From: Tubiluchus corallicola | Lineage: Eukaryota > Animalia > Priapulida | Length of the DNA: 64,000 nucleotides | Assembly: GCA_030141605.1 (NCBI GenBank) | Contig: JAQGDQ010000504.1 | Coordinates: 1 to 64,000 of the forward strand | Direction of reading: 5' to 3' | Part shown: positions 1-64,000 of the stretch, piece by piece | Numbering within the stretch: the stretch's first letter is position 1 | Layout of the letters: the number at the start of each line of letters is the position of its first letter | Notes under the pieces: model-generated | Told to the model about the DNA's origin: nothing | Database searches by the model: none | The model's input: only the letters and a program-made list of their open reading frames with translations | Position numbers and translations under genes: made by a program

Positions 1-4
1 AATG

Positions 5-235
5 TCATATAGATATAAGAAATCTTCTAAGCTTAATCTTAATCTTCGGATTTTGACTTTTCGACTCCAAGAAATTTCTTTCGTTCTGTTTGTATAAATC
101 TTCATTTTTAATTATGTATATAGAAGATCTTATTATTACATCGTTATTTAAATATCTTCTTATCTTTAAATTTTTTATTAGAAAACTTTTATGAAGTGAG
201 TCAAGCTGCTTTTCTTGAGTGATTGTTAAACGCAT
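5..235 (-). mobile_element. Decayed RTE-like LINE fragment (C-terminal region)
   Basis: LT..QEKQLDSLH...L..L.IR...IKNEDLY resembles the region C-terminal to RT in RTE LINEs. The DNA is similar to 16680-16760 and 27580-27670. Confidence 0.5.
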
Positions 236-1007
236 GGTTTGCTGTTGTACATTATTATGCTAGTAAATTATAGAAGCGAAATAAATAAATAAATAAAAAC
301 AAATAATAATAAATAAATAAGTGTATGACCTGACAAATAAGACATGATTACATACAGACTTTTGGTGTCAAGCAATTTAATCTAACATTCTATCATTATT
401 TATTTTCTTTTTGTATTTTTACAAACATGCATTTCCTGAAAGTGTTTAAAATGAAGCCAGCCTTAGTCATGTGACCTAAGCTTTAGTAGTATACGCCACC
501 TATCAATCATACTTGTTCTTACACGTAGTTACATTTTCTGTTGCCGCTATGCTGATCATACCGTTTGGTGATACTTGCATTGCTTTGTCTATTTTGTTAC
601 AATTTAACAGTCACTAGTAAATGTAAGTCACCATCTACTTTAATAATTAGTTAATAGTTTAAATTGGTTAGAATTGCTTCAAATCTCTAGAATCGTGAAG
701 CAATAATTTTTCTTTTCAGTCTTATTAAATCTAATTTTTTTATTTTGTCTAAATAGTAATAACCTTTAGCACGTTCTTAAGCACTTTTTCTAATCTGTTA
801 CTTTAATAAATTGCAGGTCTATCGCGCAGATCAATACAGATTTTTGCCGTTTCTTTGCCTGGACTGGGCGCATCCACACAGATGAAACAATAATGTAGGA
901 TTAACAGCCTATTTGTAGCAAAATTCCTCCAGTATGAAAATATTGAATACCTGGCAGTACTTTTCCTGAAGCACCTGAAAATTAAGCGCGGACTTATCTG
1001 TAGTTCA

Positions 1008-1543
1008 CATCACCGGTTCTCGTCTTATCACGGAAGTTAAGCAACGTAGAGCCTGGTTAGAACTTGAATTTTGACCGCCTAGGAACACCAGGTGCTGTAG
1101 GCTTGCGTGATGCCCACAGTGTATCTCGACATTAGATGGCGGAGCTGCACATGCAGCCAACGGCCTGAGGGCGGAGGAGGTCAAGTGACCCAACGGCTAT
1201 GTGTAGAGGAGTACACCTTCCAAATCAGGAGTGGAGCCCCGAAGGCGGACCAGTGCAGCTTGCTCACTGACTCCGGCAGCTCCTGCAGCCAACCTGGTGC
1301 CAAACGTATCGCTCCGCTTTCTTTTGGACCAGGGAGGAAGAGAGGGGGTTCCTGTTGTCTGGGCAACTCAGTATCTCCATACACCTTGCCCAGGCGTTCG
1401 CCCTGGAGAGGGCACTTCAGTGGTTCAAGGATCGGACTGTTCAGCCACAGTCGACGCTGCAGCTCCATCAATGTGATCAATAACTGACTCTCTTGGTGCA
1501 CACTCCATTGTCTTCCGAGACAGAAGGATGCCAACAACAACAA
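1008..1543 (+). mobile_element. 5S rRNA-derived SINE (SINE3-type), 5'-truncated
   Basis: 5S-like head (1011-1104), GC-rich body, 3' stem-loop TGTCT-TCCG-AGACA and (CAA)4 tail. Flanked by a perfect 10-bp TSD ctgtagttca (998-1007 and 1544-1553). Confidence 0.8.
1011..1104 (+). pseudogene. 5S rRNA-derived segment (roughly nt 25-120 of 5S), not a functional rRNA gene
   Basis: caccggttctcgtc..atcac.gaagttaagcaacgt.gagcc.ggttag.acttg...gaccgcct.ggaa.acc.ggtgctgtaggctt matches the invertebrate 5S consensus. The 5' end is missing, box C is degenerate and no oligo-T terminator follows. Confidence 0.85.
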
Positions 1544-2523
1544 CTGTAGTTCAAAAACCTAAAATACACGGTGCCTCAACTTTCAGCTCTTCTATTTAAG
1601 ATGTTGTTCAAGTCTGGGCAAGTTACATTCGCCCTGTTTTAGAATCTTACTTAGAACTCATCTATAAATGAAGCACAAATCAGCAGTATCGAGAAAATAA
1701 AAAAATGTTTAATAATTTTTGGCAAATATTTTATTTACGATCATGCTTTACGTCTTGTGATCATGCTTTATGTCTTACGATTATGCCTAACGTTTTACAA
1801 TTATGCTTTATGATCATGCTTTACGTCTTATGATCATGCTTTGCGTAAGCCCGATGTGGTTACACTCGAAAATTGTAGACAAAAATCGACTTGCAATTTT
1901 TCTTCTAACATTATGCAGTACCATAGACACTTGCTTCCTGTTTCATATCTTAGTGTAAACAATCGATATACTCAAAATTCTAATATAAATTAATCATGTG
2001 TAAAATGCTGAACAGAAGGTTACAAACGTTCACCAATGTCTGTTGTAATTAGAAATTTTAAATTGTAATCAGGAACTTCGTTCAAAACTATAGTCAAAGG
2101 TTTATTGTCTTGATTGTTTACTGACTTTGTGACGTCATTTCTCCAAACTTTTATCTTGTAAACAATGTTTCTTACGCGTTTTTTGACTCGTTTTCGATTT
2201 TTTTGCATTCACAGCTTGTATTCTTTGTACTACCAAGGTGTGACTTAAAAAAACCATTATTTATTATATATTTATCTCTTTTATTTATGAAAACATATTT
2301 GTGGTTTACAGTTTCCACGTTCTTAAAACTGACAAGATGTACGACGGAAAAATGTGAGCAAAAAGACAGTCTAAAATAATTAATTAGTTAATATTAATTA
2401 AAAATGTTATTATTAGTTTTATGATAATAAGACTAGTGGCATATTTTAACAGTAAATTACAGACGGTCTGAAGAAAGACTAAACAAGCATCTAGACCATA
2501 ATCATCTCATGGTGGAAACTTTA

Positions 2524-5102
2524 CTACTTGGCATCAGATTCACAAATGAAAAAAAATCCGCTGTTACAATCTATATGGTTCCATTGATAATTCTCATGAG
2601 GCTGCATTAATATGCAAAGCTCTAATCCTTCATGGTCATTAGGTACACCATCAATCCAGTTAGTAAATGTTACGGATTGACCATCAGAAATCCATCTAAA
2701 GTCGTTTTCACTCAGCGTATCTGTTCCCCCATTCCACGTATTTCTCATTTCTATGAAAAAATGAACTTGTCAATAAACCTTTTCACAGTTTCGTTGCGTA
2801 CAGTTTGTGTAGGTCAACTGTTACCACAGCAAAGTGTTTCTTAACTACAAACATCACATGACATGTGGTAAAGCAAAGCTGCCTTCCGCATCAGTTCAGT
2901 ATACCTTCAGTTGTTTTACGGGGACTTTAGTTACTTATACATAAGTCTGTGATTTACTAGCAGGATCTTGATCGGGAACAAGAAAAAATGAGCTAGGTAA
3001 TATTCTAGCTAGCCGTTTAAACAGACAAATGCGCTGTGTAGTACACTTGACCTTTGACCCTTGATCATCATCAATTGCTGGAACTGTGAAATGGCTTATT
3101 TAATAACATGCCGATGTGTAATAGGAATTTTTCATTTCTGAAAATGCAGAAATTTTGCATTAAAACGAAATGAAATGAACGACAGAACCAGAGCCTTCAA
3201 AGATCATGTTTTAAAATTTTAGGTGGATGCACCTAAAGCAAAGTAGGCCAGTTAAAAATCCTTAATAAACTTGACAGATGATTATACAAGTTATGGTTGG
3301 GATAGTTTATGAACCTGTTAAACAAGACAGTAAGGCCCGTGTCACACAGCTCATGGAGCAAGACATAATCCATAACCCGTAAGGCGTCTTCTGTCTACCG
3401 TAAGGAGCATATCGTAATACGCGGTTTTGCAATAATCTGTTCTTTCGGCGGGATGCACTAATCAGATTTGTGAATCTTTCAAAATATCGAAAATCAGTCA
3501 ATCGGTGGATGTGGTTTCAATGTGGTTCGCAATACAGTGAACAATGTGGGTTAAACCCATTTATGCTAATTACAGATGAAGTAAAGGAGAATTGAAATGA
3601 TTAAAAGTGATAACGAAAGATTTTCAACTACACTTGAATGTCTGCCAAATCATTTCATTGAAATAACTAATTTCAGCTGCATACAATCGTATTAAATGCT
3701 CAATCAATACAATTGACTGGTATTCTACTTCTTGCATGTATTTCTTATGTGCATTGTGATAAAACTTCAGTCGTAAATAAACGATGTGGGATGAAAGCAT
3801 GTTTTAATGTTTATGAAATGTTATGGTATAATTGAATTGTACATTATAAAAACCACAAATACTTCAGTTATCCTCTTAGCGATGACCGTATGGCCACATG
3901 GCAAATGAATTTATTGGCAAAATTCATTTCGTAATAAGACCCTTATGAACCACTAAAATGGCTTATGAGGAGCCTACCACGCTTTATGGCTGACGGCTTA
4001 CTGTAGGCAAACTGCAGTTGGTGGAGGATGGTAAATGGATTATTTGTGTGATAGGGAGCATTGGTTAGCATACATGGTTTTTCTTTACGGTCTATGCCTT
4101 ATGGATTATGTCCATCCCTGTCTGACACGGGCCTTCATTATACTTGCCATGCACTTTCATGTAGTTTACTATAAACTGATTTTCCAGTTCAGTTTCTATT
4201 GTCAGCAGTTCACTCCTTGCCATTTTGCAGCTTATCACAGCATGATACCAGGATGAACGAGCATCAAGGTAAAACATGTAGCAATGTCCGTCGTAGTATT
4301 CCCCGCCATTTCTGCAACAAGCAGAGCACGACACTGTCTGGTTCTACAGAAAAAATAAAATTAGTAAATCATAGATATGGTGTTAAACTGGTTAGCAAAA
4401 GGGCAGCAAAGACCAACCATAGTCAACCACCCTTTCAATATTGTTGCAGTTTGTAAATAATTAGGCCGTTTTATCAAGAAAATTTTTTTCGTAATTTAGT
4501 GTTAAAAAACTTACATAGGCACTCCTACTAAGTTGCTGAATTAAATAATGAATTGATTAACGTGCTAAGAATGAATTATTACATTCATACAAACCATCAA
4601 TGAAATCACGTGTTAGCTTGAGAGCTGCTGTGATTTCATCATTAAAAATATTACTCGTTAATTGGCATATAATGTAGTGATACTACACTTAACAGAGAAA
4701 AACGCAATGCCCTTTACAGTCTCAAAGATTATGATGTTTATTCAGTAGATTTCACCCTGGCGGGCCTCATCAGCTGAATAGAAATGTATCACGCTCAGGC
4801 TGCTGGCATTTTCTATTCATTTGATGATGCCCGCAAGGGCAAAAAGTTACTTAATAAATATTATAATCTTTGAGACTAGAAAGAGCATTACGTTTTTCTC
4901 TGCTAATGATGACAAATCTCAGTGGAGCTCTCTCGTATTTCTAGTCCTATTATTAAACTTCAAAACGAGTAACATTTGTAACTAAGATCGTTACCTTGTT
5001 GGTACTGACAAAAAGGTTATCTGATGCACTTCCGCTACCCACACTTGACCCAGACAGAGTAACTAGCAGCAATAGTGAGACAGCAAGTGATACGACATCC
5101 AT
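2524..5102 (-). CDS. C-type lectin gene A (secreted, single CTLD, 176 aa); coding exons 5102-4995, 4343-4148, 2750-2524
   Basis: Exon 1 encodes a signal-peptide-like MDVVSLAVSLLLLVTLSGSSVG...NK|gtaac. Exon 2 (tag|NQTVSCSACC...GHCYMF...SW..A...C...L..IE...EN.FI) ends CATG|gcaagt. Exon 3 (ag|...WNGGTD...FRW.SDG....TNW...VPND...C...WNH..C...FIC). Intron phases 0 and 1 join into one open frame of 531 nt. Confidence 0.88.
3334..4133. mobile_element. PIF/Harbinger-like non-autonomous element in intron 2 of gene A
   Basis: TIRs ggcccgtgtcacacag / ctgtctgacacgggcc plus sub-terminal inverted gacataatccataa. TAA on the left; the right TSD is degenerate. Confidence 0.55.
4689..4906. mobile_element. Fold-back MITE in intron 1 of gene A
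   Basis: About 100-bp imperfect inverted arms: ttaacagagaaaaacgcaatg..agtctcaaagattat.. pairs with ..ataatctttgagact..cattacgtttttctctgctaa. Confidence 0.7.
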
Positions 5103-7013
5103 TGTGCATCGGTATTTACAACAGCTGCTATTGTCACATTGAATAATTACTGTTAATTTCTGATTCTACATAAACACAGAAATACATGTATAATAAGTTG
5201 ATAATTTAATAAAAGTACCTAAAGTGCATTGGCTCAACAGAAAAATATTTATGACGATGACTAAAGGAGAGCAAGAAGATGACTAAAGTGGTGTGTTTAA
5301 AATTAATCATCTAGGTTAGTTCTTCTGATAAGGTATAACTACATATTCAGGTTAGAGAGTTTTACACACGAATTCTCTTTGAGCTAAGGCAGTAAGTGTG
5401 AAGGACTTTGTAAGAACTGTTGTGAGTTTTGTTCAATGTCGGAGAGAGCTCACAGCAACTCCGGGAGAGTTTCCAACTTGTTGCCGACAGAACTGCAAAG
5501 CAGTTCATACTTACATGTTTATTCTCAGAGAGAAAACTCGCTAGTTTGAATGTGGCTTTAGGTATTTTAAGGAAGTTCACACAAAGTTTAAGCAGTTAGA
5601 AAATTAACCACCAGAGCTAATTTTACCTGTTGCTGCAGCTTCCACTTCCACTTGTAGCTTGCAATAAATTAAAAGAGGCTTTACAACTGAAATAAATCTT
5701 GATGTGTGTTCTCTTCAACAGGACAGCATTGTTTCGTATTAGTATAATTGTGACGCTGCAGTTCAGTGGTGAAAAAAATCACAATAGGTAAGTATTCCAA
5801 GCAGGTTCATATAAAATTTAAACTGATTTTGCTGTGTGCGTAACTCTTGTGCCATGGAACAAAAAACCGGCTAACCCCAATCACAGGCGTTGTAATTACA
5901 GCTAGCCGAATTTCTAAATGCTATAATTTCTCTTTTAAAACTCATCTTTTCCCTCAGACTCGTTACTTTATTCATTTTTCGTTTATTTTAACAAGCATCC
6001 GCGTATCTTTACTTTAACAACTTTTTCTGCACACTTTACTCTTTACACACAAATTTTGGACCGATCACGTGACTTCCATGGTTTTCCGTAAGCACTAGCT
6101 GCTTAAGCTAATTCAAACTTCTTCAGCAGCTTAACTAATTCTCCCGCAAAAATATTAAAAAAATAGTTTTTTGCAAAAACTTCTGGTGAAGATTGACAGT
6201 GAGCTACCTTCCTTCAAGACGAGTGACGTCATTGAAAAAAGAATGGGCATTGAAAAGTAGGAGCACCGAAGCAGAGAACTTTACTAGATACATGCTTACT
6301 GCAGTTTTATAACTAAATCCTTCTAACTTTTTCGCGAACTTTGAAATAAGCCTAACTTCATTGACTTGGGGTTAGAGTAAATTAAAATAAAAATGTCAGC
6401 CAGCATAAACTTAAGCAAAGACAATTGTTTTATTCAGACAAAGCTTTAGCAACATTTCGACACAGTTAAGGCCATGTTCAGGCAACAGGCAACCTAAATA
6501 AAAATACAGTGCGAAAATACAATATTCAATATTGTATCAATTAAATAGGACAAATGCTAAATTGTAAATTTACATGTGGGATCGTGTGATGCAAAACCAA
6601 ATGGGAGAAAAAATGAAGTTATGCTACTACAACGCTGTTCATTCATTAACAAATGCATGTAGGTGGTAACAAGAGGAATTTTTGAACAAGCCTTTGCATT
6701 TTTATTTTCAAAATTCGTTTTTCCCATCACCAAACAGTTTAGCAAAGTGATAAAACAATCTATGGGTATGCAGGAGTAGATGAAATTCTTAAAAAAGAAA
6801 AGTCAAACACAGTGAAAGATAGATTTTATATTATGCAATGCAAAAAATTCCTACAGGCAACAGACAATTTTTCAGAAGTAAATCTCCATTGATAGTTGCT
6901 AGAGGAGACACAAGATTTCATCGTAACGTGCACCTAAAAAAACAACTCTCGTTTTTTGTGAAGTCATGGCATTAGGTGATGGTAAAGTCCAATTTAAAGT
7001 ACAAAACTCCAAA

Positions 7014-9712
7014 TCAGTTCGTAATGGCTTTACAAATAAAATTTTTATTATGTCTACAGCCCTTATCATTCCATTTGTAATTCCTCCCTCTCACTTGCAA
7101 ACAGTCTTCTTCTCCTCCATGGTTATCAGGCATTGTCTCTGACCAATTGGTGTATATGATTGGATCACCATTAGAAATCCATATCCAGTGACCTTCTCTG
7201 TGTTGATCCGTCCCACCAAGCCAGGTATCTCCCATTCCTATGAAAGGTCAAGTTCACTTCATTACTAAACAGAATGAGCGATTATTTGCAGTTTCATTCC
7301 TAAAAGAAGTTGCGTTTCTTCTAACCCATGTGGGCACCGAGCACAACACTTCTTTATTCTCTACTCTCTTTCACTGCTATATAATGAATTTAATACCTAA
7401 AAACAATCATGAACACAAACTTTCCCTGTATATTATTATACGCTTCACATGCATATACTCCTGAAGTTGGTAGTAGGTCCTGACACAAGCAATAAAAAAG
7501 TTGTTAGTGCCAAAATGCAGCCTTTCACATTGGCCAATGGAGGTGAATTTTATATTAGGTCAAAGGGAATTAAAATAAATAACATTTGACTAAAATAGTT
7601 TAAATTGCATCATAGTGAATCTTACGTGACACTGTGGAGAAGTTTGACCCTTTTATTAATCAAGCCTGTGTGTGTTGGCAGAGATATTAAACTTCAGAAA
7701 TTTTTAAATGGGAAATTGATCAGTCTTTCAGTAGGATTGGAAAATAAACACATCGAAATCACATTAAAGATGGTATTTTATTGATGCTAAAAAACTATCA
7801 AAAATGATCACCCAGAAATTGATGAAAGGATCTGATTTCTATTTTTGAAAGAGTGTATAACTTTGCCAGGTCAGTTTTGATTTCATTTGTAAAATTTAAA
7901 GCGTTTTTGCAAAGATACTACATATCTTACAAAACCTATGCAGTAACTGCTTCACGCTGCCATGATATTTGCAAAGATACTACACATCGTAAAAAAGACT
8001 GAACAGTAACTGATTCACTTTGCCAGGCTATCTGCAAAAATACTACACTTTGGAAAAATACTAGACAGAAAATAGATCTAAATTTCACACAGCAATAGAA
8101 ACCTATAAGAGAAAAACTAGAAAATAATAAAAGTCCTTTTATCAATTAGAACAACACAGAAAGTTTATTTTAGTTAAACAATTAAAGTCCAATTCTTATT
8201 TCTTAAAAATCCAACTTTTCCTGGTTTTTTTTCTGGTCCCATAATTTTAATCATGATAATAAGATTATCATAAAAGGTAAACGTTTGATAGCAGAAACAG
8301 AATATCTACTATTAGTTGAAAAAACTTTAAGCCTAATTCTTGGTGCGTCCTTTTCAATGAGTAAACAAAAAAGAAATAGGCTTTTAGATCAACTTGACAA
8401 ATTAAGTTTTGCTGGCTTACTTCACTAATATGCCTACCACTAGAGCTGGATTATGACCTTTTGGGCCCCGGACTAATAGAATTATGAGGCCTCCCTAAAA
8501 CGCACCACGAACTAACTCAATAGCACCCGTCTTGAAGATTCTTACTCGGGACATGATTTAGCAACATTTACATAGCTTGAAGAAAACTTATTGCAAATTC
8601 TTTGAGTAAGAATAGACTAGAATAGTTATTTTTTGTTTTTCGATAAACATATTCCTTAAGAAAAAAAACTGTTTTACTATTTATTGCAAACCAAATTAGC
8701 GCATATTTCAACACAACCATAGCGAAAAACAAATTTTTTATTCGATGTTATCAAAAATTGAGGGTTACGCTGCAGCCTTTTTTAGCTTATAGGATAATCT
8801 GGCCTTGCCAAACACATAACACAGTAAAATTTGTAAATGATTTAAATAATTGGCATCGAATGTGTTTAGCCATAAGATAAGCTATGACTGACCAATCACG
8901 TAACACAGTAAAATTTGTAAATGATTTAAATAACTTGCTTCTGGCTTTAATTTGCGTAACCAAAAAGTTATGTTCTGCAGGGGTCATTACAGCTGGTAAG
9001 TCTCCACCAAGCTGCTTGCAAAACATCACAGCTTTCCACCAGTGCAGTTTTGGCCTTGCGAAAAACTGGTAGCAATGTCCATTGTAGAACATTCCACCGC
9101 TTGGACAACAAGTTGCATTTGTCCTGGACTAGAAGAAAAAGAATTATCATTATAAGAAAAGAAGACATCTAGACAGAAGAGAGCTTACTGTTTCAGAAAT
9201 GTTTTAACAAATATTTGACTTTGTGTCACACGATAAATGAGTTTACAATTTAGTATCTGCCTTGTTTGCTTCTCACAACGTTGATTTTTGTATTTTACTC
9301 GGTGTATTTTCATTTAGGTGGATTGTTGGGTGAACTAAACCATAACCACGTTGAAACGTTGCAGATCTTTATGTGTGAATAAAAGCCAAATCCTTGCTTA
9401 AGTGGGTCCTGGCTAACATTTTTATATTATGCGTTAGTTCTCCTTATGACCATTCATAACTTACATTTTACAAAAGAGAGCGTAAATAAACACATTTAAA
9501 AGTAAGAATTTTTGTATGGTGACCTCAAGCAAACTGTGAAATAATAATTTTTTGTTAATTTACGAGCAGTACTAAGTGTTAAAATGAACAATTCTTTGCA
9601 TTAACATACATGTAGTTACCTGGTTAGCTTCTCTTTCACTGCCTGTACTTGAACAATGCAGAGTAACCAAGACACACAGTAGTAGTAAGTCTATCAAGCA
9701 ACCCACATTCAT
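7014..9712 (-). CDS. C-type lectin gene B1 (168 aa); coding exons 9712-9620, 9128-8939, 7237-7014
   Basis: Signal exon MNVGCLIDLLLLCVLVTLHCSSTGSEREANQ|gtaac; exon 2 ..CCPSGGMFYNGHCY..W.KA..FCKQLGGDL; exon 3 WLGGTD..EG.W.W..MPDN..C..WND..C..FIC. 93+190+224 nt gives an open frame when intron 2 uses a GC donor. Confidence 0.88.
8441..8807. mobile_element. Old hAT-like MITE in intron 2 of B1 (homologous copies in B2 and B4, partial in B3)
   Basis: Degenerate TIRs tagagctggatta / taatctggccttg; 8-bp flanks cctaccac / ccaaacac match at 6 of 8. Confidence 0.4.
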
Positions 9713-9877
9713 TGCGCGTATTGTATTTATTGTCAAGACGAAGATGAACTACAAAAAAACAACTTTTGCAAAAGTAATTAGTGGGCAAAAAATAAATAAA
9801 GATAAAAATAAATTTCAGAATAAAAAGGAAAGGGAAGAAAGGCATAGAGAACTCGAACTCTATCGAATCATAATAAT

Positions 9878-9939
<62 letters not shown>

Positions 9940-11199
9940 CGACAAAAACTAGCCACACCCTCAAAAATTATTTTGTGCATAAACAACCCACACAACACCA
10001 CACCAACCGTACCCCTCATCCACAGAATTCACACCTTATCTCGCAACACCTTACTATCTAGATTGCATCGCCTACAACTACCCAGACCTCACTACACTAC
10101 AACACTCACAGCACCCCACACACAACATGCCACATCCAACACAGCACATCACATGGTGATCATGTCTATCATGATGATGATGATGATGATGATCACGATC
10201 ACAATAACGACACGTACCATACCAACACCAACAGTAGAGCATCATAGCAAAACCATGCAAAACAGTTTGTACAAAGTCATAAATTGCTATAACAAATATT
10301 CTTAGACCCATCTACTAAAGATGAATAATGCACGGTAATTCCACTTGCATCATTTTCTCTATTACCTGTGTACAAGTCGACCATAAAATATTAAGATCTT
10401 CCAGAGTAAATAAAGTCTACAATGGTCTAATAATAAAAACAACAGCAACAACAACGACTACAACAACAATAATAATAACATCTTTTCTATTACCATCATT
10501 ATCAACATTATTGAAAATAACGTGTGCATTAAACTTACTGTTTAAAGTAGCACTCGGTAAACACATAGTCTATGCCACACAGACGAAAATTCTAAATTAC
10601 TTGTTTCACAGGTTCAAAGTTGAGAACGTGATTGTTGGATTTTCTATTGTGAAAATTTTAGAACATTCTCTTTTTGTTCTCAGAAGTGTTTGTTTGTCTG
10701 GTCTAGTTTAAATGCACATAGGCATAAGTGCCTGGGAGGGAGTCCAGGGCCTAGGACAAATGAATGATATTTTCGTGTATAGGTGTCTATTTATATGTAT
10801 ATATACATATTTACAGGACAAAAGGTGGTCATTTTCAAGGCAAATAATTCTAGTTTAGTTTTTCATAATTTAAGATTTTAGTGTTCAATTTTTTTGTATG
10901 TGAAGCATCAGCTATTTTTGCTGGCTGCTATTAAAGTATTTCTGGTATGACAAATAACCTTTAATTTTTAATTCATTTTATTTTAAATTTAAACTGTAGT
11001 ACCTAACTAGATTAGAATTCGTAATAACTATTGAATTTAGTTCCCAAAACCACATAAATCTGCTTGTTGTTGACGAATTCACTGGATTTGATCTGATCAA
11101 AGGTGTTGGATTTGTTCTCCAGACGATGGCATCGTCTTCCTCCTCGTCTTTACAGAGTGCATCCCAAACGTCATTTCTATACCGTATTAGCCTAATTCG

Positions 11200-12285
11200 T
11201 CTGGTCGAATTTCTCTTGTGAGCGGCGCGGCGGATGACTTAAACTACGTGGAAGAACGTGCATTTTTTGCGTTTGGGTTTTGGTGCTCTGTTCCAGTTTC
11301 GATACCCTGCTGCTCTAGGTTTTGAAAGCAATTTAATAACGATATTTTTTAACTATTTTATTAATTTTGTAACGGTTTATTAAATTTTATTTATCCTGTT
11401 TGAGAAATAGCAATGTTCTGATATTTGATAATCTGATAAATTACTTCGCTATTTTTCTGTGAAGACAGTTATTTTGCAGTTAGCACTTTGTAAATACAAT
11501 AATAATTAAATACTGTGATCATTTATTGGGAAATCCTGCAACCTAGATGAAGCAGAAACTGTAACATGTTCACTTGTCTGAGATACAATACAAGCTATCG
11601 AAACAACTCACAATTTTCATGAAAAAAAGGCAATTTCTCTTTAGTGTAATTAATCTAGCACTTGGTTGCCATAAAAATCTCGTTAGAGGAAGCTTTTATA
11701 TAAAGATAATCATAATATAAGCAATTTTATAGGTCTATATTATTACGACTATTAATTTCGTAATGATATTGTGTTATGCACACATTTTTCGTATATTATG
11801 TATATGTATGTAACTAACATTATAATTAATAATTTATTGAATATTTTCAATGCATTTTACATGATGATTAATGCATAATGATTAAACATTGCTTCTTTAA
11901 AACTGTATTGTTATTTATTGACTAACTTTTGTACACAATTGTGTTATTGTACATAAGTATTAATAAATGGTAATAATAATAATAGTAGAAATATTACTGA
12001 TGATGATAATGATGATGATGATAATAATAATAATATTAAAGAACTTTGTAAACTGTGTAATCCTTTTCTTTGTATGACAGTTCAAAAATCTTTGCCAAAT
12101 ATCTAGGTAAGCATTCACAAAGATATAAAATTTTGTACAAGTTTCGTATGCAATCATCAGTATAGAATTTTGGCAGAGTTTAGGGCACCTTCTCATATAT
12201 TTTAAGTAATAAGCCTTCTCACAGTTTCATTGCATGCATGCGCAGTTGCTGTACGTCAAAGGTTAAGTGTACCACAGCAACGCTT
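11200..12285. repeat. Block duplicated in inverted orientation at 61920-63340
   Basis: Reverse-complement match; the ORF MRRCPKLCQNSILMIAY appears in both copies. Confidence 0.85.
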
Positions 12286-12389
12286 CTTAACTACAACTGT
12301 CACATGGCATGTTGGTAAAGCAAATGTCTGTTTGCATCCATGTACCTGGATCCACTGGAGTCCAAAAATATATTTTTTTGTACCATTAC

Positions 12390-12770
12390 TGTTGTGTTTT
12401 GTTTCTCTTGGAAGGCTCGTAGAGAAAACCAAAAAACACTTCGTCAAATTAAACTAGTTTATTAAGCGAGAATTCTACAACACAAAAGTATGAAGGAACG
12501 CGAAATGTTTACAGTAAACGTAAAAATCCAGAAAACGTTTGAGTGTATCTGAAAATACAGGTATACAAGAGAATGTGTAAGTGTGCGTCCGTGTGAATCT
12601 GCGTGTGTGTGTGTCTCAGCGGCCTGCTTTGCCTTAGACAGCGTGGCAGGGAACATTCCAGAAGTTTGTTTCTAAAACATTCTACAAGGTAAGACGATTG
12701 TTCTATTATGCTATGGAACATTCTACAATGTTCTATTTAATTCTAATAGATGCCAGCGATCTCCACAACA
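12390..12770 (-). mobile_element. Solo LTR of the Gypsy element at 24-27 kb
   Basis: TGTTGTG...CACAACA termini, 5-bp TSD attac (12385-12389 and 12771-12775), highly similar to 26678-27049. Confidence 0.85.
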
Positions 12771-12860
12771 ATTACCTGTCTCTATTATGACGACACATAA
12801 AGGTCTACAAAATTTGTGCGTCGTGTTACTAGCTCATGTAATTGGTGAAATAATGAATAA

Positions 12861-13665
12861 CTAGCAAAGGCCCCGCAAAAGATTTTGCGTATAAATACAC
12901 GTGTAATCAATAATACGCGAACATCCTACACAGTCCTCATTTATAACACAAAGCCCGTAACATCGTGCCTACTTACCTAACGCAAAGCCAGTAGCAGCTT
13001 TTTACTGAATTAAACTTATAGACAGAGTACAATGGATGACGTCAGCATAATGGAATGCGGTCTGCAGTTTTCTAAGGCGAAAATTGTCGAAATTTGCGGA
13101 AAATAGAACACGAATTAACTCGTCGGTACTCCTCTCGGTGGACCTGCCCTAACATGTCGCCCACATCATCGTGTTGCCCTGTCCTTCCTCTTTGTAAAGA
13201 GCCCCATATCTCCTTCCTAGAGTCCCACCGGGCGACGCTAGAACGTTTTTCCCGCATGCTGTTTGGTCAAAATTTCGAAAAAATCGCGAGTTGGGTCCGG
13301 GAAAACGCCCGTTGCGGGGCGCTCTGGCCCTCTCGGGAATTCTAAATATTCCTACTACACCCACCGTTGAACGGGCTATCTATCCATACCCAGTATCCCC
13401 CTCGGCCCGTTCCCGTTCTCTACATCTCAGCCGTATAACTTTTGCAATTTTTTGCAAAAAACGGGCGAAAAATGGCCATTTTGGGAGGTTTTTCGCCCCC
13501 CGTTCCTCCCGGTGGGCCCGATTCGAAAAATAAACCATCAATGGCACGACACTAGATCGAGACCTTTCGTTTGATATATAGATCGCCGCAAATGGTGCCC
13601 TCGTCCGGGCTGTAGCCTCGAATCTTATATATATATATATATAAGATACCAAGAATATTAATATA
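12861..13665 (-). mobile_element. Non-autonomous Helitron copy H1
   Basis: Minus-strand 3' end has hairpin CGCAAAA-TC-TTTTGCG shortly before CTAG|T; 5' end is TA-rich; no TSD. Confidence 0.8.
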
Positions 13666-14503
13666 CTAGCAAATCCCCGCAAAAGATTTTGCGTATAAAT
13701 ACACGTGTAATTAATAATACGCGAACATCCTACCTAGTCCTCATTTATAACGCAAAGCCCGTAACATCCTGCCTACTTACCTAACGCAAAGCCTGTAGCC
13801 CGTAACATCATGCCTACTACTGTATGTCTGTTTATCTAACGCAGAGCAGCTTTTTGCTGAATTAAAGTTATAGAGTACAATGGATGACGTCACAACAATG
13901 CCTTTGCGTCAACAGTTTTCTAAGCGAAAATTGCCGAAAATGGAACCTCTAATTAACTCGCCAGTACTCCTCTCGGTGGACCTGCCCTAAAATATAACCT
14001 ACATCATCGTGTAGCCCTGTCCTTCCTCTTTGTAAAGAGCTATATATCTCCTTCCTAGAGTCCCACCGGGCGACGCTAGAACGTTTTTCCCGCAGGCTGT
14101 TTGGTCAAAATTTCGAAAAAGTTGCGAGTTGGGTCCGGGAAAACGCCCGTTGCGGGGCGACCTGGCCCTCTCGGGAATTCTAAATATGCCTACTACACCC
14201 ACCGCTGAACGGGCTATCTATCCATACCCAGGACCACCCTCGGCCCATTCCCGTTCTCTACATCTCAGCCGTATAACTTTTGCAATTTTTTGCAAAAAAC
14301 GGTCGAAAAAGGGGCATTTTTGGAGGTTTTTCGCCCCCCGTTCCTCCCGGTGGGCCCGATTCGAAAAATAAACCATCAATGGCACGACACTAGATCGAGA
14401 CCTTTCGTTTGATATATAGATCGCCGCAAATGGTGCCGTCGTCCGAGCTGTAGCCTCGAATCTTATATATATATTAAGATACCAAGAATATTAATATATA
14501 GGA
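13666..14503 (-). mobile_element. Non-autonomous Helitron copy H2 (head-to-tail with H1)
   Basis: Same hairpin plus CTAG; 5' end TCCTATATATT. Confidence 0.8.
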
Positions 14504-15378
14504 CTAGCCAAACCCCACAAAAAGAATTTTGTGCACAAATCAACACACAACCCACACCACACCACTCCACCTCATCACACCACACTGCACCACACCATAC
14601 CACTCCACCTCATCGCACCACACTGCACCACACAATACCACCACACCGCACCGCACCGCACCACACCATACCACCCACACCATACCACTCCACCACATCA
14701 CATCACACCACACTGCACCACACCATACCACTGCACCACCCACACACCACACCACACCACCCACACCATAATACTCCACAACATCACACTGCACAGCACC
14801 ACACCATAACACCACACTGCAACACACCACCCACCCACCTACACACCATGCCACCCACACCATACTACTCCACCACATCACACCACACCGCACCACACCA
14901 TACCACTGCAGCACACCGCACCACCCACCCACACACCACACCACACCACCCACACCATTCGACTCCACCACATCACACCACACTGCACCACACCACTTCA
15001 CCACCCACACACCATACCACCCACGCCATAATACTCCACCACATCACATCGCACTGCACCACACCATAACACCACACTGCGCCACAACACCCACCCACAC
15101 ACCACACCACGCCACCCACTCCATACCACACTACCCACACCACACCCCACACACCCTATCACCCCACCACACCATCCATAGCACAACACACAAAGCACAC
15201 CACCACCACACCACATCAAATCCACCACCTCACGTGGTGATCATGATGTTGATGATGATGATGATGATGGTGGCAACGATGACAACACCTATAGCACAAG
15301 CACCAACAGCACAGCATTACAACAAAACCATTCCAAACATTTTTCACAAAGTTGAAACTATGTGCTATAATATAATAA
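14504..15378 (-). mobile_element. Second Helitron-type 3' module with an expanded (CAC/CACAC)n interior
   Basis: CTAG at 14504 and hairpin CACAAAA-AGAA-TTTTGTG. Homologous to the segments upstream of the B genes (from 9949, 20262 and 30435; ending at 43431). Confidence 0.6.
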
Positions 15379-16185
15379 ATAGCAAACGCCCCGCAAAAGA
15401 TTTTGCGTATAAATACACGTGTAATCAATAATACGCGAACATCCTACCTAGTCCACATTTATAACACAAAGCCCGTAACATCGTGTCTACTGTTTGTTTA
15501 ACTAACGCAAAGCCTGTAGCTTTTTGCTGAATTAAAGCTATAAGATTATAGACAGAATACAATGGATGACGTCACAACAATGCCTTTGCGTCAGCAGTTT
15601 TCTAAGCGAAAATTCCCGAAAATAGAACTCCTAACTAACTCGTCGGTACTCCTCTCGGTGGACCTGCCCTAACATATAGCCCACATCATCGTGTAGCCCT
15701 GTTCTTCCTCTTTCTAAAGAGCCATATATCTCCTTCCGAGAGTCCCACCAGGCGACGCTAGAACGTTTTTCCCGCAGACTGTTTGGCCAAAATTTCGAAA
15801 AAATCGCGAGTTGGGTCCGGGAAAACGCCCGTTGCGGGACGCCGTGGCCCTCTCGGGAATTCTAAATATGCCTACTACACCTACCGCTGAACGGGCTATC
15901 TATCCATACCCAGCACCACCCTCGGCCCGTTCCCGTTCTCTACATCTCAGCCGTATAACTTTTGCAAAAAACAGCCGAAAAATGGCCATTTTTGGGGTTT
16001 TTTCGCCTCCCGTTCCTCCCGGTGGGCCCGATTCGAAAAATAAACCATCAATGGCACGACACTAGATAGAGATCTTTCGTTTGATATATAGATCGCCGCA
16101 AATGGTGCCCTCGTCCGGGCTGTAGCCTCGAATCTTATATATATATATATATACCAAGAATATTAATATAATAGTAGATAGTAGA
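15379..16185 (-). mobile_element. Non-autonomous Helitron copy H3 with a mutated 3' terminus (CTAT)
   Basis: Same family as H1/H2; 5' A|TC junction at 16185; the empty site is visible at about 27140. Confidence 0.8.
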
Positions 16186-16224
16186 TATCAACAAGAGAGA
16201 ACTAGGTTATGATGCAATGTTATT

Positions 16225-16760
16225 TAAGTTTTATTCTTCATTCTTCTTCAAAATCGCATTCCATCTATTGCAGACATTGAGGTATCAACATTTATTAGAG
16301 TATTCCACCCACTTCTATCTGCAGCTTACAGCGTAAGTTCTTCTACTCCTAAAGATAGATTTAGTTGAAGTTGTTGAACATCTCCACATATGTTAGCTAT
16401 CCAAGTATTTTTTTGGTAGGCTTATTGAGAACCTTATTACTTAAATATATAAGAAGGTGCCTAAACTTAGCCAGAATTCTATTCTGACGATTATATTCGA
16501 AACTTGTACAAAATCTTATATCTTTGTGAATGCTTACCTAGATATTTGGCAAAGATTAGGAACTGCCATACACAGAAAAGGACTACACAGTTTAAGAGTT
16601 TTGCCAGGTGATTTTCGCAAGGTTTTAAGGCTTCCCTTAAAGAGATTCTTACTGGTGCTTCATTTGGTAATCTTAGAAGAAGTCTAATCTTCGGATTTTG
16701 ACTTTTGAACTTCAAGAAATTTCTTTTGTTCTAGTGTATAAACCATCATTTTTAATTATG
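16225..16760 (-). mobile_element. Decayed RTE-like LINE 3' end
   Basis: Broken frames give RLPNEAPVRISLREALKP and PKNTWIANICGDVQQL...AADRSGW, followed by a GAA-rich tail. Confidence 0.55.
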
Positions 16761-17493
16761 TCGTAAGCAGGGTAAGAAGATGTCTAAATTGGTCTGTTTA
16801 AAATTAATCATCTAAGTTAGTTCTTCTTATAAGGTACAACTACATATTTAGGTTAGGGAGTTAGAATAAATTAAAATAAAAATGTCAGCCAGCATAAACT
16901 TAAGCAAAGACAATTGTTTTATTCAGACAAAGCTTTAGCAACATTTCGACACAGTTAAGGCCATGTTCAGGCAACAGGCAACCTAAATAAAAATACAGTG
17001 CGAAAAATACAATATTCAACATTGTGACAAGTAAACAAGGCAAATACTAAATTGTAAATTTACATGTGTGATACAAACCAAATGTCAGAAAAAATGAAGT
17101 TATGTTACTACAGCGTTGTTCATTCTTTGACAAATGCCTGTAGGTAGTAATAAAAGAAATTTTTGAACAAGTCTTTGGATTTTAATTTTTAAAATTCGTT
17201 TTTCCCATCACCAAACAGTTTAGCAAAGTGATAAAACAATCTATGCGTATGCAGGAGTAGATGAAATTCTTAAAAAAGAAAAGTCAAACACAGTGGAAGA
17301 TAGATTTTATATTATTCAATGCAGAAAAATTCCTACAGACAACAGAGAATTTTTCAGAAGTAAATCTCCATTGATTGCTACTTTATTGGATGCAAGATTT
17401 TATCGTAACGTGCATGTAAATAAACAACTCTCGATTTTGTGAAGTCATGGCATTAGGCGATGGCAAAGTCCTATTTAAAGTGCAAACTCTAAA

Positions 17494-20068
17494 TCAGTTC
17501 GTAATGGATTTACAAATAAAAGTTTTATTTTGTCTACAGCCCTTATCATTCCATTTGAAATCCTTCCATTTCACATGCAAACAGTCTTCTCCTCCTACTC
17601 CATGGTTATCAGGCATTGTCTCTGACCAATTGGTGTATATAATTGGATCACCATTAGAAATCCATATCCAGTTACCTTCTCTGTGTTGATCCGTCCCACC
17701 AAGCCAGGTATCTCCCATTCCTAAGAAAAGTCAAGTTCACTTAATTACTAAACAGAATGAGCGATTAGTTGCAGTTTCATTCCTAAAAGAAGTTGTGTTT
17801 CTTCTAACCCATGTGGGTACCAAGCACAACACTTCTCTCTTTCACTGCTATATAATGAATTTAGTAAGTAAAACAATCATGAACACAAATTTTCCCTGTA
17901 TATTATTATACGCTTCACAAGCATATACTCCTGAAGTTGGTAGTAGGTCCTGACACAAGCAATCAAAAAGTTGTTAGTGCGAAAATTCAGCCTTTCACAT
18001 TGGCCAATGCGAGGTGGATTTTGAATTAGGTTAAAGGGAATAAAGTAAATAACATTTGACTAAAATATTTCAAATACTTTAAATTGCATGATAATGAATC
18101 TTACGTGACACATAGTGGAGAAGTTTGACCCTTTTATTAATCCAGCCTGTGTGTGTTGGCAGAGATACTAAACTCTAGAAATTTTTGAACCAGAAAGTTG
18201 ATCAGTCTTTCAGTGGGATTGGAAAATAAACACCATTTTGATTTAAACTCTTCAACTAAATTGCGTTAACGATGGTGTTTTATTGACGCCAAATTTATAA
18301 TCACAAAATGATCACCCAGAAATGGATGAAAGGAACTGATTTCTATTTTTGAAAAAGTGCATAACTTTTTCAGGTCAATTTTGATTTATTTTGTAAAATT
18401 TAAAGCGTTCTGTATTAATATTAATACAGTAACTGTTTCACGCTGCCAGGCTATCTGCAAAAATACTACACTTTGGAAAAATACTAGGCAGACAGAAAAT
18501 AGATCTAAATTTCACACAGCAATAGAAACCTATCAGAGAAAAACTAGAAAATAATAAAAGTCCTTTTATCAATTAGAACTACACAGAAAGTTTATTTTAG
18601 TGAAACAATAAAAGTGCAATTCTTATTTCTTAAAAATCGAACTTTTCCTGTTTTTTTTCTCGTCATATAATTAAAATCAAGATAATAAGATTACGTCTGA
18701 TGCCAAAGAACCAATTATCAAAGGTAAACGTTTTATAGCAGAAACAGAATCTCTACTATTAGTTGAAAAAACTTTAAGCCTCATTCTTGGTGGGTCCTTT
18801 TCAAAGAGTAAGCAAAAAAGAAATAGGCCCTTAGATCAACTTGACAAAGTAAGTTTTGCTGGATTACTTCACTAATATGCGTACCACTAGAGCTGGATTA
18901 TGACCTTTTGGGCCCCTGGGCTAATAAAATTATGAGGCTTCCCTAAAACGCACCACAAACTAACTCAATAGCACCCGTCTTGAAGATTCTTACTCGGGAT
19001 ATGATTTTACAACATTTACATAGCTTGAAGAAAACTTATTGTAAATTCTTTGAGTAAGAATAGACTAGAATAGTTATATTTTGTTTTTTGATAAACATAT
19101 TCTTTAAGAAAAACTCTATTTTACTATTTACTGCAAACCAAATTAGCACATATTTCAACACAACCATAGTGAAAAACAAATTTTTTTTCGATGTTATCAA
19201 ACCTGGAGGGCTAGGCTGCAGCCTTTTTTTAGCTTATAGGATAATCTGGCCATGCCAATTACATAACACAGTAAAATTTGTTAATGATTTAAATAACTTG
19301 CGTTTGGCTTTAATTTGCTTAACCAAAAAGTTATGTTCAGCAGGGGTCGTTACAGCTGGTAAGTCTCCACCAAGCTGCTTGCAAAACATCACAGCTTTCC
19401 ACCAGTGCAGTTTTGGCGTTGCAAAAAACTGGTAGCAATGTCCATTGTAGAACATTCCACCGCTTGGACAACAAGTTGCATTTGTCCTGGCCTAGAGGAA
19501 AACGAATTATCATTTATAAGAAAAACAGACATCTAGAGCTTATTGTTTCAGAAATGCTTTAACAGACATTTGGCTTTGTGTCACACGATACGTAAGTTTA
19601 CAATTTAGTATCTGCCTTGTTTGCTTCTGACAACGTTGATTTTTGTATTTTGCTCAGTGTATTTTCATTTAGGTGGATTGCTGATTGAACTAGGCCATAA
19701 CCGTGTTGAAACGTTGCAGATCTTTATGTGTGAATAAAAGCCAAATCCTTGCTTAAGTGGGCCCTGGCTAACATTTTTATCTTATGTATTAGTTCTCCTT
19801 GCGACCATTCGGTAATTTACATTTTACAAAAGAGAGCGTAAATAAACACATTTAAAAGTACGAATTTTTGTATGGTGACCTCAAGCAAACTGTGAATAAA
19901 TAACTATTTCTTAATTTACTAGCAGTACTAAGTGTTAAAATGAACAATTGTTTGCATTAACATACATGTAGTTACCTGGTTAGCTTCTCTTTCACTGCCT
20001 GTACTTGAACAAAGCAGAGTAACCAAGACACACAGTAGTAATAAGTCTATCAAGGAACCCACATTCAT
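17494..20068 (-). CDS. C-type lectin gene B2 (169 aa); coding exons 20068-19976, 19491-19302, 17720-17494
   Basis: Paralog of B1 with the same exon structure and MPDN/WND motifs. Intron-2 donor is AAC|gcaagt, a weaker context than in B3/B4. Confidence 0.85.
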
Positions 20069-20211
20069 TGCGCGTATTGTAACTCTTGTCAAGACGAAGA
20101 TGAACTACAAAAACAACTTTTGCAAAAGTAATTAGTGGCAAAAATAAATAAAAATAAATTTCAGAGTAAAAAGAAAAGGGAAGAAAGCACAGAGAACTCG
20201 AACTGTATCGC

Positions 20212-20252
<41 letters not shown>

Positions 20253-20347
20253 CAACAAAAACTAGTCATACCCACAAAAATTATTTTGTGCATAAACAAC
20301 CCACACCACACCACACCACACCAACCGTACCCCACATCCACAGAATT

Positions 20348-21825
20348 TGTTATGAATAAATTTCGGAATCATGAATTAAGCGATTAATTAATGGAGTTAT
20401 CAACTTCATTAGATTATGTTGATAAAGAGACCTCCAAATTGGATTAGATAAATTTATTAAAGAATATGGGAACTCACTTAGCTGATAAAGCATATATTTA
20501 ATGTAAGGCAAAAAATTATCGTCACAAGAGTTTGTGTTTACAAGTAATAGAACAGGTGCTCATTTAGAGAGGAAAAGTTTGTCACAGGTGTTTGAATTTA
20601 GGAGAAGCGAAGCTGAATTTTTATAACATGGCGTGGTTAGATTATACACCTCCTGTAATGTTATGCGAGTTGCTGGACTATAATTGGGAAGGAGCAGGAA
20701 GTAGCTCTTTTCTTGAACAGAAGTTTATGACCCAAGCGACGCAAGGAGCGAAGGACGAAGGTGAATAGCGGAGTTTTCTCATGTAAGAAGCTACGTTACC
20801 TGGACATCTGGATGGTCATAAACCACCAAGCCACAACGGAACCTTTGACCTATTGCAACACCTCGTGCGTTCGCGCGCAAAATTACGAAGACTCCATTGG
20901 AGTATATAAGATGGTGTTGTGGAAGAGCTCGTGGTTAATCGGTTGCGGAACACGTTGGTCGTGAGTCGTCAGTTCGGGAGAGAGGAGATCAAGTCTGGAG
21001 AGGCTACAGGAATTCTGAGAGAAGCAAAGACACGTTAGACCCAGCGTAGACAACTATCTGCGTCCTCAACGAATTGAGCACTGGATCTGCGAATAGAGTC
21101 TTGCAGCGGAATCGGAATTGAACAGTTGTCATTGGTCATTCCACCAAGTTAAGTGAACTTAACCTATCGTAACTTGAGAGCAACTCTGTATAGTAGCTTC
21201 ATCACAGTAATAGACACCTTAAGTGTGACGTGTAGTCGATTGTAATAATATGTTTCACATTGTAAATTAGCACCTTAAGTGCGAAGTGAGAAAATAGTTA
21301 AGGGAATCTGATCAGTGTCTCTTGGAGCTAATTATAAATTGTGAGCGTCTTTGGCGATTAAGATCATACATTGTAATATTAGTGGACTAAGAGTAATTGT
21401 TGTAAACAATAAACGGATTTCGCTTTAACTTAAATTAATAGTTTGAGTATGCTTATAGGTGTTTCAGTTAAGCAACATTAAATTCTGTAAACGAATCTGA
21501 AGATTTGCTGTGTACATTAAGTAATTTACGAGTTCAATTGCGGGAACTTTTGCTAGTAAGCTTTAGAGATTAAGACTCTTTCACAGCGCGGAGTCGTAGA
21601 AACAATCTTGTGAGAAGTTATCATTGCTCTATAGATTTTATCTTAAGCTCTAGTAGCCGGGTTGTGAATAACCTTATAGCAATTAGTGTAATAGATGCAA
21701 ATCACTCCTTAAGTTTTAGGTCACGTTTTATACGATCACATGCAAAAGATAAGAATCAATATTAATTAGGGAGATTAATATTACATAATAAAGAGTAAAC
21801 CAGGATTATTAAGGAGAACACTATA
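20348..21825. mobile_element. 1.48-kb insertion, probable solo LTR, upstream of B2
   Basis: Absent from the paralogous site in B1 (cagaattcacacc). Starts TGTTA, has a 4-bp TSD aatt and an internal gtatataag and aataaa. It ends ..ctata rather than CA. Confidence 0.6.
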
Positions 21826-22223
21826 AATTCACACCTTATCTCACAACACCTTACTATCTAGATTGCATCACCTACAACCACCCAGACTTCACTACACTAC
21901 AACACCCACAGCACACCATGCACAACATCCCACATCCAACACAGCACATCACATGGTGATCATGTCTATGATGATGATGATGATGATGATCACGATCACG
22001 ATAACGACACGTACCATACCAACACCAACAGCAGAGCATCATAGCAAAACCATGCAAAACATTTTGTACAAAGTCATAAATTGCTATAACAAATATTCTT
22101 AGACCCATCTACTAAAGATGAATAATGCACGGTCATTCTACTTGCATCATTTTCTCTATTACCTGTGTACAAGTCGACCATAAAATACTAAGATCTTCCA
22201 GAGTAAATAAAGCCTACAATGGT

Positions 22224-22293
22224 CTACTACTACTATTACTACTATTACTACTACTACTACTACTAGTACTACTACTAGTACTACTACTACTAT

Positions 22294-22369
<76 letters not shown>

Positions 22370-22451
22370 GCTACTACTACTACTACTACTACTACTATTA
22401 CTACTGCTACTACTACTACTACTACTACTACTAATAATAATAATAACAACA
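22224..22451. repeat. (TAC)n microsatellite
   Basis: Visible array. Confidence 0.95.
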
Positions 22452-22452
22452 A

Positions 22453-23107
22453 CTAGGAAAGGCACTGCAAAAAATTTTGCGTATAAATACAGTCATAATC
22501 AAAAATACGCTAGTATTTGTTTATTTACTAAATGCAAAGCCAGCAGCAGCAGCTTTTACTGAATTAAAGTTATAAGGTTATAAGCAGAGTATAATGTCTG
22601 AAGTCAGAACAATGGCTTTGAGTCAGCAGTTTTCCAAGCGAAAATTGCCAAAAATAGAACATCTAATTAACTCGTCGTCACTCCTTTTGGTGGACCTGTC
22701 CTAACATATAGCTTACATCATCGTATAGCCCTCTTTCTAAAGAGCCATATACCTCCTTTCGAGAGTGCCACCAGGCGCCGCTAGTACGGTTTTTCTGCAG
22801 GCTGTTTGACCAAAATTTCGAAAAAAATCGGGAGTTGTGTCCGGGAATACGCCCATTACGGGACGCCGTGACCCTCTCGCGAATTCAAAATATGCCTATG
22901 ACCGTTCCGGGCTCAGTTCAGTTCTTCAGAAATAAGAGGTATAAGTTTCACAATTTTTTGCAAAAAACGGCTGAAAAACAGCCATTTTTGGAGATTTTTC
23001 ACCCCCCCCCCCCGTCAATTCTGGTGGACCCGATTCGAAAAATAAACCACCAATGGCACAACACTAGCCTCGAATCTTATATATAGCAGTAGAATTAATA
23101 TATACGA
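22453..23107 (-). mobile_element. Diverged Helitron copy H4 upstream of B2
   Basis: CTAG plus degenerate hairpin at 22453; 5' TC at 23107; homologous to H1-H3. Confidence 0.7.
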
Positions 23108-24339
23108 TAATAATAAAAACAACAGCAGCAACAGCAACAACAACGACAACAGCAACAACAATAATAATAACATCTTTTCTGTTATGATCATTATCAACAT
23201 TATTGAAAATAACGTGCATTAAACTTACTGTTTAAAGTAGCACTCGGTAAACACACAGTCTATGCCACACACAGACGAAAATCTAAATTACTTGTCTCAC
23301 AGGTTCAAAGTTGAGAACGTGATTGTTGGATTTCCTATTGTGAAAATTTTAGAACATTCTCTTTTTGTTCTCAGAAGTGTTTGTTTGTCTGGTCTAGTTT
23401 AAATGCACATAGGCATAGGTGCCTGGGAGGGAGTCCAGGGCCTAGGACAAATGAATGATATTTTTGGGTATATGTGTATATTTATATGTATAAAATATAT
23501 AAATACTATATATACATATTTTCAGGACAAAAGGTGGCCATTTTGAAGGCAAATAATTCTAGATTAGTTTTTCATAATTTAAGATTTTAGTGTTCAATTT
23601 TTTTTGTACGTGAAGCATCAGCTATTTTTGCTGGCTGTAATTAAAGTGTTTCTGGTATGAAAAATAACCTTTAATTTTTAATTAATTTTATTTTAAAGTT
23701 AAACTGTAGTACCTAACTAGATCAGAATTCGCAATAACTATTGAATTTAGTTCCCAAAACCACGTAAATCTTATACACTTTTTACATACATGCACATCAA
23801 GGTACTGAGAAAGTTATATACATGTTTGCAAAAGAAAAACATAGAAAACAAGCCATCATTATTTCTTTAAATTTCCGAAACATTGGAAGAAGCATATTTG
23901 AAAGTAAGAAAGTTACATACTTTCATATTTGTTTACTGAAAACACAAACATTTAATTTCTGTCTTCTTAGACTCCATCATTTGTTTACGTAGGCCCTTAA
24001 TGTTATTTAATTTGGACTTCTTCTAATACGTGCAGTTTTTATTCTCATTTAGAAATTTTTTAAATTCTACAAACGTCTATACGAAATGAGAATGAGTATC
24101 ATGATTAAGCATCCGCTGTGAAACATGTTGAAGGTGATAACGTCTCGTTTGCAAGTCAGCTTGGAAAAGAGTTCTGCAACGTAGAAGACTTCTGAATACA
24201 TTGAGTTTGTCAGATTGGCATGTAATATTTCCAGTCAAATGTTTTGTCCGATATTGCCACTCCAGGTGGTGCTGTGAATGTGCAGCAGTTTGTGATTTAG
24301 TTGTTGTGTCTTTGTTGGTCATTTTAAGGCATCATTCCA

Positions 24340-27049
24340 TGTACTTGTTCTTCATGCCCATGTGAAGAATATTAGACTTCAAAAGGAGCATCTACGGTTT
24401 CCGTTCGTACAGTCTTCCGCCAAGTCTGGAGCTTCCGACAATAAGAGGACATTCCCACAATGTTGACAGTCTTGATAACTCCAGGAGGTACGTGGCTTGA
24501 TTCTGTGCTGTCCTGCTTGCCTGTCGTTCTCTGTTTTCTTCCAGATACTGAGTGAATTGGACAACTTTCGGAAATTTTCCACTTCTACGTTGATCTCAGT
24601 GTGCTTGGGCGGTCATCCTTCTCATAGCGCATGACCTTAGCTAGCACTCGATCTTCCCCTGACTCTTGTCGGAGGATGTTGGCGTCTACAGACTTGACTT
24701 TAAGACTGAGAACTTTAATGGCACACACCATGTCCATGTCTTTACCATTTTCCTCCCTGTCAAAGTCGTTGTCGTCTCCAGATGGCAAGCGACTAAGGGC
24801 ATCTGCATTGCCGTGATCTGCTGTTTTCTGGTACTCGATGGTGTCGTCAAACAGATTTAGCCACAGGGCCCACCGAGCTAGTTGATTAGCTGCAAGAAGT
24901 GGCGTCCCTTTCTTCAGTCGGAAGAGTGAAGTCAGTGGCTTATGATCAGTCACCAGTGTTTAATGACGCCCGTAGAGGCACTGGTAGAATTTCCGTAAGC
25001 CAAAGATTATGACTATGGCTTCCTTATGTATTTGGCTGTAGTTTCTTTCTGCAGCTGTGAGAGTCTTGGACACATTGGCAATTGGGCCCAACATTGGACG
25101 CGTCACAAGCCAATCCAAGAGGCTTGTCTGGGTCAAAATGCACAAGGACTTGATCTAAGAATAGCAGCCTAGAGAATAGAGAATAGCTGAAATGCTGTTT
25201 ACTCCTTATCTCCCCACTTCCAGGGGACTGTCTTCTTGGACAAGTGGTAAAGAGGCTCTGCCATAGTAGCCAGGTTTAGGATAAACTTCCCGTAGAATTG
25301 AACTGAGCCCAAGAAAGACTTCAAGCTTGAGACGTCTGTAGGAGGTGGCATCTTCATCACTGCCTCGACCTTGGATCCTTTCGCAACCCCTTCAGCCGAC
25401 AAGGAGTGTCCAAGATATTCAATACTTGGTTGTGCGAACAACGACATCTGAGTCCTTTGTCATTCAGACGAGTGAGCAAGCATCTCAGGTTGCTCAGGTG
25501 ATCATTTGCATCTTGCCCGCTGACGAGCATATCGTCTTGGAAGACGGCGACTCCAGGCAGATCGCTGGTCCGGTTCTCCATGATTTCCTGAAAGTAACCA
25601 GGTGCTGACTTGATTCTGAAAGGGACTCATTGCTGCAGGAGTACACCACGGAGGGTCCTGAGAGCTAGCCTGTGTCGACTCTCGGGTGCCAGCTTGATCT
25701 GGTTATGGGCATCAGCAAGGTTGATCTTTGTGTAGCCATATCCGCCTCCCAGCTTTTACATCAGTTACTCTGGGAGTGCCGTTGGATGACGGTTGTCCTC
25801 TAGCTGATTGTTGATGCCGACTGAGTAGTCACCACAGATCCGCAATTTGGGCTTCTGAGTGGCCGGAGCGTAACCTTTACGAATCGGTACCACTGGTGTT
25901 CCGTATTCGTTGAACTGGACTGGCTTCCAGACACCTTTGACGATGTCATCTTCGTAACCGTTGGCCAGGTCATCCCGAAGAGCGAATGAAACTGGTTGTG
26001 CCTTGTGAAAAACTGGCTTAGACTTGAACATCACTTCCAGTGCGAAGTCCTTAAGACACCCTAATTCTTGTTTGAAGAGATCTGGAAAACTCGTCACACA
26101 GGTTGTGGCAAAGTTGTTGCAAGGAAGCATAAGACGTGTAAGAGGTCTCCGGATGTGACGTTTTTACATCCTTGCTCTTGTCTTGACTCTCTATGCTTCT
26201 CAGTCCTAGAGCATTGTCCACAGAAATTCCCAGCTTCTGGATAGCATTTCGTCCAATCAGGTTCAGGTCAGGGACTTGGTTGACGATGTAAGGAATTACG
26301 CATTGTTTACCAGTCTTTGGATCCTTTGTCTGGCCCATGAAAGTTCCCAGCACTGGCAGGTCGTGCTTGCTGGCAGACTCGTAGCGATGTCAGGCCACAG
26401 TTCAGAAGTTGAATCGAAAGCAGCAAATAGTGGAAGGCAGCTGTAAGCGCTGATGCAGGTGGAAGGTGGGTGCTTGAGCTGAAATTCTCTTCAGGAGTTC
26501 GAGCCTGAAGCAGCCTCCTCATAGCATCCATATCTTCTTCGTGTTGCTGCGCCTGCCGATCCATCTGTTCCCTCTGCTGATCCATCTGTTGGCGGAGGAG
26601 CTTGATAAGTTCGCTCCACTGCTCTGCCACCATGGATTGAATAAACAACTGTCCACTGAGTTACCAAGGATCCTATTTGTTGTGTTTTGTTTCTCTTGGA
26701 AGGATCGTATAGAAAACCAGAAAGCACTTCGTCAAATTAAACTAGTTTATTAAGCGAGTATTCTACAACACAAAAGTATGAGGAAAACGCGAAATGTTTA
26801 CAGTAAACGTGAAAATCTGGAAAACGTTTGAGTGTATCTGAAAATACAGGTATACAAGAAAACGTGCAAGTGGCGTCCGTGTGAATCTGGGTGTGTGTGT
26901 CTCAGTGGCCTGCTTCGCCTTATATAGGGTGCCAGGGAACATTCTAGACGTTTCTTTCTAGAACATTCTACAAAGCAAAACGATTATTCTAATGGGACAT
27001 TCTACAATGTTCTATTTAATTCTAATAGATGCCAGCGATCTCCACAACA
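24340..27049 (-). mobile_element. Decayed Ty3/Gypsy LTR retrotransposon (K02A2.6-like pol), internally deleted and 3'-truncated; 5' LTR 26678-27049
   Basis: Frameshifted fragments in Gypsy order: gag start (MVAEQWSELIKLL), protease end (LNLIGRNAI), RT (GTPVVPIRK, LRICGDYS, VFQDDML), RNase H ([25 protein letters not shown]). The left boundary is approximate. Confidence 0.85.
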
Positions 27050-27179
27050 AGTACCTGTCTCTATTATGACGACACATAAAGGTCTACAAAATTTGTGCGT
27101 CGTGTTACTAGCTGTATGTAATTGGTGAAATAATGAACAATATCAACAAGAGAGAACTAGGTTATGACGCAATGGTTAT

Positions 27180-27670
27180 TTAAGTTTTATTCTTCATTCT
27201 TCTTCAAAATCTCATTTCATCTATTGCAGACATTGATGTATCAACATTTTTCAGAGTATTCCACCCACTTCTATCTGCAGCTTACAATGTGAGTTCTTCT
27301 ACTCCTAAAGATAGATTTGGTTGAAGTTGTTGAACATCTCTACATATGTTAGCCATCCAAGTTGTTTTCGGGTAGGCTTATTGTGAAGGCTTATTACTTC
27401 GAAACTTGTACAAAATCTTATATCTTTGTGAATGCTTACCTAGATATTTGGCAAAGATTAGGAACTGCCATACACAGAAAAGGATTACACAGTTTATGAG
27501 TTTTGCCAGGTGGCTTTTGCAAGGTTTTTAGGCTTCCTTTAAAGAGATTCTTACTGGCGCTTCATTTGGTAATCTTAGAAGATGTCTTAATCTTAATCTT
27601 CGGATTTTGACTTTTAGCTCCAAGAAATTTCTTTCATTCTAGTTTATAAACCATCATTTTTAATTATGTC
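27180..27670 (-). mobile_element. Duplicated copy of the decayed RTE-like LINE 3' end
   Basis: Direct paralog of 16225-16760 inside a segmental duplication. Confidence 0.55.
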
Positions 27671-29656
27671 GTAAGCAGGGTTAGAAGATGACAAAAGCGG
27701 TCTGTTTAAAATTAATCATCTAGGTTAGTTCTTCTTATAAGGTATAACTACATATTCAGGTTAGGGAGTTTTACACACGAATTCTCTTTGAGACTAAGGC
27801 AGTAAGTGTGAACGATTTTGTAAGAACTGTCGTGAGTTTTGTTGAATGTTGGAGAGAACTCATGGCAACACTGAGAGAGCTTGCAACTTCTTGCCGACAG
27901 AATCTGCAAAGCTGTTCATACTTACGTGTTTATTCTCAGAGAGTAGACTCGTGGCAGAAAACTCGATAGTTTGAACGTGGCGTTAGCTATTTCAAGGAAG
28001 TTCACATAAAGTTTAAGCAGTTAGAAAATTAACTATCAGAACATATTTTACCTGTTACTGCAGCTTCCGTTTCCACTGTAGCTTTGCAATAAATTAAAAG
28101 ACGATTTACAACTGAAATGAACGTCGAAGCTTTTAAATCTTCACATGTGTTCTCTTCAACATGACAGCATTGTTTGTAATTGTATAATTGTGATGCTGCA
28201 GTTCAGTGGTGAAAAAAATCACAATAGAAAACTCGCTAGTTTGAATACGCTGTTGGGTATTCCAAGCAGGTTCATATAAAATTTAAGCTGATTTTGCAGG
28301 GTGCTAAACTCTTCTGCCACGGAACAAAAAACCAGCTAACCCCCGTCACAGGCCCTGAATTTACAGCTAGCCGAATTTCTAAATGCTATAATTTCTCTTT
28401 TAAAACTCATCTTTTCATTCATACTAGTTACTTTATTCATTTTTTGTTTATTTTCACAAGCATCCGAGTATCGTTACTTTAACAAACTTTCTTCAGCAAA
28501 CTTTACTCTTTACACACTAATTTTGGACCGAACACGTGACTTCCATGGTTTTCCATAAGCACTAGCTGCTTAAGCTAATTCAAACTTCTTCAGCAGCTTA
28601 CCTAATGCTCCCGCAAAAATATTAGTTTTCTAGTTTTTTGCAAAAACTTCTGATATTTTTGTTGAAGATTGGCAGTGAGCTACTTTCCTTCAAGAAGAAT
28701 GACGTCATTGAAAGAAGAATAAGCATTGAAAAGTAGGAGCACCCAAGCAGAGAACTTTACTAGATACATGCTTACTGCAGTTTTATCATTAAATTCTCCT
28801 AACTTTTTCGCACACTTTGAAATAAGCCTAAGTTCATTGACTTGGGGTTAGAATAATTTAAAATAAAAATGTCAGCCAGCATAAACTTAAGCAAAGACAA
28901 TTGTTTTATTCAGACAAAACTTTAGCAACATTTCGACACAGTTAAGGCCTTGTTCAAGCAACAGGCAACCTAAATAAAAACACAGTGCGAAAATACAATA
29001 TTCAATATTGTATCAATTAAATAGGACAAATGCTAAATTGTAAATTTACATGTGGGATCGTGTGATGCAAAACCAAACAGCATAAAAAATAAAGTTATGC
29101 TACTACAAAGCTATTCATTCATTGACAAATGCCTTTAGATGGTAATAAGAGAAATTTTTGAACAAGCTGTTGCATTTTTATTTTAAAACTCGTTTTTCCC
29201 GAAGTCAAACAGTTTGGCAAAGCAATAAAACAACTATGCGTATGCAGGAGTAAAAGAAATTCTTAAAATAGAAAGGTCAAACACAGTGAAAGATAGATTT
29301 TATATTATGCAATGCAACAAATTCCTGCACGCAACAGAGATTTTTTCAGAAGTAAATCTCCATTGATAACTACTAGATTGGACGCAAGATTTTATTGTAA
29401 AAACAACGCATATTTTTATGACGTCATTAGGTAATGGAAAGTGCAATTTAAAGTACAAAACTTTATGCAAAATATACAAACTGCTAAATATTATCAGCTT
29501 ATAATGTCTTATTGTTTTAATGTTTTTTAATCTGTAAATATCTAGTAAAATTGAATGGACAAATAAGCAAATCTAAAGTCTAATTAAAATCTAGTGAATC
29601 TAAGTAATTAGTTAACTAAATCAACTAAAATTTTTAAAACTCTAAAACTCTCCAAA

Positions 29657-30181
29657 TCAGTTCGTAATGGATTTACAAACAAATGAAAAATCTCGAGTAC
29701 ATTTGACATCATTCCATTTGTAATCCCACCATACTTCTATACAGTGTTCTACTCCTCCACCATTGTCAGGCATTTTCGCTGTCCAATTGGAGTATAAGAT
29801 TTCATGACCATTAGAAATCCATATCCAGTGACCTTCTCTGTGTTGATCCGTCCCACCAATCCAGGTACGTTTCATTTCTAAAGCAAGGTCAAGGTCACTT
29901 TATTGTTAATAAATCAACGATTATTTGCAGTTTTATTCCTAAAAGAAGTTGTGTTTCTTGTAACCCATGTGGGTACCGATCATTCAAATTACACGAGTTC
30001 CAAACACAACACTTCTTTATTCTCTACTCTCTTTCACTGTTACATAATGAATTTAGTAAGTAAAAACAATCATGAACACAAACTTTCCCTGTATATTATT
30101 ATACGCTTCACATGCATATACTCACATATGCGTAACCAAGACACACAGTAGTAGTAAGTCTACCAAGGAACCCACATTCAT
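29657..30181 (-). pseudogene. B-type C-type lectin pseudogene: 5' part of exon 1 fused to the end of intron 2; exon 3 (29877-29657) intact
   Basis: ATG at 30181 reads MNVGSLVDLLLLCVLVTHM*, then jumps into intron-2 sequence at about 30123. Exon 2 is missing. Exon 3 keeps its AG acceptor and an open frame (WIGGTD..MPDN..WND..FVC). Confidence 0.85.
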
Positions 30182-30367
30182 TGTGCGTATTGTATTTATT
30201 GTCAAGACGAAGATGAACTACAAAAACAATTTTTGCAAAAGTAATTAGTTAGCAAAAAATATAGAAAAATAAAAATAAATTTCAGAGTAAAAAGAAAAGT
30301 TAAGAAAGGCACAGAGAACTCGAACTGTATCATAATGATAATAATAATAATAATAATGATGATGATT

Positions 30368-30428
<61 letters not shown>

Positions 30429-31541
30429 CAAAAACTAGCCATACCCACAAAAATTATTTTGTGCATAAACAACCCAACCCAAACCACACCACACCAACCC
30501 TACCTCACATTCACAGAATTCACACCTTATCTCACAACACCTTAATGTCTACATTGGATCGCCTAGAACCACCCAGACTTCACTACACTACAAAACCCAC
30601 AGCGCACCATGCACAAGCTGTTCATACTTACGTGTTTATTTTCATAGAAAAAACTCGATAGTTTGAACGTGGCGTTAGGTATTTTAAGGAAGTTCACATA
30701 AAGTTTAAGCAGTTAGAAAATTAACTATTAGAACATATTTTACCTGTTACTGCAGCTTCCACTTTTACTGTAGCTTTGCAATAAATTAAAAGACGATTTA
30801 CAACTGAAATGAACGTCGAAGCTTTTAAATCTTCACGTGTGTTCTCTTCCACACGACAGCATTGTTTCGTAATAATATAATTGTGACGCTACGTTAAATA
30901 TTCCAAGCAGGTTCATATGAAATTTGAAGGGGGAAGTTAAGATAATAGTCATTATTAAAGCTAGCACGTTTTACTAATTGTGATACTCGCGTATAAATAC
31001 ATATACATATGTACACACATACATACATACATACATACATATATACATACATAAGTACTGGTTCTGTCGTGCATTTCCTTTCGTTTTAATCCAAAATTTC
31101 TGTTTTTCAGAAATGAAAAATTCCTATTACACATCGGCATGTTATTAAATAAGCCTTTTCACAGTTCCAGCAATTGATGATGATCGTGCAAAGGTCAAAG
31201 GTTAAGTGTACTACACAATGCATTTGTGTACACTTGACAACATCTAGTGTGATACTGACAGTTCCAATGGCTAGCTAGAATCTTACCTAGCTCACTTTTT
31301 CTTGTTCCCGATCTCGATCTTGCAAGTAAATCACTGACTTATGTATATTAACTGAATTCCCCATAAAACAACTGAAGGCATACTGAACTGATGCAGAAGG
31401 CAACCTTGCTTTACCACATATCACGTGACGTTTGTAGTTAAGAAACACTTTGCTGTGATAACAGTTGACCTACACAAACTGCACGCAACGAAACTGTGAA
31501 AAGGCTTATTAACAGGTTTATTAAAGTTATTTTTTTCATAA

Positions 31542-31768
31542 AAATGAGAAATACGTGGAATGGAGGAACAGATAGGCTGAATGAAAACGACTTTAGATGG
31601 ACTTCTAATGGTCAATCCGTAACATTTACTAACTGGATTGATGGTGTACCTAATGACCATGAAGGATTAGAGCTTTGCATATTAATGCAGCTTCATGAGA
31701 ATTATCAATGGAACCATATAGATTGTAACGAGGAATTTTTTTTCATTTGTGAATCTGATGCCAAGTAG
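31542..31768 (+). pseudogene. Orphan A-type C-type lectin exon 3 with a destroyed splice acceptor
   Basis: Open frame MRNTWNGGTD...CESDAK. The acceptor is ttcataA here versus ttcataG in A and A'. It is flanked only by about 0.5 kb of intron 2 and about 0.4 kb of 3' sequence, with no exon 1 or 2 nearby. Confidence 0.8.
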
Positions 31769-32906
31769 TAAAGTTTCCACCATGAGATGATTATGGTCTA
31801 AATGCTTGTTTAGTCTTTCTTCAGACCGTCTGTAATTTACTGTTAAAATATGCCACTAGTCTTATTATTATTATAAAACTAATAATAACGTTTTTAATTA
31901 ATATTAACTTATTAATTATTTTAGACTGTCTTCTTGCTCACATTTTTCCATTTTACATCTTACCAGTGTTAAGAACGTGGAAACTGTAAACCACAAATAT
32001 GTTTTCATAAATAAAATAGATAAATATATAAATAAATAATGTTTTTTTAAGTCACACCTTGGTAATAAAACGGAGTACAAGCTGTGTTTGCAAAAAAAAA
32101 TCAAAAAAGAGTCAAAAAACGCGTAAGAGACATTGTTTACAAGATAAAAGTTTGGAGAAATGACGTCACAAAGATGGGAAAAGATGAATTTTAAAAGAGA
32201 AATTATCGAATTTAAAAATTCGACTAGCTGTAAATTCAGGGCCTGTGACGGGGGTTAGCTGGTTTTTTGTTCCGTGGCAGAAGAGTTTAGCACCCTGCAA
32301 AATCAGCTTAAAGTTTATATGAACCTGCTTGGAATACCCAACAACGTATTCAAGCTAGCGAGTTTTCTATTGTGATTTTTTCACCACTGAACTGCAGCGT
32401 CACAATCATACTATTACGAAACAATGCTGTCGTGTTGAAGAGAACACATGTGAAGATTTAAAAGCTTCGGCGTTCATTTCAGTTGTAAATCGTTTTTTAA
32501 TTTATTGGAAAGCTACAGTGGAAGCTGCAGTAACAGGTAAAATTAGTTCTGATGGTTAATTTTCTAACTGCTTAAACTTTATGTGAACTTCCTTGAAATA
32601 CCTAATGCCACGTTCAAACTATCCAGTTTTCTGACAAGAGTCTACTCTCTGAGAATAAACACGTAAGTATGAACAGCTTTACAGATTCTGTCGGCAAGAA
32701 GTTGGAAACTCTCCCGGAGTTGCTGAGAGCTCTCTCCGACATTCAACAAAACTGACGAGAGTTCTTAAAAAATCATGTCTTTGGTTTAATTGTCGTCTTT
32801 TTCTTTATTCCATTGGGGACAGATCTATTACCGAAATTTGAGACGAAAAAAGGTAAATGTATAATGCTAGAAGACTGATCCATTAGCGGAACTGGGGGGG
32901 AGAGGG

Positions 32907-33058
32907 CTGCACAAAAACAGTAAATCTACACTCAGTTGGAGGGCAGATCTATTAAAGGAAATTCTGGGTGCTGCACAAAAACAGTAAATCTACACTCAGT
33001 TGGAGGGCAGATCTATTAATGAAATTCTGGGTGCTGCACAAAAACAGTAAATTTACAC
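32907..33058. repeat. About 62-bp tandem repeat, about 2.5 copies
   Basis: gctgcacaaaaacagtaaatctacactcagttggagggcagatctattaa.. repeated. Confidence 0.8.
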
Positions 33059-33279
33059 TTGATTGAACACGTTATGCACAGCTTAACATTCTACGCCCAT
33101 TTGAACAAAGTAATTTTGTCATGTTCAGCACACATGAAGCCATTTCGTCAAGCCCCAGCACACGTGAAGCCATTTCATAAAGCCTGCGTGCTTTACTTAC
33201 ATCTAAGTTTTCTATACTACAGGAGCCAAGTGATTTGCACTACAACACTATATCAACAGTACAATGTTACTATATGAAT

Positions 33280-34056
33280 ATTATACTATGCTATGCTGTG
33301 CTATGCTATGCTATGCTATGCCATGCCGTGCCATACCATACCATACTATACTACACTATACTATACTATACTTTACTACACTACACTACACTACACCACA
33401 CCACACTACACTACACTACACTACACTACACTACACTACACTACACTACACTACACTACACTACACTACACTACACTACACTACACTACACTACACTATA
33501 CTGCGCTGCGCTATGCTAGGCTGCACTGCACTGCACTACTCTATACTACACTGCACCGCACTACACTACACTACACTACACTACACTACACTACACTACA
33601 CTACACTACACTACACTACACTACACTACACTACACTGTGCTGCACTATGCTACGCTGCACTGCACTGCACTACACTACACTACACTGCACCGCACTACA
33701 CTACACTACACTACACTACACTACACTACACTACACTACACTATACTGCGCTGCGCTATGCTATGCTGCACTGCACTGCACTGCACTACACTACACTGCA
33801 CTGCACTACACTACAGTACGCTACGCTACACTACACTACACTACACTACACTACACTACACTACACTACACTACACTACACTACACTACACTACACTACA
33901 CTACACTGCACTGCACTGTACTACATTACACTGCACACTACACTACACTACACTACACTACACTACACTACACTACACTACACTACACTACACTACACTA
34001 CACTACACTACACTACACTACACTACACTACACTACACTACACTACACCACACTAT
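33280..34056. repeat. (CTACA)n pentanucleotide satellite
   Basis: Visible array with ctgca, ctatg and ctata variants. Confidence 0.95.
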
Positions 34057-34819
34057 ACAGGAAACGATACTACTGAGCAAGTTAAACGAGTAAAACAGCA
34101 TAAATGCATAGACAACACAATACGATACCCTTCAATACTAGATCATTGTCTAAGTGGCTGCTTCTCATTCATATAAATTTGCTAATATATAAAACTTAAT
34201 ATTTCTCGTACGGACATTATTAGACAATTAGCAGAAAATAACTAGAAAGTTAGAGCTAAGATGTCGGGCATCAGCTGGAGTTCGACGCTAAAGGACAAGG
34301 ATTAAGATTACGATTTAGGTTAAGGTAATATGACGGCCAATTGTACATGTAGATAAGAAGTCCAAATTAAATAACATTAAGGGCCTACATAAATAAACAG
34401 TTGGAGTCTGAGAAGAATTAAATGTTTGTGTTTTCAGTAAGCAAATATGCAAATATGTTACTTTCCAATGCTTCAGAAATTCAAAGAAATAATTGTGGCT
34501 GTCATTCTATGTTCTTATTTTGCAAACATAAAAAATGAAAAAGTAAAAAAGTGTATGTAAAAAGTGTACAAGATTTATGTGGTTTTGGGAACTAAATTCA
34601 ATAGTCATTACGAATTCTAATCTAGCTAGGTACTACAGTTTAACTTTAAAATAAAATAAATTAAAAACTAAAATGTTAGTGTCATACCAGAATCACTTTA
34701 ATTGCAGCCAGCAAAAATAGCTATTGCTTGACGTAAAAAAATTGAACACTGAAAATTTAAATTTTGAAAAACTAAACTAGAATCATTTGCCTAGAAAATG
34801 ACCACCTTTTGTCCTGAGA

Positions 34820-34853
<34 letters not shown>

Positions 34854-35211
34854 ATAGACACATATACAGAAAAACATAAATCATTTGTCCTAGGCCCTGG
34901 ACTCCCTCCCAGGCACCTATGCCTATGTGCATTTAAACTAGACCTGGCAAACAAACACTTCTGAGAAAAAAAGAGGATGTTCTGAAATTTTCACAATAGA
35001 AAATCCAACAATCACGTTCTCAACTTTGAACCTGTGAGACAAGTAATTTAGAATTTTCGTCTGTGTGTGGCATAAACTGTGCGTTTACCGAGTGCTACTT
35101 TAAACAGTAAGTTTAATGCACGTTATTTTCAATAATGTTGATAATGATGGTAATAGAAATTATGTTATTATTATTATTGTTGTTGTTGCTGTTGTTTTTT
35201 TATTATTATTA

Positions 35212-35906
35212 TCGTATATATTAATTCTACTTATACATATATATATAGATAGGCTTCGAGGCTACAGCTTCGACGACGGCACCATTTGCAGCGATCTATG
35301 CATCAAAAGAAAGGTCTCGATCTAGTGTCGTGCCATTGGGCATTTATTTTTTGAATCAGGCTTACCGGGACGAATGGGTGGGGCGCGAAAAACCTCCAAA
35401 AATGGACATTTTTTGGCCTTTTTTGCAAAACTTATACCTCTTAATTCTAAAAAACGGGAATGGGCCGGGAATGGAGCCAGTACTGGATAGATAGCCCGTT
35501 CAGCGGTGGGTGTCATAGGCCTATTTAGAATTCGCGAGAGGGCCACGGCGCCCAGCAACTGGCGTTTTCCCGGACCCAACTCGCATTTTTTTCTAAATTT
35601 TGACCAAACAGCCTTCGGAAAAAACGCTCTGGCAGCGTCTGGTGGGACTTTCGGAAGAAGGTATATAGCTCTTTAGAAAGAGGAAGGACAGGGCTACGCG
35701 ATGATGTGGGCTATATTTTAGGACGCATCCACCAAGAGGAGTGCCGACGAGGTAATTAGATGTTCTACTTATGGCGATTTTCTCTTGGAACACTGCTGAC
35801 GCAGAGACATTGTTCTGACGTCATCCATTATACGCTGCCTATAATCTTATAACTTTAATTCAGTAAAAGCTGCTGCAGGCTTTGCGTTAGGTAAATAAAC
35901 AAACAC
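35212..35906 (+). mobile_element. Helitron copy H5 upstream of B3 (3' end replaced by microsatellite)
   Basis: Starts A|TCGTATATATT as H4 does; body homologous to H1-H4. Confidence 0.7.
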
Positions 35907-36269
<363 letters not shown>

Positions 36270-36978
36270 ACCATTGTTGACTTTATTTACTCTGGAAGAT
36301 CTTAATATTTTATGGTGGACTTGTACACAGGTAATATAGAAAATGAGGCAATATTTGGTCTTCCTGTAACAGGTGTTTTCAAGGACTCATATGCCCAAAT
36401 TTTGTGAAAAACTGCACAAACAACGTTCAGAAAAACTCAATTTGTAGGAAGATTTCATTGAAAGCTTGTATTACAAAGCTGTGTTAAACCTCTGAGTGCT
36501 GCATGCTATTTCTAACATCCATTGTCTTTGAACTGAAGAAATTTTGCGGCTGTTCCAGGTAGTGTCGACACCCGGCGTTCCGCTGTGTCATAGCATGTGT
36601 GTAAGAGTTCCGATAGTCTATTATCATCTGAGAAGCAGTTAGCAAAACTAAGTAGAATGACCGTGCATTATTCATCTTCAGTAGATGGGTCTAAGAATAT
36701 TTGTTATAGCAGTTTATGACTTTGTACAAAATGTTTTGCTTGGTTTTGCTATGATGCTCTGCTGTTGGTGTTGGTATGGTACGTGTCGTTATCGTGATCA
36801 TGATCATGATCATCATCATCATCATAGACATGATCCCCATGAGATGTACTGTGCTGGGTGTGGCATGTTATGTGTGGTGTGCTGTGAGTGCTGTAGGGTA
36901 GTGAGGTCTGGGTGGTTGTAATCTAGATAGTAAGGTGTTGTGAGATAAGGTGTGAATTCTGTGGAAGTGTAGTTTTTG

Positions 36979-37103
<125 letters not shown>

Positions 37104-37254
37104 ATTATTATGACTGCGATACAGTTCGAGTGCCTTTCTTCCCTTTCATTTTTGTTCTGAAATTTATTTTTATTTATTTTTTGCCCACTAATTACTTTTG
37201 CAAAAGTTGTTTTTGTAGTTCATCTTCGTCTTGACAATAATTACAATACGCGCA

Positions 37255-39184
37255 ATGAATGTGGGTTGCTTGATAGACTTACTACTACTGTGTGTCTTGG
37301 TTACTTTGCATTGTTCAAGTACAGGCAGTGAAAGAGAAACTAACCAGGTAACAACATGTATGTTAATGCAAACAATTTTAACACTTAGTACTGCTCGTAA
37401 ATTAAGAAATAATTATTTATTAACAGTTTGCTTGAGGTCACCATACAAAAATTCTTACTTTTAAATGTGTTTATTTATGCTCTGTTTGTAAAATGCATGC
37501 TACCAAATAGTCGTAAGGAAAACAATGCTTAAAACAAAAATAACAGCCAGCACCCTCTTAAACAAAGAATTAAGCTCTAGATGTCTGCTTTTCTTATAAA
37601 TGATAATTCGTTTTCCTCTAGTCCAGGACAAATGCAGCTTGTTGTCCAAGTGGTGGAATGTTCTACAATGGACATTGCTACCAGTTTTTCGCAACGCCAA
37701 AACTGGTCTGGTGGAAAGCTGTGATATGGTGCAAGCAGCTTGGTGGAGACTTACCAGCTGTAACGACTGCTGCAGAACATAACTTTTTGGTTAAGCAAAT
37801 TATAGCCAGAGGCAAGTTATTTAAATGATTTACAAATTTTACTGTGTTATGTGATTGACAAAGCCAGATTTTCCTATAAGCTAAAAAAGGCTACAGCCTA
37901 GCCCTCAAAGTTTAATAACATCGAATAAACAATTTGTTTTTCACTATGGTTGTGTTGAAATATGTGCTAATTTGGTTTGCAATAAACAGTAAAATAGTGT
38001 TTTTCTTACAGAATATATCTGTAAAAAAACTAAAAAGAACTATTCTAATCTATTCTTACTCAAAGAATTTGAAATAAGTTTTCTTCAAGCTATGTAAATG
38101 TTGCTGAGGCATATCACGAGTAAGAATCTTCAAAACGGGCACTGTTGAGTTAGTTGGTGGCCCGTTCTAGGGAGGCCTCACAATTTTATTAGCCCAGGGG
38201 CCCAAAATGTTACTGCTCAGTGTTTTTTTACTATGAATAATATCTTTTCAGATAGCCTGGCAAAGTGAATCAGTTACTGCTCGGTGTTTTTTTTACTGTG
38301 AGTAATATAATTGCAGACAGCCTGGCAAAGTGAAGCAGTTACTGCTCAGTGTTTTTTTACTGTGAGTAATATAATTGCAGACAGCCTGGCAAAGTGAAGC
38401 AGTTACTGCTCAGTGTTTTTTTTTACTATGAGTAATATAATTGCAGACAGCCTGGCAAAGTGAAGCAGTTACTGCTCAGTGTTTTTTTTACTGTGAGTAA
38501 TATAATTGCAGATAGCCTGGCAACGTGAATCAGTTACTGTATTAATATTAATACAAAGCGCTTTAAATTTTACAAAAGAAATCAAAACTGACCAGGCAAA
38601 GTTATTATATATATAGATATACAAAATCTACCTCCCATTGGCCAATGTGAAAGGCTGCATTTTAGCACTAACTACTTTTTGATTGCTTGTGTCAGGACCT
38701 ACTCCCAACTTCAGGAGTATATGCATGTGAAGCGTACAATAATATACAGACAAAATTTGTGTTCATGATTGTTTTACTTACTAAATTCATTATATAACAG
38801 TGAAAGAGAGTAGAGAATAAATAAGTGTTGTGCTTGAATCATGTGTAATGTGAATGCTAGGTACCCACATGGGTTAGAAGAAACTCAACTTCTTCTAGGA
38901 ATGAAACTGCAACTAATCGTTGATTCTGTTTAATAACGTAGTGACCTTGACCTCTCTTAGGAATGGAAGATACCTGGCTTGGTGGGACGGATCAACAAAG
39001 CGAAGGTTACTGGATTTGGATTTCTAATGGTCATGAAATCATATACACCAATTGGTCCCCGACAATGCCTGACAATGCTAACGGTATAGAACACTGTTTA
39101 CATGTGAGAGACAAAGACAGCAAATGGAATGATCACGCCTGTTCCCGAAAGTTTTCAATTATTTGTAAATCCATAGCGAACTGA
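37255..39184 (+). CDS. C-type lectin gene B3 (168 aa); coding exons 37255-37347, 37622-37811, 38961-39184
   Basis: Signal exon ends CAG|gtaac; exon 2 runs tag|TCC...AGAG|gcaagt; exon 3 starts ttag|GA ATG. Open frame with MPDN/WND. Confidence 0.88.
38210..38540. repeat. About 59-bp minisatellite in intron 2 of B3
   Basis: About 5.5 copies of ..cagacagcctggcaaagtgaagcagttactgctcagtgtttttttactgtgagtaatataattg; fewer units in B1, B2 and B4. Confidence 0.85.
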
Positions 39185-40657
39185 TTCGAAGAGTTTTAAA
39201 AATTTTAGTTAGATTTAATTAACTAATTACTAAGATTCGCTAGATTTTAATTAGACTTTAGATTTGCTTATTTGTCCATTTGATTTTTTCTAGATATTTA
39301 CAATTAAAAAACATTAAAACAACTAGACATTAGCAGATTGTATATTTTGTATAAGGTTTTGTAATTTTAATTGGACTTTGCTTTCACCTAATGCCATGAC
39401 GTCACAATAACGAGAGTTGTTTTTTTACATGCACCTTATGATAAAATCTTTTGCCCAATCTAGTAGTTGTCAATGGAGATTTACTTCTGAAAAATTCTGT
39501 GTTGCCTGTAGGAATTTTTTGCATTGAATAATATAAAATCTATCTTTCACTGTGTTTGACTTTTCTTTTTTAAGAATTTCCTCTACTCCTGCATACCCAT
39601 AGATTGTTTTATCACTTTGCTAAACTGGTGATGGAAAAAACGAATTTTAAACTAAAAATGCAAAGGCTTGTTCAAAAATTTCTCTTGTTATGAGTCTTAT
39701 GACCTAAATGCATTTGTTAAGGAATGAACAGCGTTGTAGTAACATAACTTTATTATTTCTCCCATTTGATTTTGTATCACACAATCACACATGTAAATTT
39801 ACAATTTAGTATTTGCCTTGTTTACTTGTCACAATGTTGAATATTGTATTTTTGCACTGTGTTTTTATTTAGGTTGCCTGTTGCTTGAACATGGCCTTAA
39901 CTGTGTCAAAACGTTGCTAAAGTTTTGTCTGAATAAAACAATTGTCTTTGCTTAAGTATGTGTTGGCTGAGGCTGACATTTTTATTTTAAATTATTCTAA
40001 CCCCAAGTCAATGAAGTTAGGCTTATTTCAAAGTTCGCGAAAAAGTAAAAAGGATTTAGTGATAAAACTGCAATAAGCACGTATCTAGTAAAGTTCTCTG
40101 CTTGGGTGCTCCTACTTTTCAGTGGCCATTCTTCTTCCAGTGACGTCATTCGTCTTGAAGGAAAGTAGCTCACTGCCAATCTTCATCAAAAGTATCAGAA
40201 GTTTTTACAAAAAACAAGAAACCTAATTTTGTAATAGTTTGCGGGAGCATTAGGTAAGCTGCTGAAGAAGTTTGAATTAGTTTAAGCAGCTAGTGCTTAC
40301 GGAAAACCATGGAAGTCACGTGTTCGGTCCAAAATTTGTGTATAAAAGGCAGAGTGTGCAGAAGAAAGTTTGTTAAAGTAATGTGGATGCTTGTTAAAAT
40401 AAACAAAAACTGAATAAAGTAACGAGTCTGAGGGAAAAGATGAGTTTTAAAAGAGAAATTATAGCATTTAAAAATTCGGGTAGCTGTAATTACAGGGATT
40501 GTGAGGGGGTTAGCCGGTATTTTGTTCCATGGCACAAGAGCCTAGGAGGACCCACAGCAAAGTCAGCTTAAATTTTATATGAACCTGCTTTTATATGAAT
40601 ACCTAACAGCGTATTCAAACTAGCGAGTTTTTTATTGTGTTTTATCCTGCACTGAAC

Positions 40658-40750
40658 CAAAGTTTAGGAAAAGGAAGTGACGAAATTCGCCTATTGTTGC
40701 GTATTTCGTTTTTGCGATTAGCGGCATCAAACGGCGGATGATTGAAAAGC
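40658..40750 (-). mobile_element. Truncated end of the same P-like element at the paralogous site downstream of B3
   Basis: actgaac|caaagtttaggaaaaggaagtgacgaaattc is identical to the sequence from 54956 onward. Confidence 0.7.
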
Positions 40751-41150
40751 TGCGCTCTGACTGTAATAATAATATTCTTAAGCTTACCAATAGTGTTGGC
40801 ATATGCGATATTTGGGAACTAAATTCAATAGTTATTATGAATTCTAAATCTATTTAGCTACTACAGTTGAACTTTAAAATAAAAATTGATTAACCTAGAA
40901 CTAGACCTGGCAAACAAACACTTCTGAGAAAAAAAGAGAATGTTCTAAAATTTTCACAATAGAAAATCCAACAATGACGTTCTCAACTTTGAACCTGTGA
41001 AACAAGTAATTTAGAATTTTCGTCTGTGTGGCATAAACTGTGTGTTTACCGAGTGCTACTTTAAACAGTAAGTTTAATGCACGTTATTTTCAAAAATGTT
41101 GATAATGATGATAATAGAAAAAATGTAGTAATAATAGTAGTAGTAATAGC

Positions 41151-41207
<57 letters not shown>

Positions 41208-41209
<2 letters not shown>

Positions 41210-41855
41210 GCTACAGTTTCGACGACGGCACCATTTGCAGCGATCTATGCATCAAAAGAAAGGTCTCGATCTAGTGTCGTGCCATTGGGCATTTATTTTT
41301 TGAATCAGGCTTACCGGGACGAATGGGTGGGGCGCGAAAAACCTCCAAAAATGGACATTTTTTGGCCTTTTTTGCAAAACTTATACCTCTTAATTCTAAA
41401 AAACGGGAATGGGCCGGGAATGGAGCCAGTACTGGATAGATAGCCCGTTCAGCGGTGGGTGTCATAGGCCTATTTAGAATTCGCGAGAGGGCCACGGCGC
41501 CCAGCAACTGGCGTTTTCCCGGACCCAACTCGCATTTTTTTCTAAATTTTGACCAAACAGCCTTCGGAAAAAACGCTCTGGCAGCGTCTGGTGGGACTTT
41601 CGGAAGAAGGTATATAGCTCTTTAGAAAGAGGAAGGACAGGGCTACGCGATGATGTGGGCTATATTTTAGGACGCATCCACCAAGAGGAGTGCCGACGAG
41701 GTAATTAGATGTTCTACTTATGGCGATTTTCTCTTGGAACACTGCTGTCGCAGAGACATTGTTCTGACGTCATCCATTATACGCTGCCTATAATCTTATA
41801 ACTTTAATTCAGTAAAAGCTGCTGCAGGCTTTGCGTTAGGTAAATAAACAAACAC
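41208..41855 (+). mobile_element. Helitron copy H6 upstream of B4 (both ends lost in microsatellites)
   Basis: Almost identical to H5; the same spurious ORF translations appear in the ORF track. Confidence 0.7.
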
Positions 41856-42458
<603 letters not shown>

Positions 42459-43433
42459 ACCATTGTAGACTTTATTTACTCTGGAAGGTATTAATATTTT
42501 ATGGTGGACTTGTACACAGGTAATATAGAAAATGAGGCAATATTTGGTCTTCCTGTAACGAGCGTTTTCAAGGACCCATATGTCCAAATTTTGTGAAAAA
42601 CTGCACTAACAACGTCCAGAAAAACTCAATTTGTAGGAAGATTTCATTGGAAGGTTTTATTACAAAGCTGTGTTAAACCTCTGAGTGCTGCATGCTATTT
42701 GTAACATCCATTGTCTTTAAACTGGAGAAATTTCGCAGTTGTTCCAGGCAGTGTCGACACCCGGCGTTCTACTGTATCATACCACGTGTGTAAGAGTTCC
42801 GATAGTCTATTATCATCTGAGAAGCAGTTAGCAAAACTAAGTAGAATGACCGTGCATTATTCATCTTTAGTAGATGGGTCTAAGAATATTTGTTATAGCA
42901 GTTTTTGACTTTTTAAAAAATGTTTTGCTTGGTTTTGCTATGATGCTCTGCTTTTGGTGTTGGTACGGTACGTGTCGTCATCGTCACCATCATCATAAAC
43001 ATGATCCCCATGAGATGTGCTGTGCTGGGTGTGGCATGTTATGTGTGGTGTGTTGTGGGTGTTGTAGTGTACTGAGGTCTGGGTGGTTTTAAGTGATGCA
43101 ATGTAGATAGTAAGGTATTGTGAGATAAGGTGTGATTTCTGTGGATGGGTGGTGCAGTAGGTGTTGTGGTGGTGGTGTGCTACGGGTTTGTGCTGCAGAT
43201 GTTTGTGGTGTGGGTGGTGTGGTGTAATGTGGGTGCTATGGAGTGTTGTTAGTGGCACAATGTAGATGGTGTGATGATGATGTGGTGGTGTAGTGTGGTT
43301 TGTGTGGTATTTATGCTGTGGTGCAGGTGATTTGGTGTTTTTAAGGGTTTTGTCTTGTGAGTGGTGTAGGGTTGGTGTGGTATGGGTTGTTGTAAGTTTA
43401 TGAACAAAATAATTTTTGTGGGTGTGGCTAGAT

Positions 43434-43540
<107 letters not shown>

Positions 43541-44052
43541 TGTTTTGAAGTAATCACAAAAGTTTTATTTTATGTTCAAATATTACCGAAAATCAAAAAC
43601 GTGGCTCTCTTCGTTGACTAAAACGCTGACTAAAAAACGTGCTCAATTCTGATTGGCTGACCTACTAAGTGCATATAACGAAGCCAAGTTTTACAGGCAA
43701 TTCTAAATAAGTGCAACTTTAAATTAAAGGGCAAGCAGAGAAAAATCTTCCGAACATTTCCCCCCTCTTGATAAGTTTTAACAAAACATATCAACAAAAG
43801 TTATTCTAACATTCGGTAATTAAAATTTTCCATTCTGTGCTACATGACGTTTACGTTTAACTACGAAAAACAAAATTCTTGCAAACTTTAGCAAGCAGTA
43901 CGAAAACGAATAATCGCAAAATCATAGTAATAATTTTCTGTGGTGCTGATCATCTGCAGTATTTGTAGAAACTTCACTTTTGATTGTCGGGTTTCTCTTC
44001 CTCAATGAACTCCAGTGGACAAAGTTTGGTGATTGGTCGTGCAAGTTCACTA

Positions 44053-44580
44053 CAGTGGACTCTCGTTACAAGAATCACACGTATAAGAATCAGCTCGATA
44101 TAAGAATCAAAATCGCGTTTCCCGAATTGAATCTGCATTTTCCTAGTGAAAATCCGCTCGTATAAGAATCACCCTTCTTTCGATAGTAGAATCAATTTTG
44201 GCACCAACTCCATTGTCTCTCATTCCCTGCTTACATGGTTCTGCGCAGTGGGCGTGGCGGACACCACAGAGATTTCAAATTTGTTTGTTTTATGACAAAA
44301 ATTATGTGCATTAAAAAAATTTTAAGGCAATTCTGGCATCATGAAATATTTACCCAAGCATGAAATAAAAACATTAGTCTAGGAATTTTTAGGTCCTTTT
44401 TAGGCCAGAAAAACATTATGCTGTTTCATGTCGTTTCTAGCGTAATTTCGGGAAATAAATAATTTTTACGTGCATCAAAATTTTTTAAAGCAATTCTGGG
44501 TCATGCTCGTTATAAGAATCGCTCGTTATAAGAATCACTTTGCCTTCTCCCGAGGTGATTCTTATAACGAGAGTCCACTG
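44053..44580. mobile_element. Tc1/mariner-pogo type MITE nested in the BEL integrase
   Basis: 26-bp TIRs cagtggactctcgttacaagaatcac / gtgattcttataacgagagtccactg with TA on both sides. Confidence 0.9.
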
Positions 44581-44582
44581 TA

Positions 44583-45470
44583 TTGCCAATCTTCAGTTTT
44601 GCAACTCGAGTGTGCCCGTCGCTACCAGGGTAGACTTCTAGTATGCGTCCCATAGGCCACTGTCCTCTAGGTGTATTTGGAGATATCACAAGTACGATGT
44701 CGTTTACTTGAATGTCCTTCTGCACACGATTCCATTTACTGCGTCTGTTGAGTCCTGGAAGCCACTCTCGCATCCATCTTTTCCAAAAGTGACGTATTAA
44801 TTCTTGGACACGCCTCCAACGCTTTCTAGGATTAAAGTCTGTGTTATCCACTGATTCGGGCGCGAATTGTCCACCAACTTGCCCAAATAAAAAATGGTTT
44901 GGCGTCAAGGGAATGTCATCTTTCTCATCTGCTGTTTGGTACGTCAATGGTCTCGAATTTAATAGTGCTTCTGCTCCGGTAAATGCTGTCATGAGTTCTT
45001 CATCCGTGACGTCAGCGTTTCCGAGAATAGCGAATATGGCTCGTTTTGTGGCTTTTACCATTATTTCATAGGCTCCTCCAAAATGTGGTGCTAATGGTGG
45101 GTTAAAATGCCACTTGATACCTTGGTTTGCAGATGTCCGTTGAATCTTCTCTTCATCTAACGTCGCTAATAGACTTTGTAGTTCATTGCTCGCTCCTACG
45201 AAGTTTAAACCGTTGTCAGAAAGCATCTCAGTTGGCAAACCTCTGCGAATGACCATGCGATAAAAGGCGTTTAAGTACGAATCAGTGTCAAGGCCAAAGG
45301 CTATCTCTAAATGCACTGCCTGCGATTTCATACAAGTGAAGAGGCAAGATAGCGTTTCTGTCGACGTTTTCCTCTTCCTTGAACTGTAATAAAAGGTCCA
45401 GCAAAATCCACTGCTGTCCTAGCAAAAGCTCGTAAAGGCAGTTTCACTCTGATCTCTGGAATTGGTGCCA
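44583..45470 (-). pseudogene. BEL/Pao integrase region (frameshifted; C-terminus split by a MITE)
   Basis: AVHLE, RRG.P..SDNG.NFVG, APHFGG, LNSRPL, LTPNHFL, FWKRW..EWL. The tail RPITKLCPLE resumes below 44052. Confidence 0.85.
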
Positions 45471-47651
45471 TCACTTGCGTTGCAGATTGAGCTTTCTGCT
45501 TTTACGACACTTTGCACATTCTTTCTCAAATTTTCTGATTTCTTCCCTGCCAGAAATTATCCAATATCGAGCTGACAGTGAAGCAAGAGTCTGATTCACC
45601 CCTATTGCATGATGAGCTTTTTCATGATGATGTCCAATTATCAACTTGGTCACCCAGTTATTCTTAGGCAGAATGATCGGATGGCGTGCATCGTACGATA
45701 AGTATTCTGCGTGAATGAGACGTCCTTCGCTGCGAATAACTCCATCCTCGTCTAATCTAGCTTGCAGCTTTAATAAATTGCTATTCTTCGGCAACTGTTG
45801 GTTATTCTGGAGTAATTTGTATTCCAGTGAAAAGGCTTCACGTTGCATGTTTCGTACAATGCTTATCTCAATGTCTTGCAATTCGTCTGGCTCTAATTCT
45901 CCAAACTTCTTGTGCAGTTTGGAATCACGACAGTTTTCTAGAAAACGATGTACCCATGCTTGTACTCGAATCAGTCGTAACCAACTGGAAAACCGCTCAG
46001 GTTTTAGACGCCAATTGTCATCCTGGTTTTGTATTGGTCCAGTAATGTAAGTTTCAGCAGTTTCACGATTAGATACATGTCTAATTTTTGTTGGCTTTCT
46101 AAGTTCTGCGTCATCCATTTGCTGAAATTCTATAATTTTAGATGGCCATTCTTGCTCGTTCTTGTGAAGAAATTTCGGTCCGCTCCACCATTTTTCATCA
46201 TTAATAAGTTGATTTGCAGTTTTCCCTCTAGTCGCAGCATCAGCAGCATTCTCTTTTGATGTGACATGCCGCCATTGATGTGGAAATGTTTGACTCTGAA
46301 TTTCGCCTATACGATTAGCGATGAACGGTTTCAGTGTGCGACTTCTACTCCTTATCCACCATAAAACGTTCATACTATCACACCAAAAAATTGCATTTTT
46401 TAGTTCCATGTTTAGTGCACCAGCTATGTGGTCCGTAAGCCTTAGCCCCAGTATTGCAGCCATCATTTCTAGTCGTGGAATACTAATTGCAATCAGAGGG
46501 GTTACACGAGACTTTGCTGCGATGAGTCGACACGATATAATTCCATCAGGATAGGTACAACGTAGATAGCTAAATGCTGCATAGGCTTCTTGCGATGCAT
46601 CTACGAATGTGTGCAGTGTGCATGAATCTGTACCCCCCTCCGTGACCAAACATCTCGGAATATGAATTTCTGGCATCTCGGTCAATTCTGTAAACCACAT
46701 TTTGGCTTTCCATTGCAAGTTTTCGTCAAGCTCGTCGTCCCATCCTAAACCGGCTGTCCACATTTCCTGCATGATAATTTTGCCTCGAATGAGAAATGCT
46801 GTCAGAAATCCCAATGGATCAAATATTGTAGCGCTCTTCCTCAGTATATTACGCTTGGTAAATACGAAATTGTCGATGTCTATGGATTTTGGTTTGAAGG
46901 TGAAAACATCTTCCTTTGCCAGCCACAGTACTCCAAGTGTTTTTATACTCGGAAGAAGTCCTTCATCTAAGTTAATTTCTGATGCTCTCTCCTCTTGTGG
47001 TATCTCGGCTAGCACTACAGGTGAATTTGATAACCATTTACGAGCTCGCATGCCAGCCTTTTCCCAAAGACTGGACAACTGACAGTAGAGCTCTATGCCT
47101 TGTTCATCGTCGATGGCTGAATCCATGCTATCGTCCATACACGTCGAGTAGAGTACGGTTTCTGTAGCCATTGGATACTGCAATTGAAATTTTTCTGCAT
47201 GCTTCCGCGTCACAAATTGTGCAAGAAATGGTGATGCATTTACCCCAAAAACGATCCTTTCGAATTCATATTGGTCAGGCTGTCTGTTTTCGAAATTCCT
47301 CCAGAGAAATCTATGGTAAACCCTGTCCTCAGGAACAATTTTAATCATCAAGTACATCTCTGCAATGTCCGATACCAATGCTACAGGATTTTTACGAAAA
47401 CGAAGCAAGACATCGAATAAGTCTCTCTGCAGCTTTGGTCCGGGACTAATGACATCATTTAGCGAGACTCCATCGCATTCTTCTGACGAATCAAACACCA
47501 TGCGTACTTTTGTTGTCTCTCTATCTGGTCTGATTATTGGAAAATGGGGTAAAAACCATCGTCCGCATTGCTGATCTTCTAATGATGTCACTTGACGTAT
47601 GTAGCCTTTCTTCACATACTGCTGAATATTATCTTCGTATATTTTTGCCAC
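45471..47651 (-). pseudogene. BEL/Pao reverse transcriptase-RNase H region
   Basis: FLPHFPII, KVRMVFD, SLND...GPKLQ, FGVNASPF, CMDD (YxDD site changed to CMDD), IFDPLG, FVDAS, IPRLE. Confidence 0.88.
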
Positions 47652-49989
47652 TTCTGGATTTTTTAGTAGACGTTTTTCGGTGCTTGCTCTGTAGTCTTTT
47701 CAGTGCCTTTTCGTAGCTCAATTTCGCACTAGGCAGCTCAACTGAATTATCTTTCCATGGTATGCAAACCTCATAATGTCCATCCGTCATTTTCATGGAT
47801 TTCTCTACTTTAGCTAAAGCGTTCTCTGCATCAATATCCAGAATGCGGCAACTTGGCATCGTGCCAGCTGAATCTATCTGCCAAAATTGTTGCAACATCT
47901 CATCAAGCCGAATTTCACTAGCCTCAGCCGAAAAATACGTGTGAACGAAATTGGTGCGAACACGATAACTGTCGCAATCATTTGGTTGTCCTATACATGT
48001 CCATCCGAGTGGAGTTAATCTAGCTATTGGCTCCCCTGGCTTTCCACGAACATCTCTGTACGAATAATGTAAATCGGTGTAATCGCTGCCAATCAACATG
48101 TCTACGATGAGGCGACGTCCTAGTTTTGGAAATTCAATAGCTTTCAAATGGTCCCACTTGTGACTGCATTCATTCCAGTTTATTACATTCAAATTTCCTG
48201 TAACTCTTTCAGCCCTTAATGCGCTGAATTTCATGTCCAGCTGGCCGTTGACACTCTGTAGATTAAATGTTACAGGTCTTGTTTCGAAAACTTTTGTTTG
48301 CCCATTTAAAACGCTGATGTTAATCTGCTGAGTCTCACCCTCAAGTCCTAACTCTGCTGCTACATCCGAATTGATGTACGATCTTGTGCTGGCTTCATCT
48401 AATAATGCGTTGATTGTCAATTTACGATTTCCATTTTTCACGATTATTGGTATAGTTCGCAACATAATTTTTTCAACTATCTTGGGATTGCCAGATGTCA
48501 TTGTCACAGCCGAATTTTGTTTGTCAGGTGGTATGGTCGATGTGCTACTGCGATGCGATGAACCATCTTCAGCTGCAGATTTGATTGATGACGGTGTAGA
48601 ACCAACAGCATTGTTGTAGTTCTTGTTGGTCGCGGCTAAATGCGAATTATTTTCTCTAACTTCTTTTGACGAATGTAGAAATCTGTTATGATTGTATTTG
48701 CAGCTGTCTATGCCACAAACTCTGCTACGTGGACAGGTTTGACCTTGGTGATCTGACCCCAGACAGCGATAGCATAAGTTCAACCGCTTTGCAGAATCCC
48801 ATCTTTGTGGAATGCTCATCTTGCGAAACTCATCACACCTCCAAACACCGTGAGGCCCATTGCAAACTTTGCATAATCTTTGTGATTGACTACTTCTGGA
48901 AACTGCAGCTTCTTGGTTATCACCTGTTGTCCCAAAGTACGATCTCGGTTTTAGTTTTGTGTCCAAATTGCTGGCCCCTAAACCATAAACTGTCTCGTGT
49001 GCTATTGTGTAAAACTCTGCCTCGCGAATTATCCATTCTCTTAGCGAAATAACATTTTCTGCCCGACGTTTCTCGAATAGCCAACGCTGGAATTGAGCCA
49101 GCATGCTTTCTGGCATTTTCTTCTTTAATTTTGCGTAAAGTGATCCATTACCTAATTCTTCGTGTCGATCAGCCTCTTGTAAATTTACTACGGTCAAGTC
49201 CAATAAATCTGCGAATTTTTCTATTTCTTTAGCGTGCTCAGTTCGAATTGGCCTAAATCTTTCCAGTTCTTCTAATTGCAGCGCCACCTGTCGCCGACGA
49301 CCGCCATATTTTCTATCTAATCTCTCTTTAGCTGCTTGGTATGCAACTGCCGAATGCCCCAAATTCTCAATGACCTTCAACGCCTCACTGGATAAATACT
49401 GTCTAAGTTGCAAAAGTTTATACTCTGCTGTCGCTGGCGCTGAATCTATACAAGCACAAAACGCTGCTTTCCAATTTTCGTAGCTCTTTTTGTCTCCATT
49501 AAAAACCGGGATGGAAACTCTCTTTAATTGCCTCCACATATCAACACCTATGGAAACGTCCTCATGGTGCACGGTAGCTGCTGTGTTGTACCGATCAGCT
49601 GGGTGATGGCGGGTCCATGATGTGTTGCTAAATTCTCGCTGCTCAGAATCGAAGTGAGCTTCCCTGTATAGTTCAGCTTTTACGTTATAATGTTCAGTAG
49701 CAGACGTTGTAGGGATATCACTCCCGAGAGGTTTTGCAGGTGGCGTAGCCCATGGTGAATGCATGTTGTCAGATTTGATGTTTGCTGACGCCCTTGCTGT
49801 AGCAGTAGATCCGTCTCCATGTTCCAGTTTTAAGGTTTGCAGGTAGGTCTGTGCTTTACTGTATACTGTCGCGTACTCGTCAGACAACTTCTCCAATTCG
49901 TCAATGACCTCGTCTATGCATTCTTCTATTTTTTGACCCCCTGTCTCATCTGCCAGGTAATTTTCCAGTAAATTCTCCACCACTGACAT
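47629..49989 (-). pseudogene. BEL/Pao gag-protease region
   Basis: IPVFNGD (DUF1759-like gag), three Cys-His knuckles (CKVCNGPHGVWRC, CYRCLGSDHQGQTC, CGIDSCKYNHNRFLH) and protease ALLDEAS. An in-frame stop lies upstream at about 50210, and there is a frameshift at about 47690. Confidence 0.85.
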
Positions 49990-50663
49990 TGCTCTACTTT
50001 GCGCCTCGTCTATCTTATCAAATAAATCTAAAATGTTCTGACGTGTTTCCCATTCGTCCTGGTGGACTTCTTGACTGATTAATTGCAGTAGTTTATTTTT
50101 TAACTTCGTAAGTGCAGATTTGGCGCTAGCTTTTTCTGCTTTTAACTCCTGCCGACTAGTGTTGATAATTTTAACGCTACGTACCCTATCGCTCTCCTTT
50201 CCAGCAGATTATTGCTGCTGACTCATGGCTATGGCGACACGATGAAGTCAAATGAAACCCGATACATGTAGTACGACCAATACGATAACGATATTTACTG
50301 CAGACGAGTTTCACAGCATAAATTACCGCAGACGAGTTTCACTGCATAACTACTCTCTGCTACCAGTTGTTTTGAAGTAATGACAAAAGTTTTATTTTAA
50401 ATTCAAATATTACCGAAATGTTTTGAAGTAATCACAAAAGTTTTATTTTATGTTCAAAAATTACCGAAAATCAAAAACGTGGCTCTCTTCGTTGACTAAA
50501 ACGCTGACTAAAAAACGTGCTCAATTCTGATTGGCTGACCTACTAAGTGCATATAACGAAGCCAAGTTTTACAGGCAATTCTAAATAAGTGCAACTTTAA
50601 ATTCAAGGGCAAGCAGAGAAAAATCTTCCGAACAATTACTATTATTATTATTATTTGGCGTCA

Positions 50664-50726
<63 letters not shown>

Positions 50727-50875
50727 GCGGTACAACATTTCGAATTCTCTGTGCCCTTCATCCATTTTCTTGTTACTCTGAAATTTATTTTTATTTATTT
50801 TTTGCCCACTAATTAGTTTTGCAAAAGTTGTTTTTGTAGTTCATCTTCGTCTTGACAATAATTACAATACGCGCA

Positions 50876-53551
50876 ATGAATGTGGGTTGCTTGATAGACT
50901 TACTACTACTGTGTGTCTTGGTTACTCTGCATTGTTCAAGTACAGGCAGTGAAAGAGAAGCTAACCAGGTAACAACACGTATGTTAATGCAAAGAATTGT
51001 TAATTTTAACACTTAGTACTGCTAGTAAATTAAGAAAAATTATCTATTCACAGTTTGCTTGAGGTCACCACACAAAAATTCTTACTTTTAAATGTGTTTA
51101 TTTACGCTCTCTTTTGTAAAATGTAAGTTACGAATGGTCGTAAGGATAATAATACATAAGATAAAAATGTTAGCCAGGACCCACTTAAGCAAGGATTTGG
51201 CTTTTATTTACGCATAAAGATCTGCAACGTTTCAACACGGTTATGGTCTAGTTCAATCAGCAATCCACCTAAATAAAAATACACTGAGCAAAATACAAAA
51301 ATCAACGTTGTGAGAAGCAAACAAGGCAGATACTAAATTATAAACTTATGTATCGTGTGACACAAAGCCAAATGTCTGTTAAAACATTTCTGAAACAATA
51401 AGCTCTAGATGTCTGCTTTTCTTATAAATGATAATTCGTTTTCCTCTAGGCCAGGACAGATGCAACTTGTTGTCCAAGCGGTGGAATGTTCTACAATGGA
51501 CATTGCTATCAGTTTTTTGTAACTCCAAAACTAGACTGGTGGCAAGCTGTGATATGGTGCAAACAGCTTGGTGGAGACTTACCAGCTGTAACGACCCCTG
51601 CTGAACATAACTTTTTGGTTAAGCAAATTATAGCCAGAGGCAAGTTATTTAAATCATTAACAAATTTTACTGTGTTATGTAATTGGCATGGCCAGATTAT
51701 CCTATAAGCTAAAAAGGCTGCAGCCTAGCCCTCCAGGTTTGATAACATCGAATAAAAAATATGTTTTTCACTATGGTTGTGTTGAAATATGTGCTAATTT
51801 GGTTTGCAATAAACAGTAAAATAGTGTTTTTCTTAAAAAATATGTTGATAAAAAAACAAAAAATAACTATTCTAGTCTGTTCTTACTCACATAATTTGCA
51901 ATAAGTTTTCTTCAAGCTATGTAAATGTTGCTAAATCATATCCCGAGTAAGAATCTTCAAGACGGGTGCTATTGAGTTAGTTCGTGGTGCGTTTTAGAGA
52001 GGCCTCATAATTTTATTACCCCAGGGGCCCAAAAGGTCATAATCCAGCTCTAGTGGTAAGCATATTACTGAAGTAATCCAGCAAAACTTAATTTGTCAAG
52101 TTGATCTAAGGGCCTATTTCTTTTTTGCTTACTCATTGAAAACGACACACCAAAAATTAGGCTTCTGTTTCTGCTACAAAACGTTTACCTTTGATAATTG
52201 GTTCTTTGGCATAAGACGTAATCTTGATTTTAATTACAGGACTAGAAAAAACCCAGAAAAGTTGTATTTTCAAAAAATAAAAATTGGATTTTTATTGTTT
52301 TACTAAAATAAACTTTCTGTGTTGTTCTAATTGATAAAGCACTTTTATTATTTTCTAGTTTTTCTCTTATAGGGTTGTATGTTTTATTGCTGTGTCAATC
52401 AGTTTAGTGTTTTTAAACGACGTGTAGTATGTTTGCAGATAGCCTGGAAAAGTGAATCAGTTACTGTTCAGTTTTTTTTACGATGTGTAGCATCTTTTCA
52501 GATAGCCTGGCAAAGTGAAGCAGTTACTGTATAATTTTTATGACAGGTAATATCTTTGCAGATAGCCTGGCAACGCGAAGCAGTTACTGTATTAATATTG
52601 ATACAAAACGCTTTAAATTTTACAAAAGAAATCGAAACTGACCTAGCAGAGTTATTCAGTCTTTCTTAAAATAGAAATCAGTTTGTTTCACCAATTTCGC
52701 CAATTGTAAATTGGCGTCAATAAAACACCATCGTTAACGCGATTTAAATGAAGAGTTTAAATCAAAATGGTGTTTATTTTCCAATCCCACTAAAGACTGA
52801 TCAACTTTCTGGTTCAAAAATTTCTAGAGTTTAGTATCTCTGCCAACACACAAAGGCTTAACTAATAAAAGGGCCAAATTTCTCCACAGTGTCACGTGAG
52901 ATTCACTATCACACGATTTAAACTATTTGAAATATTTAAACTATTTTAGTCAAATATTATTTATTTTAATTCTCTTTACCTTTATACAAAATCCACCTCG
53001 CACTGCCCAATGTGAAAGGCTATCATTTTGGCACTAACAACTTTTTAATTGCTTGCATCAGGACCTACTCCCAACTTCGGAAGTATATGCATGTGAATCG
53101 TACAATAATATACAGGGAAAATTTGTGTTCATGATTGTTTTTACTTACTAAATTCATTATATAACAGTGAAAGAGAGTAGAGAATAAAGAAGTGTTGTGC
53201 TTGAATCATGTGTAATGTGAATGCTAGGTACCCACATGGGTTAGAAGAAACACAACTTCTTTTAGGACTGAAACTGCAACTAATTGTAGATTCTGCTCAA
53301 TAATGAAGCGACCTTGACTTTTCTTAGGAATGAAAGATACCTGGCTTGGTGGGACGGATCAACACATCGAAGGTTACTGGATTTGGATTTCTAATGGTCA
53401 TGAAATTATATACACCAATTTTTCAAGTAGACAGCCTGACAACCATGAAGGTAAAGAAGACTGTTTACACGTGAGATTGCAAAATTACTATTGGAATGAT
53501 TTCAAATGTACAGAAAACTATTCATTTGTTTGTAAATCCATTGCGAACTGA
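50876..53551 (+). CDS. C-type lectin gene B4 (168 aa, QPD/WND motif); coding exons 50876-50968, 51450-51639, 53328-53551
   Basis: Same exon structure as B1-B3 with an open frame. Carries the canonical QPD..WND motif. Confidence 0.88.
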
Positions 53552-54962
53552 TTTGGGGAGTTTTAGAGTTTTAAAAATTTTAGTTAGATTTAATTAACTA
53601 ATTACTTAGATTTACTAGATTTTTAATTAGACTTTAGATTTGCTTATTTGTCCATTTGATTTTTCTAGATATTTACATATTAAAAAACATTAAAACAATA
53701 AGACATTAGCTGATAATTTTTAGCAGATTGTATATTTTGTATAAAGTTTTGTACTTTAAATTGGACTTTACCATTAACTAATGCCATTACGTCACAAAAA
53801 CGCGATTTTTTACATGCACATAACGATAAAAGCTTATGTTCACTTTATTAGCTATCATTCAAGACTTACTTCTGAAAAATTATCTGTTATTTGTAGGAAT
53901 TGTTTCATTGTATAATATAAAATCTTCCTCTGTTTTTGACTTTTCTATTTTAAGAATTTTATCTACTCTTGCATACCCATAGATTGTTTTAGCACTTTGC
54001 TAAACTGTTTGGTGATGGGAAAAACGAATTTTAAAAATAAAAATGCAAAGGCTCATTCAAAAATTTCTCTTATTACCGCCTACAGGCATTTGTCAAAGGA
54101 TGAACAGGAATTTACAATTTAGTATTTGTTTTGTTTACTTGTCACAATGCTGAATATTGTATTTTTTGCACTGTATTTTTATTTAGGTTGCCTGTTGCCT
54201 GAACATGGCTTTAACTATGTCAAAACGTTGCTAAAGTTTTGTCTGAATAAGACAATTGTCTTTGCTTAAGATTATGCTTGCTGACATTTTTATTTTAATT
54301 TACTCTAACACCAAGTCAATGAACATAGCCTTATTTCAAAGTTCGCGAAAAAGTAAAAAGGATTTAGTGATAAAACTGCAGTAAGCACGTATCTAGTAAA
54401 GTTCTCTGCTTGGGTGCTCCTACTTTTCAGTGGCCATTCTTCTTCCAGTGACGTCATTCTTCTTGAAGGAAAGTAGCTCACTGCCAATCTTCATCAAAAG
54501 TATCAGAAGTTTTTACAAAAAACTAGAAACCTAATTTTGTAATATTTTTGCGGGAGCATTAGGTAAGCTGCTGAAGAAGTTTGAATTAGCTTAAGCAGCT
54601 AGTGCTTATGGAAAACCATGGAAGTCACGTGTTCGGTCCAAAATTAGTGTATAAAAGGCAGAGTGTGCAGAAGAAAGTTTGTTAAAGTAACGACACTCGG
54701 ATGCTTGTGAAAATAAACAAAAAATGAATAAAGTAACTAGTCTGAATGAAAAGATGAGTTTTAAAAGAGAAATTATAGCATTTAGAAATTCGGCTAACTA
54801 TAATTACAGGGCCTGTGACGGGGGTTAGCCGGTTTTTTGTTCCGTGGGACAAGAGTTTAGCACATAGCAAAATCAGCTTAAATTTTATATGAACCTGCTT
54901 GGAATACCTAACAGCGTATTCAAACTAGCGGGTTTTCTATTGTGTTTTTTCCTGCACTGAAC

Positions 54963-55465
54963 CAAAGTTTAGGAAAAGGAAGTGACGAAATTCGCCTATT
55001 GTTGCGTATTTCGTTTTTGCGATTAACAGCTACCCTAGCGGTATCAAACAGCGGATGATTGAATAAGCCAAAATCACTTTTGCGTTTTTAATAAAAGAAG
55101 AATGTCTCAAATAAAGGCAATTATTAGTTAAAAAACTAAAAACATTTCATGAAAACGAAAAACAATTGTAGCAATAAGTTTGTATTATGTACTTGCAAAT
55201 GCCTCTTCAGTTTTCTTGTAAGGAAAATTTTATTGTTCTTTCTGAGGATAGAGGCTAGCTGACTGCATGATGGGCTGCCTACTATGTAAAAAAGTAATGC
55301 ATTTTTTATTGATTTTTCTCACCCTCCCTCTCTTAGAGAGAAAGAGAGGAAGGGAGAGAGAGAGAGAAAGAGTGAGCGAGAGGAAGAGACACAGTGAAAG
55401 GGAGAGAGAGAGAGAAACAGAGAGAGGGGGGACACACACACACACGCACACATAGAGAGAGAGAG

Positions 55466-55555
<90 letters not shown>

Positions 55556-57159
55556 TTTGTTGACGGTTCTGCCATTTGTTTCTTGGTCGTTTTACTCCAA
55601 TGCGAGGTAGTGCGAGGTAGCGAATTTACTTGCCATTCAATTAATCTATATAGTTACGCATATATTATATTGTACGTTTGTATATAAATATTTCGCACAC
55701 TCACGCATGCACACAACAAGTAATTGCATACGGTGCCTCATACATAATCATTACAAGTAGTAGAGATGAGTTGGACTGAGCTGCCAGCCTATGGCGTCGT
55801 AACGTCTTGTTACGCCCATGTGCACACAGACTCACATACATGTATGATGTATGCATTATTACATACAAAGATTCTATGAAGCTGAGCCTATATATTTAAC
55901 TATATAAAATGATTTCCCTTAGCACCTAGGCCTGTATAAAAACAATTAATTTAAGCCCATCAATAAATAAATTATTCACCAAGACTTGTCAGTGGATTTA
56001 GCCACAGGTGTTTTATTAGTACATTTTTTACACGTAAACAAACTGTATTTAATGAACACTTATTTTGATGTAAGCCTAACTGCATCTTAAAAGAATAGGC
56101 TAAATATAAGTAATGTCTGCACATGATATATAAAGTGTTATGACACGCCTGCCGATTCTAATTTATCCGCCAGGTTGGCTTCTCACCTGAATTCCGTAGC
56201 TTGATTTTGACCTAGTTAGTTGGTTGTTATAGAGGTGGAAGTAATACCGGCTGCTTAGGATTTTCTGATGTTTCACTTTGTTGTTTTTTGTTCACTGATA
56301 ATAAAAAAGAAGAGTAATGCTGAAAATGCATCTCTGCTTGTTCAACGTAATTTTGTAACCAACTCCAACTCATGACAAAGGCCAATGTATGATTATATGC
56401 TTTTCAAACATCTTTTAACTTGGAATTAACAAAACATGTACATGCTTAAATTAAGTTTTGTTCAGGAAAAATTATTTATTTTTCTGAAAAAAATCGATTT
56501 TTTTCTGTGAAAGGTATTACACATGAAAGTCAGGCCTAATATATCTTCAAGTTATATTTCCTGATAAGAACATATGAAATAGAAATGTTTTTTAGAAAAA
56601 ATATTTCTCCAGAAATAGAATACTACATGAGCCAGGTTTTTGCAAACTTTCTTTATGATTAACTTTCTTAACTTCTTTTGTAAATAAGCATATTAATTTT
56701 CATGAGATATGATTATAGTAGTGGCATTTTAACTACTAATTATTCTTAATGCCTTACGCTTGATTTAAATAATATTCAAAAAGATAACAACTGCTATAAA
56801 TCGCCAAAGAGAGATGTAGCCTTGCAGTCTTTGCTTAGTGTACAAAATACGTAACTTGTAACAAAAGTTACAAAACTGTGTTATAATTAACATTTTATTA
56901 TAATTACCTGGCCGCATCCTTGCGAAATTTAGAAGGATATTTTTATTTGTGTTTTTGCAACTCACTGCTGAGCAAGTCATGAGCGCCTGTAGACTGGCCT
57001 GGCTTTGGTGGTGTCATCAATTCATTCTGCTACAGTACACACAGCTTCCGCTATAGCGTACCTGACAACAACAGTTCGTACTGCTGTGCCGCTAGGGCGA
57101 CACTAACTGCGCGAACTGCTGCGCAGTAGAAATTCCCTACTTTGTTTTTGTATACTTTG
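54963..57159 (-). mobile_element. Non-autonomous P-element-like DNA transposon with a THAP remnant
   Basis: 31-bp imperfect TIRs starting CAAAGT, 7-bp TSD actgaac, empty paralogous sites (e.g. about 32390). A minus-strand exon MTCSAVSCKN... at 56980 resembles a THAP N-terminus and ends at a gtaatt donor. Confidence 0.7.
55334..55555. repeat. (GA)n/(CA)n microsatellite inside the P-like element
   Basis: Visible array. Confidence 0.9.
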
Positions 57160-57856
57160 ACTGAACTGCAGCGTCACAATTATACTATTACGAAACAATG
57201 CTGTCGTGTTGAAGAGAACACATGTGAAGATTTAAAAGCTTCGACGTTCATTTCAGTTGTAAATCGTCTTTTAATATATTTCAAAGCTACAAGTGGAAGC
57301 GGAAGCTGCAGTAACAGGTAAAATATGTTCTGATAGTTAATTTTCTAACTGCTTAAACTTTGTTTGAACATCCTTAAAATACCTAACGCCACGTTCAAAC
57401 TAGCGAGTTTCTCTCTGAGAATAAACACGTAAGTATGAACAGCTTTGCAGATTCTGTTGGCAACAAGTTGGAAGCTCTCCCGGAGTTGCCGTGAGCTCTC
57501 TCCAACATTCAACAAAACTCACAACAGTTCTTACAAAATCGTTCACACTTACTGTCTTAGTCTCAAAGAGAATTCGTGTGTAAAACTCCCTAACCTGAAT
57601 ATGTCTATCAGAATAACTTATGCCTTATCAGAAGAACTAACCTAGATGATTAATTTTAAACCCCCCACTTTAGTCATCTTCTTACTCTCTTTTAGTCATC
57701 GTCATAAATATGTTTCTGTTGAGCCAATGTACTTTAGGTACTTTTACTAAATTATTAAATTTGTTTTATACATGTATTCCTGTGTTTATGTAGAATCACA
57801 AATTAACAGTAATTATTCAATGTGACAATAGCAGCTGTTGTAAATACCGATGCACA

Positions 57857-60433
57857 ATGGATGTCGTATCACTTGCTGTCTCACTATTGCTGCTAGTTAC
57901 TCTGTCTGGGTCAAGTGTGGGTAGCGAAAGCGCATCAGATAACCTTATTGTCAGTACCAACAAGGTAACGATCTTAGTTACAAATGTTACTCGTTTTGAA
58001 GTTTAATAATAGGACTTGAAGTACGAGAGAGCTCCACTGAGATTTGTCATCATTAGCAGAGAAAAACGTAATGCTCTTTTTAGTCTCAAAGATTATAATA
58101 TTTATTAAGTAACTTTTTGCCCTTGCGGGCATCATCAAATGAATAGAAAATGCCAGCAGCCTGAGCGTGATACATTTCTATTCAGCTGATGAGGCCCGCC
58201 AGGGTGAAAGCTACTGAATAAACATCATAATTTTTGAGACTGTAAAAGGGCATTGTGTTTTTCTCTGTTAAGTGTAGTATCACTACATTATATGCCAATT
58301 AACGAGTAATATTTTTAATGATGAAATCACAGCAGCTCTCAAGCTAACACGTGATTTCATTGATGGTTTGTATGAATGTAATAATTCATTCTTAGCACGT
58401 TAATCAATTCATTATTTAATTCAGCAGCTTAGTAGGAGTGCCTATGTAAGTTTTTTTAACACTAAATTACGAAAACATTTTCTTGATAAAAACGACCTAA
58501 TTATTTACAAAAAGCAACAATATTGAAAGAGCGGTTGACCATGGTTGGTCTTTGCCGCTCTTTCGCTTACCAGTTTAACACCATATCTAGAATTTACTAA
58601 TTTTATTTTTCCTGTAGAACCAGACAATGTCGTGTTCTACTTTTTGCAGAAAGGGCGGGGAATATTACAACGGACATTGCTACATGTTTTACGGGTTTCC
58701 AGCTAGGTCATCCTGGTATCATGCTGTGATAAGTTGCAAAATGGCAAGGAGTGAATTGCTGACAATAGAAACTGAACAGGAAAATCAGTTTATAGTAAAC
58801 TACATGAAAGTGCATGGCAAGTATAATGAAGGCCCGTGTCAGACAGAGATGGACATAATCCATAAGGCATAGACCGTAAAGAAAAACTACGTATGCTAAC
58901 CAATGCTTCCTATCACACAAATAATCCATTTACCATCCTCCACCAACTGCAGTTTGCCTACAGTAAGCCGTCAGCCATAAAGCGTGGTAGGCTCCTCATA
59001 AGCCGTTTTAGTGGTTCATAAGGGTCTTATTATTTTGTCTATAAACTGATTTGCCGTGAGGCCTTACGGTTATCGCTAAGAGGATAACTGAAGTATTTGT
59101 GGTTTTTATAATGTACAATTCAATTATACCATAACATTTCATAAACATTAAAACATGCTTTCATCCCACATCGTTTATTTACGACTGAAGTTTTATCACA
59201 ATGCACATAAGAAACACATGCAAGATGTAGAATACCAGTCAATTCTATTGATCGAGCATTTAATACGATTGTATGCAGCTGAAATTAGTTATTTCAATAA
59301 AATGATTTGGCAGACATTCCAGTGTAGTTGAAAATCTTTCGTTATCACTTTTAATCCTTTGAATTCTCCTTTACTTCATCTGTAATTAGTATTAATGGGT
59401 TTAACCCACATTGTTCACTGTATTGCGAACCACATTGAGGCCACATCCACCGATTGACGGATTTTCGATATTTTGAAAGATTCACAAATCTGATTCATGC
59501 CTCCCGCCAAAATAACAGATTATTGCAAAACCGCAGATTATGACATGGTCCTTACGGTAGACAGAAGACGCCTTACGGACTATGGATTATGTCTTGCTCC
59601 ATGAGCTGTGTGACACGGGTCTTACTGTCTAGTTTAACAGGTTCATAAACTATCCCCAACCATAACTTGTATAATCTTCTGTCAAGTTTATTAAGGATTT
59701 TTAACTGGCCTACTTTGCTTTAGGTGCATCCACCTAAAATTTTAAAACATGATCTTTGAAGGCCCTGGTTCTGTCGTTCATTTCATTTCGTTTTAATGCA
59801 AAATTTCTGCATTTTCAGAAATGAAAAATTCCTATTACACATCGGCATGTTATTAAATAAGCCATTTCACAGTTCCAGCAATTAATGATGATCAAGGGTC
59901 AAAGGTCAAGTGTACTACACAGCGCATTTGTCTGTTTAAACGGCTAGCTAGAATATTACCTAGCTCATTTTTTCTTGTTCCCCGATCAAGATCCTGCTAG
60001 TAAATCACAGACTTATGTATAAGTAACTAAAGTCCCCGTAAAACAACTGAAGGTATACTGAACTGATGCGGAAGGCAGCTTTGCTTTACCACATGTCATG
60101 TGACGTTTGTCACTAAGAAACACTTTGCTGTGATAACAGTTGACCTACACAAACTGCACGCAACGAAACTGTGAAAAGGTTTATTAACAAGTTAATTTTT
60201 TCATAGGACGGAGAAATGCGTGGAATGGGGGAACAGATACGCTGAATGAAAACGATTTTAGATGGATTTCTAATGGTCAATCCGTTACATTTACTAACTG
60301 GATGGATGGTTTGTCTGATGACCATGAAGGAAAGGAGCTTTGCATATTAATGAACCCTCATGATAATTATCAATGGAACCATATAAATTGTAACGAAGAA
60401 TTTTATTTCATCTGTGAATCTGATGCCATGTAG
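57857..60433 (+). CDS. C-type lectin gene A' (177 aa); coding exons 57857-57964, 58618-58816, 60207-60433
   Basis: Inverted paralog of A. Exon 3 is missed by the ORF track but reads (G)RRNAWNGGTDTLNENDFRWISNGQSVTFTNWMDGLSDDHEGKELCILMNPHDNYQWNHINCNEEFYFICESDAM*. Confidence 0.88.
58053..58271. mobile_element. Fold-back MITE in intron 1 of gene A' (duplicated copy)
   Basis: Reverse complement of 4689-4906. Confidence 0.7.
58831..59621. mobile_element. PIF/Harbinger-like element in intron 2 of gene A' (duplicated copy)
   Basis: Reverse complement of 3334-4133. Confidence 0.55.
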
Positions 60434-61104
60434 AAAAGTTTCCACCATGAGATGATTATGCTCTAAATGCTTGTTCAGTCTTTCTTCAGACCGTCTGTAA
60501 TTTACTGATAAAATATGCCACTAGTCTTATTATTATTATAAAACTAATATTAACGTTTTTAATTAATTTTAACTAATTAATTATTTTAGACTGTCTTCTT
60601 GCTGACATTTTCCATCGTACATCTCGTCACTGTTAAGAATGTGGAAACTGTAAACCACAAATATGTTTTCATAAATAAAATAGATAAATAGATAAATAAT
60701 TAATGGTTTTTTTAAGTCACACCTTGGTAGTAAAAAAGAATACAAGCTGTGAATACAAAAAAACTCAAAAAAGAGTCAAAAAACGTGTAAGAGACATTGT
60801 TTACGAGATAAAAGTTTGTAGATATGACGTCACAAAATCAGTAAACATTCAAGACAATAAACCTTTGACTATAGTTTTGAACGAAATTCCTGATTACAAT
60901 TTACAATTTCTAATTACAACAGACTTTGGTGAACGTTTGTAACTTTCTGTTCAGCATTTTACACATGATTAATTTATATTAGAATTTTGTGTATATCGAT
61001 TGATCGATCGGAAGCAAGTGTCTATGGTACTGCATAATGTTAGAAGAAAAATTGCAAGTCGATTTTTGTCTACAATTTTCGAGTGTAACCACATCGGGCT
61101 TACG

Positions 61105-61600
61105 CAAAGCATGATCATAAGACGAAAAGCATGATCATAAGATGTAAAGCATGATCATAAGACGTAAAGCATGATCGTAAGACGTAAAGCACGATCATAA
61201 GATGTAAAGCATAATCGTAAGATGTAAAGCATGATCGTAAGATGTAAAGCATGATCATAAGACGTAAAGCATGATCATAAGACGTAGAGCATGATCGTAA
61301 GACGTAAAGCATGATCATAAGACGTAGAGCATGATCGTAAGACGTAAAGCATGATCACAAGACGTAAAGCATGATCCTAAGATGTAAAGCATGATCATAA
61401 GACGTAGAGCATGATCGTAAGACGTAAAGCATGATCATAAGACGTAGAGCATGATCGTAAGACGTAAAGCATGATCACAAGACGTAAAGCATAGACATAA
61501 GACGTAGAGTATGATCATAAGACAAAGCATGATCATAAGATGTAAAGCATGATCATAAGATGTAAAGCATGATCATAAGACGTAAAGCATGGTCCTAAGA
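61105..61600. repeat. 20-bp minisatellite (catgatcataagacgtaaag)n, about 25 copies
   Basis: Visible tandem array. The counterpart in the other arm (about 1735-1845) has only about 5 degenerate units. Confidence 0.92.
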
Positions 61601-62156
61601 AATAAAATATTTGCGGAAAATTATTCAACATTTTTTATTTTCTCGATACTGCTGATTTGTGCTTCATTTATAGACGAGTTCTAAGTAAGACTCTAAAGCA
61701 GGGCGAATGTAACTTGCACAGACATGAACAACATCTTAAATAGAAGAGTGCTATGTGCCATGAACAAGTTGTCATTAATAATGAACGCTCAGATTTATTA
61801 AAGATAAATCAAAAGCAAAATATACTGTTTTTAAACTGTCAAACTAAAACTGAAAAACAAAAGCTGTCAGTCAAAAAACTGACCCGGGTTTAGATGACAT
61901 CAAGCTTTACTCCTTTGCTGTGGTACACTTAACCTTTGACCTACAGCAACTGCACGTGCATGCAACGAAACTGTGAGAAGGCTCATTACTTAAAATATAT
62001 GAGAAGGTGCCCTAAACTCTGCCAAAATTCTATACTGATGATTGCATACCAAAATTGCCCAAAATCTAGAAGCTTTGTGGATGCTTTTCTAGATATTTGG
62101 CAAAGATTTGGAACTGTCATACACAAAAAAGGATTACACAGGTTTCAAAATTCTTT

Positions 62157-62502
<346 letters not shown>

Positions 62503-63804
62503 CTCCTCATCGTCATGATCTTCTCCTCATCATCATCGGCAATATTGCTACTATTATTATTATTACCATTTATTAATACTTATGTACAATAACACAATTG
62601 TTCACAAAAGTTAGTCAGTAAATAACAATACAAGTTTAAAGAAGCAATGTTTAATCATTATGCATTGATCATCATGTAAATTCATTAAAAATATTCAATA
62701 AATTATTAATTATAATGTCAGTTACATACAAATACATAATACACCAAAAATGTGTGCATAACACAATATCATTATGAAATTAATAGTCATAATAATATAG
62801 ACCTATAAATTTGCTTATATTATGATCATCTTTATATAAAAGCTCCCTCTAACGAGATTTTTATGGCAACCAAGTGCTAGATTAATTACACTAAAGAGAA
62901 ATTGGCTTTTTTTCATGAAAATTGTGAGTTGTTTCGATAGCTTGTATTGTATTTCAGACAAGTGAACATGTTACAGTTTCTGCTTCATCTAGGTTGCAGG
63001 ATTTCCCAATAAAACAAGATATTAAATGATCACAGTATTTAATTATTATTGTATTTACAAAGTGTTAACTGCAAAATAACTGATCTCACAGAAAAATGGC
63101 GAAGTCATTTATCAGATCATCAAATATCAGAACATTTCTCAAACAGGATAAATAAAATTTAGTAAAACGTTATAAAATTAATAAAATATTTAAAAATTAT
63201 GGTTACTAAATTGCTTTAAAACCTAGAGCTGCAGGGTATCGAAGCTGGAACAGAGCACCAAAAACCCGAACGCAAAAAATGCGCGTTCTTGCACGTAGTT
63301 TAAGTCATGCGCTGCGCCGCTCACAACAGAAATTCGACCAGGCGACTTTGGAGGCTGGTCAGTTGAATTTAGTTCAGGCCTCGAGTAGCTGGTCAGTTGA
63401 ATTTAGTTCAGGTCTCGAGTCTGGGTTTTAATTAAACCTCTAGGTCTACGTCACGGTGACATCACGCTTGTTATTCTTAGCTGTGTTCACAAGTTTGATC
63501 ATTTGCTTGTTTACTTACGGTGCAATTTTTTAGCCAAGTCAGATTCGATACTGAAATTAAACGGGGTTCAGCTGGTGGAACGTTTCAGTGGTGCGAAGAA
63601 CAAAGGTATGTTATTGTTTATGTTTAGAGGAACATCAACTTCATTACATGCATGTGTGGTCACATGTTTAACAACAGCAGTAGCAGCAATAACAAAGTTA
63701 GCAATGCAGAGTCGTTCAGGCTGCAGTTTTTTTTCTAATTTAAGGCTGTTTCCCGCTTTTCGTTTCCAGGATTATCTTTCTTTTGTTTATTTTTCACTTT
63801 CTGT

Positions 63805-63806
63805 CT

Positions 63807-63837
<31 letters not shown>

Positions 63838-64000
63838 TCTTCTCTTCTCTTCTCTTCTTTTCTCTTCTCTTCTCTTTTTTTTATCTTCTCTTCTCTTCTT
63901 TTCTTTTCTTTTCTATTTTCTTCTCTTCTCTTCTTTTCTCTTTTCTTTTCTTCTTTTCTCTTTCTTTTCCTTCCTCCCTATATATATATATATATATATA
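63805..64000. repeat. Polypyrimidine (CT)n/(CTTTT)n tract followed by (TA)n
   Basis: Visible array. Confidence 0.9.

What the first reader, a model, noticed from the sequence alone, without database searches (positions are those of the whole stretch)
7014..53551. B-type lectin paralogs have a hypervariable ligand-binding half-exon inside otherwise conserved duplicated DNA
Seen: the second half of exon 3 differs sharply among copies while Cys, PDN and WND stay fixed. B1 WSETMPDNHGGEEDCLQVRGRNYKWNDKGCRHNKNFIC; B2 WSETMPDNHGVGGEDCLHVKWKDFKWNDKGCRQNKTFIC; pseudogene WTAKMPDNGGGVEHCIEVWWDYKWNDVKCTRDFSFVC; B3 WSPTMPDNANGIEHCLHVRDKDSKWNDHACSRKFSIIC; B4 FSSRQPDNHEGKEDCLHVRLQNYYWNDFKCTENYSFVC. By hand count B3 and B4 differ at 24 of 73 residues in exon 3 (21 in the last 43) versus 7 of 63 in exon 2, and their signal exons differ by one residue. 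Their upstream Helitron blocks (about 650 bp) differ by only a couple of bases. Known: this part of the CTLD (long loop, beta3/beta4) forms the Ca2+/ligand site, and exons outpacing introns is a hallmark of toxin and immune-recognition families. Inference: a rapidly diversifying secreted recognition (immune, venom or adhesive) repertoire.
Basis: partly seen in the sequence, partly recalled or inferred. Interest (0 to 1): 0.78.

Follow-up and report, generated by a model that had tools for sequence, protein, structure and literature searches.

The report
Lectin cluster with fast-changing binding patch
An animal carries a cluster of duplicated genes for predicted secreted lectins in which one stretch of about 110 bases, covering the predicted ligand-binding surface, differs about three times more between copies than the surrounding DNA, likely because selection favoured different binding targets, a pattern already known from immune and venom gene families.

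Summary
The variable block (B4 53420-53533) carries 0.61 changes per site against 0.19-0.25 in the flanks; read-derived contigs confirm it and its sharp edges. Two qualifications: introns are 5-16% diverged, not near-identical, and B1 and B2 are not unusually different from each other in the block. The 662-base near-identical block is one patch in a recombination mosaic. Averaged dN/dS is about 1, but site models find 20-25% of codons at omega 4-5, beside the invariant calcium-site residues; 0 of 72 null simulations reached the observed statistic. The block also looks about twice as old as its flanks. The selection signal weakens, and for the block alone is lost, when multi-base mutations are allowed. 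Best reading: diversifying selection on a binding surface, with gene conversion evening out the flanks. Ligand, tissue and expression are untested. A clean new example of a known kind.

The parts
7014..9712 (-). Gene B1: exons 9712-9620, 9128-8939, 7237-7014; predicted secreted single-domain C-type lectin, 168 aa; intron 2 has a weak-looking GC donor
7032..7145 (-). Variable block of B1 (exon 3 codons 31-68)
17494..20068 (-). Gene B2: exons 20068-19976, 19491-19302, 17720-17494; 169 aa, one-codon insertion in the loop after PDN; weak-looking GC donor
17512..17628 (-). Variable block of B2
29657..30181 (-). B pseudogene: first 50 bases of exon 1 (30181-30132) joined by a deletion to the end of intron 2; exon 2 absent; exon 3 (29877-29657) still open and with all invariant residues
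29675..29785 (-). Variable block of the pseudogene
37255..39184 (+). Gene B3: exons 37255-37347, 37622-37811, 38961-39184; 168 aa
39053..39166 (+). Variable block of B3
50876..53551 (+). Gene B4: exons 50876-50968, 51450-51639, 53328-53551; 168 aa; the only copy with QPD
   Evidence: Pfam Lectin_C 39.9 bits, cut-off 22.6
53420..53533 (+). Variable block of B4; in DNA runs X1 and X2 only one contig each covers 53421-53519, while many stack on both sides and joints skip 53420-53521
35259..35921 (+). Repeat block upstream of B3, Helitron-like ends; 2 differences in 662 bases from the B4 copy; inferred recent conversion or crossover tract
41208..41870 (+). Same block upstream of B4, separated from the gene by the LTR element
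43541..50637 (-). BEL/Pao LTR retrotransposon inserted in the TTA repeat upstream of B4; LTRs 98.6% alike over 219 bases; 5-base target duplication
2524..5102 (-). Sister-family gene A1: exons 5102-4995, 4343-4148, 2750-2524
57857..60433 (+). Sister-family gene A2: exons 57857-57964, 58618-58816, 60207-60433; differs from A1 most in the same half of exon 3 (19 of 132 bases vs 3-7% non-coding)
31544..31768 (+). Isolated A-type exon 3 with a lost splice acceptor (pseudogene fragment)

Best explanation
This is a tandem family of genes for predicted secreted, single-domain C-type lectins whose predicted binding surface was likely diversified by repeated positive selection, while gene conversion or unequal crossing-over between copies likely evened out the flanking DNA and left the binding block as an older, more divergent island. 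Shown: gene structures, the divergence peak and its edges, invariance of the Cys/PDN/E/WND scaffold, a mosaic of relationships along the units. Supported by model fits: a class of fast codons (omega about 4-5) and a block about twice as deep as the flanks. Inferred from homology: the fixed residues hold a calcium ion and the fast residues around them set what is bound, so each copy would grip a different glycan or protein. Guessed from family precedent: the targets are microbes or parasites (soluble pattern recognition); venom, adhesion or gamete recognition are not excluded.
For: Peak: 0.61 minimum changes per site in the block vs 0.19 in the 5' half of the same exon, 0.21 at the end of intron 2 and 0.25 downstream. 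Selection: exon 3, five copies, M8 vs M8a LRT 17.9 (p 2e-5), about 21% of codons at omega 5; without the pseudogene 12.6; exons 1+2 LRT 0.0. Block alone LRT 9.0, p 0.003. With the neutral process taken from 633 non-coding columns, selection is needed even when the block may be older (LRT 18.1, 4 df, p 0.001), and extra age given selection is twofold (LRT 4.2, p 0.04). 0 of 72 simulations under 'older block, omega at most 1' reached the observed LRT of 8.72. The seven sites with posterior above 0.9 (alignment columns 33, 43, 51, 52, 59, 60, 63) lie next to the invariant motif residues, which align with the EPN/E/WND region of solved lectins (role of these motifs: PMC9965136, passages). Exchange between copies: informative sites cluster by topology (38 of 63 neighbours alike, permutation p 0.004), B1 and B4 have identical exon 1 but 7-12% different introns and flanks, B3/B4 share 662 bases with 2 differences. 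The sister A pair peaks in the same half-exon, 12 non-synonymous vs 1 synonymous codon. B1/B2 show 10 non-synonymous, 0 synonymous changes in the block (p 0.056 alone).
Against: Averaged pairwise dN/dS in the block is 0.52-1.12 in 9 of 10 pairs. Allowing double and triple base changes cuts the whole-exon LRT to 6.5 (p 0.011) and makes the block-only tests non-significant (2.0, p 0.36; 5.7, p 0.06 and 3.2, p 0.21). Only five sequences and 44 codons, four independent lineages, a tree that recombination violates, and my own implementation of the models (not PAML; naive posteriors). Synonymous depth rests on few sites: 5 of 14 invariant-residue codons vary in the block vs 2 of 16 in the 5' half. 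In the A pair pN 0.147 vs pS 0.129 in the block is no excess by site counting. B1 and B2 have GC donors without the preceding AG, so their splicing is uncertain. No orthologues from another species were available to show conversion directly.
Confidence: 0.6

Rival explanations
1. The block is an old island without ongoing positive selection: the copies diverged long ago, conversion has since homogenised everything else, and selection only removes conversion events that overwrite a copy's binding block (the opsin-type divergence peak).
For: Averaged dN/dS about 1; synonymous tree length 0.84 in the block vs 0.18 in the 5' half even under M8; mosaic flanks; sharp edges in the sequence and in the contig stacks; mechanism described in PMC3924837 (passages).
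Against: Needs a block 4.5 times deeper than the flanks and fits 9 log-likelihood units worse than age plus selection and 7 worse than selection alone; 0 of 72 simulations under this model gave the observed LRT; 9 of 14 invariant-residue codons in the block have no synonymous change; about 70% of block codons would have to be fully neutral.
Confidence: 0.22
2. A local mutational process (clustered multi-base, transversion-rich changes or short patches copied from other family members) makes the block change fast, and selection merely tolerates the changes outside the scaffold residues.
For: 8-13 of the 21-26 differing block codons per distant pair differ at two or three bases; transitions:transversions are 16:34 in the block vs 83:51 in non-coding flanks, and freeing kappa improves the fit by 5.9 log units even with selection; with multi-base changes allowed the block-only selection test is not significant; shared sites inside the block group the copies discordantly. 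A transversion-biased mutator was proposed for conotoxins (recalled; the search found no paper).
Against: B1/B2, the least diverged pair, differ only by single-base changes (0 of 10 multi-base codons) at the flank rate; synonymous single-base changes in the block are 3 transitions to 2 transversions; differences are not confined to one base type for any candidate template; repeated selected single changes also give multi-base codons.
Confidence: 0.13
3. The pattern is an artefact or neutral decay: misassembly, or dead genes drifting.
For: One copy is a pseudogene; B1 and B2 have weak GC donors; B4 has an LTR element about 240 bases upstream of its start codon.
Against: Contigs reproduce the B4 block with 0 differences; no stop or frameshift in any of 5 exon-3 copies; 35 of 74 columns invariant, including all motif residues; drift would not concentrate change in 110 bases.
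Confidence: 0.05

Closest known systems
Snake-venom C-type lectin-like proteins and other toxin families with 'accelerated evolution' (PMC7285919, passages)
   Same: Same fold family; signal peptide and introns more conserved than the mature coding part; short surface segments that differ sharply between isoforms (ASSET).
   Different: Here only the binding half of the last exon outpaces introns; exon 2 and the 5' half of exon 3 do not. The calcium-site motifs are kept. No evidence of a venom role.
Divergence peak under interlocus gene conversion, e.g. primate red/green opsin exon 5 (PMC3924837, passages)
   Same: Local peak over functional residues inside paralogues that exchange DNA.
   Different: Five or more copies rather than two, and many fast codons rather than two key substitutions; conversion is inferred from within-genome mosaicism only.
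GYL-like multigene lectin family of the bivalve Glycymeris yessoensis (PMC9965136, passages)
   Same: Secreted single-CTLD lectins of about 160-170 aa, conserved signal peptide, variable mature part (54-62% identity there), WND kept and first motif variable.
   Different: No sequence relationship was tested; there the data are cDNA isoforms, and the passages read give no intron comparison or selection test.
Sea-urchin Sp185/333 (SpTransformer) immune gene clusters (PMC5103432, abstract and outline)
   Same: Clustered paralogues in both orientations, each with a short tandem repeat beside it (here TTA upstream of 5 of 5 B copies).
   Different: Unrelated protein; that family has no pseudogenes by a section title, this cluster has two; the TTA repeat here may simply be inherited with the duplicated unit.
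Diversity-generating retroelement variable proteins, e.g. Mtd, TvpA, AvpA (PMC5006420, passages)
   Same: C-type lectin fold with a short C-terminal variable region around beta3-beta4 on a fixed scaffold.
   Different: No template repeat and no adenine-specific mismatches; variation is between germline paralogues; the nearby reverse transcriptase gene belongs to a BEL/Pao element.

Membership tests
C-type lectin domain proteins | Match to the Lectin_C profile above its cut-off | tested here: met
   B4 exon 3: PF00059 39.9 bits, cut-off 22.6; exon 2 alone matched no family; 96 solved chains matched at E up to 0.001, nearly all named lectins or CTLD receptors among the 60 shown
C-type lectin domain proteins | Four conserved cysteines (plus the N-terminal pair of long-form domains) | tested here: met
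   Three invariant Cys in exon 3; invariant Cys after the first helix region and N-terminal cysteines in exon 2; disulfide pairing inferred, not shown
Calcium-dependent sugar-binding C-type lectins | EPN or QPD motif, downstream Glu and WND | tested here: inconclusive
   B4 has QPD, E and WND; B1, B2, B3 and the pseudogene have MPD, so the first calcium ligand is missing (ligand positions recalled from mannose-binding protein). mosGCTL-3 also has MPD at this place
Calcium-dependent sugar-binding C-type lectins | Measured calcium-dependent binding of a glycan | not testable with these tools
   needs protein
Secreted soluble lectins | Signal peptide, no membrane anchor | tested here: inconclusive
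   Hydrophobic stretch in exon 1 (mean Kyte-Doolittle 3.15-3.35 over 11 residues), no other hydrophobic segment seen in the 168-169 aa products; no signal-peptide predictor was run
Accelerated-evolution families (snake-venom type) | Mature coding sequence more diverged than introns | tested here: met
   Met for the 3' half of exon 3 only (0.29-0.32 vs 0.05-0.16); exon 2 and the 5' half are at or below intron level
Accelerated-evolution families (snake-venom type) | dN/dS above 1 | tested here: inconclusive
   Site class omega 4-5 significant in standard models; averaged pairwise value about 1; weak or lost with multi-base mutations
Accelerated-evolution families (snake-venom type) | Expression in a venom gland | not testable with these tools
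   no RNA data laid for this locus
Divergence peak under gene conversion | Local peak with raised synonymous divergence | tested here: met
   Peak; synonymous depth about twofold, p 0.04, so only marginal
Divergence peak under gene conversion | Exchange between paralogues in the flanks | tested here: met
   Clustered informative sites p 0.004, identical B1/B4 exon 1; 662-base patch with 2 differences
Divergence peak under gene conversion | Flanks group by species while the peak groups by orthologue | not testable with these tools
   No genome held; no close relative among 150 proteins listed (best exon-3 identity 41-49%)
Diversity-generating retroelement | Template repeat differing from the variable region only at adenines | tested here: not met
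   For each of 5 copies as template, mismatches fall on all bases roughly by composition; no other copy of the block in the window

The most novel reading that the evidence does not exclude
The 100-110-base block behaves as an exchangeable specificity cassette: a larger family, pseudogenes included, keeps a pool of binding blocks that short conversion tracts reshuffle onto a homogenised lectin chassis, so that individuals carry different lectin repertoires. Hints: edges sharp to within a few bases in the contig stacks, further variants outside the window, a pseudogene whose exon 3 is still intact, discordant sharing inside the block and a transversion-rich, multi-base pattern.
Probability: 0.12. 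Interest if true: 0.7.

Novelty: new member of a known kind. Interest (0 to 1): 0.38.

Why it matters
It is a compact natural experiment: near-identical chassis with four very different binding blocks and one QPD versus several MPD motifs, so specificity could be mapped by expressing four or five small proteins on a glycan array. It also shows why 'exon outpaces intron' needs care: selection and conversion both contribute, and a near-identical flank does not date a duplication. The kind of phenomenon is well known from venom and immune families, and this scan has logged similar islands in other genomes, which limits the surprise. It would matter much more if the block proved to be reshuffled between copies within populations.

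Tried and rejected
No whole genome is held for this window, so family size and orthologues could not be counted. Two word-indexed protein searches (B4 exon 3: 3 candidates; exon 2 alignment: 115 candidates; longer proteins only) gave no hit at E up to 0.001. The profile search gave 15,362 hits; the 150 listed are all multi-stretch proteins and none is a close relative, so neither the animal group nor an orthologue was identified. No RNA holder was listed among 6 runs: no evidence either way. The one contig of run X6 (RNA only by guess) near exon 2 runs through the intron 1 boundary with 12 other letters: not evidence of a transcript. Runs X3 and X4 have no contig over 53421-53519 at 80% likeness, but their depth is low and X3 is the same sample as X1, so the gap says nothing about individual variation. 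Summed contig depths were not used as copy numbers. AlphaFold on exon 3 alone gave mean pLDDT 45.8 and was discarded; variable sites were placed by alignment instead. A diversity-generating-retroelement mechanism was rejected. Identical TGT codons at all three Cys were not counted as conotoxin-like codon conservation: too few sites in an AT-rich genome. B4 shares HEGKE with A2, but three synonymous differences in five codons argue against recent copying. No earlier scan finding on lectins in this genome. Paper searches surfaced no description of this family; the library is partial and the organism is not known to me, so this is no proof that it is undescribed. No supplements were read.
Full report
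What is there. Four B genes are complete, with three exons: a signal-like exon of 93 bases, exon 2 of 190 bases and exon 3 of 224-227 bases, giving 168-169 residues. The fifth has lost exon 2 and most of both introns by a deletion but keeps an open exon 3. Intron 2 begins with GC in all four B genes and both complete A genes, at the same position and phase. B4 exon 3 matches Pfam Lectin_C above its cut-off and aligns with mosquito mosGCTL-1 and -3, mannose-binding protein and codakine among solved structures.

The observation. The quoted peptides and counts are right: B3 and B4 differ at 24 of 73 residues in exon 3 (21 in the last 43), 7 of 63 in exon 2 and 1 in exon 1; Cys, PDN, the following Glu and WND are fixed in all five; the upstream block has 2 differences in 662 bases. 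Across five copies the 3' half of exon 3 has 0.61 minimum changes per site, against 0.19 in the 5' half, 0.21 at the end of intron 2 and 0.25 downstream. In 100-base steps B3/B4 run 6, 31, 7, 3 differences across the exon and into the 3' flank. In DNA runs of one sample, a single contig per run covers B4 53421-53519 (0 differences in X1), many contigs stack on both sides, and several join 53415-53420 to 53521 with other letters between. So the block is real and sharply bounded. Loose ends in those runs continue in ways that match none of the eight window copies, so the family extends beyond the window.

Two corrections to the framing. First, the duplicated DNA is not otherwise near-identical: pairwise differences are 4.5-10% in intron 1, 7-16% in intron 2 and 8.5-13% downstream. 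The 662-base block is a patch; a BEL/Pao LTR retrotransposon (43541-50637) separates it from B4. Relationships change along the units: 64 informative sites cluster by topology (permutation p 0.004), and B1 and B4 have identical exon 1. This is what gene conversion or unequal crossing-over leaves, and it means flank similarity does not date the copies. Second, B1 and B2 differ in the block no more than in their flanks (p 0.44), though all 10 changes are non-synonymous.

Selection or an old island? But the average mixes invariant and very fast codons, and multi-base codons inflate counted synonymous changes. Codon site models, written here in Python, give M8 vs M8a LRT 17.9 for exon 3 (about 21% of codons at omega 5), 12.6 without the pseudogene, and 0.0 for exons 1+2. 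For the block alone the LRT is 9.0. To separate age from selection I fixed the neutral process from 633 non-coding columns: flank rate with omega at most 1, lnL -602.9; flank rate with selection, -545.1; older block without selection, -552.0 (4.5 times deeper); both, -542.9 (2.0 times deeper). Selection is needed given age (p 0.001); age given selection is marginal (p 0.04); the 5' half needs neither. With branch lengths and kappa free the LRT is 8.7, and 0 of 72 simulations under the no-selection model reached it. Against this: allowing double and triple base changes lowers the whole-exon LRT to 6.5 (p 0.011) and the block-only tests to 2.0-5.7, not significant. The block is transversion-rich (16:34 vs 83:51 in flanks), although its few synonymous single changes are not clearly so (3:2). 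The sister pair A1/A2 also peaks in this half-exon (14% vs 3-7% non-coding; 12 non-synonymous to 1 synonymous codon, but pN 0.147 vs pS 0.129), a weak independent echo.

How it likely works. The fixed residues are those that form the calcium and sugar site of C-type lectins (EPN or QPD with WND, in the long loop region: PMC9965136, passages; ligand numbering recalled). B4 has QPD, the galactose-type motif; the others have MPD and lack the first ligand. The same paper notes that neighbouring residues also set specificity. The seven best-supported fast sites (columns 33, 43, 51, 52, 59, 60, 63 of alignment A1) lie just before the motif, next to the Glu, in the turn between the two strands before WND and right after WND. 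The inference is a fixed scaffold with a rim that differs per copy, each copy binding a different target. Selection for new rims drives amino-acid change; conversion keeps the chassis alike and is selected against where it would overwrite a rim. Soluble recognition of microbes or parasites is the most common role for such proteins and is my guess; nothing here tests it, and no expression data were obtained.

Comparison with known systems. It works like snake-venom lectin-like proteins and other accelerated-evolution families (PMC7285919, passages; congerins in PMC3269628, passages), but the acceleration is limited to half an exon and there is no sign of a venom role. It has the shape of the opsin-type divergence peak under conversion (PMC3924837, passages); the cross-species test of that model could not be run. 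It resembles the Glycymeris lectin family in layout and Sp185/333 clusters in having a microsatellite beside every copy (PMC5103432, abstract). It uses the same region of the fold as diversity-generating retroelements (PMC5006420, passages) but fails their adenine test. No close relative was found: the best exon-3 identity among the 150 proteins listed is 41-49%. Earlier AI notes on other genomes describe similar islands; they are unchecked and were not used as support.

Verdict. Observation confirmed; interpretation partly supported. A new, apparently lineage-specific lectin family showing a known evolutionary pattern, probably selection plus conversion (0.6), with an old island without positive selection (0.22) and a local mutational or patch-copying process (0.13) as live rivals. 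Interest 0.38. The boldest reading not excluded is an exchangeable specificity cassette drawn from a larger pool (probability 0.12, interest 0.7).

Noticed in passing
window 8938, 19301, 37812, 51640, 4147, 58817: Intron 2 starts with GC in all six complete A and B genes at the same position; B1 and B2 lack the AG that precedes it in B3 and B4, so their donors look weak.
   Followed up: partly
window 43541-50637: BEL/Pao LTR retrotransposon with 98.6% alike LTRs and a 5-base target duplication, inserted in the TTA repeat upstream of B4; coding region in three open stretches (50208-47632, 47699-45474, 45418-44513); the LTR nearer B4 carries a 51-base tandem duplication at 50368-50469.
   Followed up: partly
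window 12850-16180, 22500-23100, 35259-35921, 41208-41870: Six copies of a roughly 700-base GC-richer repeat with Helitron-like ends; present at the same site upstream of B2, B3 and B4 and absent at that site in B1; B2's copy is about 16% diverged from B3/B4. The Helitron label was not tested against a repeat library.
   Followed up: partly
window 9866-9936, 20212-20249, 30332-30425, 36982-37111, 43438-43539 and 50664-50725: A TTA-type microsatellite lies about 140-160 bases upstream of the start codon of every B copy.
   Followed up: no
window 29657-32400: The B pseudogene and the A pseudogene fragment lie back to back, each reduced to little more than exon 3.
   Followed up: no
window 24588-26660: Short open stretches on the minus strand that read like fragments of a second retroelement polyprotein; not scanned.
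   Followed up: no
window 7906-8068, 38209-38539, 52410-52592: A 63-65-base minisatellite in intron 2 with 2.6, 5.1 and 3.0 copies in B1, B3 and B4; this part of the intron accounts for much of B3's intron divergence.
   Followed up: no
window 53400-53420 (runs X1-X4): Loose contig ends show exon-3 variants that match none of the eight copies in the window, in the sample behind X1-X3 and in X4.
   Followed up: partly
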